From positions 558,001-622,000 of the forward strand of contig NIVC01000260.1 in the NCBI GenBank assembly GCA_002269645.1: a stretch of DNA of 64,000 bases, written 5' to 3'. Source of the DNA: Macrostomum lignano. Its lineage: Eukaryota. Both the position numbers and the translations under genes were made by a program. How positions within the stretch are numbered: the stretch's first letter is position 1; every line of letters begins with the position of its first letter. This document shows, piece after piece, positions 1 to 64,000 of the stretch. The notes under the pieces were generated by a model. The model saw nothing but the letters and a program-made list of their open reading frames with translations. It did not search any database and had not been told where the DNA came from.

Positions 1-1505
1 GCCGACGTTTGCCAGCGGGACGTTTGCCAGCCGAAGTTTGCCTGCCGGACGTTTGCCTGCGGGACGTTTGCCAGCCGACGTTTGCCAGCCGACGGTTGCC
101 AGCCGACATTTGCCAGCCGACGTTTGCCAGCGGGACGTTTGCCAGTCGGACGTTTGCCTGCCGGACGTTTGCCAGCCGACGTTTGCCAGCCGACGTTTGC
201 CTGCCGGAAGTTTGCCAGCCAAAATTTGCTAGCCAGTCAGTGAAAAATTTGATACTGAAACATTCGCAGTTTAGCGGTTTGACAAAAACCATTTTTACTC
301 CAACTTTTTGACGGTTATTCGCATATATACAAGTTTGAAAGCAAAATCTATAAATTATGAAATTTATGCAAAATCTATATAAATTATGCAATTTATATAG
401 ATTTACATCTAATATCCAGTTTAACGATTTTCTTTGAATGTGAAAATATTGTTTACTTTTGACAATTGCGTATCGTTTTTCCCAGTTTGAGATGTTTGAT
501 TTTTGATGTGCGAAAGAAGACGCGCAGATTACAACGGGAATCTCCAGCGATTAAGTTATGAGGCAAACAAAAAGAGCTGCTGAGCGGTAATTCTGGCTCA
601 TATATTTCTCAGTTCATGGGGAGATCCAAAAGTAAGCAAATTGATTCCAATGCTGTTGTATTACTACTCAAGTAAGCCAGGAAACCGCGATCTCAACGTA
701 CATGTGTAGACGAGTCGAATGCGGTACGTTTTTATAGTAAGCTATATAGCTGAATAGCCAGACAAGCCGCCAGTAGCAAGCTAGTAGAATAGCAAGCGCT
801 AGACACTACGTATGCAAAGCTTAGTCACGCCAAGGACTACTAAAGTAGAAGTACGCAGCACTCGAAATCTATGAAAAATGTTTTGAAGGCCATAGGGAGA
901 TAGGAAGTTTTCATCTTTTCAGCACAACAATTGTTATTGCTTTCACATGAGGCAAACCCAATGTTCATCTTTTGATATGTTGTGCCAAAATCGTTGTTAA
1001 ACTAGATATTAGACGTTAGACTGATGAACTGCATAATTTATATATTTTGCTTTCAAACTTGTATACATGCGAATAACCGTCAAAAAGTTGGAGTAAAACG
1101 GTTTTTGTCAAACCGCTAAACTGCGAATATTTCAGTATCAAATTTTTCACTGACTGACTTTATATTGGCTAGCAAATTTTGGCTGGCAAACTTCCGGCAG
1201 GCAAACGTCGGCTGGCAAAAGTCGGCTGGCAAACGTCCCGCAGGCAAACGTCCGGCAGGCAAACTTCGGCTGGCAAACGTCCCGCTGGCAAACGTCGGCT
1301 GGCAAACGTCGGCTGGCGAATGTCGGCTGGCAAACGTCCCGCAGGCAAACGTCGGCTGGTAAACGTCCGGCAGGCAAACTTCGGCTGGCAAACGTCCCAC
1401 TGGCAAACGTCGGCTGGCAAACGTCGGCTGGCAAACGTCGGCTGGCAAACGTCCCGCAGGCAAACGTCGGCTGGCAAACGTCCCGCAGGCAAACGTCGCT
1501 ATCCC
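1..1505. mobile_element. Foldback/Mutator-like non-autonomous element with long inverted arms made of 14-16 bp tandem repeats (left end outside window)
   Basis: 1-347 is the reverse complement of ~1044-1500: GCCGACGTTTGCCA-type repeats plus a ~115-bp unique segment (CAGTCAGTGAAAAATTTGATACTG...GAAAGCAAAAT). The right arm ends ...AAACGTCGCTATCCC at 1505. The ~700-bp spacer is non-coding. Confidence 0.75.
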
Positions 1506-1951
1506 GTCTGTTCCATAATTTGCTGTTCTTCTACACCAGGTTGATAGAGATGGAGTTGCGCACGACGCTTAGATCCCAGAAGCTAAGGATCGAGAAGTAA
1601 TGAATCGAGCAGTGACCTCATTGATAAAACTTGTCTATGGTGAATAAGACCTCAATATTTCAATTAATTTTTTTTCATTTCTATCTTTTATCTTCTGCAG
1701 TACTAGGTACTAAAGTACTGCAGTACCTACTACACCCCGGAAATCTTCTATTTTTTACCTATAAATTTGCGGGTTGTATAGTTTTATCGCCACAAACGCA
1801 GGAGTTTAAGAGAGATGTAACAGATGTAAGACAGATGTAACACCCCAAAATTCTATGCTATATCAGTGAAATCAGGCCATCTAAGACAGCTATTCAATTT
1901 ACTACTTGTTTTGCAAATCTGACATACGGTGTTCATCTGACTCTGCCTCAC

Positions 1952-2668
1952 GTGAGCAACACTTGGGTCTGCCGGCTCTATGCCTACTTCTGGATACTCA
2001 GCAACAGTCTGTCGGCCAATATGCTGTGTCTTCTCGCGGCTGACAGAATATACGCTCTTCAGTACCCGCTGCACCACAAGGTTCACATGACAAAGAGTAA
2101 ATATTGTCTGGTTCTCTCGCTCTTTGTCGCAGTGTTTGCCGTCATCTCTCTTCACGGCTTGGTTGTGTACGACGCGTTTGAGTACTACGGAAGCTGGTAC
2201 TGCTACATGTCTCTGAGCACGGAAAAGTCGGTGCAAACTGCGGTCCAAGCGTACACGAATTTGGTTATGAACGGCTTCTTATCGAGCATTGCGCTGGTAT
2301 TGGCCAACTGCTTTCTCTGCTACCAAATCCACAAGATTCGCAGAAACAGCAGCCGCCTGGCCGGGGCGTCGGATTCCTCATCGACTCCCTCCAAGTCGGA
2401 GATCAGAGCATCCGTGACCCTGGTGGCTCTCGCCATCGCCTTTCTGGTGTGCTGTCTGCCTCGCGCTACGACTTACTTCGTTCAGTTCCTGTTTTACAGC
2501 GGCGCCCTGCCACCGAGCAAAGTTGAGTCGCTGCTCTTTGCTCTGGCTACGAATTTGAGCTTTCTGTTCTATGTGAACTGCTCTGTGAATTGGATAATCT
2601 ATTGTGCCAGGGTGCCCCTGTTCCGGAACCGTCTGCCAGCGTGTTGTCATGGGAGGAGAAAATCCTGA
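1952..2668 (+). CDS. Class A (rhodopsin-like) GPCR, peptide-receptor-like; TM3-TM7 exon, 5' part not located
   Basis: CRLYAYF before TM3, LAADRIYALQYPL (DRY-like), TM6 AFLVCCLP, TM7 VNCSVNWIIY (NPxxY-like), helix 8 FRNRL and a CC palmitoylation motif. The frame is open back to 1841, but no TM1/TM2 or ATG was found. Confidence 0.85.
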   Translation: MSNTWVCRLYAYFWILSNSLSANMLCLLAADRIYALQYPLHHKVHMTKSKYCLVLSLFVAVFAVISLHGLVVYDAFEYYGSWYCYMSLSTEKSVQTAVQAYTNLVMNGFLSSIALVLANCFLCYQIHKIRRNSSRLAGASDSSSTPSKSEIRASVTLVALAIAFLVCCLPRATTYFVQFLFYSGALPPSKVESLLFALATNLSFLFYVNCSVNWIIYCARVPLFRNRLPACCHGRRKS

Positions 2669-4708
2669 GCTGCTTCATCTATCGGAGTCACCGGGACCAA
2701 AGGGTTAACGAAGCGGAGATTTTTTTGCGAGAGTTTTCAAGGCAACAGTAGCCTAAAATCTTGGTAATTGAATCGAAATAGTTTTAGAAATTCATAGGAT
2801 ATTAGCTGGGCACAAGTTTGAAACTCTCGGCACCCAAAACGCACGATGCTATATATCTTAGTAAAAAATTTTGACGGCCAATTGGCCTCTATTAGAATTT
2901 AAGCACGCACAGAATTCACCCTATAAAGTTTAAATAGCCTTGTACCATGTTTCGAATATAAGGATTTAGCACTTAGGGATAGTTTTGCTATTAGTACGAG
3001 CTATAGTTATTGAAAGTCTTGTTTATTCTTGCGTGTTAATATCGATTTTTCAGAGAAAAAAATACGGTTACGGAGGCGTACCTTTTTTGCATAGCAGTTA
3101 GGCTTAGCATTGCACAGTCTGCATAGTTTACTTATGAGTATAGATATCAAGAAGGAAATAAGATCGAATAAATACACATGCAATAATCATTCGGACACAC
3201 ACGACTTCAAAATGCATATTTTCGTTTTCTTAACCTTAACAGAGGCTTATAAATTAACGAAAAAGTTTCAATATTAATCAGTAAGGAGTCTGTGCAGTTA
3301 GCCTACTTTAGTTGAGGGATGTTTAGATCCATTGAAAGATTCAAAAAAATCAAATTTACATCTCTGAACTGTGCTCATGAGCAGGAATAAACTGGCTAAT
3401 AGGCATGACGGAGATGGGTATCGCACTGACAAAAGCTTGCAACTCTCGTTCGTTCGAACTTCGTTCAAAACCATGAACTTGATGAGGCACGTTTTCATTT
3501 TCAAATTGCACCTGATCGAGTTCTAATCTCCGTTTCCATTACTCTTAGTAGGCTTGTAGGGTTTTCTTTTTCATTAATTGTGGAACTTGTTTGTGTTTTC
3601 TTTTGCTGGTAACATTGCGCTTCATTGTAGGAATATGTTTTTGATGAGTAGTTTACGCCCTATGGACAATCTGTCTGGGCCTGGATTTGATTTATGATCA
3701 CTTACCTGTCACTTTTAAGGAAATGAATCCTATATAATAAAATTCTCACTAAAGAAACTTTAGCTCTATGGCAGGAAGGGAGACAACAACGAAAACCGCT
3801 TGGTGAGACTACAGGTGGCGCAAACGATGCCCGAGCCGTCAATGTACATTTTATTGTGATACGCTCGTACGACAAAAAAATTAAACACCGCGAGAACAGC
3901 GATCTCAGTTTAAGACGAAGCCTAAAAAGGCGCAGCGCCACCCACCCCAACGCCACACACCCACCCCCAGGGGTGGAGTCAAGCAACCCCCTCCCAGCCA
4001 ATCGCAAACGCCGGTTAGCCCACGCTATGCAAGCCGGCTAATCAAACCGGTCATTATTGTCTCTCAATTTTGAATAATTTTGACGATTAAATATCGTTTA
4101 GATTGTCATATTCGACTCGACGAACGGCGAGTTCTACGTGTATACGAGTACTCATATGTGCATCAGCGCTATTATAACTAGTCATCAATCTATGGTGCCA
4201 CAGTGCCAGATACTGCATGCGGTGTTAACCTTGAAAATTTAGAGTTGCTTATATGCCGGCCTGTTTGCTTTTCTGTACTAACGATACTACTGGTGAGGAC
4301 TGCATGAGGAACCTGAAGGTTCAGTAGCGTCTGAGTGTGCCATATTTCATGCAATATGAGCTCCTAGAATCTGGCACTTGAAATATGTGACATTTCGTCA
4401 GTTTTTGATTAGCTTTAAGTTTTTCGTCTAGTTCTCCTGATCGCACCTCCATCGAATAACAGCCCTAGCCCGTAGATCTTATTTCACATGCAAGGAGCGT
4501 AATACACAGTAGTAAATCAGATCTATTTGACCCCATATCTCTAATTCTACGCCGTAAATGTCTGAATACATTTCAACAATTCGGCAAAAAATTCTCTTGA
4601 AGCAGGTTTTTTTGGCATGTTAAACATGGACTCTTTAAGTGGGTTTCTTTTGGCCGGAGAGCTAACTGGCAATTCATTTTTATCTTTAGCTTGATAGCAG
4701 CTCAGAAG

Positions 4709-5441
4709 TCAGTGCACGCGGAACTTGACCCAGTCGGCGCTCGTCTCGATCTCCTCGTCCACCTGAGCGTCGGTGAACAGCAGCAGGCGGCAGGCTCTCA
4801 GCTTGCTGTTGTACAGCACGTGTCTGCAGCTGGCCGCACGCATGCCAGCTGTCACGCAGTGCATTGCATTCTTCACCTGCAGCAGGTCAGCGTGGCAGTA
4901 CTCGGAGCTCGGGTTGTAGCTGGTGCGCTTGAACGGAGTGCAGCCACAGTTGGCCAGAGGCAGAGCGAGGCTGAGCTGCCCCAACGAACTCGCAGGCGAA
5001 GCCGCACAGTTCCGAGCAGACGTTGTCAGACAGCTTCCCGACCGCGTCATTGTACTGCCCGATGCAGTCCTGGTTGCCTCCGCTGTTGTTTGGATCGCCT
5101 GTTCGCCACAGGGAGTCATTCAGAGGCAGAATGCCCTTGCCTTTCACCAGCTGCCAGCCCGACCTGCTCGTGCCTCTCTCCTCAGCCAGGTCGGACACTC
5201 CGAGCCAGATGTTGCAGCTGCAGTTGAGACTCGGCATGCTGCCCAGCAACTGCAGCGAGCTGTGCGAGTTGAGCAGCTCGCCTCCGATCGATGCGCAGTG
5301 CCGATTCGCTGAGCACCAGGTGGAGCTCTGAGCTGTGCTCACGAACACGCATTTGCCGGCCTCGAGGCTGAACGGAGCGGGGCACGCGGTCAGCTGGGCC
5401 TGCACTGGCGTCAGCTGCCTGCTGTGCAGCAGGGTTAGCAT
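4709..5441 (-). pseudogene. C-type lectin + PAN/apple-like secreted protein, copy 1 (one frameshift)
   Basis: CPAPF...WCSANRHC...WLG...DPNN...DC...C...FACE lectin domain in ORF 4887-5558. The C-terminal domain (CRHVLYNSKLRACRLLLFTDAQV) is in another frame (4709-5119). At ~4940 TGG CTG C ACT lacks 2 nt relative to paralogs (TGG CAG CGG ACT). Confidence 0.85.
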
Positions 5442-6479
5442 AATTATAATGATTTTATTTTGCATACTGCCATTTTGCTTCTTTAACTTAGAAAAATATT
5501 TAAATTTTTGCGACCACGATATTTGGCACTGCAATTTTGTTTCGCGTTCGGGCTCCACCCAGTATAAGCACTATTTATTGAAAAACCCAGCCAAGGATAA
5601 GGTTCACTGAGTCGATTGATCCATACCTCAAGTCGTCGTCATCGCTTAAGAGTTTCCCCACGAATGCTATAATTTATTTCCATCAGTACTCCATTCAATA
5701 GAAGTTTTTCTACAGCCAAGCAGGAAGATCGGTATCAAGCGCGCTGAAGCGGAAATACGGAAAGTCGTCAGAATTTCCACAGGGTTTTTCCGTTACTACG
5801 GATGCAATGCAATACAATAGATGTAGGAATTACGACCGCGCTAATGCAGCAAATGGTTTACACTGTTTCTTCAGAATAGAAAGCACTGTAGTGTTTCAAA
5901 ATAGCAAATGCAAGCACTGAGGCGGTACACAGGTACACATAATTTTTTCCTGGTACGAATTCGCTGTGGCTAACTACAGTTAAACCCGATTGCTCTGATG
6001 AATTGCTGCAGCAGTAGCAGAGAATGCATGTCTAACCCGAGGAACCGGCCTTTATCATCTGTGCGTGGCTTCGTCTGCCACAAAACAATGTGAGACATTT
6101 GCATTGACACCAAATGCGTATAGAATATATTCTTCCTCATCTTAAAGCTTGTGAGACACGAGGGATTTTCTGCAAGAGCGACTGGGGTACCAGTGAGTTT
6201 ATTACTATATAAACTACATTTCCTGTATCTAAAATTCATAAAAATGCATGACACAACTCGAATCTTTGGTTTTTATGAATCTATCTTATCATCTCTGTTA
6301 CAAATATTTGTTACACAGTCAGCTAAGAATGATAAAATAGACTCATAAAACCAAAGAGCCGCGCTGTGCCATTTCAATGGTTTTTAGGCACAAGACACGT
6401 GCAAATGTACGTAGAATAAAAATTCACATAGAATCCTAATTTTCTTAACGAAAAGCTCCATGAATATCGATAGAGCAAT

Positions 6480-6580
6480 AAGAAAGGCACAACTTATCAA
6501 AAGATGAACACTGGATTTGCCTCCTATCAAAAGCAATAACAATTTTTGTGCTGAAAAAATGAAAACTTCCTATCTCCGTG
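6480..6580 (-). repeat. Dispersed repeat; inverted copy of ~896-988
   Basis: GGCACAAC..ATCAAAAGATGAACA..GCAATAACAATT..GTGCTGAAAA..GAAAACTTCCTATCTCC is the reverse complement of the segment inside the foldback spacer. Confidence 0.75.
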
Positions 6581-8542
6581 TAGTGTATTTTTCGTGAAAA
6601 CCTGCCTTCTAATTTTTTCTAAGAAACGAGGTTTCCCGTTGTGGTAGGTTGAGCCTCACACTAACTGTTTGAAATTTATTTTGGATCCCGTTTTCTGGTC
6701 GTTATTTTTTGCCGTTGTCCTGGGTTTGGCCCTCCTCCGTCCACCTTAAGGTGCTGCCCTGACGTCACCCTTCCGTCATCTCCCGCTCCCTGGTTCTGAC
6801 CCTCTGCTCCCCGGTTCTGGCCATTGAGCCCCTTTTCTGTTCGTTGTTAGTTTTGCCCTGCATCTCCCCAGTGTTAATTTTCGTATGCCCATAACTATGA
6901 CTTTAAGGTCCATTTTAATTATTTTTTCTCCTTTTTCTGTTCATTTGATGCCACAAAATGTTCTGTTTAATATTATAAATAATATGATGCGAGGGCTGCT
7001 AAATGGACCCTTCTCTTTCTCCTTCTCCTTTTCTCCTCCTTTCCTTTTGTTTAACTCTTATTATTGGATTCATTACCTGTGCGTACTACCAGGGAATTCA
7101 TTTATTACAATAGTTGCTAATTTGTAGTCGCCCTCGCGGCACCACCGTCTCATCTCTCGTGGTACTCGTTGAACTATAATAATATTAGCTAACTCTAATT
7201 TAATCGGCCTTTTAATAAATTAGGCGAGCCAACTTAATTTCGTCGTTCAATTAATTAAAAGTCATAGCTTATCTTGAGTCATTTGCCCGTGGGGCGTAAA
7301 ATAACCCCGTCTCATCTCGAAGCAAGCTCTAAGACTCCAACGTTCCGTAATACGCAAATTACGGTGGTGGCAGCGCTACTCTACTATTAGTAACGAAATA
7401 AGCATATGAGGTACATAAATTCACGGTGTCTGAGAACCCGCACTGAACGCTCGCGCCTAACGAAGACCGCCCGCCTACGACTGAGACTACCGATCCCCCC
7501 GGAATTTGAGGACCCCGGCAGTCGGAGTAAAACAGGAGGCAAACTTCCGTTGTGATTCATCTGCGCGATCTTCCGGCTTCAATTCGTGCGAACGCAACGA
7601 CGACCGGTTTCGAAGAAACCCCGAGTTCAAAATCCGCAACCGCCAAGTCAAGCATAAATATTCTTCCTCCGCCCCACCTCACCGTCCTACTTAGGGCCTT
7701 TTCGTATTGCTTGTTCTGGTTCCAGAACCAGAACCATTTTGTGAAGTATAACTTTTTGTCTCCATAACTAGAGGGAGATACGTGCTATAATGTTTTTATT
7801 ATTAAATGACAATCGCCAAGAAGAAAGTGAAAAATTGTGCTAAGTGAGGTTGTTAAGGCAGTCAAACATTCAACAGAATTAAATAGTTATATGCTGTTTT
7901 TCTTGGAAGATCCGAACCGATTCTGATTCTGGAATTGGTAATATGAAAAGCTTTTCATATTACCAATTCCAGAATTACCAAACAGCATAAATAGTTAGGC
8001 CCTATGCTGTTTTTCTTGGAAGATCCGAACTGATTCTGATTCTGGAAAAGCTTTTCATATTGCTGCTTTCATATTGCATATTGCATATTGCATATTCATA
8101 TTGCATTTCATATTGCATCTTGGCTAAGAAATTGCTCAATGTTAAAGGGATTAAATATTTGAAAAACATTTTTTGCAAAGGTCAAACAGATTTTTGACTT
8201 GAAATGCATTATAAGAATGTTAGAATGCTAGAGAAAAAAACTGACTAACTGAATTCCTATTCTGATTAAGATTATATCACAAGTTGAAAATAGTGTTGAA
8301 GAAAAGCACACAAGACTTGATTAAGATTTCTTAACCATTGTAACATTAATTAGCTAGTAGCAAGTCCCATTTTGACCATAGGCATAGAATATATTTTCAA
8401 GCTGTTTCTTGTTTACTATCTCTAAAATCAAATAAAGCTGAGGCAAGCCAAGCTAAGCCAAGAGTTTACAACCCTTCTTTCTCACTTATGCCAAAGTTAA
8501 TTCCACTGCGCTTTGATTCACTTGTAGGCCTATTCTTAGTAT

Positions 8543-8910
8543 TTGGGGGATTCTTGCTATCAGGGGATGCTTTCTCTCTTTGGGGATGCTTGCTATCAGG
8601 GGATGCTTGCTCTCTTTAGGGATATTTGCTATCAAGGGATGCTTGCTCTCTTTGGGGATGCTTGCTATCAAGGGATGCTTGCTCTCTTTGGGGATGCTTG
8701 CTATCAGGGGATGCTTGCTCTTTGGGGATGCTTGCTATCAGGGGATGTTTGCTATTGGGAGATGCTTGCTATTGGGAGATGCTTGCTATTGGGGGTTGCT
8801 TGCTATTGAGGGATGCTTGTTATCAAGGGATGCTTGCTATTGGAGGATGCTTGCTATTGCTATTGGGGAATGCTTGCTATCTGGGGGTGCTTTTTTGGAG
8901 GATGCTTGCC
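8543..8910. repeat. Minisatellite GGGGATGCTTGCTATCA / GGGGATGCTTGCTCTCTTT (17-20 bp units)
   Basis: Directly visible tandem units, degenerating towards the 3' end. Confidence 0.9.
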
Positions 8911-10635
8911 ATCTAGGTAGTGCTTTTGACTGAGGAGAAATGCCTATTATCTTTGTGAAGGCATGATTTTGTTGTGCATTTATTACTTTAAAAAAAGAGA
9001 TTCATAGCAAACATCTTTGTCCATTACAATTTTACCCAAAGAAGGTGACTTAGGGCCTATAAAACTAAAAAAAGAATTGGTTCTTTAAAATGTGCCTTTA
9101 ATGGATTTGCATGAATAATTTTTTCTTCTTACTTTTTAGGTGCCCTGAAGGGGGGCATTAGATTGCTATCCTAACTAAAAATAGAATTGGCAGTCATTTT
9201 GTCTGCTAGAAAATATAAAATTCAATATCAGTGTTATGTTATAATATTAAAATAAAATAATAAGTGATAAGATAATGAACTCATTTTTAATAATGGGCAT
9301 TATGATATTTGATAATTAATGCTATTAGAAATGTGTAGGGCCCCTAGTTATTTTTACAAATTTAATAACTATACATTGCATTTTAAATTCGTGCCAAAAC
9401 TAAGAAGCACTTTTTGTTAAAATGCATATATTTTCTACAATATCTTGACAAATTAAATTTTGTTTAAACTCACTCATAGAATTAGTATAAATAGACGCAA
9501 TCCAAGCCAAGAAAAGAACAACTTGCTTGAGCTTAGCTCCTAACAAAAAATTAATAAGTGATCATACTAAGAAAGAAGTATTATAAGCAAATATATTTGC
9601 AGTTGTCTTCCGAGTAATTCATTTGTAGAAGTGAAGTGAAATAGACTGAGGCATATACAGTATATACTACTGAAAGGCAGATGTATTAAGTAGTAAGAGA
9701 ATACAAAGTAGATCCTAAATTGATACATGCAAGAATAACTAGAGGCTGTGACCCTCTGATCTCGGTAATGTTTAGGACTAGAAATACATAAAGTATATAC
9801 ACTAGTAACCAATATATTACTCAGGCCAAATTACTAGTAGAATGCTACTAGAAGAACAGAAGAACAAGACATGTAAGGGCTAAATAATATTCTAGGAATA
9901 ATTCATAGACCAAATACTCAGACTAATGCTTAGATAAATACTCAGACAAATACTCAGATATATATTCAGAGTAATTCTAAGAAACATTTCTCAGACTTAA
10001 TCTAAAATTAATAAACTTATAATTTTTTAATAGAATAGTCTTGGTGGCAGCTACCAACATTAGGACATTTAATATAGTAAGAAGTATAGCCCTAGTACAA
10101 CTCAGTAACAGCTTTAGGACAATTCATAAAGACAGAGGAATAACCCCTAGTACAACTTGGTGGCAGCAAGTAAGATATTCAATAGTAGGAATAAGAAAAG
10201 TAGCCCTACAACAGAAGTACCAGTATAAGTATATTTAAAATAATTTAATTTTTATAAATCTTCCTTCCTTAAGACTATTTTTTGTATATTTTAATAATCT
10301 ATTTGCCAATTATCCATTGATTAAACAATTAATAGATAAATAATAAACAATAAATTATTTAGATATTTCAATGTATAGATAAATTATCTAATTAATTAAA
10401 AAATATAATTATAAATTAAAATATACTGATTAAAAATGGTTAAAATTAAAATAGTATTTCTATTAGATGTTTAAATATTATAAGATAGAGTGGTTTACCC
10501 TTATGGTTTTGTTAGTATTCAATACCAATGATATGGAGCAGTCTTGAAAATTTAAACTGCCACTTGCATATAAGCTTATGCTTTTCAAGCCAAAAATGTG
10601 CTATGAACTTATTGAATCTGCTAAGTCATGCTTAG

Positions 10636-10793
10636 GTGCAACCTAAGGATTCACCCAGCCATTTCTATTGGCAACACACACACATGTAAGTCGCTATTGG
10701 ATGGAATAGTAGTCACGTGACTGCTCTCAGCCAATAGCAACTTATATGTGTATTTTGCCAATAGAAACGGCTGAGTGATTCGCAAGGTTGCAC
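10636..10793. mobile_element. Hairpin MITE-like palindrome (~160 bp)
   Basis: GTGCAACCT..TCACCCAGCCATTTCTATTGGCAA..GCTATTGG pairs with CCAATAGCAACTT..TTGCCAATAGAAACGGCTGAGTGA..AGGTTGCAC; the centre is the palindrome AGTCACGTGACT. Confidence 0.65.
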
Positions 10794-11453
10794 ATGTATG
10801 TACTAGGTTACTCTATTTGCAAAGGTCTGCAATTCCAAAGAGAAGGTATATGAAGTCATAGGGCCCATTTTATAAAGCCATTGTAAGATAAGATATAATT
10901 GAAGTCATGCTATGACAACTTTATAGTACAAGTATAATCCCATGGGCCTAGTCAAGTAGTTGCTTACTTGTTAGCATGGTAGTCCATTCATTGCCTTAGA
11001 TAGCAATTTAAAGTATAGTGATTTTCTCACATGCTTACTATGAGTAGCATAACACTGCCACTACTATAATTTACATATTATGGACTGTTAGTTCTTGGAG
11101 CATAAATTATTAGTACTTTTATTATGAAATGATTTATTTCTTATAATAGCTATTTAGTATTATGAAACTATTTATTTAATGCTACCTGATCAGTAAACAA
11201 AAAAGCATTTCAAATTAAACTAATCCTTAAACCAGGTTTAAACCCTAAAGTCTGGGTCATTATGCAGGAGGTTTATTTTTATTTTTAGTCTGTGTGCACC
11301 TTGATTTTTGAAAATTGCATGCAAAAAATTTCCAAGAATGCAAATTTTCATCTGACTGTTAAATAAAGTTTAAGTTTAAAACCTAGATCTTACCTAAATA
11401 TAAGTTTAGCATGCAATCAATCTTTTTGCATAATTTCAGTCAGTCTCAAAAAG

Positions 11454-14400
11454 ATGGTTCTAAAAGCTATCCTGGAAGATACCTACAACTTGATGAAAGT
11501 AATTAAGCGAGGTCGCGAAGTAGTTTCTGGTGTAAGTTTCTATTCCTAGAGACTTTATGTTGATTTTTACCTGTTGTCTAGTGATCTGCTCACTGATACC
11601 TGTAGTGACAAATATTCTACCTATTATTCGTGCTGTGTGGTTGTGTGCCCCCTACATGTGTGGCGCACTTTAAGAGACATTGTCATACAACAGGCGAGAG
11701 GCATTACTGCCCATTTCTCTGACTCTGAGCGGGCACACATGCGCGCGGATACGTACGCAGGTCATACACACAGGCACACACTCGCACAGGATTGTACAGC
11801 GGCCCTATAACTTTATATTATCGTTAGGCATGTACACCTCACTGTGCCTTGGGGGTTGGCCCTCAAGGCCGTTAATTGCACGAGCAGAGCCAAGCCGAGA
11901 TTCCAATTTAGCCACAGATTAATGTAACTGCACTTGGAATCGAGCCTGGGCCGCTGGCACATCAGAGCGCGGCGCGACACCACTCAAACCACTGGGCTAC
12001 GGCCCCCTCCCCAACAGGGAGCCCCCTGTACGTGTGCATTGTCTATGCTGGTTTCCTTTGTTCCTCACTCCGCAGAGCATAGCCGAAAGAATTTGCGACT
12101 CGTACAAGCAGCTCAGTCTGGCTGAGAAGGAGACATTCTTCAACATGCTGGTGTCAGATCATGGCGTTGCGGAGACAACCAAAATCGGCATTACATTGGA
12201 CAGGGTAAGATGCTTATTTATTGGGTTTATAACGCCCCAACGCGTGTCATGTGTCATTTTTGGGTAGTGAGATGAGAGATTTTTGGGGAGTGAGATGAGA
12301 GATTTTAGGGGAGTGAGATGAGAGATTTTAGGGGAGTGAGATGTGGGACATTTTTGGGGAGTGAGATGGAATATTTTTGGGGATTGAGATGTGGGACATT
12401 TCTAAGGAGTGAGATGAGAGGTTTCGGGGGTGATATAGGAAATCTTTTAGGGAGTGAGATTAGAGATTTTTGGAGAGTGAGATGTGGGAGATTTTTGGGG
12501 AGTGAGAAGAGAGATTTTTTGGAGGGAGTGAGATGAGAGATTTGGGGGTGAGATGAGATTTTTTTGGGAGTGTGATGAGATATTTTTGGGTAGTGGGATG
12601 AGAGATTTGGGGGTGAGATAAGAGATTTTTGGGAGTGAGATCAGAGATTTTGGGGAGTGAGATGAGAGATTTCTGTGAAGCGGACAGAGTAAGGGTTATT
12701 TACTGAGTTTATAGCGTGTATGATGACGCATCGACTTAAATCTCAGCCAATTATACTCGTATTTTCATCTTGCCCGCAGTCAAATCCTGTGGAGAGCATT
12801 CAACGCCTGCAGAATCTGCGCCACATCACCCAGCCGCAGTTTGCCGGGCTGTTTCGCGTGCTCGGCAAAGCCCAAGGTGGAGTGAAGTTCATGGTTAATA
12901 TGCGCACTGATCTGAGCAAACTCACTGGCAAATCTACTGTAGAAGCTACTCCAGCTGTTGTCCCAGTGATCGACCACGAGCTCAAACAGCTGCTGTCTGT
13001 GTGGTTCAGCTCGGGTCTGTTTCACCTGCAACGGGCTACCTGGGAGTCGCCGAGTAGGCTGTTGGAGAAGGTGAATTTTTCTATGTTCTTCTAGAATTTT
13101 CTTCTATGCACTACATATCGGTAGGCTATTTTAGTAGGCATCGCAAAATGTACAGTAGGTTTTTTATAATTTAAACTTTGGCGCTAAAATTAATGTTGAA
13201 GATGGGAGATTTTTGGAGAGTGAGATGGGAGATTTTTGGAGAGTGAGATGGAAGATTTTTGAGGAGTGAGATAAGAGAGATTTTTGGCGAGTGAGATGGG
13301 AGATTTTCAGAAAATGAGATTTGAGATTTTTGGGAAGTGAGATGAGAGACATTGGGGAGTGAGATGTGAAAATAAATGATTTTTGAAGGATTCGCTTCAG
13401 ATTCCTTCCTTGCTACTTATTAGTAGATAATCACTTACTAAGCACGATTGAATTCCCTACCCTAACCTCGCTGTCAGGTGGCCGCTAGCGAGGCTGTCCA
13501 CCCGATCCTTGGCTGGCAGGATCTCAAACGTCGTGTTGGCGCCTACAAACGCTGCTTCGTGTTCACGCATCCCTGCCTGCCCGGCGAACCGCTGGTCATT
13601 CTTCACGCCGCACTGCTGGAGAATGTGGCCGACACCATGGAGAAAATTGTGCCAGCACTGTTTGAGCACATGCCTGATAGTGTGGAGGATCCCGCCAGGG
13701 TTAAGGTTTGCACTTTCTGGAAAGTGATTTTGAGGCAACAGATGGATGATTTTGAGGGAATAAGATGGATGATTTTGAGGGAACAAGATGGATGATTTTG
13801 AGGGAACAAGATGGATGATTTTGAGGCTACAAGATGGATGATTTTGAGGGAACAAGATGGATGATTTTGAGGGAACAAGATAGATGATTTTGAGGGAACA
13901 AGATGGATGATTTTGAGGGAACAAGATAGATGATTTTGAGGGAACAAGATGGATGATTTTGAGGCTACAAGATGGATGATTTTGAGGCAACAAGATGGAT
14001 GATTTTGAGGAAATGATGGATGATTTTGAGGGAACAAGATGGATGATTTTGAGGAAATGATGGATGATTTTGAGGGAACAAGATAGATGATTTTGAGGGA
14101 ACAAGATGGATGATTTTGAGGCTACAAGATGGATGATTTTGAGGGAACAAGATGGATGATTTTGAGGCAACAAGATGGATGATTTTGAGGCAACAATATG
14201 GATGATTTTGAGGGAATAAGATGGATGATTTTGAGGAAATGATGGATGATTTTGAGGGAATAAGATGGATGATTTTGAGGGAATAAGATGGATGATTTTG
14301 AGGGAATAAGATGGATGATTTTTAGGGAACAAGATGGATGATTTTTAGGGAACAAGATGGATGATTTTGAGGGAACAAGATGGATGATTTTGAGGGAACA

Positions 14401-17400
14401 AGATAGATAATTTTGAGGGAACAAGATGGATGATTTTGAGGCAACAAGATGGATGATTTTTAGGGAACAAGATGGATGATTTTGAGGGAACAAGATGGAT
14501 GATTTTTAGGGAACAAGATGGATGATTTTGAGGGAACAAGATGGATGATTTTGAGGTAACAAGATGGATGATTTTGAGGCAACAGATGGATGATTTTGAG
14601 GGAACAGATGGATGATTTTGAGGCAACAGATGGATGATTTTGAGGCAACAGATGGATGATTTTGAGGGAACAAGATGGATGATTTTGAGGCAACAAGATG
14701 GATGATTTTGAGGGAACAAGATGGATGATTTTGAGGGAACAAGATGGATGATTTTGAGGGAACAAGATGGATGATTTTGAGGGAACAAGATGGATGATTT
14801 TGAGGGAACAAGATAGATGATTTTGAGGGAACAAGATGGATGATTTTGAGGCAACAAGATGGATGATTTTGAGGTAACAAGATAGATGATTTTGAGGGAA
14901 CAAGATGGATGATTTTTAGGGAACAAGATGGGTGATTTTGAGGGAACAAGATGGATGATTTTGAGGGAACAAGATGGGTGATTTTGAGGGAACAAGATGG
15001 ATGATTTTGAGGGAACAAGATGGATGATTTTGAGGCAACAAGATGGATGATTTTTAGGGAACAAGATGGATGATTTTGAGGCAACAAGATGGATGATTTT
15101 GAGGCAACAAGATGGATGATTTTGAGGGAACAAGATGGATGATTTTGAGGCAACAGATGGATGATTTTGAGGCAACAGATGGATGATTTTGACGGAACAA
15201 GATGGATGATTTTGAGGGAACAAGATAGATGATTTTGAGGGAACAAGATAGATGATTTTGAGGGAACAAGATGGATGATTTTGAGGGAACAAGATAGATG
15301 ATTTTGAGGGAACAAGATGGATGATTTTGAGGGAACAAGATGGATGATTTTGAGGCAACAAGATGGATGATTTTGAGGCAACAAGATGGATGATTTTGAG
15401 GGAATAAGATGGATGATTTTGAGGGAACAAGATGGATGATTTTGAGGGAACAAGATGGGTGATTTTGAGGGAACAGATGGATGATTTTGAGGGAACAAGA
15501 TGGATGATTTTGAGGCAACAAGATGGATGATTTTGAGGCAACAAGATGGATGATTTTGAGGCAACAAGATGGATGATTTTGAGGGAATAAGATGGATGAT
15601 TTTGAGGGAACAAGATGGATGATTTTGAGGGAACAAGATGGATGATTTTGAGGGAACAAGATGGGTGATTTTGAGGGAACAAGATGGATGATTTTGAGGG
15701 AACAAGATGGGTGATTTTGAGGGAACAAGATGGATGATTTTGAGGGAACAAGATGGATGATTTTGAGGCAACAAGATGGATGATTTTTAGGGAACAAGAT
15801 GGATGATTTTGAGGCAACAAGATGGATGATTTTGAGGCAACAAGATGGATGATTTTGAGGGAACAAGATGGATGATTTTGAGGCAACAGATGGATGATTT
15901 TGAGGCAACAGATGGATGATTTTGACGGAACAAGATGGATGATTTTGAGGGAACAAGATAGATGATTTTGAGGGAACAAGATAGATGATTTTGAGGGAAC
16001 AAGATGGATGATTTTGAGGGAACAAGATAGATGATTTTGAGGGAACAAGATGGATGATTTTGAGGGAACAAGATGGATGATTTTGAGGCAACAAGATGGA
16101 TGATTTTGAGGCAACAAGATGGATGATTTTGAGGGAATAAGATGGATGATTTTGAGGGAACAAGATGGATGATTTTGAGGGAACAAGATGGGTGATTTTG
16201 AGGGAACAGATGGATGATTTTGAGGGAACAAGATGGATGATTTTGAGGCAACAAGATGGATGATTTTGAGGCAACAAGATGGATGATTTTGAGGCAACAA
16301 GATGGATGATTTTGAGGGAATAAGATGGATGATTTTGAGGGAACAAGATGGATGATTTTGAGGGAACAAGATGGATGATTTTGAGGGAACAAGATGGGTG
16401 ATTTTGAGGGAACAAGATGGATGATTTTGAAGGAACAAGATGGGTGATTTTGAAGGAACAAGATGGATGATTTTGAGGGAACAAGATGGATGATTTTGAG
16501 GGAACAAGATGGATGATTTTTAGGGAACAAGATGGATGATTTTGAGGGAACAAGATGGATGATTTTGAGGTAACAAGATGGGTGATTTTGAGGGAACAAG
16601 ATGGATGATTTTAAGGGAACAAGATGGATGATTTTGAGGGAACAAGATGGGTGATTTTGAGGGAACAAGATGAATGATTTTGAAGGAACAAGATGGGTGA
16701 TTTTGAAGGAACAAGATGGATGATTTTTAGGGAACAAGATGGATGATTTTGAGGGAACAAGATGGATGATTTTGAGGTAACAAGATGGATGATTTTGAGG
16801 CAACAGATGGATGATTTTGAGGCAACAGATGGATGATTTTGAGGGAACAAGATGGATGATTTTGAGGGAACAAGATGGATGATTTTAAGGGAACAAGATG
16901 GATGATTTTGAGGCAACAGATGGATGATTTTGAGGGAACAAGATGGATGATTTTGAGGGAACAAGATGGATGATTTTTAGGGAACAAGATGGATGATTTT
17001 GAGGCAACAGATGGATGATTTTGAGGGAACAAGATGGATGATTTTGAGGGAACAAGATGGATGATTTTTAGGGAACAAGATGGATGATTTTGAGGCAACA
17101 AGATGGATGATTTTGAGGTAACAAGATGGATGATTTTGAGGCAACAGATGGATGATTTTGAGGCAACAGATGGATGATTTTGAGGGAACAAGATGGATGA
17201 TTTTGAGGGAACAAGATGGATGATTTTAAGGGAACAAGATGGGTGATTTTGAGGGAACAAGATGGATGATTTTGAGGGAACAAGATGGGTGATTTTGAGG
17301 GAACAAGATGGATGATTTTGAGGGAACAAGATGGATGATTTTGAGGCAACAAGATGGATGATTTTTAGGGAACAAGATGGATGATTTTGAGGCAACAAGA

Positions 17401-20225
17401 TGGATGATTTTGAGGCAACAAGATGGATGATTTTGAGGGAACAAGATGGATGATTTTGAGGCAACAGATGGATGATTTTGAGGCAACAGATGGATGATTT
17501 TGACGGAACAAGATGGATGATTTTGAGGGAACAAGATAGATGATTTTGAGGGAACAAGATAGATGATTTTGAGGGAACAAGATGGATGATTTTGAGGGAA
17601 CAAGATAGATGATTTTGAGGGAACAAGATGGATGATTTTGAGGGAACAAGATGGATGATTTTGAGGCAACAAGATGGATGATTTTGAGGCAACAAGATGG
17701 ATGATTTTGAGGGAATAAGATGGATGATTTTGAGGGAACAAGATGGATGATTTTGAGGGAACAAGATGGGTGATTTTGAGGGAACAGATGGATGATTTTG
17801 AGGGAACAAGATGGATGATTTTGAGGCAACAAGATGGATGATTTTGAGGCAACAAGATGGATGATTTTGAGGCAACAAGATGGATGATTTTGAGGGAATA
17901 AGATGGATGATTTTGAGGGAACAAGATGGATGATTTTGAGGGAACAAGATGGATGATTTTGAGGGAACAAGATGGGTGATTTTGAGGGAACAAGATGGAT
18001 GATTTTGAAGGAACAAGATGGGTGATTTTGAAGGAACAAGATGGATGATTTTGAGGGAACAAGATGGATGATTTTGAGGGAACAAGATGGATGATTTTTA
18101 GGGAACAAGATGGATGATTTTGAGGGAACAAGATGGATGATTTTGAGGTAACAAGATGGGTGATTTTGAGGGAACAAGATGGATGATTTTGAGGGAACAA
18201 GATGGATGATTTTGAGGGAACAAGATGGGTGATTTTGAGGGAACAAGATGAATGATTTTGAAGGAACAAGATGGGTGATTTTGAAGGAACAAGATGGATG
18301 ATTTTTAGGGAACAAGATGGATGATTTTGAGGGAACAAGATGGATGATTTTGAGGTAACAAGATGGATGATTTTGAGGCAACAGATGGATGATTTTGAGG
18401 CAACAGATGGATGATTTTGAGGGAACAAGATGGATGATTTTGAGGGAACAAGATGGATGATTTTAAGGGAACAAGATGGATGATTTTGAGGCAACAGATG
18501 GATGATTTTGAGGGAACAAGATGGATGATTTTGAGGGAACAAGATGGATGATTTTTAGGGAACAAGATGGATGATTTTGAGGCAACAGATGGATGATTTT
18601 GAGGGAACAAGATGGATGATTTTGAGGGAACAAGATGGATGATTTTTAGGGAACAAGATGGATGATTTTGAGGCAACAAGATGGATGATTTTGAGGTAAC
18701 AAGATGGATGATTTTGAGGCAACAGATGGATGATTTTGAGGCAACAGATGGATGATTTTGAGGGAACAAGATGGATGATTTTGAGGGAACAAGATGGATG
18801 ATTTTAAGGGAACAAGATGGATGATTTTGAAGCAACAGATGGATGATTTTGAGGTAACAAGATGGATGATTTTGAGGCAACAGATGGATGATTTTGAGGC
18901 AACAGATGGATGATTTTGAGGGAACAAGATGGATGATTTTGAGGGAACAAGATGGATGATTTTAAGGGAACAAGATGGATGATTTTGAGGCAACAAGATG
19001 GATGATTTTGAGGGAACCAGATGGATGATTTTGAGGGAACCAGATGAATGATTTTGAGGGAACCAGATGGATGATTTTGAAGAAACAAGATGAATGATTT
19101 TGAGGGAACAGATCAGTGACAATACTCTGCCCATCCATGCCCTACTCTCGCAGGTGGCAAACTTCTACTCAATCAGCCGGCCCATTGACGGCTTGAGCGG
19201 CATCGACCTCGGCAGCAACATTGTCCGCCGGGTCATGCACCGTCTGCAGGCCGAGTACCCCAAGCTGCAGCACTTCTCCTCTCTGTCCCCCATCCCCGGC
19301 TTCAACAACTGGCTGTTTGGCCAGATCAATCGCCACCTGCAGCACGAGGTGTTCGCCAGAATTCTCGACGATGTTCGACCTGAGAGCTCCGACCTGCTGC
19401 CGTTGTTCTCTGACGAGACTCACGTCAAGATGATGCAGGTTGGCGGCTTTCCGTTCTCGTCATCTTTGGATTATCTACTTCTGCTCCCCCGGATAATCCA
19501 CGTCTATCTACCTGGATAATCCACGTCTATTCACATGGATAATTCACGTCTATCTACCTGGATAATCCACGTCTATTCACCTGGATAATCACGTCTATCT
19601 GCTTCGATTAGCCACATCTATTTATCTAGATAATCCACATGTATCTACCTGAATAATCCACGTCCATCCACCTAGATAATCCATGTCTATCTACCTGGAT
19701 AATCCGTCTATCTACCTAAGTAATCCACGTCCATCCACCTGGATAGTCCATGTCTATCTACCTGGATAATCCGTCTATCTACCTAGATAACCCATGTCTA
19801 CCCACCCCTGTAAACCTCAGCTATTCGACGTAGACAACAACAAAGACCTGTACACCAAGCTGTCAATGACGCTGGAGTCGCAAGAGTGGATCACCTCCCC
19901 AGTGCTAGTCTCGGAGCTGAAGCAGCCCCTGATGAAGCTGTGCGCTCGCTACCTATTCGCGCTGAAGCACCGGGGCCACGCATTGGATCCTATCGCTAAT
20001 TTTCACCTCCGCAACGGTGCGGTGATGTACCGCCTGTGCTGGCAGGCCGATCAGAGTCCGAACGGGCTGAGCCAGTCCTGCGGCATGATGGTCAACTATC
20101 GCTACTATCCAGAGCTCACTGAGGGCTTCTCTGAGAAATATTATTTTACTAAACGGATTCCGGTTGGCGAGCCGTTTGCTAGCGTTATCAGCATCGAACC
20201 GGACAGTCTGCCGCTTGACCCGTGA
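11454..20225 (+). CDS. MLYCD: Malonyl-CoA decarboxylase; exons 11454-11531, 12076-12204, 12780-13070, 13478-13705, 19154-19438, 19821-20225 (471 aa)
   Basis: Motifs match known MCD sequence: GGVKFMVNMRTDL, WFSSGLFHLQRATWESP, EAVHP..W.DLKRRVG.YKRCFVF.HP..PGEPLVILH.AL, FYSIS..L.GIDLG, FSSLSPIPGF, PIANFHLRNGA, SCGMMVNYRY. All introns are GT..AG and phase 0, giving a continuous frame. Exon 1 is the least certain. Confidence 0.93.
11820..12003 (-). mobile_element. tRNA-derived SINE in MLYCD intron 1 (partial copies at ~33770-33815 and ~48322-48357)
   Basis: The minus strand reads CCGTAGCCCAGTGGTTTGAG (A box) ... CCCAGGCTCGATTCC (B box), followed by a non-tRNA body; segments recur elsewhere in the window. 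Confidence 0.65.
12262..12672 (+). repeat. Intronic minisatellite GAGTGAGATGAGAGATTTT(A/T)GGG (~22-23 bp)
   Basis: Tandem units fill MLYCD intron 2; the same motif recurs at ~13197-13370 in intron 3. Confidence 0.9.
13726..19110 (+). repeat. 5.4-kb satellite of a 23-bp unit GAACAAGATGGATGATTTTGAGG (21-22 bp variants) with higher-order duplications
   Basis: Fills nearly all of MLYCD intron 4 (13706-19153). The marker variant GACGGAACAAG occurs at 15191, 15924 and 17502. Confidence 0.97.
19488..19800 (+). repeat. Intronic minisatellite CACGTCTATCTACCTGGATAATC (~23 bp)
   Basis: Tandem units fill MLYCD intron 5 (19439-19820). Confidence 0.9.
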
Positions 20226-20439
20226 GCTGCCGCTTGGCGTGCTTTTCTATGAATTTCTAAGAGTTACTAGTAACAACTTGTTTTTTTACTTTTGTTTCGT
20301 TTGCTTTTTGTTGCTGCGCCCGATTTAAATAACTGTCCGGAAATATTCCACATTTTGGAGAAATTTTCGAAAAATTTAGTATTGCTGTGCCTGCTTCCGG
20401 CCAGTTACCCCCCCCCCCACAGGCAAGTGAGTGAGCTGT

Positions 20440-20482
20440 GTCTATCTGTCTGTCTGTGTGTGTGTCTGTCTGTCTGTGTGTG

Positions 20483-20545
<63 letters not shown>

Positions 20546-20652
20546 GTCTGTCTGTCTGTGTGTATGTCTGTCTATCTGTCTGTCTGTCTGTCTGTGTGTA
20601 TGTCTGTCTGTCTGTCTGTCTGTCTGTCTTAGTGACTGTCTGTCTGTCTGTG

Positions 20653-20707
<55 letters not shown>

Positions 20708-20985
20708 GTGTATGTCTGTCTATCTGTCTGTCTGTCTGTCTGTGTGTATGTCTGTCTGTCTGTCTGTCTGTCTGTGTGTATGTCTATCTGTCTGTCTGTC
20801 TGTCTGGTTGTCTGTCCGTCTGTCTGCCTGTCTGTCTGTCTGTCCGACTGTCTGTCCGTCTGTCTGTCTGTCTTAGTGTCTGTCTGTCTGTCCGTCTTTC
20901 TGTCCGTCTTTCTGTCCGTCTGTCCGTCTGTCTGTCTGTCTTAGTGTCTGTCTGTCTGTCCGTCTTTCTGTCCGTCTGTCTGTCC

Positions 20986-21037
<52 letters not shown>

Positions 21038-21096
21038 GGTTGTCTGTCCGTCTGTCTGCCTGTCTGTCTGTCTGTCCGACTGTCTGTCCGTCTGCC

Positions 21097-21150
<54 letters not shown>
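20440..21150. repeat. (TCTG)n microsatellite, degenerate
   Basis: Directly visible. Confidence 0.97.
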
Positions 21151-21151
<1 letters not shown>

Positions 21152-21390
21152 GTTTGTGCTCTCGCATGTATTCAATTTAAACTAAACTCATATAACTTTT
21201 GTCTTTCATTTCGTCTTCCGTTCATGAATCAGTAGTTTTTCATTTGCTGGCCTGATTGGCAGGGCGTTTGCCAGTCCTGGGTGTAGGCAGGCAGGGGGCC
21301 AAAGGGTCCCCCTAGAAATCAGAGCCAGATGTGCTTTCCAGACTTTGTGTTCTGATTTTGATGTGTTCAGCATTAGCCACAGAAACTAGA

Positions 21391-21699
21391 ATAACTAGAT
21401 GGGCCACTCAGCACATTTGCGTGTAAGCTACTTTCAGTTCAGTAGTAAGTTTAACTGAAGCATTTTAATGTATTTTTAAAGCCAATGCTCATTTATTGGC
21501 TCTCCTCCCAGCTTAAACCCTCAAACTCCCCACAGAACGTCCACCCCTGCCCCACTACCCATTTTTTATTACCTTCCTCGGTACTTTATTACCTGCCTTT
21601 ATTTTTATAAAATTGCTTATGTATTCTTATTTGCTACTGAACTGAAAGCAGAGAGCTGTTTTGCTAAGTCTTATATGCCAGAGTGGCCCATCTAGTTAT
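21391..21699. mobile_element. MITE with 19-bp terminal and 18-bp subterminal inverted repeats
   Basis: ATAACTAGATGGGCCACTC (21391) / GAGTGGCCCATCTAGTTAT (21681-21699); internal CTTTCAGTTCAGTAG / CTACTGAACTGAAAG; possible TA target duplication. Confidence 0.7.
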
Positions 21700-22094
21700 C
21701 TGTATTCTAGTAAATGTTGTTTTAACTTCGCAGGTTACTGTAATTAATATTTGGCCTTATTGTTTTATAACTTGCAAAAGCACTGAGTGTGTATGAATTA
21801 ATCTGATAATTGCACCAGTGTTTTTTGCTAGTAGTTACTCGTATTACTGCAAGTAGCGCGCCGAGTGTATGATTTTTGTGACTGTGTATCAGAGACTGCA
21901 GTAGAATATTAATGTCCGCAAGCGCTTTAATTTTTAAATAAATAATTCAGCAACATTTCTGTTACCTGATTGCCATCTTGTGTGTAAATTATACATTCTA
22001 TCTATCATATCCGATGCCATCATAAAATGTACTTCTCTCTGTCTCTACATTACAAACAGGATGCAATAGTCGCTTTGCTAAAATAAAATTATAA

Positions 22095-22501
22095 ATGCCT
22101 GCTAGTAAAGTATGTATAGCTATTTAGCCTTTGAAGTTCTGAGGTTTGTCTGTCTTATGCAAGTTGATATTTTTATTAATATAAACTATCGAAATTGTTT
22201 TTTTAAAGATCATTTCAGTTAGCCAGTCCGAATGAGAGTTCAGGGGCTTCAGATTGTCCTACTAATAGTTCAGGAACTTCAGATTGTCTTAATAAGAATT
22301 CAGGAGCTTCAGATTGTCCTAATGAGACTTCAGTGGCTTCAGTTTGTCCTAATGAGAGTCCCAGAACTTCAAGATTGTCTTAATGAGAGTTCAGGGGTTT
22401 CAGCCTGTCCTGATGAGAGTTCAGTCGCTTTCCCAACTGCCGATGCAGCAAGCGATGCAGCAAATTGTAATGCCTCATCAGCAAATCTTATCAGACTCTG
22501 A
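22095..22501 (+). other. Candidate small two-exon gene or pseudogene with a 30-bp (10-aa) repeat NESSGASDCP
   Basis: ATG CCT GCT AGT AAA|gtatgt (22095-22109) and catttcag|TTA GCC AGT CCG AAT GAG (22219) are both phase 0. About 7 units vary in codon register; an extra A at ~22371 shifts the frame. Confidence 0.35.
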
Positions 22502-22946
22502 TTATCAACAGCATCGCATCAGCAGCATCGGCAAGATCGAGGCTTAGAGGAGACATGGACTTAAGGATTATGGATTTCTATCCGATTTGCCGGGCAGGAA
22601 TGTAAAAGAAACAGTGAGTTTTTGCCATAGACAACATATGAATACATTTTAGCACAACGCACAAACATTGAATAGTGTAGGCAATTAAAGAGCATAAAAT
22701 ACTTATTGTACCATGACCTTTGTGCCCTATAACAGTTTTTATTCCTGTTATCTTCTGCTCACAAGTCAGAAAGACTTTCGAACACACACATTATTTTAAG
22801 AAGCCAGTAAATTCAATCGGTTTTTTCATTTTTTAAATGATGCATATGCATAATTTTATGTATAAAAGTATGTGTAATAATAATATAAACATACAGCAAC
22901 ATGAGTTCAAGCTTAACCATAGCAATGTCCGTGCTTAAAAAATTGA

Positions 22947-24248
22947 GAGCTTCAGAAATGTTAAGAACATGATGAAAAATCACGCTCAGGTGTCCTTACT
23001 CCCCTGGTGCCACCTGTTGAAGGTGCCGACGACGTCGGGGTGATGGCTAAATGCTTAACTGACTAGCTGAGGATGTCCAGCAGTTGAGGTTTGCCCATTA
23101 TTGAAACTTGATAAGAAAAACCTGACATATTTGCAACAGGATGTCCATAGTCACCTGGTGTAATCTGTTGAAGGTGCCGACGGCGTCCGGGTGATGGCTG
23201 AATGCTTGACTGACTAGCTGAGGATGTCCAGCAGTTGATTTTTGCCCACTGTCGAGGCTTGATTAGCGAAACTAGAGAAATACTTATCGGGCTGTCCATA
23301 GTCACCTGGTGTAATCTGTTGAAGGAGCCGACGGCGTCGGGATGATGACGGAATGCTTGAGAGACTAGCTGAGAATGTCTGGCGGTTGATTCTTGCCCAC
23401 TGTCGAGGCTTGATTAGCGAAACTAGAGAAATACTTATCGGGCTGTCCATAGTCACCTGGTGTAATCTGTTGAAGGAGCCGACGACGTCGGGATGATGAC
23501 GGAATGCTTGAGAGACTAGCTGAGAATGTCTGGCGGTTGATTCTTGCCCACTGTCGAGGCTTGATTAGCGAAACTAGAGAAATACTTATCGGGCTGTCCA
23601 TAGTCACCTGGTGTAATCTGTTGAAGGAGCCGACGACGTCGGGATGATGACGGAATGCTTGAGAGACTAGCTGAGAATGTCTGGCGGTTGATTCTTGCCC
23701 ACTGTCGAGGCTTGATTAGCGAAACTAGAGAAATACTTATCGGGCTGTCCATAGTCACCTGGTGTAATCTGTTGAAGGAGCCGACGGCGTCGGGATGATG
23801 ACGGAATGCTTGAGAGACTAGCTGAGAATGTCTGGCGGTTGATTCTTGCCCACTGTCGAGGCTTGATCGGCGAAACTAGAGAAATCCGCATCAGGGTGTC
23901 CATAGTCACCTGGTGCCACCTGTTGAGGGTCCTGAAGCTCCACCTGGGTGAAGGCTAGTGACCAACGAAGTCAGAGCTGATGCAGACACATGTGGTCGAC
24001 GCGCTGATGAAATTTGGAGACTTGGCAAGGCTGCACTGAGGCGCAGTGCTGATTGGCGCACAGGGGTGTACTGAATACACTAGCACTTATGGGAAAAATC
24101 CGACCTTCTGGCAGAATCATCGAATATCTCGACGGTCCGGAGGGCTGATGACTTGATTCATGTTTGAGAAGGTGCGCAACAAAAATTTGGCCCGTGTTCT
24201 TGAATTCCCCCCCCCCCTCTTGGTAGTTCGACGGGCGGAAAAATGGCT
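22947..24248 (+). mobile_element. Non-autonomous element with about six central 151-bp tandem repeats and a hairpin-rich 3' arm
   Basis: ORF-track repeats at 151-bp offsets (23214, 23365, 23516, 23667). The unique arms recur at 38820-39180, 40628-41226 (inverted) and 41227-41897. Confidence 0.8.
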
Positions 24249-25135
24249 TTTCTGTTGTAAAGTTTCCTGTAATTTACCTATCGCTTGGAATTTTATCTTT
24301 TTTAAATTGACACAACCGCTTGCTTGTACGAACGTATAACTAAGATATGGACTCGTCTACAAAATCTGTGAGACTTGAGCAAACTCATAGCAGGCGCCTC
24401 ATCAAGCAAAAAAAGATGCAGTGGCTGAGAGTTCGCATTGTTGGAAAAGTATAGAGGTGGCAATGGCTCGCCTTGGAGGCGGTGTTCCATTTGAAGGTCG
24501 TCTATTCGAGAGGACAGGGGAGGACAGGGGGGAGAGGTTTCGTTCCTTATTTTTACCCTGAAAAAAAGTTACAGGAATTTTCATATCCATTCTCTGTCTG
24601 CCTCGGTTGCTTGAGAGCTTGCTCGAAGTTTGAGATAAATATTTATTCATACAAAAGGTTGCTTAGCTCTGGGCATAATTACTCCAACTCAGAGCAGGAG
24701 CATTTACTTGTCCTGGGCATACGGCTTACAATGGGTATCACTTTAGTCTGCGAGCGTAGCGCTGCGGCTCCTCTCCTCTGCATCGAGCTTAACTGTTTGG
24801 GTCTGACGTCCGGCCCACTCCTGCCTACAAGAATAAGTTGCGAATTGCAGAAACCCAAAAGGCACAAGCAGCTCAATTTTAACTCAGTTTGAGCTGACGC
24901 TTGTGCAGCAGTCAGTGGACAGATTGGTGAGGCGGCAAACCTGCTAATTATTCTTCTTAAGAGTTTTTCTGTCCGCTAATAAATTATTTTCTAAGCAGCT
25001 TTGTCATGGCAACCAACCCACAACATAAAAACTGGCCCCATCCATGCAGTCCATAGCTCAAATAGCAAATGTTAACAAGCCACATAGCGAACCCCTCTGT
25101 TGAGAAGAAAAATACAAGCCCCTACTAGAGCAACC

Positions 25136-25613
25136 ATGCGCTTCACCCTGCTTCTTCTGGTGCTCGGAGGTGAGTAGTGAAGTGACTGGTTGATCTAGCT
25201 TCTTAGTTTCTATGGAAACCAAATCGTCCTTGCAGCTGTGACGCTCAGCGCCAATGCTTTCAACCTGGACTGCTACAACTGCACATCCTGCAGCGAGACA
25301 TTCGATCGCAACAAAAGCAGGGTTTTTAGCGGCTGCAACGCCTGTGCCGTGAGTTAAACCTGTCAGACAGTTTGATCAGCTCATGATTCACCTCATCATT
25401 CGGTGTGACTAATTGCAGAAGTACAAATACACTGGCACCGGGACTGTGGACCGCTTCTGCGCCAGCTACTGCAACCCGGGAATCGACCGGTATGGAAACG
25501 AAGTCTATTGCTGCAGCACTGACCTCTGCAACTTCGGTGAGCGACTCGGCAGTCTCTTCTGGCTGCTGCTGTTGCCAGCTGCCGCTGTGGCTGCCATCAG
25601 CTCCCGGCTGTGA
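25136..25613 (+). CDS. Ly6/uPAR (three-finger, CD59-like) GPI-anchored protein; exons 25136-25169, 25236-25348, 25419-25613
   Basis: Spliced product MRFTLLLLVLGAVTLSANAFNLDCYNCTSC...GCNACAKYK...RFCASYC...YCCSTDLCN followed by a hydrophobic tail. It has a signal peptide, 10 Cys, the CCxxxxCN motif and canonical GT-AG introns. Confidence 0.9.
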
Positions 25614-26062
25614 GCCACCTGCTAGCAACAGCTGACGATCCTGATGCGATAGCAACTCTATATACGCTAATTTTCAACAGAACTTCAATAAACTATTTTG
25701 CCAGCTCCTACAGTATCAACTTCTGTTTTTTAGTTTGAAATACGAGTAGTTTAGTTTTTAGTTTAGTTTAGTTTTAGTTTAAAAAATCCGGATATCATAA
25801 AAACTTTCAATTATGATATGATATATATTTTCAAATTCTCTATTATCGTTTTTAAATAATATTTTAAGATTTTTTGATAAATGTAGCCAGCCGATCTGAT
25901 CTGCCTTATACCTAAATTCCAACAAAATCACGATATTCTAATTTCTTTTTAAATTTTGCAGAAATTGTTTGTTGCTAAATTGCTGATACAAGGAGCAAGT
26001 CTTCACCGAGTTGAGTAGCATAACCATCGCCAAAATTCTGTATGGATTACCCATACAAAAAC

Positions 26063-28185
26063 ACACCTGCATGCAGACCTAAAACACACCTATAGATCCT
26101 GCAGACCTAAAACACACCTACGTGTAGATCCTGCAGACCTAAAACACACCTACATGTAGATCCTGCAGACCTAAAACATACCTACATGTAGATACTGCAG
26201 ACCTAAACACACCTATAGATCCTGCAGACCTAAAACACACCTACATGTAGATCCTGCAGACCTAAACACACCTACATGTAGATCCTGCAGACCTAAAACA
26301 CACCTACATGTAGATCCTGCAGACCTAAAACACACCTATAGATCCTGCAGACATAAAACACACCTACGTGTAGATCCTGCAGACCTAAAACACACCTACA
26401 TGTAGATCCTGCAGACCTAAAACATACCTACATGTAGATACTGCAGACCTAAACACACCTATAGATCCTGCAGACCTAAAACACACCTACATGTAGATCC
26501 TGCAGACCTAAACACACCTACATGTAGATCCCGCAGACCTAAAACACACCTACATGTAGATCCTGCAGACCTAAAACACACCTATAGATCCTGCAGACAT
26601 AAAACACACCTACGTGTAGATCCTGCAGACCTAAAACACACCTACATGTAGATCCTGCAGACCTAAAACACACCTACGTGTAGATCCTGCAGACCTAAAA
26701 CACACCTACGTGTAGATCCTGCAGACCTAAAACACACCTACATGTAGATACTGCAGACCTAAAACACACATATAGATCCTGCAGACCTAAAACACACCTA
26801 TAGATCCTGGAGACCTAAAACACACCTACATGTAGATCCTGCAGACCTAAAAAACACCTACAGGTAGATCCTGCAGACCTAAAACACACGTAGATCTTGC
26901 GGACCTAAAGCACACCTACATGTAGATCTTGCAGACCTAAAACACACCTATAGATCCTGCAGACCTAAAACACACCTACGTGTAGATCCCGCAGACCTAA
27001 AACATACCTACATGTAGATCCTGCAGACCTAAAACACACCTATAGATCCTGCAGACCTAAAACACACCTATAGATCCTACAGACCTAAAACACACCTACA
27101 TTTAGATCCTGCAGACCTAAAACATCCTATATGTAGATCCTGCAGACCTAAAACACACCTACGTGTAGATCCTGCAGACCTAAAACACACCTACATGTAG
27201 ATACTGCAGACCTAAAACACACCTATAGATCCTGCAGACCTAAAACACACCTATAGATCCTGCAGACCTAAAACACACCTATAGATCCTGCAGACCTAAA
27301 ACACACCTACGTGTAGATCCTGCAGACCTAAAACACACCTACATGTAGATCCTGCAGACCTAAAACATACCTACATGTAGATACTGCAGACCTAAACACA
27401 CCTATAGATCCTGCAGACCTAAAACACACCTACATGTAGATCCTGCAGACCTAAAACACACCTACATGTAGATACTGCAGACCTAAAACACACCTATAGA
27501 TCCTGCAGACCTAAAACACACCTATAGATCCTGCAGACCTAAAACACACCTATAGATCCTGGAGACCTAAAACACACCTGCATGTAGATCCTGCAGACCT
27601 AAAACACACCTATAGATCCTGCAGACCTAAAACACACCTATAGATCCTGCAGACCTAAAACACACCTATAGATCCTGCGAACCTAAAACACACCTACATT
27701 TAGATCTTGCAGACCTAAAACACACCTATAGATCATGCAGACCTAAAACACACCTACGTGTAGATCCTGCAGACCTAAAACACACCTATAGATCCTGCAG
27801 ACCTAAAACACACCTATAGATCCTGCGAACCTAAAACACACCTACATTTAGATCTTGCAGACCTAAAACACACCTATAGATCATGCAGACCTAAAACACA
27901 CCTACGTGTAGATCCTGCAGACCTAAAACATACCTACATGTAGATCCTGCAGACCTAAAACATACCTACATGTAGATCCTGCAGACCTAAAACATACCTA
28001 CATGTAGATCCTGCAGACCTAAAACACACCTATAGATCCTGCAGACCTAAAACACACCTACATGTAGATCCTGCAGACCTAAAACACAACTACATTTAGA
28101 TCCGGCAGACCTAAAACACACCTACAGGTAGATCCTGCAGACCTAAAACACACCTACAGGTAGATCCTGCAGACCTAAAACACAT
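26063..28185. repeat. 2.1-kb satellite of 28/32-bp units CCTGCAGACCTAAAACACACCTA(CATG)TAGAT
   Basis: Directly visible; no unique spacers. Confidence 0.97.
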
Positions 28186-28549
28186 CTTTTTAGGTTTTTG
28201 AGATCTAAAAAGCACTACTAGAGACTTATTAAGGGCCCTTTTTGGAGGTGAGGTTGATTTCAACCCATCTCGCCTCTGGTCGGCACTCGACGCCAAGCAC
28301 CGGCAGGCGCGCGGCGCCAAGTGCCGATTTCGTACCCCAAAGTCGTCCCGATATGTATGCCGCAGGCACCCCGCCGGCGCATGGCGCTAAGCGCCGAAAT
28401 GTAGGCGCCCTGATATGTACGCGCCCCGCAGGTGCCCCGATATGTACGCTCTTTGATATGTAGGTATCGATATGTAGCGCCCGGATATGTATTTACCGAT
28501 ATGTAGGCACCCCGAGCGCGCGATATGGATGCCGCAAGCCCCTAAAAGG

Positions 28550-28705
28550 ATTCCCGCCCCTCCTGGGATTCCCACCCCTCCTGGGATTCCCACCCCTCCT
28601 GGGATTCCTACCCCTCCTGGGATTCCCACCCCTCCTGGGATTCCCATTCCTCCTGGGATTCCCACCCTCCTGGGATTCCCACCCCTCCTGGGATTCCTGC
28701 CCCTC
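28550..28705. repeat. 18-bp minisatellite CCCCTCCTGGGATTCCCA
   Basis: About 8 tandem units, preceded by GATATGTA-containing degenerate repeats (28350-28530). Confidence 0.9.
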
Positions 28706-28985
28706 CCAGGAGTCGTGCGCATAAAAAAACGAATCTGGTAGTATCTATGTAGTTAGTATCTGAGCCTATAATCTGCTGTGCGTAAAAAATGAAATACTGG
28801 AAGACTGAAATAAAACCTGCTTTTTGGAATGCCATTGTTTATTTAACTTGCTAGTACTTTTTGCTCATTAAGACAACAGTTCGTGATAAATTTGATATTT
28901 AATCTTAGTTATTTAAATAATAAGGGACAAACAGGTGCAATTGAACCTGTACGATCTGCTCTGTAGTGTGTTTGTTCCCTTCGAA

Positions 28986-29705
28986 TCAGACCAGGCGGAA
29001 CTTGACCCAGTCGGCGTTCGTCTCGATCTCCGCCTCCACCTGAGCGTCGGTGAACAGCAGCAGGCGGCAGGCTCTCAGCTTGCTGTTGTACAGCACGTGT
29101 CTGCAGCTGGCCGCACACATGCCAGCAGCTGTACACTCGATGACGCTATCAATGTTTTTTGCATCTTCGAAGCAATAGTAGGAGTTGTTGTAATTCGCTG
29201 GGTCAAAGCGGGCGGCCGTCCAGGTTCGATCAGCTTGGGGTCCAGTTTTGTTCACGAACTCGCAGATGAATCCATAATTTTTCCAGCATTCTCTTGTAGC
29301 GATCTTTCCATCAGGTTTTATTCTTAGACAGAATTCTTCATAGTTGTCACTCAGCCCTCTGAGCAGAGTGCTGTCATCCGGAAAGATGCCGTTGCCATTG
29401 ACCCTCTGCCATCCAGCCGTACTCTTGCCTCTGTAGTCTGCCAGCTGGCTGAGTCCGATCCACAGGTGGCAACTGCAGGATGAGCTGATGCCGCTGCTAC
29501 TCAGTGCCAGGATGGAGCTGTGCGAGTTAACGAGCTCGCCTCCGATCGATGCGCACTGCCGATTGGCTGAGCACCAGCTGTGGCTGTGAGCTGTGCTCAC
29601 GAACAGGCACAGACCGGCCTGCATGGTGAACGGTGCGGGACACAGCAGGGCCTGCGACTGCAGCAGCTGGCAGCTCAGCAGCAGCAGCAGCAGCAGCGCA
29701 AGCAT
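28986..29705 (-). CDS. C-type lectin + PAN/apple-like secreted protein, copy 2 (intact, 239 aa)
   Basis: Signal peptide MLALLLLLLLSCQLLQSQA, lectin cysteines and WIGL, and the conserved C-terminal domain in one open frame. Confidence 0.88.
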   Translation of the reverse strand: MLALLLLLLLSCQLLQSQALLCPAPFTMQAGLCLFVSTAHSHSWCSANRQCASIGGELVNSHSSILALSSSGISSSCSCHLWIGLSQLADYRGKSTAGWQRVNGNGIFPDDSTLLRGLSDNYEEFCLRIKPDGKIATRECWKNYGFICEFVNKTGPQADRTWTAARFDPANYNNSYYCFEDAKNIDSVIECTAAGMCAASCRHVLYNSKLRACRLLLFTDAQVEAEIETNADWVKFRLV

Positions 29706-31236
29706 TTGGCGATGCTCTCTGAACCTAAAAAGCATAAATTTCGGGCCACGAAGATTCGCAGGGATGCTCATTATTTCTACATGATTTAACGGCGATAATG
29801 AGGAAGCCAAAACGCATTCAAACAGATGCCGATTGCATTCTTGCCTTTTGGCTGTTCGGTTCTCTGTCAAGAGTTTGATTCCGCCTGTCGTGGTAGCCTT
29901 CTGCTGTTTGTCTCTGATTGTGTCTCTCTCTTCTCTCTCCCAGTTTCTTCATTTTGCAAACGTCGATTTTGAGGAATATATTTTATTTCCACATTTGGGT
30001 AGAAAGACGCCACATCCGGGGGTTTATTGACAGTCGTGAGCTGGCAGGAGTTGCATTTGCTGTGTCAATAATCCGCTCTGGAAGGGTTTGGCTTTGTTTG
30101 GCCACCTAATGCATCTGAGCCTCAACTGGGTATGGTTGGTTTGAAGACATCAATTAGGAATATCCCTTTCTTGACTTTCTTGTCCAGCTGTTCTTTCGCT
30201 ATTGTGCCGGGCACTCTTGCAGTGCGAGCGCACCCCGTCCTCTGGTGCGGTTGAATCATACCCATGCCCCGGCCGTTCCACCCTCCTTTGATAATTATGT
30301 GAATCGCCAATACATGTGTTGCGAGGTGTGCCTCAGCCAGTTAGCTTAAGCTTCCTTTTTCTGCCATGTCGTTCAACGCCTCCTTAATTATTACCTTGCT
30401 TGCTGTGCGATGATTGGCCAGGCAATTCCTTGCAATGATTTTTTTACTCTGCGCTGTGCTGTGATTGGCTGGTGGGTGCCTGAGCCACCCAAGTTGGGGT
30501 TGGGGCTGGTTTAATCCGGTTGGTTGGGGTGGGGCTCTGAGCCTGCCCTTCCCCTTGCGTTCCGTGGCAAGGGGGAATCTTTAAGCCCAGTGTCGCTTGT
30601 CCCACCCTCCGCGGGCCCCGCCGTGTTTGAGAGATTGTTCCATTCGTAGTGCGCGTCAGAGGGTGCGTCCCAGACTCCCGAGATATTGTTAGCACTTTAC
30701 TGTACTGTACTCTGCAATGACCCACTCCACTGCCTATAGGCCGGGAATTCTGGGATACGACAATCGCAACTGAGCGTCTCTTAAATCTGTGGATGGATTG
30801 CGGAACCTTCCTTTCTAATCTCTCTCAATCTCGATGCAGTAAATCAAGCATTATTGGCGATTCCGACTTATAGTCGTGCATGCAACCCGTCTCCACCTCT
30901 TCAATGTCAATACTGCCGCTTTAACAAATATTTGCGATGCTTTTAAAATGCGTTTTACTTGGGAGTTTGCTGGTTTGCCTTGGACGCGCTTTCTCTCTGA
31001 GTTGTCTTCCTTACCTGCTAAACTGCAACACCAATTACCGCAGCATTATGCGTTCGAGCCAAATCTATAAACTAGCTCCTGACTACGAACAAAGCAAGAC
31101 TTACAAATTTTATTTCTAGGCTAAGAATATTGTCCCTAACAAAATAAAATTGGAGTTAGAAACTTTAGCGTAACCTTTCTTTCATTTGAAATCAGACTTT
31201 AAAAAATAGTCTTTTAGAAAAATCTTTTCGTTCGAA

Positions 31237-32032
31237 TCAGACCAGGCGGAACTTGACCCAGTCGGCGTTCGTCTCGATCTCCGCCTCCACCTGAGCGTCG
31301 GTGAACAGCAGCAGGCGGCAGACTCTCAGCTTGCTGTTGTACAGCACGTGTCTGCAGCTGGCGTCACTTATGCCAGCAGCTGTACACTCGATGGCACTTC
31401 TCACATTCGGCCGCCTTCCGGTCGCCGGTACTGGGTTTAGAGTTTGTCAGAATCCCGAACTCGCAGATGAAGCCGAGCTGACAGCCGCAGTCCCTGTCGG
31501 ATAGCTTTCTGTCGGGTTTCTACCGAAGGCAGTATTCAATTGGCTCGCCAAGCTGACTGAAGAGAGTGCTGTCCTCGGGAAATACCCTGCTGCTGACTGA
31601 AGAGAGTGCTGTCCTCGGGAAATACCCTGCTGCTGACTGAAGAGAGTGCTGTCCTCGGGAAATACCCTGCTGCTGACTGAAGAGAGTGCTGTCCTCGGGA
31701 AATACCCTGCTGCTGACTGAAGAGAGTGCTGTCCTCGGGAAATACTCTGCTGCCGTTGACCCTCTGCCAGCCGGCCCTGCTGCAGCCTCTCATCAGCCAG
31801 GTCGCTCACTCCGATCCACAGGTCGCAGCCGCAGTCCGCAGTTGAAATTTCTCCGTCAACAATCAAATTCGCTTGATCGAGTCGCACGATTGCTGCTTAA
31901 ATGAGTACCAGTCGCTTGTCTGAGCAGTGCTCAGAAACAGGTGCACTTTCCGGCCTAGAGTCGGATGGGACCTGGGCACATCAGAGGTAGCAGAAGCAAC
32001 AGCAGAATCGTGTACAATGATTTAGTGGCCAT
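31237..32032 (-). pseudogene. C-type lectin + PAN-like copy 3 (nonsense codon, deletions, internal 40-bp tandem amplification)
   Basis: MATKSLYTILLLLLLPLMCPGPIRL then TAG where paralogs have E of EAGKC; CGCDLWIGVSDLADER and the conserved 3' block are retained; five 40-bp repeats at ~31553-31752. Confidence 0.85.
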
Positions 32033-32789
32033 CGGGTGCACACAACCTAAGCATAAAAACCGCGAATTAGTCTCATTAATATGCGATCCTGTTTTTGCAT
32101 GTCTTTGGTCCGTTCGTGTGCAACTTAAACTGTACACTGTGTGCCCCTCTTATGACTCTACCGATTCATCCCAACCGACCCCCTGCTTCCCTTCTCGTAT
32201 CTCTCCTTTTCCCCCTCATTATTTATTATTCTTATTGCTGCGATGTCAAGGCTTACTGGGGTGGGGAGAATTGTTAAGCTATCAAGGCTGAAATGTCAGA
32301 AGCTACATGTATAGTTTATTCAGAAAAAATTATTTTATTCTTTGAACTATTTTACTCGAATAGGGTGATTTACTAAACGGAAAAAGAAATGATTTTAAGA
32401 AAATATGTTTTCTTTTTACAGGATTTTCATAAATAATTTCCGTCACTTGCTTATTGGCCTCTCCGAAGGGGGCACTAGATTTCTAGATTTCCTTATCTCT
32501 ACTATCGTCTCTCTCCATTCTTCTCTCTCACTGTCTCCCTCCTACCCCCATCATCTCTAATCTTTGACTCTTGGCTGACTTACTAAATGATAAAAACTAG
32601 GATCTCGAAAAAATCTAAAAAATCTGTTTCCACGGCTTGGGAGGCTGTAAAAATCGCTTTGCTTTAAATTAGGAATCTGCAAACTCCGACCTGAGCACGT
32701 GCGGCTCGCGAAGCCTCTCAATCCGGCCCTCGCGGGTCCTTTGAAACTTGAAACAGCAACCCGGCCCGCTCAAGGCTTGCGTCTCTTCT

Positions 32790-33120
32790 CAGCACTCTTC
32801 TCTCTCGTCTCTCCCCTCTTCTCTCCCTTCTCGTCTCTTCATCTCTTCTCCCCTCTTTTTCCCTCCTTCTCCTCTCCCCTTCTCCTCTCCCCCCTTCTCC
32901 TCTCCCCTTCTCCTCTCTCCCCTTCTCCTCTCTCCCCTTCTCCTCTCCCCCCTTCTCCTCTCCCCTTCTCCTCTCTCCCCTTCTCCTCTCTCCCCTTCTC
33001 CTCTCTCCCCTTCTCCTCTCTCCCCTTCTCCTCTCTCCCCTTCTCCTCTCCCGCCTTCTCTTCTCTTCCCTTTTCTCCACTCCCCTCTCCCCTTCTCTTA
33101 TCTCCTCTCTTCTCTACTTT
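32790..33120. repeat. Polypyrimidine minisatellite (CTTCTCCTCTCTCCC)n
   Basis: Directly visible 15-bp units. Confidence 0.92.
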
Positions 33121-33654
33121 CTTCTCTCGTGTTTTATCTTCTCTCATCTGGCCAGCGGCAATGAGCTGGATTTTTTATCTGGCCGTTGAGGTAAAAAAAG
33201 TTTGTCAACTCCTGCTTTTAAACAATAATTTTTAATTTAAAATAACCGCGCGCTGTATTTACGAAGTTCTCGCGCCTGCCGCCAATCTGACGTGTTAGCG
33301 CGTATCTTCGCTTTCTTCGATTCCAAAACTGCGTGGACTCGACTTTGGGTGCCGGTTAACGAAGCTCTCACATGAAGCTGCTCTCGTAGCATTAAACCTG
33401 CTATATCGCGCTTTTATTTGCGACTTCATGCATTGGCGACAAACGTGTCACATTTCCTATCAGTGGTGTCTCAGCTTCTCAGCACCTGGCTCAGCTGGCT
33501 CAGCAGAAGCGTCAGGGGTCTGTTGATGCTGACGGAGAAGTCAACCTGTCTGAGGTCGATTTTGATTTACGATCGCCCTACCTGTCACTTTGTCTTGTCG
33601 CTTGCCCCAATCTGTTTTTTCTTCCATTTTCTTAATTTTCGGCAACCGCCCTGA

Positions 33655-33730
33655 TGTCCCAGCTCAACCGCAGGGACATCAGGGCTGTGACCATGGCCCT
33701 CTCGGGTCATGGCTGTTTTGCCAGGCATCG
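33655..33730 (+). mobile_element. Short fragment of a LINE related to the element at 54152-60048
   Basis: Translates as QLNRRDIRAVTMALSGHGCFARH versus RLSRRDIRAATMTLSGHGCFSRH in the full element. Confidence 0.7.
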
Positions 33731-34210
33731 TACAGGAATGTACATAGGCATGTGTACATGGCGTGTAACTAGACATGTACTTATACACTTTTTGTGCCTT
33801 GGGAGTTGGCCCTCTTGAATAAAAATCTCGCGACAGAATCACGGTCGATTGAGCCATCAATACATATACATGCAATGCGCAAGAGTCTACTGAGCAAGAA
33901 TGATTCGTTTAAACGATATTGACTAAAGATTTTCAGATTCGGTGGAATAGATGAATCCATTGATATTTCAGTTAACGACTGTGCGCATGAAATCAAAGTG
34001 TGAACAAAGATGACAAAATATAAATCTGCTTTTTGAGATGCCATTGTTTATTAAACTTGTGGGTGGGGTATTTTGCTCATTTAAAAAGCAGCTCTTAGTT
34101 CTTGGTTTTTATTAAATTTGATATTTTATGTTAGTTATTCGAACGAAAGGGACATAGGGAGTACAATTGAACCACGATCTGCTCTTTAGTGCGTTTTTAT
34201 TCCGTTCGAA

Positions 34211-34930
34211 TCAGACCAGGCGGAACTTGACCCAGTCGGCGCTCGTCTCGATCTCCGCCTCCACCTGAGCGTCGGTGAACAGCAGCAGGCGGCAGGCTCG
34301 CAGCTTGTTGTTGTACAGCACGTGTCTGCAGCTGGCGTCACTCATGGCGGCTGCAACGCACTCAACAGCGCTGCTCACATGCGGCACTTCGGTGAAGCAG
34401 TACTCGGTGTTGTAGGTGGCTCTCTTGAACGACACCTTCTTCCAATTGGCGAGCTTCCGGTAAGCAGAGGGGTCCTTGTACTCGCAAGCGAATCCATAGT
34501 TACGGTTGCAATAGACGTCTCTGAGCAATCCGAGTTCGTTCATCCGAATGCAGTTTTCATCAGCACCTCCGGATGGTTCGCTTGTGTAAAACAGACTTTC
34601 AGGACTGGCGAAGCCGTTTCCGTTGACCCTCTGCCAGCCGGCTCTCTTCTTGCCTCTCTCATCGGCCAGGTCGCTCAGTCCGAGCCACAGCTGGCAGCTG
34701 CAGGATGAGCTGATGCCGCTGCGATTCAGTGCCAGGATGGAGCTGTGCGAGTTGAGCAGCTCGCCTCCGATCGATGCGCACTGCCGATTAGCTGAGCACC
34801 AGCTGTGGCTGTGAGCTGTGCTCACGAACAGGCACAGACCGGCCTGCATGGTGAACGGTGCGGGACACAGCAGGGCCTGCGACTGCAGCAGCTGGCAGCT
34901 CAGCAGCAGCAGCAGCAGCAGCGCAAGCAT
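34211..34930 (-). CDS. C-type lectin + PAN/apple-like secreted protein, copy 4 (intact, 239 aa)
   Basis: Complete ORF with signal peptide, WLGLSD, EPS..ENC, C..NYGFACE and the C-terminal domain. Confidence 0.9.
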   Translation of the reverse strand: MLALLLLLLLSCQLLQSQALLCPAPFTMQAGLCLFVSTAHSHSWCSANRQCASIGGELLNSHSSILALNRSGISSSCSCQLWLGLSDLADERGKKRAGWQRVNGNGFASPESLFYTSEPSGGADENCIRMNELGLLRDVYCNRNYGFACEYKDPSAYRKLANWKKVSFKRATYNTEYCFTEVPHVSSAVECVAAAMSDASCRHVLYNNKLRACRLLLFTDAQVEAEIETSADWVKFRLV

Positions 34931-36299
34931 CGGGCGATGCTCTCTGAACCTAAAAAGCGTAAATTTCGGGCCACGAGAATTCGTAGGAATGCTCATCATT
35001 TCTATATGATTTAATGGCAGTTTGATTCTTGCCTTTTTGTTGTTCGATTCTTTGCTCCAAGAATTTGATTCCGCCTGCAGTCACTTGTCGCTTTCTTCTA
35101 CTGTTGGCTGCCTCGATCTGACTGTCTCAATGTCTGTGAAAATCCGTTGACGATGCAGATACAATTTTCTCTCCTCTCTTTTTTTAGTTTCTTCTTAATT
35201 TTGCAAAGTCGATTTAGGGGAACAGTTTTATTTCCACATTTGTGTAGGAAGACGCCACATCCGGGGTTTATTGACAGTCGTGAGCTGGCAAGAGTTGCAT
35301 TTTCTGTGTCCATTATCCGCTGTGGAAGGGTAACTTTACCAAAACTTTTGGCCACCTGATGCATCCGAGGCTGAACTTGGTATGGTTGGCTTTGAGACTT
35401 CAATTAGCAGCAATATCCCTTTTTTGACTTTCTTGTCCAGCAGTTCTTTTGCTGTTGTGCCGGGCACTCTTGCAGTGCTAGCGCACCGCGTCCTCCAGTG
35501 CGTTTGAGTCATACCCATGCCCCCATTGTTCCCCGTTTGATGATTACGAGAATCACCCCTATACATGTGTGCGAGGAAACTGCCTTGTCCACCAGTTCTA
35601 TTGAAAATCAGCGTCTTGAAAATGTGGATTGCGGAACCTTCCTTTCTAATTTCTCTCAAGCTCGCAGTAAATCGAACATTATTGGCGATTCTGATTTAGT
35701 TGTGCATGCAACGCGTTTTTACCTCTCATCCCGGTGTGAAAAGATGAGTCCGGAAGACCCAGATAGGACTCTGACAAGTCTTTTTCCCAGCAGACAATCA
35801 ATATTGTTTATTATTTTTCTAAAACCAGAAATTCTGACTGTAAATGTACAGTTTGCACTCTTAAAACCATCAAAAGAACTCCTGCAGGTGTTGTTTTTGT
35901 GGGTCCGCCTTCGGTCCTCTTGGAACAGATTTTTTTACTCCGTTGCCAGTCCTTTCTCATGGGATTATTTTTTTCTAAAATTGAAGATCCATAAACAGCA
36001 GCTATATCCAAAACGACATGTAAAAGCTGCTGGCATTCCATTCCATTGTTTAAAAGTCTGCTTATATAATTGCTATCAGTCCTATCTGAGTCCCCAGCCA
36101 CCCTATGCATCAATCAGCCCTCACATTTCCTGTCTTGAAGAAGACTTAAGGCGCTATTATAAGTAACATAAGGGGCAAGAATTATACCTATTTTAATACA
36201 ACATAAATTGTTAGTTTACAATGTATTACATACGAGAAAAAAGCATCATAATACTTTTTAATACCTTTCTCACTAGAGTCTAGAGAATGTACACTAGAG

Positions 36300-38470
36300 A
36301 GGCGCCATAATATGTACACTCGTACTCAAGATGACAAGAAAGACACCAACAACGAATGCTTGCAGAAGCGGAGACAAGGAGACAAGGAAGTCTGTTGTTC
36401 GACTGACAAGGCCTGTGCGGTTAAGGCACGTCAGTCCCGAGTCGCTGTCGTTTGGCGACTTTATCGACTTGGGGGCACAGGACTCGAAGTCCTCCGCCGG
36501 GTCACCATGTGCCCCCACGGAGGAACTTCCCTAAAGGGGCCCGAGCTCAACGGAATTGCCAAGCGACCTTGTCTTTGTGGTTTGACGGGAAGAGCTGGCT
36601 GGGACCGAGATGCCGAAGGACCGAGTCAGGTTCGTGCTCGATGGTGTAAAGAACAGCTTCAGAAGTACACGGCAATTCAAAGTGATGGATTTTAAGAAGC
36701 ACACGGCAAATCACAGATCGGCTACTGTTCTGTGCAGATTCTGTGCACCTGTATGCTCTTTTGGGCTTCGGCTTCCGTTTTGTACTGTCATGAGCTGAGT
36801 CAAACTGTGCGTTTTATGATGTTGAAACATGGTTTCGACGCCATAGAGACCTACATGGATGACTTCGTCTTTTGTGGAGATCTGGAGAGTGCTGCTGGAA
36901 GTTCTACAATCATCTCATCGATCTGCTGGAGCGGCTGGTATTCACTGAATCGTAGCAAGTGTTGTTCCACCGACAACGCGGATGACCTTTCTGGGAATTT
37001 TATTCGATAGCGTGGCTGGCGGTCAGATGTCTTCCTGTCGACAAGGTCCAAAGTTTTTTGCACGTTTTATCTCTCTGCTCTTCGAAGAAAAGGCTGTCAA
37101 AGTCAAGTTTACAAAAGCTGATTGGCATGTTAAACTGGGCGTCGCAAGTTGTTCGGCACGGGAGAGTTTTCCTCCGACCTCTAATCGACATTTTCGACAA
37201 ACTGAATCGGCCTCATGACAGGATTCTTGTTGGCCCCTCCGTGGTGCACCACCTCTCCTGGTGGCGTTTGGCTTTGCAGCATTGCATCGGTATTGGTCTG
37301 TAGACTTCGCGGAGGGCTTGTGTTACCATGGAGACCGACTCGTCGTCTTCAGGTGCTGCGGCTGTGCTCTGTGACGTTGATAGAATTCGCGATTGGTGCT
37401 TCATTGTCTGGCAGACTGGCGCGAATGGTGTTTATCAGCATTACTGCATCGATTTCAAGGAGGCTGTGGTTATCTTGCCGGCTGTTTTGAGATCGGGCCA
37501 ATCCTTGGCCGGGGTCAGGTGCGACAATGATAGGGCGTGTTGGATTCTGAGACGAGGCGTCTCCAAGGACTCGCGGCTTATGTGGTTGCTGTAGTTTGTT
37601 GCGTTGCTCTGTCCGTGTTTTGACGTAAAATTTTTACGGTGTTTCCCGTTCCAGGGTGTCTATCAGCTGTTTGCCGATGCTGCTAATGAGTTGCTCATTT
37701 TTTTCAGTTTTTATGTCTCTGTGCAAATTTTCCCTGCAGAATTTTCGGATCACCCTCGGCACCGCCGCCTCCGGCCTCCTCGCCGCAGCAGACCGTACGC
37801 ACCGCAGTCGCGTAGGGCCGATCTCAGCGGCCGTCCGGTCCTGGCGCAGTTACTGCAGCGAGAACGGGACCAACCCGGTTCGATCCGACTGGTCGGTGCT
37901 TACCCAACTACCTGGCTCACCTGGTTGAATGCCGCCTGAGATCGTTTAACAGTCAGCGTGTCCACGTCAGTGCACTGTCCAGCTAAGTCAAAGCCTGTGG
38001 TGCTGAGGACCTAACAAAACAGAATGGGCCAGCGGCCAAGACGGAATCTGCAGATGTCTGTGAGGATCCAGCTTAATTTGAGCAGTAACCTGGTAGAGTC
38101 TGCTGGCTTGTGAGCCTGATTGCTAGGTGGGGGGTGTTTCGGCGGTCCAGTCTCCGCTTTATCGATCTCCATCTCAGCCTTTCAACGCCACTTTCGGTTG
38201 TGCTCTCCGTCAGTTATGGCAAGACGAACCAGTTTGTCGCGATGCTGCAGCGAGTGTTGCTTCCAAGGCTAAAAGTCGGACACCCGCTTTGCCCGGTGGC
38301 CGTGCTAGAGAATCACCTCTGCATCAGCAAGCTTGGCGACAGGCAGCCTGTTTTCTCCTACCAGTTGGCGAGCGGATCCTACCTGCGATGGGAGCTGGCA
38401 AATGGACCACCTGGTCAGGCCTTGTGCCTCAGTAGCTGCATCCAAAAAAGGGCCACCTGGAAGGCATGAG
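36300..38470 (+). mobile_element. Degenerate tyrosine-recombinase retrotransposon (DIRS/Ngaro-like)
   Basis: In order: RT (ETYMDDF, TFLGILFDS, LQKLIGMLNWASQVV), RNase H (TDSSSSG, VRCDN), then YR-like KTNQF...LCPVAVL. The frames are broken by stops and frameshifts; termini were not resolved. Confidence 0.8.
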
Positions 38471-38819
38471 CCCCAGAAGTTGGTACCCCGCCATGGCGAA
38501 ACTGACCTGGCCCGATGGGTATAGGTTACGCCTGTGGTTGGTCTCTGAGGAGATCGAAGCAGGTCCACAAGGTGGGTTGGCGGTGCCAAGCCTTGCAAAT
38601 CATAAACAGCTTCGCAGTCAGGACCCCCAACATTTTCGCCTTTGAACCCCGCCGTATGGGTCTGCCATCTTTGTGAGGCAACCCATAGGAATTCAATGTT
38701 GAGATGGCCCCAGCTAGCATACGCTTCTGACCTACCCCTATTACGCTCTCGTATCATCGGTAGATCGGTAGGTCCACGCCGCATGGCACCCCGTTTAACA
38801 ACAACAATATTATAACGCT

Positions 38820-39180
38820 TGGATGACTACTGAATTCTTGAGAGACTGGCTGAGGATGTCCAGCAGTTGATTTTTGCCCAGTGGCTTGATCAGCGAAACC
38901 AGAGAAATTCGCAACAGGGTGTCCATAGTCACCTGGTGCCACCTGCTGAAGGTCCAGAAGCTCCGACCAACGAAGCCAGAGCTGATGCAGGCACGTAGCT
39001 TATATGGTCAACGTGCTGATAAAATTTGGAGGCTTGGCAAGGCTGCACTGAGGCCACGCAGTACTGATTGGCGCACAGGGGTGTACTGAATACACTGGCG
39101 CCTATGGGAGAAACCCGACCTTCTGGCAGAATCGTTGAATATCTCGACGGTGCATGGGTTTGCGACTTGATTCTTGCTTT
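38820..39180 (+). mobile_element. Diverged partial copy of the 151-bp-repeat element
   Basis: Shares GAGGATGTCCAGCAGTTGATTTTTGCCC, GTCCATAGTCACCTGGTGCCACC and GGCGCACAGGGGTGTACTGAATACAC with 22947-24248. Confidence 0.8.
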
Positions 39181-39816
39181 AGGTGTGTGTGTGCCGGCGC
39201 AGTCTCTCTTGCTAGTTCTACTGTTTATTAGTTGCAACAATAAACGATGGAAGAACGTCGACCGATCTGGGGGCGCCTTTCGTTGCTGCGCCTCACTCGA
39301 CTGTCTTTGCCTCTTCATTGCTAAATCTTTGCTACATGTATATCTATATATAATCGTTTTAACAATTTTTATGCGATGCTTTTAAGATGCGATGCGTTTT
39401 ACTTGGAGTTGGCTGGTTTGCCTCACCGCTTTCTCCCTGAGCTGTGCCCCCTTACCTGCTAAACTGCAGCTCGTTACCGTAGCATTATGGATTCGAAAAA
39501 ATCTATAAACCAGATCGTAACTACTAGCAAAGCAAGTCTGGGCAACTTGCAAATTTTATTTCTAGGCTATGATTATTGTTCCTAGCAAAAATGAATTTAT
39601 CAACGCTAAAAAATATGCATTTTTGGAATGCCATTGTGTATTTAGATGTTCGAAATTTACTCAATTGTTTCTCAAGTTTTGCAGAAATAGTTTATAAAGC
39701 TCAGATTCCATTCAAAGCGAATTCCTTCTGGATAAAAATTGCGACAACAGAGTTAGAAACTTTAGCGTAACTTTTCTTTCATTTTCTTAAAATCTGTGTT
39801 ATTCTTTCCATTCGAA

Positions 39817-40533
39817 TCAGAGCAGTCGGAACTTGACCCAGTCGGCGCTCGTCTCGATCTCCGCCTCCACCTGAGCGTCGGTGAACAGCAGCAGGCGGCA
39901 GGCTCTCAGCTTGCTGTTGTACAGCACGTGTCTGCAGCTGGCGTCACTCATAGCGGCTGCAATGCACCTCATGGCGCTGCTCACATTCGGCACATCGGTG
40001 AAGCAGTACTCGGTGTTGTAGGTGGCTCTCTTGAACGACACCTTCTTCCAATTGGCAAGCTTCCGGTAAGCAGAGGGGTCCTTGTACTCGCAAGCGAATC
40101 CATAGTTATGGCTGCAGTTGGCGTCTCTGAGCAGCCCCAGATGGTCCATTCGAATGCAGTTTTCGTCATATCCTGACGGCTCGTATTCGTAAAACAGATC
40201 AAAGGGAGGGTCAGCGAAGCCGTTTCCGTTGACCCTCTGCCAGCCGGCTCTCTTGTTGCCTCTCTCATCGGCCAGGTCGCTCAGTCCGATCCACAGCTGG
40301 CAGCTGCAGGATGAGCTGATGCCGCTGCGATTCAGTGTCAGGATGGAGCTGTGCGAGTTAACGAGCTCGCCTCCGATCGATGCGCACTGCCGATTGGCTG
40401 AGCACCAGCTGTGGCTGTGAGCTGTGCTCACGAACAGGCACAGACCGGCCTGCATGGTGAACGGTGCGGGACACGGCAGGGCCTGCGACTGCAGCAGCTG
40501 GCAGCTCAGCAGCAGCAGCAGCAGCACAAGCAT
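39817..40533 (-). CDS. C-type lectin + PAN/apple-like secreted protein, copy 5 (intact, 238 aa)
   Basis: Complete ORF; closest paralog of copy 4. Confidence 0.9.
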   Translation of the reverse strand: MLVLLLLLLSCQLLQSQALPCPAPFTMQAGLCLFVSTAHSHSWCSANRQCASIGGELVNSHSSILTLNRSGISSSCSCQLWIGLSDLADERGNKRAGWQRVNGNGFADPPFDLFYEYEPSGYDENCIRMDHLGLLRDANCSHNYGFACEYKDPSAYRKLANWKKVSFKRATYNTEYCFTDVPNVSSAMRCIAAAMSDASCRHVLYNSKLRACRLLLFTDAQVEAEIETSADWVKFRLL

Positions 40534-40627
40534 TTGGCGATGCTTTGAGTCTAAAATAATTGTCTCTGGAATATTATCTTCATATATAGAACCGACTGAA
40601 TCACCTTAGAGCACATTAACAGTAGCT

Positions 40628-41897
40628 CGTAGAACTACCAAGGGGGTGGGGAAATTCCCCCCCCTGACAATTTTTTTTGCTGCGCCGGAACGGAGCAACG
40701 CAGGCACACGAAATTCAAGAACACGGGCTAACTTTTTGTTGCGCACCTTCTCAAACAAGAATCAAGTCACCAGCCCTCCGGACCGTCGAGATATTCGACG
40801 ATTCTGCCAGAAGGTCGGATTTTTCCCATAAGCGCCAGTGTATTCAGTACACCCCTGTGCGCCAATTAGCACTGCGCCTCAGTGCAGCCTTGCCCAGTCT
40901 CCAAATTTCATCAGCACGTCGACCACATGTGTCTGCATCAGTTCTGACTTCGTTGGTCACTGGCCTGCACCCAGGTGGAGCTTCTGGACCCTCAACAGCT
41001 GTGGCACCAGGTGACTATGGACACCCTGATGCGGATTTCTCTACGAGCTAGTTTCGCCGATCAAGCCTTGACAGTGGGCAAAAATTAACTGCTGGACATC
41101 CTCAGCTAGTCAGTTAAGCATTCAGCCATCACCCCGACGCCGTCGGCACCTTCAACAGGTGACACCAGGTGAGTAAGGACACCTGAGCGTGATTTTTCAT
41201 AATGCGCTTAACATTTCTGAAGCTCCACAGCTGTTGAAGGTGCCGATGGCGTCGGGGTGATGACGGAATGCTCGAGAGACTAGCTGAGGATGTCCAGCAG
41301 TTGAGGCTTGCCCACTGTCGAGGCTTGATCGGCGAAACTAGAGAAATCAGCATCAGGGTGCCCATAGTCATCTGGTGTAATTTGTTGAAGGTGCCGACGG
41401 CATCAAGGTGATGACGAAATGCTCGAGAGACTAGCTGAGAATGTCTGACGGTTGATTCTTGCCCACTGTCGAGGCTTGATCGGCGAAACTAGCTCGTAGA
41501 GAAATCCGCATCAGGGTGTCCATAGTCACCTGGTGCCACAGCTGTTGAGGGTCCAGAAGCTCCACCTGGGTGCAGGCCAGTGACCAACAAAGTCAGAACT
41601 GATGCAGACACATGTGGTCGACGTGCTGATGAAATTTGGAGACTGGGCAAGGCTGCACTGAGGCGCAGTGCTAATTGGCGCACAGGGGTGTACTGAATAC
41701 ACTAGCACTTATGGGAAAAATCCGACCTTCTGGCAGAATCGTCGAATATCTCGACGGTCCGGAGGGCTGGCGACTTGATTCATGTTTGAGAAGGTGCGCA
41801 ACAAAAAGTTAGCCCGTGTTCTTGAATTTCGTGTGCCTGCGTTGCTCTGTTTAGGGGAAATTCCCCCCCCCCTTGGTAGTTCGACGGGCGGAATAAT
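40628..41897. mobile_element. Head-to-head pair of the 151-bp-repeat element forming a ~1.27-kb imperfect palindrome
   Basis: 40628-41226 is a reverse-oriented copy and 41227-41897 a forward, 5'-truncated copy; the outer ~450 bp of the two arms are near-identical inverted repeats. Confidence 0.82.
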
Positions 41898-41901
41898 GGC
41901 T

Positions 41902-44900
41902 CACGGTGCTTCCCACGTGGCAAAATGACTTAAAAAATTGCCCAAGAAAACGGTTACTAATGTTGCAAACTAGGGTGCCTCAGCTGTCTAAAACATATTT
42001 TAAAAGAATCGTAAGTGCTTGTCTTGTCATGATATAGTAATTTTTATTCTAACGGCCTTTTCTATTAAGCAGAGCCAACTAAGAGCAATATATATTAAAT
42101 TAACATTAAGCAGAAAAAATGTAAGAAAAAATTAATGCGAATTTAAACAAAATAAAGCTGAAATTTAGGCCACAAATTTTTAAGAAATAGTAGAAGAATA
42201 AGCAATACTAAATGAAATTCAACAAAGAACAAGTTAAGTTCGTACAGTAAAGACAAAAGGAATTTGAAACTAAGCTACAAGTAAATTGTCAAATGTGAAA
42301 GCTGTTGTATGCAATGACAGCTGAGAGCAACGCGTCTGGGAATTTGCTGTGCTGCGTGGGCACAGCAAATCTCTGCCAAGTTTGAGCGAAATCGCGGTGC
42401 ACGCTCTCAAAGGATTGTTCGCTAAACAGGCCGAGTGCGCTACCAGTGGCGCTACAGAAGGTTCCTACGTGGTGCAGCAGCACGTGCACTTTCGGGAAAA
42501 TTGGCAGACCAAGCAGCTCAAATGCAGTCTTGAACTGCAAAATGTGCTGCTGGAAATCTGCATGCAGCTGGGAACCGAAGCAGCTACTGACGACGGAATC
42601 TAAACGCATCAAACAAGAACCGTAGGGCTTCAGGTTCTGCGGCAGATACTCATGAAGCTCTGCAGATTTGCGAAGCAGAGTGCGGCAGGCGTTTCCCTCC
42701 ATGCTGCCGCCACGGTATCCAACGCGCACAATGCTGCGGTCATGGGCCCACTGATACGCGCAGTCGTTGCCCCACGCCGAGTTCAATGCGTCGAAGATGC
42801 GATTCGTGATGCCAAGCATCAGATGCAGCTCCGGTGGAGGCAGAACGAACAGAATCTCGGCTTCATCGTCTGCCTGAAGCAGAGGGGCCTCAACGCAGTT
42901 GTAGAAATCCTTTGCACTGCTTCTCTCTTTGCCGCTGCTGGCGAAGTCCACGGCCATCTGTCGTATTCTTCCAACAGTTCTCATCGGGCCACAGGTGTTC
43001 AGTGGCACAGGAGCCTCGCAATAGCAGCATGGATGCCTGGATGCATGTGACTGGAGGCCACAGATGAGGTTCGCAACCTTCATGTCAGCTGCTACTGCAT
43101 TCACCGTTACTCCTCCAAGGCTCAAATGCTGAAAGAGAACTTTGATGCTATTGTAGCACTCGCTCATGTCTGGCACAGCTGCTAGCAGCAACAGCTTTTT
43201 TACTCCAGAATCGGCAAACAGCTGGTCCTTTGTCGACTGACTTTCTTGGCTATCACCTCGATGCAGCAGGCTGGCACAAATTTTAAAAAATCCACCGCCT
43301 CCGTCAAGACCAAGCTTTACGTCGACATCCGTGTAGCCCCTCTCAGAAGCGACCTTCTCAATCAGGCCTTGCACATCACTGCAGATCACGGCGTTTTTTG
43401 CGGTAGCCACTTTGCTGTCGACTTCAAGCAGCTTGCTCACAAAAAAGTCTTTCAGATGCCGGCTTCTGGCAGTGAGGCTTGCACCCAAGTTCGACTGCAC
43501 AGCCTTCCCTGAGCCGGCTCCTTTTCGCAAAATGCTGGCCGCTTGCAGAGTTTGCCGGTTGCTGAGATTTAATGCAACTTTCAGCCGAAGCATCGTGTTA
43601 GCTGTTGTTGGAGCCAGCTGTCGTGTGCTGCAGGCTGTGTTGGCCACAGTGACAGCTAGAGGTCTGCCTCCTTGCGCTCTTTTCAGTGCAACGGTGCTTG
43701 CCCCGGTGGCCTGCAGCTTGGCAGCAACTGTAGTGCTAGCGACTTGCTCTGCTGTTCCAGGGCTGATCAAGCTGCTCAGATTTGCTAGCCGGGTTGCTTT
43801 GTTGCAGCGATGCGGCTTGCCCTTGCCGATGGGCGAGTGGCAGCCAGAGCAGAGCCGCAAAGGAGCCTGGGCTGCATCTGCACTAGTTGAAGGACGGCCT
43901 CTGGCGCAGTTAAGTGTACCAGTTGCATAGGTGCTGTGTGGATCTGCATTTTTGCGCAGGTTGCTGCGGGCAATCTTGCAGATCTCGCAATGGCAGTTTG
44001 GTTGCGATCTTCGACTCACAGGAATGCTGCTCAGATCTGCTAGCATTTGCTCGTAGTTGAGTCTGGGCGGCAAAGGCCGAGGTGCTGGGCCTCCAAGCGA
44101 AGAAATAATTCGACGGCAGCCCTCGCAGACTCCAACAGGCAGAAGATGCCGCACAGACGAATAATTCGGAAGGACGTACTGCTCAACAGTTGTGATGTCA
44201 TTCAGGCGGCGCTCAGCCTTTCGCAGACAAAGTAGACATACACTCTGCTGGCACTGGTCATGGGACTTCAAGCTGTTGGGCATTGCTTAATCAACTATCT
44301 TTTCTAGAAGATAGGTCGTAGAGTTTAGCTAGAATTCAGGAGTATGAGCTGATTTTCTTGACCTTTGTCACACTAACAATATTTAACCCAATGCTTCTCT
44401 AACTCACCTTATCAACTCATTTTAAAGCCAATCCAATATACTAAAAATGAAAATCAATAAACTGAAAGTAAAATTTATTGATTAGGGCTAAAGCACTATG
44501 CAAGAGCACTCATTTAGAACCACTACTAGGATAGACGCAGTTGCACCTGGAGAGGTGAACATTGCACGAATGTACTCCTGTTCACCCCACCCCTCTGACA
44601 CTTTTCCAATATAAGCTCTTCATACAATTAGGGGCATATTGCGTGATTTGAGGCAGTGACTTGAGTTCAACCACTCCCTCACTTTAAAATTATTGATTGT
44701 ACTTGTCTCATAAATGATTAAACTTGAAGTTCTACACTTTACAATGTATTAAAGACACTTGAAATAGTATAAGTGTTTAATTGGCTTTATCATGACAAGA
44801 CAAGCACTTATGATTCTTTTAAAATATGTTTTAGACAGCTGAGGCACCCTAGTCTGCAACATTAGTAACCGTTTTCTTGGGCAATTTTTTAAGTCATTTT

Positions 44901-44920
44901 GCCACGTGGGAAGCACCGTG
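41902..44920. mobile_element. Intact Chapaev-type (CMC) DNA transposon
   Basis: 133-bp TIRs (41902-42034 / 44788-44920) beginning CACGGTG, with 2 mismatches seen; 4-bp TSD GGCT (41898-41901 / 44921-44924); one long ORF. Confidence 0.88.
42289..44283 (-). CDS. Chapaev-like DDE transposase (664 aa)
   Basis: N-terminal H-x7-C-x2-C...P.G.C-x2-C...C.C..C zinc finger (Chapa-like); core LDGGG, ADMK...PCCYC, PELHLMLG, KVHVLLHH, SEQSFESVH. Confidence 0.85.
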   Translation of the reverse strand: MPNSLKSHDQCQQSVCLLCLRKAERRLNDITTVEQYVLPNYSSVRHLLPVGVCEGCRRIISSLGGPAPRPLPPRLNYEQMLADLSSIPVSRRSQPNCHCEICKIARSNLRKNADPHSTYATGTLNCARGRPSTSADAAQAPLRLCSGCHSPIGKGKPHRCNKATRLANLSSLISPGTAEQVASTTVAAKLQATGASTVALKRAQGGRPLAVTVANTACSTRQLAPTTANTMLRLKVALNLSNRQTLQAASILRKGAGSGKAVQSNLGASLTARSRHLKDFFVSKLLEVDSKVATAKNAVICSDVQGLIEKVASERGYTDVDVKLGLDGGGGFFKICASLLHRGDSQESQSTKDQLFADSGVKKLLLLAAVPDMSECYNSIKVLFQHLSLGGVTVNAVAADMKVANLICGLQSHASRHPCCYCEAPVPLNTCGPMRTVGRIRQMAVDFASSGKERSSAKDFYNCVEAPLLQADDEAEILFVLPPPELHLMLGITNRIFDALNSAWGNDCAYQWAHDRSIVRVGYRGGSMEGNACRTLLRKSAELHEYLPQNLKPYGSCLMRLDSVVSSCFGSQLHADFQQHILQFKTAFELLGLPIFPKVHVLLHHVGTFCSATGSALGLFSEQSFESVHRDFAQTWQRFAVPTQHSKFPDALLSAVIAYNSFHI

Positions 44921-45889
44921 GGCTTGGTATTCCTACTGTTAACAGGTTGAGCATTGAATTTGATAGCACTGAATCAGCAATTTCAAACTGCAGAATTTCT
45001 AGCCAAGTAAGCGTCCTTTTTTCGAGAAAATTTTTGTGAAAAAGTATCTTCGAGAGCGGCAACCCCCGGCAACTTTACGACTGACAAAGGGGTATTTTTA
45101 TATTCACCTACATATACGTTCGGCTGACGTATGTGGATTATGTTATAGATAACCCTCTTGCCAGTCGGATGGAGAGAGGGTGAGATATTGATAAATGCAA
45201 AGAAACCTCAAAATTACGAGTGCAGAGTCCTTAGACAGTTGTTTATGATTACGCTTTAAACTGAAAATCATGTATCTCATTAATTCTTGCCTTCTCTGTT
45301 GTTCGTTGCTTTCCTGTCTGTAAGTCGCTAGCGATTCCACTGCAGTGATGTCTGGTAAATTCAGGTGACGATGCTTTCTGCTTCTCTCGACTTTGCTGCA
45401 TTCATTTTATTTCGATATTTTGGATGGCAACGCTGGAAAACTATCTTAATTGCTCTGGAACTGAGCTCTGGAAGAGAGTTGCGTGTGCAATGTCAATAAG
45501 CCGCTGTTAATAGGTTTGATTTTACATTTATTTGACTACCTAATGCATCCAAGCATGAAGTTTTATTTTTATTGACTTTTTTTAAAGCCGATCAAGTCTA
45601 TCGCAGTTTCAGGTCGACGCCAGAGTCCACAGCAGGGTTTAAACTCTAGCATATTGACGGTCAACACACATCCGTCAGTGGGCTGCTGTTTGTCTACAAT
45701 GCTATTTGGATTGGCAATGCGTCCATTTTACTCGTAGTGGGCTGAAAATCCTGCAGCTCAAGTAAATTTCTCTGGCTATTAAATCAAATCAACAACTCTT
45801 CGAATTCGAAACACTGTCTCCATCCTTGTCTCTATCACTCTCCGATCTCTCCTCTCCCCTCTCCTCTCCTTCCCGTAGCCTGCGTGGTA

Positions 45890-47215
45890 AAGGCTCTCAC
45901 GAACGGACCGCGTTTTCTAAACTCTCTGTGGTGAAGAGACCTGATGGCTCGGTTCTTATCCGCGACCGAGAGAAGTTTCTTATCTGAATGTCATCTTTGA
46001 GGCCTTTGGCAGAGCACTGGATTCCAAAGCCACTCACCCTCACCTTGTGGATGATGTTCATGGCCCGGAACCGCACTGTCAAACTTCGCCTGTCCAGAAA
46101 AGGGGCCCTCAGGGCGGGGTTCATACCCCGGTCTCTGGAACATGGTCATGAGTTGCTTTGCAGCGACCTTTCGTGATCTCATTCTCAAGTTGGGCTAGCC
46201 GCCTGAGGGTCAAGAGTAACCTCGACGCTCTCTACAAAATCCAGGGCAGAGCCTGCCAAATGACTATGGGCGCTCCACCCTCTGCTCCTTTTGAGTGCAT
46301 GAATGCCTTCCTCTGTGCCCCTCCTCTGGATATTTATATCAAAGAAGAAGTGGGTGAAGAGCACCCGGCGCCTTCTGTATGTCGGGAAGGCGTTAAAAAA
46401 GGTGCGGGTCTTTAAGAAACGGTCCCTTATCCCGCACTCTGACCTCTGCCTTAAGACTCTCGAGGAGTGTGGCGGGCTCAACATTCTCATGGAGTCGATC
46501 CCAGCCGCCCTTCTCCTGAGCCAGCTCCTGTTCGGCAGAGCTGCGCCGAAGGCAGCTCAGCGCTCAGCGGAACATCAAAGATTTTTCACTCTGACAGCCA
46601 AGCAGCCCTTCGGGCCCTCTGCCGCAGCACCACCAACCCAAAATCTGTCCTGGACTACAATGCCCAGTTCAATGGGCTGGCGCTTGGCAATCAGATGGGG
46701 CTCAGATGGATCCCGGGTCACGCTGGTTTCCTCGGCAACGAGCGCGCTGACTTGCTGGCCAAGGCTGGCTCCGCCGGCGCGTTGCTGGGGCCGGGGCCCA
46801 GGGACCCCATCCCCGCCTCGGTGATCAACTCTCGCGTTAAGCGCTGGGATGTCTGCTGCCGGGATGTCCCTCCCCCCTCCTGCGCAGAGCCCTCCTTAGG
46901 CTTGACCGCAGGGACCTCAGAGCAGTTAGCATTTCCCTCTCAGGGCATGGCTGCTTCTCTCGCCACCGCTTCATTCAGGGCCAGGTACCTGAGGACTGGT
47001 GCCCTTTCTGCCGCTCAGGCAATGAAACTTTATCTGCTCACTCACCTCGGCCCGAAACCCTGGTTCTCCCCGACGTTTGCAGGCCCGAAAGCATCCCGTT
47101 GCTCGCCCGGTACCTCGGGGACACGGGACGAGCTGAGATCTTCCTCATCGCCGGTGAGGAGAACCGCGCTGCAGGCGAGGCCGTCGGGTTCCCCTGAGCG
47201 ACATCGCTTTGATTG
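45890..47215 (+). mobile_element. Decayed, internally deleted RNase H-bearing LINE related to 54152-60048
   Basis: IQGRACQMTMGA..S.PF..M.AFL..PPLD; DSQAAL...LRWIPGHAGFLGNERADLLAKAG (RNase H); large internal gaps. Confidence 0.82.
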
Positions 47216-48634
47216 AAGTCCTTGGTCGCCAGGGGCCAGCGGAATGGGGGTGTCAATCAGTGCCTATTAGCTCGTAGTGTTACGAATTGCTGTCTAAATC
47301 TATTAGTGTCAAGTGAACTGCGGGAAATCGTATCATTTGAATCAATGAGTAAAATAATCAGTACTTATGTGCGATATATCTCAAACCTTATGTGCGATCG
47401 TATTCAACACATTGTTTGTTTAATTATGCTTCATCCTCCTTTATTCTTGCATGATATCACCAGCGGCTGCAATTGGAGAAAGTCTAGTTTGCTATTTTTC
47501 TTTTTGCAAAGTATTTCAAACTCTCTCTTCAGCCTCCAATAACCACACTAAACTATCGCACCTGTTGATTGTTAGTTTTACACAAGCATTTCTCGTCTCA
47601 AGAAGCTAGCTGCTAGCGTTTCTCATCTGCAATGCTTAGCCTTGTTCAAATAAGGAGCAGCTGCAATCGAGGAGCAATAAGTATAGCTCGTATTGCTTAT
47701 ATCTGACTGTTCATGAGGGGAGCAAAATGTATTAGCCACTTTTTGAATAGGAAAAATGTCAGCCCAACTCTAACCATTAAGCTGTCTCACACAGGCATAG
47801 GTATTCGGGCTGTAGCAGTGCAAAGTGGGAGTTGAACTCCTCTTGGTAAGTATTGCTTGGCAAAATGCTGCTCGGCAGTGAATCGAAGGTATAAAAAACA
47901 GTCCGAGATGTAGCAGCTTCATTCAAAATACATTTGGCCCTTTTCTCTCGAATCACATCTTTCATGGTCAAATCATAGAAAGGACATTCCTGACTGAGGC
48001 ATCGCTGCGTTGTTTGAGCAGCCAAAGTAGAGCAGCAAAAACTGCTATGATTTTCTCTTCTTTTTTGGTATTTTAAAAGATTCAGATTGTTCTTCCTTTT
48101 CTCTGTGAGCTGCTAACATTTAGAGTGGAACATCAAAGCAAAGGCCAGTCCTGACAAGCACTACGAGCGTAGACCAGACCCAGACATGTTCGTCGGCTAT
48201 TCGCGGGTATTTACACTGGAAAGACAACTGCATTGCTTGGTGGATATTGAAGCAAGAGTCGGATAAATATTGAATCGCTGATGAACAGATGCTTGCTAAG
48301 CTTTGCAATTCTTCCAATTCGTGAATCGAGCCTGGGCCGCTGGCATATCAGAGCGTCCAGATGACTGAAACGGCCTTACAAAAAGCAATGAAAAATGCGT
48401 TTTACTCCAACGAAGATTCAGACCTTTAAAAACAGGCTTCGCCAACGGATACTGTCTCAGCTCTTAAGCACTCGTAAATGATTGACCTTAGCCTACAAAC
48501 AATAAATTAAGAAGATCAGGCACTGCTCCACTACTAACTCAGATATCAATTGTTTATCAATTTGCTTTTTAAAATTTCCTGTGTCCTTCATTGCTGAGAT
48601 CAGCCATCAGTACTCAGAAGTGACTCATGACTGC

Positions 48635-49341
48635 TCAGTGCAAGCCGAACTTGACCCAGTCGGCGCTCGTCTCGATATCCGCCTCCACCTGAGTGTCGGT
48701 GAACAGCAGCAGGCGGCAGGCTCTCAGCTTGCTGTTGTACAGCACGTGTCTGCAGCTGGCCGCACGCATGCCAGCTGTCACGCAGTGCATTGCGTTCTTC
48801 ACCTGCAGCAGGTCAGCGTGGCAGAACTCGGAGCTGGGGTTACGCTGCGCTTGAACGGAGTCCGCTGCCACAGTTGGCCTGACGGAGACCTCAGTGTTGC
48901 TTTATCGACAAACTCTCAGACTAACCCAGCCAGATTCAGAACTTGAAGAAGACAACACAGCAACGCAGTCCTGGTTGCCGTCTTGGTTATCAGGCTCAGC
49001 CGATGCCCACAGCGAATTGTCCAGCGGCAGGATGCCGTTGAAACTGGCCAGCTGCCAGTCCGACCTGCTCGTGTTTCGCTCATCGGCCAGGTCGGACACT
49101 CCGAGCCAGACCCAGCAGTCGCAGGCGAGTGTCGGCAGTAGCAGAGCCAGCTAGCTGTGCGAGTTGAGCAGCTCGCCACCGATCGATGCGCATCGCCGAT
49201 TCTCTGTGCTCAAGAACACGGCATTGGCCAAACTCGATGCTGAATGGGCTGGGGCAGGACTGGGTCCGCACCAACAGCAACTCGCAACTGCTCAAGCAGC
49301 CCAGAAGCAGCAATACCAGAGGGCACAAAGCTCTGATTCAT
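48635..49341 (-). pseudogene. C-type lectin + PAN-like copy 6 (several frameshifts and deletions)
   Basis: Fragments CPSPFSIEFGQC, SDLADERNTSRSDWQL..EPDNQDGNQDC and CHADLLQVKNAMHC...WVKFGLH lie in different frames. Confidence 0.85.
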
Positions 49342-49451
49342 GCTGCTAGCAATTCTTTTCACCATATCCTATTGGCTCTCCTTTGTTTAGAGCCTGAGGA
49401 CTAAATTATAAATTCAGTGACTATTAACAGTAGCTAAGATGGAATAATCAT

Positions 49452-49688
49452 CTAGAATGTCATGTCGAAAAAAATCACTTGTTCCCGTGGGGACAGAGCA
49501 CAACTTCGCTGCGTAGAAGGCGCCAGCTGAGGACCAATTCTTTGCACAAGATGCTCCGCAGTAGCTGGACTCAGTCGGAATCTTTGTGTGAATTCAGCAC
49601 TGACAGCGAAATTCCGTCTATCGAGGTAAACTCGTGGCTCCCGATGCGGACCGTCTTGTTGGAGGTTATGAAGATAGAGGAAATTCAT
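49452..49688 (-). mobile_element. PIF/Harbinger transposase N-terminal fragment
   Basis: F..RFRLS..T...L...I...L...TQRS.ALSP..Q resembles the HARBI1/Harbinger N-terminus; truncated before the DDE core. Confidence 0.65.
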
Positions 49689-50754
49689 TGACTAACCAGG
49701 GTTGAGGCTGGCTGAAAAACAGCTGCTAGTTTAGCCTTGCTAGTCGACGTCTGCTAGCTTCGTGAAATCAACTCTCCCACCCTCGGCACCCAATCTGACC
49801 TGCTAGCCATAGACAGCTAGACGCTGCTACTGGCTTGGGAGCCAGTCGCTTTGAAAATTATCGAAGAGGCCCCAAACGCTTTAGATTTCGAGACCCGGAT
49901 GTTTCTAGGGCTATATTTTATTCTAGATCCCGATACCAGACTGTACAGATGCGAGCCGAGCAGAAAAACAAGCGCACAGACAATTAGAAACTGAACAGCC
50001 TTTGTGTGCCCCATCATCACCTGCAGTGTTGATGGGCTTGTTCAGTAATATTTCTGTGTGGCTAAACTTATTCGCAAGCTGTTCAATATAAATTTGACAG
50101 TCAGAGTTACTGTACATTTGCAGATTGCCTGTAAACGCTACTACTCACCAAGCTGAGATGCATGATCTGAACATTGTTCAATAGTTTAAGGCCGGAAGTT
50201 CAACAGTTGAATTCGAGGTCTGTCGCAGCTTGAGGAGTTACTAGTAAATTCTGGTGCTCCCACAAGCAAGCAAGTTTCAGAAGCTTTTGCTTCACTTGAT
50301 CTGCGAACTGCTTGGCTTGTTTTTCTGAGAATTGATAATAACTACTAGTAAAAAGTGTCTGAAAGAAAATAAAAAACTGAAGATTGCCGTGCCTGCTTTC
50401 GGCCAATGGCGTCCAACCTCCCAAGGCACGTAGAGTGAGTGAGCAGCATGCTCAGTTTTCCATTTGCATTTAGAGCTGAACTGGGGCGGTCCTGCTTGCC
50501 TGCTCAGAATTCCGAAGGCGATTTGTTTGTCTATGCAGATGGACTGATGGGAGAAATACGCTCGTACAATGCGAATGTTATTAACTTATTTCAGGTTCAT
50601 ATATTGACATTTAAGCTCCGGTTTCAGCTGCCTATTTTCATGCAGCCTGACCAGGGTTTTCCGCTCCAGGATTAATAGCATTCGCTCAAATTTTAGCAAT
50701 AAAGGCTGCGAATATTTCCATGTCGGTTTTTGCAGTCAGTCCATCTTACATGTA

Positions 50755-52612
<1,858 letters not shown>

Positions 52613-52699
52613 GCGTACTGGAGGGAGTCGTGCCAGAGTTACGACGCAGGATGGAGAAATTTAAAGTTGTTTAAACTGGAATAGAATATGTCGAGTCGC

Positions 52700-52845
52700 C
52701 ACACACACCCTCAATAACCCGAGCTAATGGGTGAACTGAAGCAATGCAGAGTTAAGTGTCTTGCTCAAGGACGCAAATTGTTCCAGTGGAGTCGGGAATC
52801 GAACCCTCGACCTTCAAGTTGTTGAGTCCGACGCTCTAACCACTA
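52700..52845 (-). mobile_element. tRNA-derived SINE with a CORE-like central domain
   Basis: Minus strand: CTAGTGGTTAGAGCG (A-box region), GGGTTCGATTCCC (B box), then GTCCTTGAGCAAGACACTTAAC, which resembles the CORE-SINE consensus. Confidence 0.7.
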
Positions 52846-54248
52846 GTATAACTCGCACAACCTAAGAAGACGGTAAAGCAAACTTAAATTACAAAGTTGG
52901 AAACAATTGAAATGGTTTTAATTTTTTTGAAAAATATGCTATATAACTTTGGAGTTGTTTTGGTCTCAGTTGGATCGGTGAAAACTGCTTAGAGACGACT
53001 GCAGAAGTGCTCGGAGATTAGGGGTCATCTGCTCAGGGATTACGCAAAAAAGTGCTGGTGAACCATTGCTAAACTGTAGAAACCAAGGGCTGTCAATGGC
53101 GAGCTTAAACAAAAAAACAGTAGACACTAGACATCCAGACCAGCCAGACTATTGGAAACTCGTCGACTGGGTATTTAAGTTTCAGTTTTTTCATACATAT
53201 AAAAATCAACAGAAAATGATCAACTCTTTAGGACTGCTAGACAGCTCACGGAGTACTGCAGAATCGCATTCTCTTCATGACAAATGCACTGAGAGCTTTA
53301 GCAACAACAGAAAGGTAAATAAAAAGGAAGAAAAGCGCTTTGAGCGTCTTTACTTGTTTTGCAAGCATCGATATTTGCGTAGGAATTTATTTGTTCGCTG
53401 GCTTCTGCTTACTCACCTGTAAGTGGCTTTTAAAAGGCTGATGTAACAAAACTTTTATGCCATAGCAACGCGGACTGGTCGCAAATCAGATACTCGTAAA
53501 TTCCCGACTGTCTACAATGGAAGAGTTTTTTGGTAACTGCGTGCTCTTTGTCTGTGCTCAACATTTAGCGACAATATAATGCAAGTGCTTCTGATTTTAA
53601 GTGCTCAACTGCTCTGGGCTTCAGCTCAGCCGTGCCCCGCTCCGTTCCACCTCGAGGCCGGCAAGTGCCTATTCGTGAGCACAGTTCAGAGCCGCACCTG
53701 GTGCTCAGCAAATGAGCAGTGCAAATCTATCGGAGGCGAGCTCGTCAACTCGCACGACTCCATCAAGCTGCTACTCGGTCGAAATATTTCCAGTGCCAAC
53801 TGCGGCTGCGACCTGTGGATCGGAGTGAGCGACCTGGCCGATGAGAGAGGCGGCAGCAGGGCCGGCTGGCAGAGGGTCAACGGCAACGGCCTGCTCCCGG
53901 ATGACAACTCCATGTACTTATCATACAATCCTACTGGCTCAACAGGAGAAAACTGCCTGCGCATCAGGAGGGATGTCACTCTTGGTGACAAAAGGTGCCA
54001 CTCTGTTCTCGGCTTCGTGTGCGAGTTTGTGAGTGAGACAGCCCGGCACCCTGCTACCGGAGTTTGGAAGGCCGCTGACTTCAAGCGAGAGCTGCACCAC
54101 TCTGTGTACTGCTTCAGCGATGTGCCGAATGTGAGCAGCGCCATGAGGTGCTTGACTTACTTGACTTAGCTGCAGGGCTGTCCCGGAGGGGACACAGCGG
54201 GAAGGCGCGGGCGCCCATTCCGCTAGTCCCTGAACGGCCGACGCGTCG

Positions 54249-57200
54249 CTATGGACGGAGGGTTGGCGCCGCCCAGGGAGGTCCCCCAGTGTCGCCAGCA
54301 GCTATGGTGCTCTCTGGAAAGGAGAGTTCAGCCCTGCGGGTGGCCCGAAGGTAGCGCATGAGCTGATTAAAGTTTTCGGGTTTGCACGCTTCAGTAATAG
54401 ATGTGTGTGGCCCGAGGTAAGTGAGTCTGGCCCGCGTGAAGGCGGGACAGATGCTGACGAAATGCTCAGCGGTTTCGTCACCTGAGTTGCAGAAACTACA
54501 GGTGGCGTTGGTGGCGTTGCCCTGCAGGTACTGGTGCCTGGAGAAGCAGCCGTGACCAGAGAGGGTCATGGTGGCAGCCCGGATGTCTCTGCGCGAGAGG
54601 CGCAAGAGGAGCTTCCGGAGCTGGTGAGAGGGCTGAGGGACAGCGCCTCTGGATTGCCTGCAGTTCGTGCGGTTCGCCCAAGTCGAGCGGTGCTGAGTCC
54701 TGATCCACGCTTTGATGCGCGAGTCGATGACACAGCCAGGAATCGGGACAAGAGGTTCGGGGCCGAGAGAGGAGCCGGAGGCACCAACTTTTGCAAGGGT
54801 GTCAGCGAACTCATTTCCTCGGATCCCCACATGCCCCGGAACCCACTTAAGGGTAATTTTGTTGGCGGAACCCAACACATTGAGGAGTTTGATACAGTCA
54901 AGGACTGTAGCAGAGTTGGTGCTGCAGCCACTGATGGCGTGCAAGGCAGCTTGGCTGTCCGAATGGAAAATGATGTTCTTACCAGTAACGCCAGTGGCGA
55001 GAAGCTCTGCAGTGCAGGAGCTGATGGCCAGAACTTCATTTTGAAAACACTGGAGTTGACCCCAGTGTATTGAGCGTGGGTAGCGATGACCCTCCCGTTC
55101 AGAAAGATTCCAACACCAAAGCCGGTGTTGGCTGACTGCTTAGAACCGTCGGTGTAGCAATGAAGCTCACCAGGGTTCCAATGGTCATTGATGTTATCGC
55201 GCGAGTCGATAGCTACGGAGTAGCGCTGTCTCAGGTTGAGCGTTGAGGCAATGCCATCGGTGAAGACGCGATTGGCCTGACACTCGTTGAGAAAGTTGAG
55301 GCACAGATCGCTATGCGGGACAAGGTTCCGCTTAGCAGGTGCTCTCATGTAAATGAATTTGACGCCGGCATCAATTAGACGCCGCGTCGTTCTAGCCGCC
55401 TCACCCCTGATGAAGAGGTCAAGAGGCGGAAGATTAAGAAAGGCCCCCATGCCAGCAAAGGGCGTGGACCTGGTGGCGTTGCAGATGAGCCTACACGCTC
55501 TGCCTTGGATCGTGTTGAGCAGGTCTGCATGGCTTTTGACCTGGGTAGCGCTAACCCAGACAACAGAGGCGTACGTAATGGCAGGTCTAACTACGGAAGT
55601 ATAGATCCACCAAAGCCGCTTTGGGGATAGACCCCAAGAAGTGCCAAGTGCTCGTCGGAGCTGGGCCAGGATGGCTGAGGCACGCTTAGCTTTTGCTTTC
55701 ACGTGGAAGGACCAGTTGAGCCGGTGGTCAAGTGTGACCCCGAGACATCTGGTCTGGTGCGCGAAGGCAATATCTCTGCCGTAGAGCTGCAGAGGACGTA
55801 TGTTCCAGCGTAGTCTGCTGGTAAACATAATGGCAACGGTTTTGGGCTCAGAGAGTTCCAAACCATTGTCATTGGCCCAGGATTCTGCTTTGCGGATAAA
55901 GCTCTGCATCAGATCCCTGAGCGTGCTGGGAGACGGTCCTGCCACAATGGCCGTGACGTCATCAGCATACCCGACTTTGAAGACGGGGTCAGGTCGGGAG
56001 TCACTCAGAAGAGCGTCCATGACCAGGTTCCAGAGCGTCGGGGTGAGGACTCCGCCTTGGGGTCCACCCTTACAGACTCTGGTGGAGGCAGTTTGCCCAA
56101 GAAGTTGGGCAGTGACCGTACGGTTGGAGATCATGTACATGATCCACCGTATGAGGGTAGCATGAGCTTTGCGATTTTGAAGGGCCCTCTGAAACGCTTC
56201 AAAGATAACGTTGTCGAAGGCGCCAACAATGTCAAGAAAGAGAGCCAGGGCGTAACCGTCACCCAGTACCGCCCGTTCAATCTTTTCGACAATCGCATGC
56301 AGGGCGCTGTCAGTCGACCTCCCGGTACGGAAGGCGTGCTGATTATTGCTGAGGGGCATCGCTGTCAGCTCGCAGGAGAGCAGCCGCCAGAGAATAAGCC
56401 TCTCAGTGAGCTTAAGCATTGCTGACGTTAAGCTAATTGGCCGGAAGGCCTTGACGCTTTGGTAGTCACCCTTCCCAGGTTTGGGAATAAAGACTACTCG
56501 AGCTTCAGTCCAGCTTTTGGGAACGTATCCCAGCTGGATAGAGGCCCGCATAAGATTGCGGGTGAGTCTCAGGAACGAGGGTATCTTGGCTGCTTCACGA
56601 AGGAGAACAGGGTAGATACCATCAGGTCCAGGAGATTTGAAGGGTTTGAAGGTTCTGACCGCACGAGCGATTAGGTCTTCAGTGACAATGCCCGCCGCTA
56701 GGGTGGCTCCATCCATCGAATGGTTGGGCTCCGGTCTAGCAGTAGGTACCCTCGGGAAGAATGTGCTAAGCATATGCTGAAGCACTTCTTCAGGGTCTTT
56801 AGTAAGAGAGCCATCATCTTTTTTGATCATGGCTAATTTGGACATTTTGTCCATTGTAAGGGCCTTGACAAGCCTAGAAGTAGGTCTGTCTTGATCCAAT
56901 TCATTGCAGAATTGGCGCCACTTACATTCCTTGGCCTTGCGCACTTCAGATTTGAAATTGCGGGAGGCTTGCCGGAAAAGCTCCATGTCCTCCGGGTTTC
57001 CGGTCTTCATGGCACGGCGATGAAGGCTTTTGGCCTTCCGCCTGAGTTTCCCCAGCTCCGGGTTCCACCACGGCGCCGAGGTCTTGCCTCTGTAGGCGCG
57101 AGCAGGACAAGCCGCTTCGTAGGCTGCAATAATGCAACCTGTCAGCGTCTCAGCCATATGATCCACATCCTCGCAGGTCTCAATCGGACGTAAGTCCGTG

Positions 57201-57988
57201 AGTTCCTGCAGGTGCAGATCAAGGGCAGCCTTGTAGGCCGCCCAATCAGTGTTGCGGATATTGCGTCTCCAAGTGATCGGAGACTGGGTTTTAGTGTCCG
57301 CGATATTAAAGGCAATAAAGCAGTGGTCAGACAGGGAGGGCTCCTCAGACCAGACTCTCCACTCCTTGACTCTGTCAAAGAGTCTTGGGGTAACGAGTGT
57401 GGCGTCGAGGACCTCGGTCCATCTGCCATTATTAAAGGTAGGAGTGCTGCCGCGGTTGCAGAGCATGAGGTTTGTGTTAGAGATGAGGGCCAGAAGCTCC
57501 TCTCCTCTAGTGTTGGTATCTTTGCTGCCCCAGTGCTTGTGGTGCGCGTTGAGGTCGCCCCCTAAGCACAGCTCAGCGTTCTGGGACTCGCAGTACTGCG
57601 CAAGGCGCAGTAAACTCTCGGGAGCAGGGTCTCTGTCGCCTGGGATATAAACCGAGGCAACAAGACACGTACGCGGAGAGAAATGATTAGATTGGATGAC
57701 GCAAAGGTCTCCATCAGAGAGATCAGTCCTCAGCCAAGCCTGGAGATGGCTAGCAGCGAGGATAGCCGCTCTAGGGCGGCTGTTCCCCGGGCCACACACA
57801 TAAAAATCAGAGTAGCCAGAGGGAATGTTGGGCAACTTACCGTTGCGCATCCAGGGTTCCTGGATCAGGATGAGGCCTGGCCTGTACAGCTCAGCAATCT
57901 TCATCAGATTTACTGACGCAGATACGCAATGCTGTAAATTTATTTGCAGACAGAATGTCGCTCCTTTGGCAGCGTGGAGCTTAGTCAT
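54249..57988 (-). CDS. LINE ORF2: APE endonuclease, RT, RNase H and CCHC finger (one -1 frameshift at ~55045)
   Basis: QINLQH, LIQEPW, GGDLNAHH, LSDH; FLDIVGAFD, PQGGVLTP, YADD; YTDGSK, DSQAAL, KWVPGHVGIRGNEFAD; CSFC..ETAEHF..C. Adding one C (TTC CAA AAT GAA) restores FQNEVLAI. Confidence 0.92.
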
Positions 57989-58011
57989 ACTGTATTAAAT
58001 GCAATATCTGG

Positions 58012-59588
58012 CTAGAGCCCAGGGTCATCAAGGAGACTTGGACAACAGATCGTCCTCGTCCCAGGCCGCTGGGGCTTGACTGGGAGATGGGAGTTGGTCG
58101 ACGTCCATGGCCTCCTCACCCCCACCGGCCCCCCAGCAGACTCCTCAGGCTCCGATGACAGGATGGAGGAAGCTTCCTCACCTGCATCTTTACCTTCAGA
58201 CCCCACCAAGGTGGCCGAGGAGAGCTCGGATTCCGAAGACCCGGCCTCGTCCTCAACTCCTTCTCCGACTGGCAGGTTTGGTTCCCGGGGCTCGGCCGGA
58301 GCCGTTACCGCGGTCGCCGAACTGCTGCTAGCAGAGGGGCGAGATGCAGCTTTGGCTTTGGGATCGGCTTGCGCCTTTCCTTGGGCCTTAGACTGCGCCC
58401 CGCTCTTGCCGGAGATGCCGGGGTTGGCAGTAGCCTTCCCTTTGGCAGACTTTCCTCGGCGCAACTTGAGCTTGAGGGCACCCAGCTGGAAAGAGGATCC
58501 ATTAGGGTACCGACTCGCCCAAGTGCTGGAAAGGCCGAGGACAATTGAGTTGCCCGTCTCCCCCCTGCGGACTTTACGGTGATACACCAGTCCACTAGCA
58601 GGGAGGTCGGGGTTCAGACGCAGTAGGACCCGGCGAATAACGTCTGGTCCAGCTGCGGTGCTCTTAGCAGGGACGAAAACCACATAGGGTATCGTCTTTG
58701 GACGCTGGCCCTCGCGAAGAAAAAGAGCTCCACCAAGGTCAGCATCCAAGGAGACCGTCGGTAGCCGCTGGAGCAGCCGCCGAGCGTCCTCCTCGCTGCT
58801 AGGAGCAATAAGAACGAATGTGCTTCGCAGCACCATCCGCTCAACGCCGATGGAGATTCCCTCCTCGACAGTCAGCTCAACAGATAGGAGTCAACAGCAC
58901 TCCACACTTTTTGAAGCTGATCAGTGGTCCAGTCCTGGTCGCGACCTTGGATGATCACTCCCGGGATTTTGGCCTTGGCCTTCGCCGCAAAGGTAGCTCC
59001 CGAAGGAACCTCCTTGTTGGCAGTGGCCATTTGTTGCGCCGTGGTTTCGGCCTCAGCAGCCGCGGCAGCAGCTCCAGGGAGCGCCGCCGCTGAACTACTG
59101 GAGCTTCCACCGGCCGGCCCGCCTGGTTGCCTTGGGACTCCAGTCGCTTCAGCATCCATGGTGGACGCCGCCGCTTTGGCCCCCGCAGCTCCCTTCTTGG
59201 CCTGCCTTTTGGCGCGTTGTTTAGCGCGTTTGCGCTCAAGCCGAGCCCGCTGAGCTTCATCGGATCTGCCAGATTTGGCCGGTCCTTTAGGCTCAGAGCT
59301 CGCGGTTCCCTTAGATCCACCAGCGGAGCTGGCAGGTCTTAGGGTGTTTTGAGTTTGGTAGCTCTGGTCGGATCTGCCAGCAGAGCCAGCCGGTCCTTCC
59401 TTTGCCACAGTTGAATCAGTCGGTTGGGATCTGCCAGCAGGGCCGGCCGGTCCTTCGGACTGAGGTTGGGGTTTAGAAGGGTCCCCATCCCTAGAAATAG
59501 CTTGTTTATCCATAGTCGGCTCGAAGGCCATGATAGAAGGTTGGTGGGCTACCCTCAAAGGGGCGCGGTACCCACCCGGCCGCTCCAC
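58012..59588 (-). CDS. LINE ORF1 (one frameshift at ~58875)
   Basis: A basic, low-complexity N-terminus (ERKRAKQRAKRQ). ORFs 58872-59588 and 58012-58836 join if one G is added (TTG GAG CTG); the ORF ends 24 nt before ORF2. Confidence 0.7.
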
Positions 59589-60562
59589 CTGACCGGGCAG
59601 TAGGCCAATAGCACCCTCAAGGCTGGCCCGACACCAGGAGGGGGACCGCTTGCGACCGGACTACTCCCCGGCCTTCCAGCCCATCGGCACGGTCAACACC
59701 TTAGGCATTAGAGAGTACGTTGAGCAGTACCACGGCCTGCAGGTTGGCGAGCCAGACCCGCATACCCAAATTCGGCCGAAGCCACTGGATAGGGTCGCCA
59801 GCGCCGGAGCCCAGTCTGTCCAGCAGCCCTAGGGACTGCCTTGAACACACGCGGGGACGAGTACCCTGGGTCGACTTGCGAGACAGCGTGGGGGGGGGGT
59901 CTGCGGCTGCCAGAGGCAAATAGAGGGTGCAGACCTCCCACCAGCCTTGACCTGCTGAAGATAGGGGCAGGCGTGAAGCATCGCAGACCTTAGCCCATGG
60001 GCCTAGTCTGTCTCATACTTCACTGGCATGCTGAATACGCCTTCGCGTGCGCCATGAGGTGCACTGCAGCCGGCATGCGTGCGGCCAGCTGCAGACACAT
60101 GCTGTACAACAGCAAGCTGAGAGCCTGCCGCCATGAAGCATATGAAGCACATGAGGCATAAGAGGGCTTAGCTCTATTAATATCAGGTGTCATCCATGTC
60201 TTGCTGGTATTTGAAATCAAGTTCCTAGGCCTCATGTTACTTTTTTAGTGCACGATCCCTTGTTAGACATCGGGTATGTTTCCCGTGACAACTACTACTA
60301 TAGACAGCGACTGTCACCTTCAGAAATTCCAGTCGTCACGTACTGACGTACTGACGAACTCACGTACTGTATGCGAACCAAGGCAATGACTGAATGGTTC
60401 CTGGTCAATAACAGTTGGTTTGAAACTATTGATATTAATTGCTCCGAATTTTGGAAACGTGGCAATTAACCTAAACCGCTTCACTTGAAAACTACGTTCA
60501 TGTAGACCAGCTAAGTGCCTACTTTATAACCGTAATACTAGGTAATTTATTGTTAGAATCAA

Positions 60563-61295
60563 ATGAAGTCTCTGCTGCTCCTCTGCATCCTGAGTTGTCA
60601 GCTGCTCTGGGCGTCAGCTCAGCCGTGCCCCGCTCCGTTCCGCCTTGAGGCCGGCAAATGCGTGTTCGTGAGCACAGTTCGAAACTATAGCTGGTGCTCA
60701 GCGAATCGGCAGTGCGCATCGATCGGAGGCGAGCTGCTCAACTCGCACAGCTCATTGAAGCTGCTAAGCAGCATGCCGAGTGTCAACTGCGGCTATTTGC
60801 TTTGGCTCGGCCTGACAGACCTGGCCGAGGAGAGAGGCAGGAGCAGGAGGGGCTGGCAGAGTCAACAGCAACGGAATCCTGCCACTGGACAATGCCCTGT
60901 GGGCTTCGGACGACCCTAACAACGAAGGCGGCAATCAGAACTGCATTACTCTGTCAGCTTCAGGCTTTCGAATGTTTTATCTGCACTGCTCAGGCCTGGC
61001 TGGATTTACCTGCGAGTTTGTCGGCGGACTGATATCGCAACCTCTGTCAAGCAGCTCATGGCGGTGGACTCCGTTCAAGCGCACCAGCTACAACCCCAGC
61101 TCCAAGTTCTGCCACGCTGACCTGCTGCAGGTGAAGAACGCCATGCACTGCGTGGCAGCCGGCATGCGTGCGGCCAGCTGCAGACACGTGCTGTACAACA
61201 GCAAGTTGAGAGCCTGCCGCCTGCTGTTGTTCACCGACGCTCAGGTGGAGGAGATGATCGAGACGAGAGCCGACTGGGTCAAGTTCAGCGTGTAG
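60563..61295 (+). pseudogene. C-type lectin + PAN-like copy 8 (one 2-bp deletion at ~60860)
   Basis: CAG A GTC AAC versus CAG AGG GTC AAC in paralogs; correcting it gives one frame through DDPNNEGGNQNC...GFTCEF...WVKFSV. Confidence 0.85.
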
Positions 61296-63656
61296 TGCAG
61301 ACTCCCGATCACTATTTGGCCCATATAATCTCAATCTCGCCAATATGCTGAGAAAGCTGAGAAACACACTGCTACTGTCAAACAAGAACCCAGAGAATAC
61401 AGTGGAAGAATTCTGTAGCAAATTTTTAGTTGCTGTGAAAACCGCGTATGAAGCATACATATATGCACATGCCTGCCAGGCAGCTGTTCAAACGTTCATC
61501 GCTAGATTGGTACCGGAAAGAAGCAGCTGTTGAGGAAAATGAGATGTCAGTCTACTGCAAAACTGAATACAGTGTAACTGACAAGCACTCACAGCTGAAG
61601 AGATGTAATAGGAGCGCTTTCGGCTGCATAGCAACTAAGTTTCACATTCGACAAAAAGTGACAAATGACAATGAGAATGAGCAGATGGTAGAGCTAAAGG
61701 ATAAATTCGCGTCAATTAAATGCGACCTATTTATATCCGTACTACTATCTGCTTCTATTGATACATTTCATGAAATTTTCGTTAGAAAACGTGACGTCAT
61801 ACGTCTGTTGATTAACTTCGATTTTTCTGGGGCTAAATATATGAAATAAAAAGAAATCAATATTTCTGTGAAAAGTAAAACTTCCACTGCATAAAAACTA
61901 TATAAAATATAACAGTGTAACATGTTGACGTGCATGCTAAATTAAAGTAATGGTAATATTCACTGCGCCAGATCAAATGCAATCATTGATTTTGTGATGA
62001 AAAATGATTTTTCCCCTTCTCCCCACTGTATTTTTTTCAGGAAATCGACCAAAAAATTTACACGATCTTTGAGTTTTACGTCCAAGGACTACACAAAATA
62101 CTAGTTGTTTACGTCCTGTTATACTAAAGTGGTCCTTGTGACACATACGAGTGCGCAAACATATGTGACAGTGTAGTTCGTAGAAGTATGTGTACCGTAT
62201 TTCCTTATCTCGCATTCATACCATACTACTTGTATTCTTTAATTTATTTTAACAATATTCTATACGTATTATTATCGCACTTATGTTACTGTAAAGTGCT
62301 TTGTTTTTGTTGTGGATGTTGGTCTTGTAGGTGTTTTTGTCGCCTCGTATATGTATTTATTTTATTATTTGTATTTCATACATACCGTAATTTTTCTCGT
62401 AAAGTAGTTCTATCTATGTACATGTACTGACGTTATGGTATTCTTGCACGATACTCATTAATTTGTACATGTACGTTGCGCATGGGGGGCTTGTCTGGCT
62501 TTTGGATTAGGGGTGTTGTTATCTTATTTGTTTACCTACCAATTAAATATACACTTGCAGTCAGCGGCCGCTCTCTCCCTTCGCACCCTCTGCTTCGCTT
62601 CTCGCTCTAGGCTCGCGAACCCCTTAGCTATCCGGCCTCCTTGCCTCAACTCTCCCGCCGCCTACCTCGGCCCACCAGCCAATGAATCCCGATCTTTGCA
62701 AGGCATAACGATTCAAAGTAACGCTAAGGGTGAAAGCGGCTTGCCGATCTGCTAAATCTAAATCGTGAACTATCCAATTAACCGCTACACAAATGGTCTT
62801 CCCGCCTTTATTCGTCACACATAATACACTAAGCCTCGTCAAAAATTAAAACGGGATCACAGCTGATTGCTAAAACAAGGCTAAGACTACGTATCGCGCC
62901 GTTAAGTGTTGATTTTCAGAATTCTGACGCAAAAAACGCAAATTATACTACTATCTGAAAATGAAGTAAGTAGTATACGAAAACGGTATCCTAAGCGTGA
63001 TATGCGTATATGTAGTCATATATGTACATTAATCTCACATATGTACATTAATTCCATGTACATTAATCCCTATCTATCTCAAATTGGATATGTACATTAA
63101 TTCCATGTACATTAATCCCTATCTCAAATGTCCATGTCTATCCCCAATTCTATATGTACACTTACATTAATCTACAGTGTCATCCCCAGCGCGCGCCGCC
63201 CAAAATTACATGTACAATACTACATGTACGCAGAGGCGAGAATTACTAATCTCATCTACTACCAAATGAGTCAACTAACCGTGTAGCGTACATCATGTAT
63301 AAGTATTTACAATGAAGATATATTTACATTTAATCAGTAGCATATTACAGGAATCAAGACATGTACAGCATCACCAGCAAATAGAATATACAGAAAATTT
63401 TACATTGTTTTTCAATAATTTTCTCTTCATAAATGATTTTAAACAGGTCTGACATGCAAAATATGTACAATAGATTTTTACATTGGCAATTTCGCCACAC
63501 ACAATACAAAAATGCTCTATGTACATTGAATTATATACAGCAAATAGATTCTGATAAATACAGTAGTATTACAATGCAAATTATGTACAATAAATAGATT
63601 TTACTAATTTAATATTGCAAAATGTACATTGAATTGTCAGTCACAACTAGAATACA

Positions 63657-64000
63657 TTATTTATAGCCATAAGGCCTGCTGCAGGTCCCGTACACGCGTT
63701 TCGTCAGGACGCGCTGAAACGTCTTGTCCATACCAACAGTGTGTATGGTGCAAGACGCCTTGTCGCGCCTGAACTGAAACTGCGGCAGCTGCAGAGAACC
63801 GCCGTGTAGCAGGGCGTTGCGCAGGTCGTCGCTGCGTTCCCGAATCTCCGGAGTCAGGCGAATGCCCTTGCATTTCAGGACCTGGCTCCCGACACCGGCC
63901 GCATCCTCGACAATGTAAGTGTAGAGCTTGGGCCCTCCACTTACAAAGTCGGTCATCCGGCTGCCTGCGGACACCTCGTCGGTCCACATTCCGAGGCTCG
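63657..64000 (-). CDS. C-terminus of a protein-primed B-family DNA polymerase (Polinton/Maverick-type); extends beyond the window
   Basis: LGMWTDE...FVSGGPKLYTY...KCKGIRL...F.R.K...I.T....K.F..V..KR......PYGY is the typical pPolB C-terminal signature. Confidence 0.85.
   Translation of the reverse strand, partial: SLGMWTDEVSAGSRMTDFVSGGPKLYTYIVEDAAGVGSQVLKCKGIRLTPEIRERSDDLRNALLHGGSLQLPQFQFRRDKASCTIHTVGMDKTFQRVLTKRVYGTCSRPYGYK

Follow-up and report, generated by a model that had tools for sequence, protein, structure and literature searches.

The 64,000 nucleotides of Macrostomum lignano DNA analyzed here (the window) hold, between positions 4709 and 61295, a group of small genes that are nearly identical at one end and highly divergent in the middle. 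What do these genes encode, and how did their copies come to differ so unevenly? Regeneration, adhesion, and sexual conflict are all studied in free-living flatworms as model animals, and to our knowledge very little of what these animals secrete for recognition has been charted.

Eight loci in the window match our reference gene, copy 5, in tblastn searches (E-values from 3e-164 to 2e-27). A single architecture of about 238 amino acids is common to all of them and consists of a signal-like N-terminus, a long-form C-type lectin domain (CTLD), and a C-terminal domain with four cysteines. The initial annotation had counted three intact, two frameshifted, and three destroyed genes, and both tblastn and our reading of the lesions confirm this tally. 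Copies 2 (28986..29705; tblastn 28989-29651), 4 (34211..34930; tblastn 34214-34876), and 5 (39817..40533; tblastn 39820-40533), all on the minus strand, are open without interruption from the signal-peptide ATG to the stop codon and encode 239, 239, and 238 amino acids, respectively. The open reading frames of 294 and 262 amino acids previously assigned to copies 2 and 4 are indeed intact, but they begin upstream of the real signal-peptide ATG.

Copies 1 (4709..5441, minus strand; tblastn 4715-5450) and 8 (60563..61295, plus strand; tblastn 60611-61292) each carry a lone 2-bp deletion, located in the linker between the two domains (about 4940-4943) in copy 1 and within the CTLD at about 60860 in copy 8, and are otherwise fully open. 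If these deletions were assembly or polishing errors, the family would comprise five working genes and three pseudogenes, with correspondingly less "death" in its history. The dN/dS between the two copies is 0.2-0.5, and therefore the genes either died very recently or were damaged only in the assembly; moreover, the protein closest to copy 1, which is the C-terminal portion of M. lignano model P0003, reads through the site of the copy 1 deletion. Nevertheless, the deletions are 2 bp long and lie outside long homopolymers, and copy 8 has additionally exchanged a conserved Cys, immediately ahead of the WIGL motif, for Tyr. We consider it rather unlikely that the frameshifts are artifacts.

The remaining three copies are wrecked. 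Copy 3 (31237..31979, minus strand; tblastn 31240-31979) is a pseudogene with several frame changes and stops, a partly deleted PAN domain, and an internal tandem amplification (31552..31753) of 5.1 units of 40 bp at 99% identity. Copy 6 (48635..49330, minus strand; tblastn 48641-49264) had been described as destroyed by a nonsense codon, which understates the damage: this pseudogene lacks an ATG, has gained 1 bp by insertion and lost 24 nt by deletion, and is interrupted by two stop codons, and its PAN-coding 3' end is conserved and still in frame. Copy 7 (plus strand; tblastn 53576-54157) is split at about codon 191 by a LINE retrotransposon of about 5.9 kb (54152..60050, minus strand). Its first 191 codons (53579..54151) are open as far as the insertion point, and the gene resumes past the LINE with AMRCTAAGMRAASCRHMLYNSKLRACR (60051..60131; tblastn fragment 60024-60131) before it is truncated after 60131, with the last 31 or so codons gone. 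The LINE encodes ORF1-like open reading frames, an endonuclease-RT ORF2 of 1140 amino acids, and an RNase H domain in a different frame, and it is bordered on both sides by a 12-14-bp target-site duplication, gccatgaggtgc (54140-54151 and 60051-60062).

The cluster is not contiguous and is interrupted between copies 1 and 2 by a malonyl-CoA decarboxylase gene of at least four exons (12720..20225, plus strand), an intron of which contains 5.4 kb of a 23-bp satellite (13725-19110). Neither a scan for Cys-rich open reading frames nor one for the pattern CCx(3-7)CN recovered in the window the Ly6 gene that had been placed beside the family.

With respect to the protein, the initial annotation proposed a signal peptide followed by a C-type lectin domain and a PAN-like domain, and this architecture is upheld. 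Secretion is predicted from a leucine-rich N-terminus that is followed by SQA and by no further hydrophobic segment. The Lectin_C profile (PF00059) scores 26.1-34.1 bits in copies 1, 2, 4, 5, and 7, and exceeds the Pfam gathering score of 22.6 bits in every copy whose CTLD is readable. The AlphaFold model has a pLDDT of 78, rising to about 90 across the greater part of the CTLD core and falling in the long-loop region. The modeled CTLD matches DC-SIGN, CD23, Mincle, LOX-1, and TC14 (E about 1e-6, TMt 0.7-0.82, rmsd 2.3-3.6 Å), and the superpositions on DC-SIGN and CD23 reach a TMt of 0.75-0.82. Read from the alignments, the cysteines of the C1-C4 and C2-C3 pairs and of the long-form C0-C0' pair are present together with the WIGL motif (CPAPF..G.C, WC..N..C, LW(I/L)G(L/V), ..NC.., and C....GF.CE), copy 8 being one extra Cys short; copies 2, 4, and 5 retain every framework cysteine. 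The canonical Ca2+/sugar motifs (EPN or QPD with WND, Ca2+ site 2) are kept in none of the aligned copies. At these positions copies 4 and 5 have EPS/LRD, copy 1 has DPN/LSD, copy 8 has DPN/FYL, copy 7 has NPT/LGD, and copy 2 has no equivalent. The absence of these motifs makes carbohydrate binding by the usual mode unlikely, and leaves the term "lectin" unproven in its functional sense.

Soluble single-CTLD proteins of the PF00059 family include tunicate TC14, Reg/lithostathine, and the snake-venom C-type lectin-like proteins, as well as the tandemly expanded clec family of C. elegans. The window copies resemble these in combining a signal peptide with one long-form CTLD that has the N-terminal Cys hairpin, the WIGL motif, and the C1-C4/C2-C3 cysteines, in a model that superposes on TC14 as well as on DC-SIGN and CD23, and in their clustered, lineage-specific expansion with pseudogenes. 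They differ in the added C-terminal PAN-like domain, in an additional pair of cysteines immediately preceding WIGL, and in sugar-site motifs that are not conserved (EPS, DPN, or NPT with LRD, LSD, or LGD, or nothing recognizable).

We propose with moderate confidence that the C-terminal domain belongs to the PAN/apple modules as a divergent member, as four independent and individually weak lines of evidence suggest. PAN_1 (PF00024) scores 10.3-18.9 bits across the window copies, which is below the Pfam cut-off of 21.4 bits but is the first of these lines; the others are a profile search of the PDB, remote relatives, and structural matches. A profile of the domain matches the apple domains of Toxoplasma MIC4 (E 1.8e-3) and Sarcocystis SML-2 in the PDB. 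Among the remote relatives, P0011 (domain profile, E 2.6e-4) surpasses the PAN_1 cut-off with 34.8 bits, P0005 and P0008 score 21.2-21.3 bits, and the canonical C-x3-C-x5-C pattern is kept in P0009, P0005, and P0008. For a domain-only model (pLDDT 76.6), nearly all of the 50 Foldseek matches listed are PAN/apple-type folds, the best being the HGF N domain, plasminogen PAp, a fungal oxidase PAN, SML-2, LAPP, and an Eimeria PAN module (probability 0.97-1.0 for the best, TMq 0.5-0.67, E 1e-2 to 6e-1). The window copies contain three of the four core PAN cysteines (C-x3-C ... C ... C), the second having become Ala or Gly, and have an extra Cys upstream; all four are found in P0009, P0005, P0008, and P0011.

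Known PAN/apple modules (PF00024) include the HGF N domain, plasminogen PAp, the galactose-binding apple domains of MIC4 and SML-2, and leech antiplatelet protein. The window domain shares with them a predicted strand-strand-helix-strand-strand-(short helix)-strand topology, which agrees with the Foldseek and MIC4/SML-2 profile matches, and a motif, C..(A/G)......C(R)..YN....C.L, that aligns with the PAN core. It differs in falling under the Pfam cut-off, in being a single C-terminal module after a CTLD, and in its replaced second core cysteine, so that one canonical disulfide is missing. Another cysteine, that of YCF, may pair instead.

A HMMER search of the C-terminal domain against 1.84 billion representative proteins returned only 11 matches, all from M. 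lignano or from a small number of short metagenome contigs, and the nearest proteins are M. lignano entries. Thus, the family is lineage-restricted, without one-to-one orthologues in distant species. We found no published description of a CTLD-PAN architecture, and we read the family as a Macrostomum-restricted new architecture inside a known superfamily. The M. lignano adhesive protein Mlig-ap1 is a very large, multi-domain, secreted protein with C-type lectin domains (PMC6410801). The genes described here have the genus, predicted secretion, and a C-type lectin domain in common with it; they differ in size, at about 238 amino acids, and nothing seen here ties them to the adhesive organs.

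The divergence among the copies is strikingly uneven. Their last 120 or so nucleotides (4712-4831 in copy 1, 28989-29108 in copy 2, 39820-39939 in copy 5, and 61176-61292 in copy 8) are 91-99% identical among all copies, including the pseudogenes. Estimates of dS, each based on 14-57 synonymous sites per segment, are 0-0.13 in the last 40 codons versus more than 1, that is, saturated, in the CTLD loop region and linker. Likewise, third-position identity is 0.91-1.00 in the constant 3' part versus 0.27-0.50 in the loops and linker (Fisher p 1e-12 to 1e-16), and GC3 is 0.90-0.93 in the homogenized segment versus 0.44-0.74 in the loops, as expected under GC-biased conversion. Flanking and coding sequences tell conflicting histories: the flanks are homologous between copies 2 and 4 and between copies 3 and 5, whereas the coding sequence of copy 4 is 91% identical to that of copy 5 and the 3' coding sequence of copy 3 is 97% identical to that of copy 2. 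Copy 7 differs from copy 5 by 2% in the N-terminal half of PAN and by 22% and 55% elsewhere. A single outside sequence, the copy 1-like homologue L001 from a metagenome contig, served as outgroup. It is nearest to copy 1 in all segments but the last, where it is 13-16% from every window copy and the window copies are 1-9% from one another; judged by this one sequence, the paralogues are closer to each other in the 3' tract than to L001, as in concerted evolution. Given the mosaic identity, the conflict between flanks and coding sequences, and the position of L001, we infer from the alignments that each copy is a mosaic of the kind that segmental gene conversion leaves, with the 3' end and neighboring coding sequences evolving in concert.

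The near-identity of the 3' segment could alternatively reflect a function at the nucleotide level, for example in localizing or stabilizing the mRNA, as the target of a small RNA, or in an antisense product, with no gene conversion. Such a function would explain why synonymous sites of the segment are conserved in all copies, pseudogenes among them, why its antisense frame is open in several copies, and why dS measured against the outside homologue reaches its minimum there too (0.28 vs. 0.5-0.8). However, the divergence of that homologue in this very segment includes 10-12 non-synonymous changes, one of which removes a Cys, and a signal of RNA structure is absent from the segment (z = +0.96). 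A fixed element also could not account for the pair-specific tracts of near-identity between copies 7 and 5, copies 3 and 2, and the coding sequences of copies 4 and 5, and conversion is needed in any case for the incongruence of flanks and coding sequences. We therefore hold a nucleotide-level function to be very unlikely and favor segmental gene conversion. The "birth and death" invoked in the initial annotation is valid for the gain and loss of copies but is not the sole pattern, and the claim of fast turnover is not supported: synonymous sites of the central region are saturated between subfamilies (in copy 2 the loops, linker, and N-terminal half of PAN are saturated with respect to copies 4 and 5), so the duplications are not all young.

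With five of the eight copies damaged and the canonical lectin motifs gone from the alignment, it might be argued that the family is a decaying relic without present function, in which three open reading frames persist by chance or only through repair by conversion. This seems highly improbable to us. The three frames of about 238 codons are open with their framework cysteines and WIGL motif in place, and both M. lignano and metagenome contigs contain intact relatives, among them a full-length intronless open reading frame of 244 amino acids. In addition, dN/dS is below 1 in every well-estimated comparison, and its values of 0.2-0.6 for copies 5 and 4 and for copies 1 and 8 indicate purifying selection on both pairs.

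The explanation that we favor, and think somewhat better than an even prospect, is a Macrostomum-restricted tandem CTLD-PAN family with intronless coding sequences that duplicates, decays, and is patched by gene conversion, and whose variable loops may bind ligands. Each gene would produce a small secreted protein in which the signal peptide is followed by a long-form CTLD without conserved canonical Ca2+/sugar residues and by a divergent PAN/apple module minus one of its four core cysteines. The cluster would have grown by tandem duplication, including that of a two-gene block (copies 3 and 2, and copies 5 and 4), and would have lost copies through small indels, minisatellite expansion, and LINE insertion. 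Short conversion tracts would patch it continually, holding the last 120 or so nucleotides, which encode the C-terminal half of PAN, near-identical in all copies and evening out neighboring coding sequences, while the CTLD long-loop region and linker remain maximally different. The variable loops may thus give each paralogue its own extracellular ligand, perhaps a glycan or a protein, and the constant half of PAN may mediate a shared interaction, for example oligomerization or docking to a common partner. Candidate settings for such proteins would be defense, mucus or adhesion, the gut, and reproduction.

Similar combinations are known elsewhere. The FREPs and CREPs of the snail Biomphalaria are recognition proteins that combine IgSF with fibrinogen or IgSF with C-type lectin domains. 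The likeness to FREPs drawn earlier applies to a secreted, lineage-specific, multi-copy two-domain protein of lectin type, with variable and constant parts and with intact and defective genes, but it does not extend to the domains, as Pfam profiles for IgSF and fibrinogen match none of the window copies. The window family also differs in its intronless coding sequence, and the somatic diversification, immune induction, and parasite binding associated with the snail proteins would be conjecture for it. Birth and death together with segmental conversion, as in MHC class I/II genes and immunoglobulin V segments, likewise yields mosaic genes with short tracts of separate histories, homogenized constant parts beside very divergent binding parts, and pseudogenes that carry conserved tracts. 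The proteins are unrelated, however, and dS in the variable part of the window copies is saturated, such that positive selection is not inferable from it.

A bolder proposal is that the constant 5' framework and the near-identical 3' 120 nt act as homology anchors between which hypervariable CTLD-loop cassettes are copied among working genes and pseudogenes, making the cluster a diversity generator for secreted recognition proteins. All pseudogenes would retain the anchors, and the exchange could occur in the germ line or even somatically, in logic like the pseudogene-templated conversion of chicken immunoglobulin genes and the mosaic Sp185/333 and FREP families. We mention this as a speculation with very little chance of being correct, and return to our preferred reading of a tandem family patched by conversion.

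As it stands, the cluster expands a domain family that is very common, and is an ordinary kind of gene family whose one noteworthy twist is a near-identical tail beside a scrambled, putative binding region. It defines a compact, lineage-restricted CTLD-PAN architecture and offers a clean, small-scale case of birth and death and segmental gene conversion acting jointly on one family. In practice, its constant 3' segment would let a single RNAi or in situ probe reach every copy. Should the variable loops turn out to be specific for ligands and under selection, flatworms would have in this family an equivalent to the diversified lectins of snails, nematodes, and echinoderms.

Searching the window with c5, the reference copy of the C-type lectin-like domain (CTLD)-PAN genes, matches eight loci and no others (tblastn; E-values from 3e-164 to 2e-27). 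The state of each copy, numbered c1 to c8 in window order, was read by three-frame translation, DNA alignment, and codon reconstruction. Open reading frames that begin with a leucine-rich, signal-like N-terminus (MLALLLLLLLSCQLLQSQA|L) and run uninterrupted to the stop codon are found in c2 (28986-29705), c4 (34211-34930), and c5 (39817-40533). The linker of c1 carries a single 2-bp deletion, as does the CTLD of c8, which also has a Cys-to-Tyr change. More extensive damage is seen in c6, which has no ATG, has lost 24 nt, and contains one insertion and two stops; in c3, where a 40-bp x 5.1 amplification adds to numerous lesions; and in c7, which is interrupted by an approximately 5.9-kb LINE and is also truncated at 60131. 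This LINE encodes endonuclease, reverse transcriptase, and RNase H domains and has a target-site duplication of 12-14 bp. Downstream of the c6 pseudogene is the 3' fragment of a second LINE (46303-47216, plus strand; RNase H, 25.8 bits). The search and the readings of the copies reproduce the inventory of the initial annotation, although it understated the damage to c6 and c7, and the eight-copy cluster that it described is interrupted by the malonyl-CoA decarboxylase gene (MLYCD), between c1 and c2. The dN/dS values of the well-estimated pairs c5-c4 and c1-c8 (0.2-0.6) indicate that the family has been functional over the greater part of its evolution. The lesions in c1 and c8 must either have arisen very recently or be artefacts of the assembly.

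The N-terminal of the two domains belongs to the CTLD superfamily. Lectin_C scores above the Pfam gathering score in every readable CTLD, an AlphaFold model computed from 12 sequences of the family, at pLDDT 78, can be superposed on DC-SIGN, CD23, Mincle, LOX-1, and tunicate TC14, and the alignment contains the four core cysteines, the long-form hairpin cysteines, and WIGL. Profile, fold, and cysteines thus uphold the lectin domain that had been claimed. At the EPN/QPD and WND positions, however, the copies have EPS/DPN/NPT and LRD/LSD/LGD or nothing recognisable; therefore, these domains are better called C-type lectin-like, the family does not qualify as a canonical Ca2+/sugar carbohydrate-recognition domain, and canonical Ca2+-dependent sugar binding should not be assumed.

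The identity of the C-terminal domain is less direct. Over the last ~80 residues, Pfam PAN_1 scores 10-19 bits and does not reach its cut-off of 21.4. Four lines of evidence nevertheless agree in supporting a divergent PAN/apple module. First, the domain profile matches PDB entries for Toxoplasma MIC4 apple domains (E 1.8e-3), Sarcocystis SML-2, and fungal PAN domains. Second, among related database proteins, P0011 exceeds the PAN_1 cut-off (34.8 bits) and P0005 and P0008 are at it. Third, the canonical C-x3-C-x5-C pattern is intact in these remote relatives, whereas its second cysteine is Ala or Gly in the window clade, so that the window copies are without one core cysteine. Fourth, among the Foldseek matches listed for a domain-only model (pLDDT 76.6), nearly all are PAN/apple-type folds. 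With moderate confidence, we therefore accept the PAN/apple-like domain of the initial annotation by fold and remote homology, whereas it falls short by the Pfam cut-off.

The copies are mosaics. Over the last ~120 nt (SCRHVLYNSKLRACRLLLFTDAQVE.EIET.ADWVKF), the DNA alignment shows hardly any differences among the copies, c3, c6, and the stub of c7 included. By the Nei-Gojobori method, dS is 0-0.13 for all pairs in the last 40 codons, 0.3-0.7 between subfamilies in the 5' CTLD framework, and above 1 or incalculable in the CTLD long-loop region and linker; at third codon positions, subfamilies share an identity of 0.91-1.00 in the tail, against 0.27-0.50 in the centre (p = 1e-12 to 1e-16). Positive selection on the loops was considered, and since dS is saturated there (dN/dS 0.3-0.9) we make no such claim. 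A scan of the constant 3' segment for RNA structure gave no signal (z = +0.96).

The constant tail could reflect either constraint or gene conversion, and three observations argue for conversion. The first is a conflict between flanks and coding sequences. A 620-bp 5' flank and a 180-bp 3' flank are common to c2 and c4, and c3 and c5 have homologous 3' flanks, which indicates that a two-gene block was duplicated; however, the c4 coding sequence is 91% identical to that of its neighbour c5, with homology stopping ~11 bp beyond it, and c3 matches its neighbour c2 at 97% identity over the 3' coding sequence. The second is the presence of pair-specific tracts: c7 and c5 differ by 2% in the N-terminal half of the PAN domain and by 22% and 55% elsewhere, and c2 and c5 differ by 8% in the 5' framework and by 54% in the centre. 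The third comes from a single outside sequence, a homologue on metagenome contig L001, which is closest to c1 in all segments but the last, where it is 13-16% from every window copy and the window copies are 1-9% from one another. GC3 peaks in the homogenised parts (0.90-0.95), as expected of GC-biased conversion. Retroposition was weighed as the source of intronless copies whose homology ends at the ends of the coding sequence. The homologous flanks of c2/c4 and c3/c5 speak against it, as does the lack of any occurrence in the window of the presumed M. lignano spliced-leader sequence. Retroposition is therefore rejected, and we favour tandem or block duplication combined with conversion.

The closest protein match to c5 is P0001, an M. 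lignano UniProt "C-type lectin domain-containing protein" (82% identity), and three more M. lignano gene models (P0003, P0006/7, and P0008) have related domains. These matches assign the window to Macrostomum, as M. lignano or a close relative; the MLYCD exon gave only distant matches (46-58%). With the C-terminal domain as query, HMMER recovered only 11 of 1.84 billion representative proteins, and relatives beyond the M. lignano entries are confined to short metagenome contigs (P0002, P0005, P0009, and P0011); of these, P0009 is a complete intronless 244-aa ORF with the architecture of the window family. Among the M. lignano entries, several are chimeras in which the gene model also takes in a transporter, a globin, or a guanylate cyclase. 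Divergent CTLD-PAN units lie inside P0008, P0006/P0007, and P0003, whose annotations are guanylate cyclase, globin, and sodium/solute symporter; such models almost certainly result from the wrongful merging of genes that are neighbours or lie in introns. The CTLD C2-C3 cysteines are lost in the clade of P0008, P0009, and P0005. Metagenome protein P0015 was rejected as a member given its reverse order (PAN, then CTLD) and a CTLD identity of only 31%. Scans of metagenome DNA for peptide patterns and for the exact 3' motif found no further relatives, and exact-protein look-ups of c4, c5, c7, P0001, and a 664-aa ORF in the window returned no records of expression or of other assemblies. A literature search found no paper joining C-type lectin, PAN, and flatworm or giving a CTLD-PAN architecture.

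In five copies (c2, c4, c5, c7, and c8), the signal-peptide ATG is preceded, at 6-21 nt, by a polypyrimidine tract and then AG (for example, 29706-29730, 34931-34955, and 40534-40555). This arrangement looks like a (trans-)splice acceptor, use of which would eliminate the upstream ATGs that are in frame in c2 and c4. A motif common to c2, c4, and c5, AATAAACAATGGCAT(T/C)CCAAAAA, ~150-200 nt past the stops, is probably their poly(A) signal region.

The surrounding DNA is eukaryotic in character, with satellites, LINEs, and spliced genes. A rhodopsin-family GPCR exon (1952-2668, plus strand; 7tm_1, 61 bits) marks the left edge of the cluster. The Ly6 gene previously placed beside the cluster was not recovered: scans of the window revealed neither a Cys-rich single-exon ORF nor a CCx(3-7)CN motif, although a multi-exon gene could escape such scans. 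An MLYCD intron holds a 5.4-kb satellite (13725-19110; 23-bp unit, 236 copies, 94% match) that yields long spurious minus-strand ORFs. (TGTC)n/(TCTG)n microsatellites occupy 20439-21151 (0.7 kb) and 50757-52612 (1.9 kb), the latter between c6 and c7. A 2.1-kb array of 32/60-bp units (26072-28184) is immediately downstream of c2, and the unit of a 151-bp x 6 array (22991-23926) recurs in both orientations beside c5 (40689-41851). With arrays at both ends, the c2-c5 block is bracketed by repeats, which may have mediated rearrangements. The intact 664-aa ORF (42289-44283, minus strand) has Cys-rich, zinc-finger-like N-terminal motifs and no Pfam match, with inverted ~500-bp repeats on one side (40689-41198 and 41341-41851, 93% identical); it is a candidate for a domesticated gene or an unclassified transposase.

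The family combines a secreted-type N-terminus, a CTLD fold, and a PAN-like fold in intronless coding sequences, and its history is one of tandem and block duplication, decay through indels, a minisatellite, and a LINE, and segmental conversion. We suggest that the proteins would act as soluble extracellular binders, in a setting that may be defence, mucus or adhesion, digestion, or reproduction, with ligand specificity set by the hypervariable CTLD loops and the invariant PAN half providing a common contact, such as oligomerisation or a shared partner. Conversion would then maintain constant ends around a variable middle, perhaps opposed by selection in the loops. That the cluster is a conversion-driven diversity generator with pseudogene donors seems to us highly improbable. 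Likened to snail FREPs in the initial annotation, the family is neither a FREP nor a CREP, and it also differs from the M. lignano proteins Mlig-tuf2 (IgV and CLECT; PMC12732829) and Mlig-ap1 (PMC6410801). In evolutionary mode, it comes closest to multigene families subject to both birth-and-death and conversion. Invertebrates commonly carry lineage-specific CTLD families that expanded in tandem and include pseudogenes, and the basic finding is therefore ordinary; what is new is the CTLD-PAN architecture, together with a constant 3' tract that has sharp boundaries.

Follow-up and report, generated by a model that had tools for sequence, protein, structure and literature searches.

Interlocus exchange of gene segments in a tandem C-type lectin cluster of Macrostomum lignano

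Background

Segment swapping between paralogs is real in a tandem cluster of small lectin genes of Macrostomum lignano, and it is a well-known route of multigene-family evolution. The explanation that we prefer, and consider probable, is germline interlocus gene conversion and/or unequal crossover in a lectin family that evolves by birth and death. The window is the whole stretch of 64,000 nucleotides analysed here (contig NIVC01000260.1, positions 558,001 to 622,000), and a sequence-only reading of it had proposed that gene conversion or unequal crossover shuffles modules between the gene copies. This proposal is supported by incongruent block trees, by significant PHI, GENECONV-like and max-chi2 tests, and by comparisons with an outside homolog and with the flanks of the copies.

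Composition of the lectin cluster

Through tblastn and a six-frame reading of positions 4709-61295, eight gene copies (c1-c8) and one fragment were recovered, all eight copies being intronless and arranged in tandem over ~57 kb (Table 1). Three copies (c2, c4 and c5) are intact; the other five are pseudogenes, and one of these is interrupted by a LINE retrotransposon that is bounded by a 14-bp target-site duplication, GCGCCATGAGGTGC, at 54138-54151 and 60049-60062. The region is very repeat-rich, and c3 carries a 40-bp x5 tandem expansion at 31552-31753.

Table 1. Lectin gene copies and associated elements, with positions counted from the first letter of the window.
Feature	Positions	Strand	Description
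c1	4709..5450	-	Lineage A CTLD-PAN pseudogene; 2-bp deletion (frameshift) between CTLD and C-terminal domain
c2	28986..29705	-	Intact 239-aa gene; chimera
c2 duplication unit	28808..30900	-	Flanks align to c4 unit (34016-35726), 78-82% identity
c3	31237..32040	-	Lineage C pseudogene, heavily decayed (stops, frameshifts)
c4	34211..34930	-	Intact 239-aa gene, lineage B
c5	39817..40533	-	Intact 238-aa gene, lineage B
c6	48635..49330	-	Lineage A pseudogene; in-frame stops and deletions
c7, 5' part	53579..54151	+	Lineage C copy broken by LINE insertion
LINE retrotransposon in c7	54152..60048	-	Endonuclease, reverse transcriptase, RNase H
c7, 3' remnant	60063..60132	+	First 17 codons of 3' anchor, then truncated
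c8	60560..61295	+	Lineage A pseudogene; 2-bp deletion (frameshift) in CTLD

The encoded protein, of ~239 aa, is predicted to be secreted: a signal peptide is followed by a C-type lectin domain and, at the C-terminus, by a putative PAN/apple-like domain. The Pfam model Lectin_C (PF00059) matches c2, c4 and c5 with 26.4-29.3 bits (cutoff 22.6), and a profile match to the DC-SIGN CRD extends over residues 17-158 (E 2e-10) with the EPN position aligned; these matches place the predicted products of c2, c4 and c5 among the C-type lectin-like domain (CTLD) proteins. For the Pfam model PAN_1, c4 reaches 19.2 bits against a cutoff of 21.4 and c2 and c5 have no match, while the cutoff is passed by two more distant relatives, P0020 (22.9) and P0024 (21.6). 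A structure model of c4, built on an alignment of five sequences, had a pLDDT of 36.9, too low for use.

The best protein matches of the cluster genes are Macrostomum lignano proteins, two of which (P0001 and P0003) are UniProt entries without DNA on record; when homologs were sought again with a profile of seven sequences, the same two relatives came up. In the literature, a search for small CTLD-PAN genes of Macrostomum yielded only large adhesion proteins with lectin domains and none of this family. Secreted CTLD + PAN_1 proteins of ~240 aa, including P0010, P0015, P0020 and P0024, are present in metagenome and transcriptome assemblies, and their length, domain order and cysteine pattern match those of the window copies, with which they also have in common the C-terminal motif (L/Y)(F/Y)TDA...GW.KF; however, their identity to the window copies is only about 25-35%. 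Across the wider family the C-terminal motif is kept as C.LLLFTDAQ..GW.KF.

Mosaic structure of the copies

Three lineages, A (c1/c6/c8), B (c4/c5) and C (c3/c7), form the backbone of most block trees, and patches together with one clear chimera, c2, overlie this backbone. The 5' ~240 bp of c2 is 99-100% identical to c5, its interior is unique (43-52% identity to c4/c5), and its last 163 bp match c3 at 97% identity. Block trees are incongruent: c2 is placed with c4/c5 at 100% bootstrap in the 5' block and, further 3', with c3 (97% bootstrap) or with c3/c7 (61%). Patches are found in c5, which is c7-like at 8/8 sites in alignment columns 752-783, and in c3, whose WIG block is a 98% c7-like patch.

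Other combinations had been pointed out in the sequence-only reading, whose peptide motifs were all recovered in the places it gave. It was right that c7 joins a c8-like N-terminus (74-80%) to a c3-like part, with 98% identity to c3 over the WIGVSDLADER block, and that c3 is a mosaic, in which a c5-like stretch, a c2-like one (IECTAAG) and again a c4/c5-like one (SDASC) follow each other within 60 bp. The sharing of SMPSxNC and YNPSS..CHADLLQVKN between c8 and c1 is equally real, but it is ordinary shared ancestry within the c1/c6/c8 lineage and not mosaicism. Moreover, the claim that blocks assort independently was overstated: the block trees do conflict, but assortment is not free because the three-lineage backbone persists.

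Site-pattern strings show clean switches between copies, and the breakpoints are sharp and statistically supported. A GENECONV-like permutation test gave p<=0.0005 for c2-c4, c2-c5, c1-c6, c2-c3 and c4-c8, PHI gave p<=0.0005 in four taxon sets and max-chi2 gave p 0.002-0.024, in site-based tests to which the poorly aligning variable blocks add noise; the permutation tests leave regional rate variation unmodelled, and the triplet and flank arguments are independent of such variation. The per-block trees and the GENECONV-like tests therefore returned the opposite of what would count against exchange, namely congruent trees lacking significant conversion tracts.

Flanking DNA and duplication history

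The flanks serve as a timing baseline for copy exchange. On both sides of c2 and c4 they are homologous, with 78-82% identity, whereas the 5' coding parts of the two genes are 93-100% identical (dS 0.05) and their interiors only 43-52%, with saturated dS; the 5' coding parts are thus more alike, and the interiors far less alike, than the flanking DNA. Divergence inside the tracts departs from that of the surrounding duplicated DNA. The c2 unit abuts the 3' flank of c3 (30917-31236), which aligns to the 3' flank of c5 (39355-39816) at 74.5%, and the c2/c4 and c3/c5 flank homologies therefore indicate a two-gene segmental duplication, (c5,c4) to (c3,c2) or the reverse.

The flanks of c4 and c5 cannot be aligned (45-49%), while the coding sequences are 91% identical (dS 0.117 overall), the homology running from an acceptor-like site, ttttag, about 25 nt upstream of the ATG to about 10 nt past the stop codon. 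Spread or overwriting of copies via an RNA intermediate, by retroposition or by RNA-templated repair with a LINE reverse transcriptase, would account for homology limited to the transcribed unit, and the genes are intronless and a full-length LINE lies within the cluster. We consider this route extremely improbable, since no poly(A) tract or target-site duplication lies beside any copy, c2/c4 and c3/c5 share genomic flanks as a DNA-level segmental duplication predicts, and many tracts are short ones inside the genes, as DNA heteroduplex repair would leave them; moreover, the UTRs are so short that transcript-limited and coding-limited homology look the same.

Mosaics and near-identity could also arise as artefacts, through chimeric joins of paralogs, haplotypes or homeologs during assembly, or through polishing with mis-mapped reads. 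All the identities given here come from one assembly of a repeat-rich, possibly polyploid genome, in which consensus polishing could inflate the identity of similar blocks; M. lignano is reported to be a hidden polyploid and difficult to assemble (PMC10468722), and short identical blocks in such a repeat-rich region are where reads mis-map. Every copy, however, has its own unique flanks and private anchor substitutions, and the junctions lie within continuous sequence, some patches being only 46-100 bp long with diverged sequence on either side. The anchor peptide is also found in M. lignano proteins that were annotated independently and in a metagenome contig of separate origin, and the homologous flanks of c2 and c4 are consistent with a coherent history of duplication. 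An artefact is therefore very unlikely.

Anchor blocks and an outside homolog

The two blocks that frame the variable segments had been described as near-identical even at synonymous sites, and this holds best for the 3' block. It comprises the last 39 codons (118 bp), is 91-98% identical in 28/28 pairs, and differs at synonymous sites by a pS of only 0-0.14 among the window copies, against 0.45-0.94 for between-lineage pairs in blocks B3, V3 and B4; far from being saturated, as an explanation by amino-acid conservation would have them, its synonymous sites are nearly invariant. Its 16 polymorphic columns are mostly singletons, private to single copies. The 5' block (~60 bp, WCSANRxCASIGGELxNSH) is 82-100% identical among seven copies and less extreme (pS 0-0.42); in c3 it is deleted or diverged, with a 21-bp loss, and in c6 a 24-bp loss adjoins it. 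The 3' anchor is still intact in both of these decayed pseudogenes, at 95-98% identity, and pN is about equal to pS within it; amino-acid constraint alone is therefore insufficient to explain the block. The homogenised blocks have a high GC3 (0.86-0.90), with 0.90 in the 3' anchor.

The outside comparison rests on a single DNA homolog, X1 (L001), a metagenome contig; a scan of JGI metagenome contigs for DNA encoding EIETSADWVKF found none. In blocks V1, V3 and B4, X1 clusters with c1/c6/c8, whereas in the 3' anchor it is equally distant from every window copy (85-88% identity, 11 fixed differences), with a pS of 0.21-0.30 against 0-0.14 within the window. In the anchor, distances among the window copies are thus 2-4 times smaller than those to X1, and the order is reversed in the other blocks (relative test, Fisher, p 0.0017-0.04 in five of six comparisons and p 0.12 in the sixth). 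Against this one outside sequence, therefore, paralogs within the genome are more alike in the homogenised block than they are to the outside relative.

The anchors could instead be fixed, with no transfer at all, by selection on the nucleotide sequence, acting for example on an element of mRNA localisation, stability or translation, on a small-RNA target, or through extreme codon preference. Even X1 shares two anchor stretches, of 33 and 27 nt, without a single difference, the anchor GC3 is compatible with such selection, and the anchor pS between X1 and the window is about half the X1-c1 pS of the other blocks (0.41-0.68); some extra synonymous constraint, codon bias or non-orthology therefore also contributes. 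As a full explanation, however, nucleotide selection is unlikely. It does not predict pN about equal to pS inside the anchor, nor the smaller distances within the window than to X1, and the old pseudogenes c3 and c6, which should be free of it, keep the anchor. No stable RNA fold was predicted in the 3' anchor (fold z-score 0.07) and Rfam gave no match, and an RNA element was rejected as the main cause of its conservation. Moreover, the pair-specific patches (c2-c5, c3-c7, c5-c7 and c2-c3) and the contrast between flanks and interiors would be left unexplained.

On these observations, the cluster is a multigene family under interlocus gene conversion or concerted evolution.

Variable blocks and the sugar-binding loop

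Classical Ca2+-dependent sugar binding needs an EPN or QPD triplet together with a WND motif. At the position aligned to the EPN of DC-SIGN, a site predicted from the alignment, the copies read EPS (c4, c5), DPN (c1, c8), EPD (c6), NPT (c7) and LSD (c2); EPN itself is present only in X1. The WND position reads (L/R/G)(S/R)D in the copies.

Block-wise pN/pS in the variable blocks is about 1 or saturated, and dN/dS between c4 and c5 is 0.43 overall; positive selection is not claimed. A diversity-generating retroelement acting on a CTLD-fold target was also rejected: the only reverse transcriptase is that of an ordinary LINE with endonuclease and target-site duplication, and the differences among the variable blocks amount to 50% and include indels, in contrast to a pattern of adenine-specific substitutions.

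Proposed mechanism and comparison with known systems

According to the preferred explanation, the tandem cluster would evolve by gene birth and death, with repeated germline non-allelic recombination on top, the exchanged tracts measuring about 46-750 bp. The most constrained parts of the protein are probably encoded by the 5' and 3' blocks; conversion would therefore be tolerated there and would keep the blocks similar enough to pair further. The intervening blocks, which appear to include the CTLD long loop with the EPN-type sugar/Ca2+ site, may be kept distinct, probably via selection for different ligand specificities, and would change mostly by occasional cassette replacement. The high GC3 of the homogenised blocks may reflect GC-biased gene conversion.

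Vertebrate MHC genes and the NK-receptor C-type-lectin-like clusters (Ly49/KLR) undergo concerted or birth-and-death evolution by interlocus gene conversion. They resemble the present cluster in their tandem paralogs with pseudogenes, short conversion tracts, incongruent block trees and conserved framework blocks beside diverse ligand-contact segments. The cluster differs from them in that its genes are intronless, encode predicted secreted CTLD-PAN proteins and belong to a free-living flatworm.

Pseudogenes act as donors of gene conversion in the chicken immunoglobulin pseudo-V genes, and snail FREPs are a proposed invertebrate case; as in our cluster, variable segments lie between conserved blocks, and non-functional copies next to functional ones continue to exchange sequence. 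The cluster could be read as a diversification system, in which recombination is anchored in the 5' and 3' blocks and sugar-loop cassettes of pseudogenes or paralogs are copied into the three intact genes, frequently enough to vary between individuals or somatic cells and to give a variable lectin repertoire; in a sub-variant, the copying could be RNA-templated, via the LINE reverse transcriptase. This reading is very improbable. Pseudogene-donor systems act somatically on one defined acceptor gene, with promoter-less fragments as donors, whereas the cluster, a single assembled sequence, has three complete intact genes and full-length decayed pseudogenes, and nothing in it points to somatic events or to a dedicated enzyme.

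The Sp185/333 (SpTransformer) immune genes of the purple sea urchin likewise form clusters of small genes, in which shared blocks are combined into mosaics, amid short tandem repeats and segmental duplications, with recombination or gene conversion proposed as the diversifier (PMC5103432, PMC1988830). The Sp185/333 protein is, however, unrelated and has no CTLD, and its mosaics are presence/absence 'element patterns'. The family is reported to be free of pseudogenes (PMC5103432), whereas 5/8 of the copies here are pseudogenes.

Conclusions

The cluster is a compact invertebrate lectin case of interlocus gene conversion, with eight intronless copies in 57 kb and datable flanks, in a flatworm genus used as a laboratory model. 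Gene models and orthology calls at this locus will be unreliable, and so will the mapping of reads. The pattern of exchange sets a homogenised scaffold apart from a diversified sugar-binding loop, and this split points to selection for varied ligand recognition, in immunity, in the sensing of food or microbes, or in reproduction. If exchange were frequent between individuals, or somatic, a lophotrochozoan case would be added to the few animals in which templated recombination is a source of diversity in recognition proteins.

Organisation of the lectin gene cluster

Eight copies of one intronless gene (c1-c8) and one fragment were found by six-frame reading and tblastn at positions 4709-61295 of the window, whose sequence is eukaryotic. 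The intact copies encode proteins of 238-239 aa with a signal peptide and a C-type lectin-like domain, CTLD (Pfam Lectin_C 26-29 bits, cutoff 22.6; match to the DC-SIGN CRD, E 2e-10), followed by a C-terminal cysteine-rich domain scoring 19.2 bits for PAN_1, slightly below the cutoff of 21.4. The nearest proteins in the databases both come from Macrostomum lignano: c4 shares 85% identity with one of them, and the second is a c1-like sequence fused within a symporter gene model. The window is accordingly assigned to M. lignano or a near relative. When 1.8 billion representatives were searched with a profile, the ~240-aa CTLD+PAN architecture recurred in many assemblies, and the best-conserved part of this wider family is the C-terminal motif (L/Y)FTDA...GW.KF. 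The tandem expansion in c3 is very recent.

Features of the window and of the outside contig
Feature	Position	Strand	Description
c1	4709-5450	-	pseudogene; 2-bp deletion, frame shifted
c2	28986-29705	-	intact, open from ATG to stop
c3	31237-32040	-	pseudogene; heavy decay (several stops, frameshifts, deletions)
c3 tandem expansion	31552-31753	-	40-bp unit x5.1, 99% identity, within CTLD long-loop region
c4	34211-34930	-	intact, open from ATG to stop
c5	39817-40533	-	intact, open from ATG to stop
c6	48635-49330	-	pseudogene; heavy decay (several stops, frameshifts, deletions)
c7	53579-54151, 60063-60132	+	pseudogene; split by LINE, truncated past 60132
c8	60560-61295	+	pseudogene; 2-bp deletion, frame shifted
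Acceptor-like sites (examples)	34950-34956, 40553-40559, 29725-29731		upstream of start codons
LINE in c7	54152-60048	-	5.9 kb, near full-length; 14-bp target-site duplication on both sides
LINE RNase H segment	54252-55139		
LINE RT ORF	54569-57994		
LINE upstream ORFs	58015-58890, 58875-59660		no Pfam match
7TM receptor ORF	1841-2665	+	rhodopsin family; Pfam 7tm_1, 60 bits
14-bp minisatellites	1-234, 1181-1498		adjoin 7TM receptor ORF
Malonyl-CoA decarboxylase exons	12693-13091, 19094-19516	+	Pfam MCD_N and MCD
Minisatellite array in apparent decarboxylase intron	13725-19110		5.4 kb; 23-bp unit, 236 copies, 94% matches
Long (TGTC)n and (TCTG)n microsatellites, several minisatellites	20439-21151, 50757-52612, 26072-28184, 28548-28706, 32860-33085		among lectin copies
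151-bp repeat family	22991-24206, 38821-39182, 40689-41851		
151-bp family inverted pair	40689-41198 / 41341-41851		93% identity
X1	L001 1-967		complete lineage-A homolog; metagenome contig, ENA ERZ27315224

The LINE carries endonuclease, reverse transcriptase and RNase H domains; because its RNase H and RT segments lie in different frames, it has a frameshift or an assembly indel. An apparent intron parts the decarboxylase exons, and the array in it has a strong G-over-C skew. The 151-bp repeats form a tandem array near 23 kb and recur inverted on either side of c5, which they may bracket as a transposon or foldback element.

Near-identical ends around divergent middles

The eight coding sequences were aligned, with the LINE removed from c7, and scored per block. 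The sequence-only reading had described near-identical anchor blocks around poorly alignable segments, and its observation is confirmed: the final 118 bp of coding sequence (39 codons, SCRHVLYNSKLRACRLLLFTDAQVEAEIETSADWVKF) are 91-98% identical across all pairs, synonymous sites included, with pS of 0-0.14 as against 0.45-0.94 in the blocks B3, V3 and B4 of between-lineage pairs (Nei-Gojobori). At the 5' anchor of ~60 bp (WCSANRQCASIGGELLNSH) near-identity holds for seven copies (82-100%), c3 being partly deleted there, and between the two anchors the identity across lineages falls to 21-60%. In the 3' block pN (0.01-0.09, Nei-Gojobori) is about equal to the low pS; thus amino-acid constraint with saturated synonymous sites does not describe this block. 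The window copies vary there at only 16 columns, mostly singletons. GC3 peaks in the homogenised blocks (0.86-0.90) and goes down to 0.38-0.45 in the private cassette of c2, a contrast that would be the footprint expected from GC-biased conversion.

Mosaic structure and recombination tests

Switches were read from three-sequence site patterns. Up to alignment column ~314, c2 equals c5 at 89 of 91 informative sites; past it c2 is unrelated to c4 and c5, while these two agree. As had been proposed, c7 joins a c8-like N-terminus to a c3-like segment (the WIGVSDLADER block, 98% identical to c3), and c3 is a mosaic, switching from c5-like to c2-like and back inside 60 bp. In columns 752-783, c5 sides with c7 and not with c4 at 8/8 sites; at this patch an M. 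lignano lineage-B protein has VEC like c4, which mildly suggests, as far as protein-level parsimony goes, that c5 was the recipient and acquired its MRC version from a c7-like copy.

GENECONV-like permutation was significant for c2-c4, c2-c5, c1-c6, c2-c3 and c4-c8 (p<=0.0005), as were PHI in four taxon sets (p<=0.0005, observed values >6 SD under the permutation mean) and the two-breakpoint max-chi2 (p 0.002-0.024). In bootstrapped block trees c2 moves from c4/c5 in the 5' block (100%) to c3/c7 in the middle (61%) and c3 in B4 (97%), and this conflict, together with the tests, supports the proposed gene conversion or unequal crossover, with caveats. A backbone of three lineages, A (c1, c6, c8), B (c4, c5) and C (c3, c7), recurs in these trees and therefore contradicts the independent assortment of blocks; the motifs shared by c8 and c1 are real but reflect ordinary common descent within lineage A.

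The alignment patterns show that tandem and inverted paralogs as much as 56 kb apart have repeatedly exchanged sequence, non-reciprocally or unequally, in tracts of ~46 bp (c5-c7), 83-100 bp (c3-c7), 163 bp (c2-c3), ~240-330 bp (c2-c5) and ~750 bp (c4-c5). An assembly or polishing artefact is an unlikely source, since each copy is marked by flanks and substitutions of its own, and independent data again contain the anchor peptide.

Probable homogenisation and possible sequence constraint

Three independent lines (the pseudogenes, the outside homolog X1 and the flanks) favour copy-to-copy transfer as the probable route of homogenisation. Although reading frame and sequence are lost over other parts of the decayed c3 and c6, both retain an intact 3' block with 95-98% identity to the other copies, which argues against nucleotide-level constraint or codon bias as the main cause of the near-identity. 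X1, the sole outside homolog used, groups with lineage A over the variable blocks (68-86% to c1 in V1, V3 and B4; bootstrap of A plus X1 79-98%), and its 3' block is equidistant from all window copies (85-88%, pS 0.21-0.30, 11 fixed differences). In the anchor c1 is nearer to c4 than to X1, and everywhere else the order is opposite (of six Fisher comparisons, five give p 0.0017-0.04 and the remaining one 0.12), as concerted evolution would predict. Because anchor pS between X1 and the window is about half of that between X1 and c1 elsewhere, and two anchor stretches (27 and 33 nt) do not differ between genomes, nucleotide-level constraint or codon bias is retained as a contributing factor. The 3' anchor showed nothing unusual in RNA folding (z 0.07) and had no match in Rfam.

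X1 has the canonical EPN motif, and its occurrence in that environmental assembly indicates that flatworm DNA is present there; the N-terminal ~45 codons are missing from the gene model called on the contig, which begins at an internal Met.

As to the flanks, c2 and c4 have both in common (78-82% identity) and c3 and c5 the 3' one (74.5%), which shows a two-gene segmental duplication relating (c5,c4) and (c3,c2). The 5' coding part of c2-c4 is 93-100% identical (dS 0.05) against ~20% flank divergence, and their interior is 43-52% identical with saturated dS; judged by these divergences, undisturbed descent is ruled out, the former being too alike and the latter too unlike. The flanks of c4 and c5 are unalignable (45-49%) despite coding sequences 91% identical (dS 0.117), and homology runs from ~25 nt 5' of the ATG to ~10 nt 3' of the stop codon. 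Such transcript-like limits, and the intronless structure, are all that hints at an RNA-mediated route; against it, no copy is flanked by a poly(A) tract or target-site duplication, and flank homology at the DNA level is present.

A ttag/ttttag acceptor-like site lies 6-25 nt 5' of the ATG in c2, c4, c5, c7 and c8 (c1 has weaker ag-ending candidates only), and the c4-c5 homology begins at it. It may be a candidate spliced-leader trans-splice acceptor (PMC8629364 reports trans-splicing in M. lignano). The 3' UTRs are apparently very short, with AATAAA 14 nt past the stop codon in c4.

Proposed mechanism and comparison with known systems

Throughout the wider family, protein constraint on the scaffold-coding ends would be strong, and conversion in them would be harmless and self-sustaining because similar sequence goes on pairing. 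In the alignment with DC-SIGN, the EPN and WND positions fall in the middle blocks V2 and B3, where the copies have EPS, DPN, EPD, NPT or LSD; the predicted ligand-binding loop is therefore the part kept diverse, probably through selection, and with occasional replacement of whole cassettes, as presumed in c2, whose donor is absent from the window.

Somatic or programmed diversification would fit poorly with an architecture unlike an acceptor gene plus donor array. The sea-urchin Sp185/333 clusters are similar in that small mosaic genes sit among repeats (PMC5103432); the flatworm cluster differs from them in protein family, in mosaic type and in its many pseudogenes. The repeats among the lectin copies recall the STR-rich Sp185/333 clusters, with no link between repeats and breakpoints established. 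A DGR identity for the cluster was rejected.

No description of small CTLD-PAN lectins of Macrostomum was found in the literature searched, where this gene family appears to be undescribed; its evolutionary mechanism is standard. In its behaviour the flatworm cluster is like the MHC and NK-receptor lectin-like clusters, classical cases of birth-and-death evolution accompanied by interlocus gene conversion.

What the first reader, a model, noticed from the sequence alone, without database searches (positions are those of the whole stretch)
5020..60990. Diversity is concentrated at the lectin sugar/Ca2+-binding site
At the EPN/QPD position the copies read GDPNN (1), LSDNY (2, motif lost), SEPSG (4), YEPSG (5), AEPDN (6), YNPTG (7) and DDPNN (8). 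The WND-equivalent reads LSDNV, IATRE, LRDVY, LRDAN, LGDKR and FYLH. The flanking Cys/Trp framework is fixed, so each paralog may bind a different ligand.
Basis: partly seen in the sequence, partly recalled or inferred. Interest (0 to 1): 0.7.

Follow-up and report, generated by a model that had tools for sequence, protein, structure and literature searches.

The report
Flatworm lectin gene cluster, mosaic evolution
The window holds eight tandem copies (only three clearly intact) of a flatworm gene for a secreted lectin-like protein. The copies differ most in the loops that would contact a ligand, but silent DNA changes pile up there just as much, so the pattern reflects copy-and-paste homogenisation of the gene ends, not proven selection for new binding specificities.

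Summary
A profile alignment to the DC-SIGN lectin domain confirms that they occupy the EPN and WND positions. They belong to eight single-exon copies of a gene encoding a signal peptide, a C-type lectin-like domain (CTLD) and a PAN/apple domain. The best match (85% identity) is a Macrostomum lignano protein.

Only c2, c4 and c5 are intact:
- c1 and c8 each carry one 2-bp frameshift.
- c7 is split by a 5.9-kb LINE with a 13-bp target-site duplication.
- c3 and c6 are decayed.

Diversity is concentrated, but in a roughly 100-codon central block (binding loops, linker, first half of PAN), not only at the binding site. Silent divergence tracks replacement divergence. pS is 0.48-0.79 in the loops and 0.00-0.13 in the 3' end. 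pN/pS stays at or below 0.9 in the variable central block and reaches or exceeds 1 only in three sparse-count windows in the near-identical 3' end.

Significant conversion tracts and switching nearest neighbours show partial concerted evolution: gene conversion homogenises both gene ends and leaves an old divergence island over the loops. No copy keeps the five canonical Ca2+-site ligands (at most three). Different ligand specificities remain plausible but are not demonstrated. This is an ordinary kind of lineage-specific lectin expansion in an apparently undescribed CTLD-PAN architecture.

The parts
4709..5441 (-). c1: CTLD-PAN copy with DPN / LSD at the EPN / WND positions. One 2-bp deletion in the linker (around 4940) shifts the PAN domain out of frame. 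This is either a recent pseudogene or an assembly error.
28986..29705 (-). c2: intact 239-codon ORF. The EPN-equivalent is lost (LSD..) and WND-equivalent reads ATR. It is a mosaic: the 5' part is 93-100% identical to c4/c5, the middle ~450 nt of the A1 alignment (columns 300-745) is at most 77% identical to any copy (47-52% in the loop/linker core), and the 3' 140 nt is 99% identical to c3.
31237..31978 (-). c3: decayed pseudogene with several frames and stops. A 40-bp x5.1 tandem repeat at 31552-31753 lies inside the loop-coding part. Its 3' 140 nt is still 99% identical to c2.
34211..34930 (-). c4: intact 239-codon ORF with EPS / ENC / LRD. The loop-coding part is about 34508-34627.
39817..40533 (-). 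c5: intact 238-codon ORF with EPS / ENC / LRD. Codons 191-203 are identical to c7, a short conversion tract.
48635..49289 (-). c6: pseudogene of the c1/c8 type, with EPD. It has no start codon, a 24-bp deletion, in-frame stops and frameshifts. The WND region and a framework Cys are lost.
53579..54169 (+). c7, 5' part: signal peptide, CTLD (NPT / ENC / LGD) and the first third of PAN. The reading frame ends 5 codons into the inserted element.
54152..60049 (-). Non-LTR retrotransposon (ORF2 with endonuclease and reverse transcriptase at 54566-57988) inserted in the PAN domain of c7. It is flanked by a 13-bp target-site duplication, CGCCATGAGGTGC, at 54139-54151 and 60050-60062.
60050..60131 (+). 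c7, displaced 3' fragment (AMRCTAAGMRAASCRHMLYNSKLRACR). The last ~25 codons are missing.
60563..61295 (+). c8: copy with DPN / FYL. It has one 2-bp deletion (around 60860) and Cys->Tyr in the CxC pair. Probably a recent pseudogene.
34214..34350 (-). Example, in c4, of the ~135-nt 3' tract (second half of PAN) that is 90-99% identical in all eight copies, pseudogenes included (in c7 only the first third survives). A 27-mer from it occurs exactly 8 times in the window.

Best explanation
This is a tandem, partly inverted cluster of eight paralogs in a Macrostomum-type flatworm. They belong to a lineage-expanded family of small secreted proteins made of a signal peptide, a long-form C-type lectin-like domain and a PAN/apple domain.

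The family evolves by partial concerted evolution. Short-tract gene conversion between copies, pseudogenes included, keeps the 5' half of the lectin domain and especially the last ~135 nt of the gene nearly identical. A central segment escapes homogenisation and retains old divergence that is saturated at silent sites. That segment encodes the long-loop region (the ligand-contact face of the lectin fold), the linker and the first half of PAN.

The apparent hypervariable binding site is therefore an island of old divergence between homogenised flanks. The island may persist because selection keeps functionally distinct loops apart and rejects conversions there. It may also persist simply because diverged sequence no longer supports conversion. 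The proteins most likely act as secreted pattern or ligand binders whose specificity lies in the loops, but not through the canonical Ca2+/EPN-WND sugar site.

Shown: copy structure, damage to copies, fold, mosaic divergence and conversion tracts. Inferred: the cause of the island and any ligand-binding function.
For: Family and fold:
- Pfam Lectin_C scores above threshold in all four copies tested (26-34 bits against a cutoff of 22.6).
- PAN_1 matches 27 of 45 family members (best E 4.8e-7).
- The AlphaFold model of c4 has pLDDT 90.6 and pTM 0.87. Its TM-score to the DC-SIGN CRD is 0.82-0.84, normalised by target.
- 196 representative proteins match at E<1e-10, many of them ~240 aa with the same architecture.

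Mosaic divergence:
- Regional Nei-Gojobori pS: loops 0.48-0.79, linker 0.49-0.91 (apart from c4-c5, where the linker is near-identical at 0.11), CTLD N-half 0.05-0.47, PAN C-half 0.00-0.13.
- c1-c2 have 0/36 silent codon differences in the PAN C-half against 13/48 in the CTLD N-half (p 4e-4).
- c4-c5 have 10/30 silent codon differences in the loops against 7/164 elsewhere (p 2e-5).
- pN/pS is about 0.5-0.9 across the variable central block (0.28-0.87 in the 5' half) and shows no peak in the loops.

Recombination:
- A PHI-type test gives p<=0.0005.
- A GENECONV-type run test finds significant tracts for c7-c5 (codons 191-203), c2-c5 (24-69) and c2-c4 (23-45), each p<=0.0005, and for c1-c8 (p 0.0025).
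- Nearest neighbours switch along c2 and c5.
- The decayed pseudogene c3 shares a 99% identical 3' end with c2.

Contrast with the wider family: entropy there is nearly flat across regions (2.07-2.57 bits). In the window it is 0.21 (PAN C-half), 0.56 (CTLD N-half) and 1.40 (loops). The contrast therefore comes largely from unusually uniform flanks.
Against: - Silent-site saturation and alignment uncertainty in the loops make pS there imprecise.
- The PHI and run tests are my own implementations, and rate heterogeneity among sites can inflate them.
- Against the outside relative L001, the PAN C-half also shows somewhat lower silent divergence (15% vs 28% of identical-amino-acid codons, not significant). 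Some nucleotide-level or codon-usage constraint on that tract therefore cannot be excluded.
- Short-read polishing of a long-read assembly could artificially homogenise near-identical paralog segments.
- There are no expression or population data, so the functional status of any copy is inferred only from open reading frames.
Confidence: 0.7

Rival explanations
1. One reading: diversifying (positive) selection on the sugar/Ca2+-binding loops drives each paralog toward a different ligand, while the framework is held by purifying selection.
For: - Amino-acid differences are significantly enriched in the loops in every pair tested.
- In the c4/c5/P0001 subgroup the variable positions directly flank conserved E-P-S, E-N-C and L-R/K-D.
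- c2 keeps a ~135-codon ORF through a middle segment no more than 77% identical to any other copy. That argues c2 is still functional with a very different loop set.
- Population-genetic theory (established, not tested here) predicts that selection against homogenisation leaves an island of both silent and replacement divergence. A pN/pS below 1 therefore does not exclude this reading.
Against: - pN/pS never exceeds about 1 in the loops (0.23-1.06 pairwise; at most 0.90 in sliding windows).
- For the closest intact pair, c4-c5, omega in the loops (~0.27) is lower than in the flanks (~0.6).
- Silent divergence is equally concentrated in the loops.
- The linker and PAN N-half are as variable as the loops or more so.
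- Five of the eight copies are damaged.
- No copy has a canonical Ca2+/sugar site.
Confidence: 0.2
2. Neutral explanation: the loops, linker and PAN N-half are simply the least constrained parts of the protein, and several copies are decaying pseudogenes. The variation has no functional meaning, and the island persists only because diverged DNA is a poor conversion substrate.
For: - Window-copy entropy correlates with wider-family entropy, column by column (Spearman 0.51).
- The linker is the most variable region in both sets.
- c3 and c6 are decayed, c7 is disrupted by a LINE, and c1 and c8 are frameshifted.
- pN/pS of 0.5-0.9 in the central block indicates weak constraint.
Against: - c2, c4 and c5 keep full ORFs, the four canonical Cys, the cis-Pro (c4, c5) and a confidently predicted fold.
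- c4-c5 loop omega is ~0.27, which indicates real purifying selection on the loops.
- In the wider family the loops are only 1.2-fold more variable than the core, against 2.5-fold in the window.
Confidence: 0.2
3. Cassette-type diversification: the conserved 5' and 3' tracts act as homology arms. Loop cassettes are moved between copies by directed gene conversion, with pseudogenes serving as donors. This could happen in the germline or somatically, as a programmed way of generating lectin diversity.
For: - All eight copies, including decayed ones, keep near-identical arms around a variable core.
- Short patches are demonstrably exchanged, for example c7-c5 codons 191-203.
Against: - The observed tracts homogenise flanks rather than shuffle loop cassettes.
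- No two copies share a loop cassette.
- The pattern is fully explained by ordinary ectopic conversion in a tandem family.
- There is no evidence for somatic variation, and none can be obtained from a single assembly.
Confidence: 0.04
4. Assembly artefact: the mosaic similarity and the single 2-bp frameshifts arise from collapsed or mis-polished paralogs in a repeat-rich, polyploid genome assembly.
For: - Both frameshifts, in c1 and c8, are losses of GG.
- The locus is full of satellites and transposons.
Against: - Eight distinct copies with distinct flanks and distinct loop sequences are resolved.
- The mosaic tracts (40-140 nt) are far shorter than any read-level chimera would produce.
- The independent M. 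lignano protein P0001 and the metagenome contig L001 carry the same conserved C-terminal segment.
Confidence: 0.05

Closest known systems
Ca2+-dependent carbohydrate-recognition domains of the DC-SIGN / CD23 / mannose-receptor type (C-type lectins in the strict sense)
   Same: - Same fold: TM-score 0.82-0.84 to the DC-SIGN CRD and sequence-profile E 1.7e-10.
- Long-form N-terminal Cys pair, WIGL-type strand and the four canonical Cys.
- A Pro at the cis-Pro position of EPN in all copies except c2.
   Different: - No copy has EPN or QPD together with WND.
- At most 3 of the 5 Ca2+-site-2 ligand positions are retained (c4/c5: E, S, E, R, D; c2: 1 of 5).
- There are extra family-specific Cys (WC, CxC).
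- A PAN/apple domain is fused at the C-terminus.
- The proteins are secreted, ~220 aa when mature, and have no neck or transmembrane region.
Lineage-specific tandem expansions of CTLD genes with variable binding loops (e.g. rodent Ly49/NKC receptors, snake-venom C-type lectin-like proteins, invertebrate clec/CTL expansions). This comparison rests on general knowledge and was not tested here.
   Same: - Tandem and inverted arrays mixing intact genes and pseudogenes.
- Gene conversion between members.
- The greatest divergence lies in the ligand-contact loops.
- Non-canonical variants of the EPN/WND motifs.
   Different: - The host is a free-living flatworm.
- The architecture is CTLD plus PAN.
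- Positive selection is not demonstrable here.
- The homogenised tracts are unusually sharp, with 0-13% silent divergence next to saturated segments.
The unnamed CTLD-PAN protein family recovered here (P0016, P0023, P0029, P0032 and others, ~240 aa, from metagenome and transcriptome assemblies)
   Same: - Same order of signal peptide, CTLD and PAN, and the same Cys pattern.
- Conserved C-terminal ...C.L.L(Y/F)TDA...W.KF.
- An E-P-x motif and a hydrophobic-x-D motif at the EPN and WND positions.
   Different: The window copies are only 21-32% identical to these proteins. They have a shorter linker and a Macrostomum-specific CxC pair. The taxonomic origin of the relatives is unknown, because the sources give no names.

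Membership tests
C-type lectin-like domain superfamily (Pfam PF00059, CTLD fold) | Sequence match to the Lectin_C profile above the curated threshold | tested here: met
   c4 26.4, c1 28.5, c2 29.3 and c7 34.1 bits, against a cutoff of 22.6. 39 of 45 family members match.
C-type lectin-like domain superfamily (Pfam PF00059, CTLD fold) | CTLD fold with two helices, the beta2 WIGL strand, the long-loop region, and strands beta3-beta4-beta5 | tested here: met
   The AlphaFold model of c4 has pLDDT 90.6. Foldseek matches CD23, SIGN-R1 and DC-SIGN CRDs at E ~1e-7, with TM-scores to the target of 0.71-0.84.
C-type lectin-like domain superfamily (Pfam PF00059, CTLD fold) | Conserved Cys framework: C0-C0' of long-form domains plus C1-C4 | tested here: met
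   Present in c1, c2, c4, c5 and c7. c8 has Cys->Tyr only in the extra, Macrostomum-specific CxC pair, and c6 and c3 have lost framework residues.
Ca2+-dependent sugar-binding C-type lectins (CRDs in the strict sense) | EPN (mannose-type) or QPD (galactose-type) tripeptide | tested here: not met
   The window copies read DPN, (S-D), EPS, EPS, EPD (a pseudogene), NPT and DPN. A true EPN occurs only in the outside relative P0002/L001.
Ca2+-dependent sugar-binding C-type lectins (CRDs in the strict sense) | WND motif, and all five Ca2+-site-2 ligands (E, N, E, N, D in DC-SIGN) | tested here: not met
   The WND equivalents read LSD, ATR, LRD, LRD, LGD and FYL. The Asn is absent from every window copy and from P0001/P0002, and the wider family alignment shows no conserved Asn there. 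At most 3 of 5 ligands are retained.
Ca2+-dependent sugar-binding C-type lectins (CRDs in the strict sense) | Measured Ca2+-dependent carbohydrate binding | not testable with these tools
   Needs recombinant protein, glycan arrays and EDTA controls.
PAN/apple domain (Pfam PF00024) | Profile match above the curated threshold | tested here: inconclusive
   The window copies score 13.7-19.4 bits, below the 21.4 cutoff. However, 27 of 45 aligned family members match PAN_1 at E<0.01 (best 4.8e-7). The model shows a helix packed on a beta-sheet with conserved Cys. The C-terminal domain was not searched separately by structure.
Gene family under concerted evolution (ectopic gene conversion) | Silent-site homogeneity in tracts, phylogenetic incompatibility clustered along the sequence, and significant shared tracts | tested here: met
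   pS is 0.00-0.13 in the PAN C-half against 0.48-0.91 in the centre (the c4-c5 linker, 0.11, excepted). PHI-type test p<=0.0005. Run test p<=0.0005 for three pairs.
Positively selected (diversifying) binding site | dN/dS above 1 at the variable loops | tested here: not met
   Pairwise omega in the loops is 0.23-1.06, and the sliding-window maximum in the loops is 0.90. Codon site models were not run, because no such software was available and recombination would invalidate them.

The most novel reading that the evidence does not exclude
The conserved 5' and 3' tracts are functional homology arms of a cassette system. Intact and pseudogene copies exchange loop-coding segments by directed gene conversion, possibly somatically. 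This would give a flatworm a programmed way of diversifying secreted lectin-like recognition proteins, comparable in logic to snail FREPs or to pseudogene-templated immunoglobulin diversification in birds.
Probability: 0.04. Interest if true: 0.85.

Novelty: new member of a known kind. Interest (0 to 1): 0.35.

Why it matters
Free-living flatworms have no described repertoire of diversified recognition lectins, and full-text searches found no paper describing the CTLD-PAN architecture seen here. This locus is a compact natural example of how gene conversion and divergence interact inside a 0.7-kb gene. It gives three intact paralogs (c2, c4, c5) with graded loop differences that could be expressed and compared.

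It is also a caution for scans of this kind. "Variable loops in a fixed framework" looks like diversifying selection, but it can be produced by homogenised flanks. In kind, however, a lineage-specific lectin expansion with variable loops and pseudogenes is common in invertebrates.

Tried and rejected
- Orthologous DNA for an unsaturated dN/dS estimate. No encoding contig is on record for the M. lignano proteins P0001 and P0003. The only outside DNA, L001, is itself saturated in the loops (pS 0.76).
- Exact look-up of c2, c4 and c5 in the protein collection: absent. The species of the window therefore stays "Macrostomum-like".
- A scan of JGI metagenome contigs for the conserved 27-mer found no hits.
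- P0003 is a fused gene model (a ~530-residue unrelated N-terminal part plus a c1-like part). That N-terminal part is not in the window, so P0003 is a paralog elsewhere, not the allele of c1.
- Literature searches for CTLD plus PAN in flatworms, and for EPN, gene conversion and tandem arrays together, found no papers. The Macrostomum papers that mention C-type lectins concern adhesive proteins or an unrelated gut gene.
- Codon site models (PAML or HyPhy) were not run. The software was not available, there are only 6-7 sequences, silent sites are saturated and recombination is significant. Together these would make false positives likely.
- Mapping variable residues in 3D was not possible, because the structure tool returns no coordinates. 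Only secondary structure and confidence were used.
- I considered that c7 might be an intact CTLD-only gene. I rejected this as the default because the LINE with its target-site duplication shows a recent disruption. A truncated product is still possible.

Full report
WHAT IS THERE

The window is eukaryotic in character: sparse ORFs, satellites, microsatellites and a LINE. tblastn with one copy finds eight homologous units. c1 to c6 lie on the minus strand, at about 4.7-5.4, 29.0-29.7, 31.2-32.0, 34.2-34.9, 39.8-40.5 and 48.6-49.3 kb. c7 and c8 lie on the plus strand, at 53.6-54.2 (plus 60.05-60.13) and 60.6-61.3 kb.

Each unit is a single open reading frame of about 239 codons. It encodes a hydrophobic signal peptide, a C-type lectin-like domain and a C-terminal Cys-rich domain:
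- The lectin domain matches Pfam Lectin_C at 26-34 bits against a cutoff of 22.6.
- The C-terminal domain matches PAN_1 weakly in the window copies (13.7-19.4 bits, cutoff 21.4). It matches at E<0.01 in 27 of 45 aligned relatives, with a best E of 4.8e-7.

The nearest named protein is a Macrostomum lignano "C-type lectin domain-containing protein", 85% identical to c4. The exact window proteins are not in the collection. The source is therefore M. lignano or a close relative.

STATE OF THE COPIES

Only c2 (28986-29705), c4 (34211-34930) and c5 (39817-40533) are intact. The other five are damaged:
- c1 has one 2-bp deletion in the linker (around 4940), which puts the PAN domain out of frame.
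- c8 has one 2-bp deletion (around 60860) and a Cys->Tyr change in a family-specific CxC pair.
- c7 is interrupted in its PAN domain by a 5.9-kb non-LTR retrotransposon. The element's 1140-codon ORF carries endonuclease and reverse-transcriptase domains. The insertion is flanked by a 13-bp target-site duplication at 54139-54151 and 60050-60062. The displaced 3' fragment of c7 (60050-60131) is itself truncated.
- c6 has no start codon, a 24-bp deletion, in-frame stops and frameshifts.
- c3 is decayed and carries a 40-bp x5.1 tandem repeat inside the loop-coding part.

The c1 and c8 lesions could be assembly errors. This cannot be decided from the window.

ARE THE MOTIFS AT THE EPN AND WND POSITIONS?

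Yes. A profile of the family aligns to the DC-SIGN carbohydrate-recognition domain (E 1.7e-10). The family's E-P-S falls under EPN, E-N-C under E-D-C, and L-K/R-D under W-N-D.

An AlphaFold model of mature c4, built with a 45-sequence alignment, is confident (pLDDT 90.6, pTM 0.87). It superposes on CD23, SIGN-R1 and DC-SIGN CRDs, with a TM-score of up to 0.84 normalised by target. EPS lies in the long loop, between the short beta strand after beta2 and beta3, and LRD lies on beta4, as in canonical domains.

No copy keeps the five ligands of Ca2+ site 2. In DC-SIGN these are E, N, E, N, D; that list comes from established knowledge of the structure. The window copies read as follows:

| Copy | Residues at the five positions |
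|---|---|
| c1 | D, N, Q, S, D |
| c2 | S, gap, E, A, T |
| c4 and c5 | E, S, E, R, D |
| c7 | N, T, E, G, D |
| c8 | D, N, Q, F, Y |

The Asn of WND is absent from every copy here and from P0001/P0002, and the wider family alignment shows no conserved Asn at that position. The family consensus there is hydrophobic-x-D. A true EPN appears only in an outside relative, P0002 on contig L001. "Sugar/Ca2+-binding site" is therefore a positional label, not a demonstrated property.

IS DIVERSITY CONCENTRATED THERE?

Yes, but over a broader region. Amino-acid differences are enriched in the loops in every pair tested:
- c4-c5: 10/40 in the loops vs 14/178 elsewhere (p 4e-3).
- c2-c4: 27/39 vs 48/178 (p 1e-6).
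- c1-c8: 24/43 vs 40/179 (p 5e-5).

At the DNA level, the loop segment (alignment A1 columns 380-560) has a mean pairwise identity of 0.45. The first 100 nt of the lectin domain has 0.78 and the last 140 nt has 0.83.

The variable block runs from alignment codon ~104 to ~207. It includes the linker, which has the highest entropy (1.73 bits against 1.40 for the loops), and the first half of PAN.

WHY: SILENT SITES TELL THE STORY

Regional Nei-Gojobori estimates show that silent divergence varies along the gene as strongly as replacement divergence:

| Region | pS |
|---|---|
| Loops | 0.48-0.79 |
| Linker | 0.49-0.91 (0.11 for c4-c5) |
| N-half of the lectin domain | 0.05-0.47 |
| C-half of PAN | 0.00-0.13 |

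In sliding 15-codon windows, pN/pS stays at about 0.5-0.9 across the variable central block, with no peak in the loops (maximum there 0.90). Elsewhere it ranges from 0.11 to 2.5, the extremes falling in the near-identical 3' end where the counts are too small to interpret.

Restricting the count to codons that encode the same amino acid in both copies removes any effect of protein-level selection:
- c4 and c5 differ at 10/30 such codons in the loops against 7/164 elsewhere (p 2e-5).
- c1 and c2 differ at 0/36 in the PAN C-half against 13/48 in the lectin N-half (p 4e-4).

For the closest intact pair, omega is lower in the loops (about 0.27) than in the flanks (about 0.6).

The gene is thus a mosaic of old and young DNA. 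Recombination tests agree:
- A PHI-type test gives p<=0.0005.
- A GENECONV-type run test finds shared tracts for c7-c5 (codons 191-203), c2-c5 (codons 24-69) and c2-c4 (codons 23-45), each with p<=0.0005, and for c1-c8 (p 0.0025).
- Nearest neighbours switch along the gene. c2 is 93-100% identical to c4/c5 in its 5' third, has no relative closer than 47-77% across its middle (A1 columns 300-745), and is 99% identical to the decayed pseudogene c3 in its last 140 nt.
- c5 carries a 13-codon (39-nt) patch identical to c7 where c4 differs.
- A 27-mer from the 3' tract occurs exactly eight times in the window, with 0-2 mismatches.

In the wider family, where conversion between lineages is impossible, entropy is nearly flat across regions (2.07-2.57 bits; linker 3.27). 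In the window it is 0.21, 0.56 and 1.40 bits for the PAN C-half, the lectin N-half and the loops. The striking contrast therefore comes mostly from unusually uniform flanks.

INTERPRETATION

The best-supported reading is partial concerted evolution. Ectopic gene conversion, in which pseudogenes also take part, homogenises both ends of the gene. A central island centred on the ligand-contact loops retains old divergence.

Two causes of the island cannot be separated here:
- Selection keeps functionally distinct loops apart. Theory then predicts elevated silent as well as replacement divergence around the selected sites.
- Divergence blocks conversion, so the island perpetuates itself.

The three intact copies keep their framework and reading frames through very different loops, and c4-c5 loop omega is well below 1. 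This argues that the loops are functional and constrained, not free-drifting. Positive selection is not shown, and with saturated silent sites and recombination it cannot be shown from this window.

COMPARISON WITH WHAT IS KNOWN

- The fold and framework make these proteins members of the C-type lectin-like domain superfamily.
- They fail the defining motif tests for Ca2+-dependent sugar-binding C-type lectins. They may work like lectins, but they should not be filed as canonical ones.
- Tandem CTLD expansions with pseudogenes, conversion and loop divergence are well known in other animals (general knowledge).
- I found no description of the CTLD-PAN architecture in flatworms. It is nevertheless widespread among unnamed proteins: 196 representatives at E<1e-10, many of them ~240 aa with the same layout.

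VERDICT

This is a new member of a known kind and is of moderate-to-low surprise. Its main value is as a clean example of conversion-shaped mosaic divergence and as a set of three testable paralogs.

Noticed in passing
window 13725-19110: A 5.4-kb satellite of a 23-bp unit (TGATTTTGAGGGAACAAGATGGA), 235.7 copies at 94% match, with very strong G-over-C skew. It generates many spurious long ORFs on the minus strand.
   Followed up: partly
window 20439-21151 and 50757-52612: Long tetranucleotide microsatellites, (TGTC)n and (TCTG)n. The second explains the 654-codon 'ORF' at 50720-52684, which has no Pfam match.
   Followed up: partly
window 26072-28184: Tandem array of a 32/60-bp unit, about 70 copies at 88% match, lying between the satellite region and c2.
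   Followed up: no
window 22991-23926; 38821-39182; 40689-41851: A 151-bp tandem repeat (6.2 copies) with related copies elsewhere in the cluster, including an inverted pair at 40689-41198 / 41341-41851 just upstream of c5. It may be a mobile or recombinogenic element between the lectin copies.
   Followed up: no
window 54152-60049: An apparently intact non-LTR retrotransposon on the minus strand. ORF2 is 1140 codons with endonuclease and reverse-transcriptase domains. Two further ORFs at 58012-58836 and 58872-59588 have no Pfam match. It is flanked by a perfect 13-bp target-site duplication, so the insertion into c7 is probably recent.
   Followed up: yes
window 1952-2668 (+): ORF matching the rhodopsin-family 7TM receptor profile (7tm_1, E 1.2e-16). 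It is probably an exon of a GPCR gene next to the lectin cluster.
   Followed up: no
window 46467-47216 (+) and 42289-44283 (-): An RNase H fragment at threshold (E 1.3e-5) and a 664-codon ORF without any Pfam match lie between c5 and c6. They are possibly remains of other mobile elements.
   Followed up: no
window ~29725-29735, ~34950-34960, ~40550-40560, ~53555-53565 (upstream of c2, c4, c5, c7): A conserved TTT(T)AG motif lies 12-25 nt upstream of the start codon. It looks like a 3' splice acceptor, which would fit spliced-leader trans-splicing or a 5'-UTR intron. This is an inference only.
   Followed up: no
window 31552-31753 (-), inside c3: A 40-bp unit repeated 5.1 times at 99% identity. 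It amplifies exactly the segment that encodes the start of the long-loop region (..FPEDSTLFSQQQG..). The unit length is not a multiple of three.
   Followed up: partly
L001 1-967 (ENA metagenome assembly ERZ27315224): A contig with a full c1-like CTLD-PAN copy, 76% identical in DNA to c1. It carries a true EPN motif and E-D-C, but reads L-F-D in place of WND. No start codon is visible upstream of its lectin domain.
   Followed up: partly
window 1-234 and 1181-1498: Arrays of a 14-bp unit (GCCGACGTTTGCCA) in inverted orientation about 1 kb apart, at the left edge of the window.
   Followed up: no
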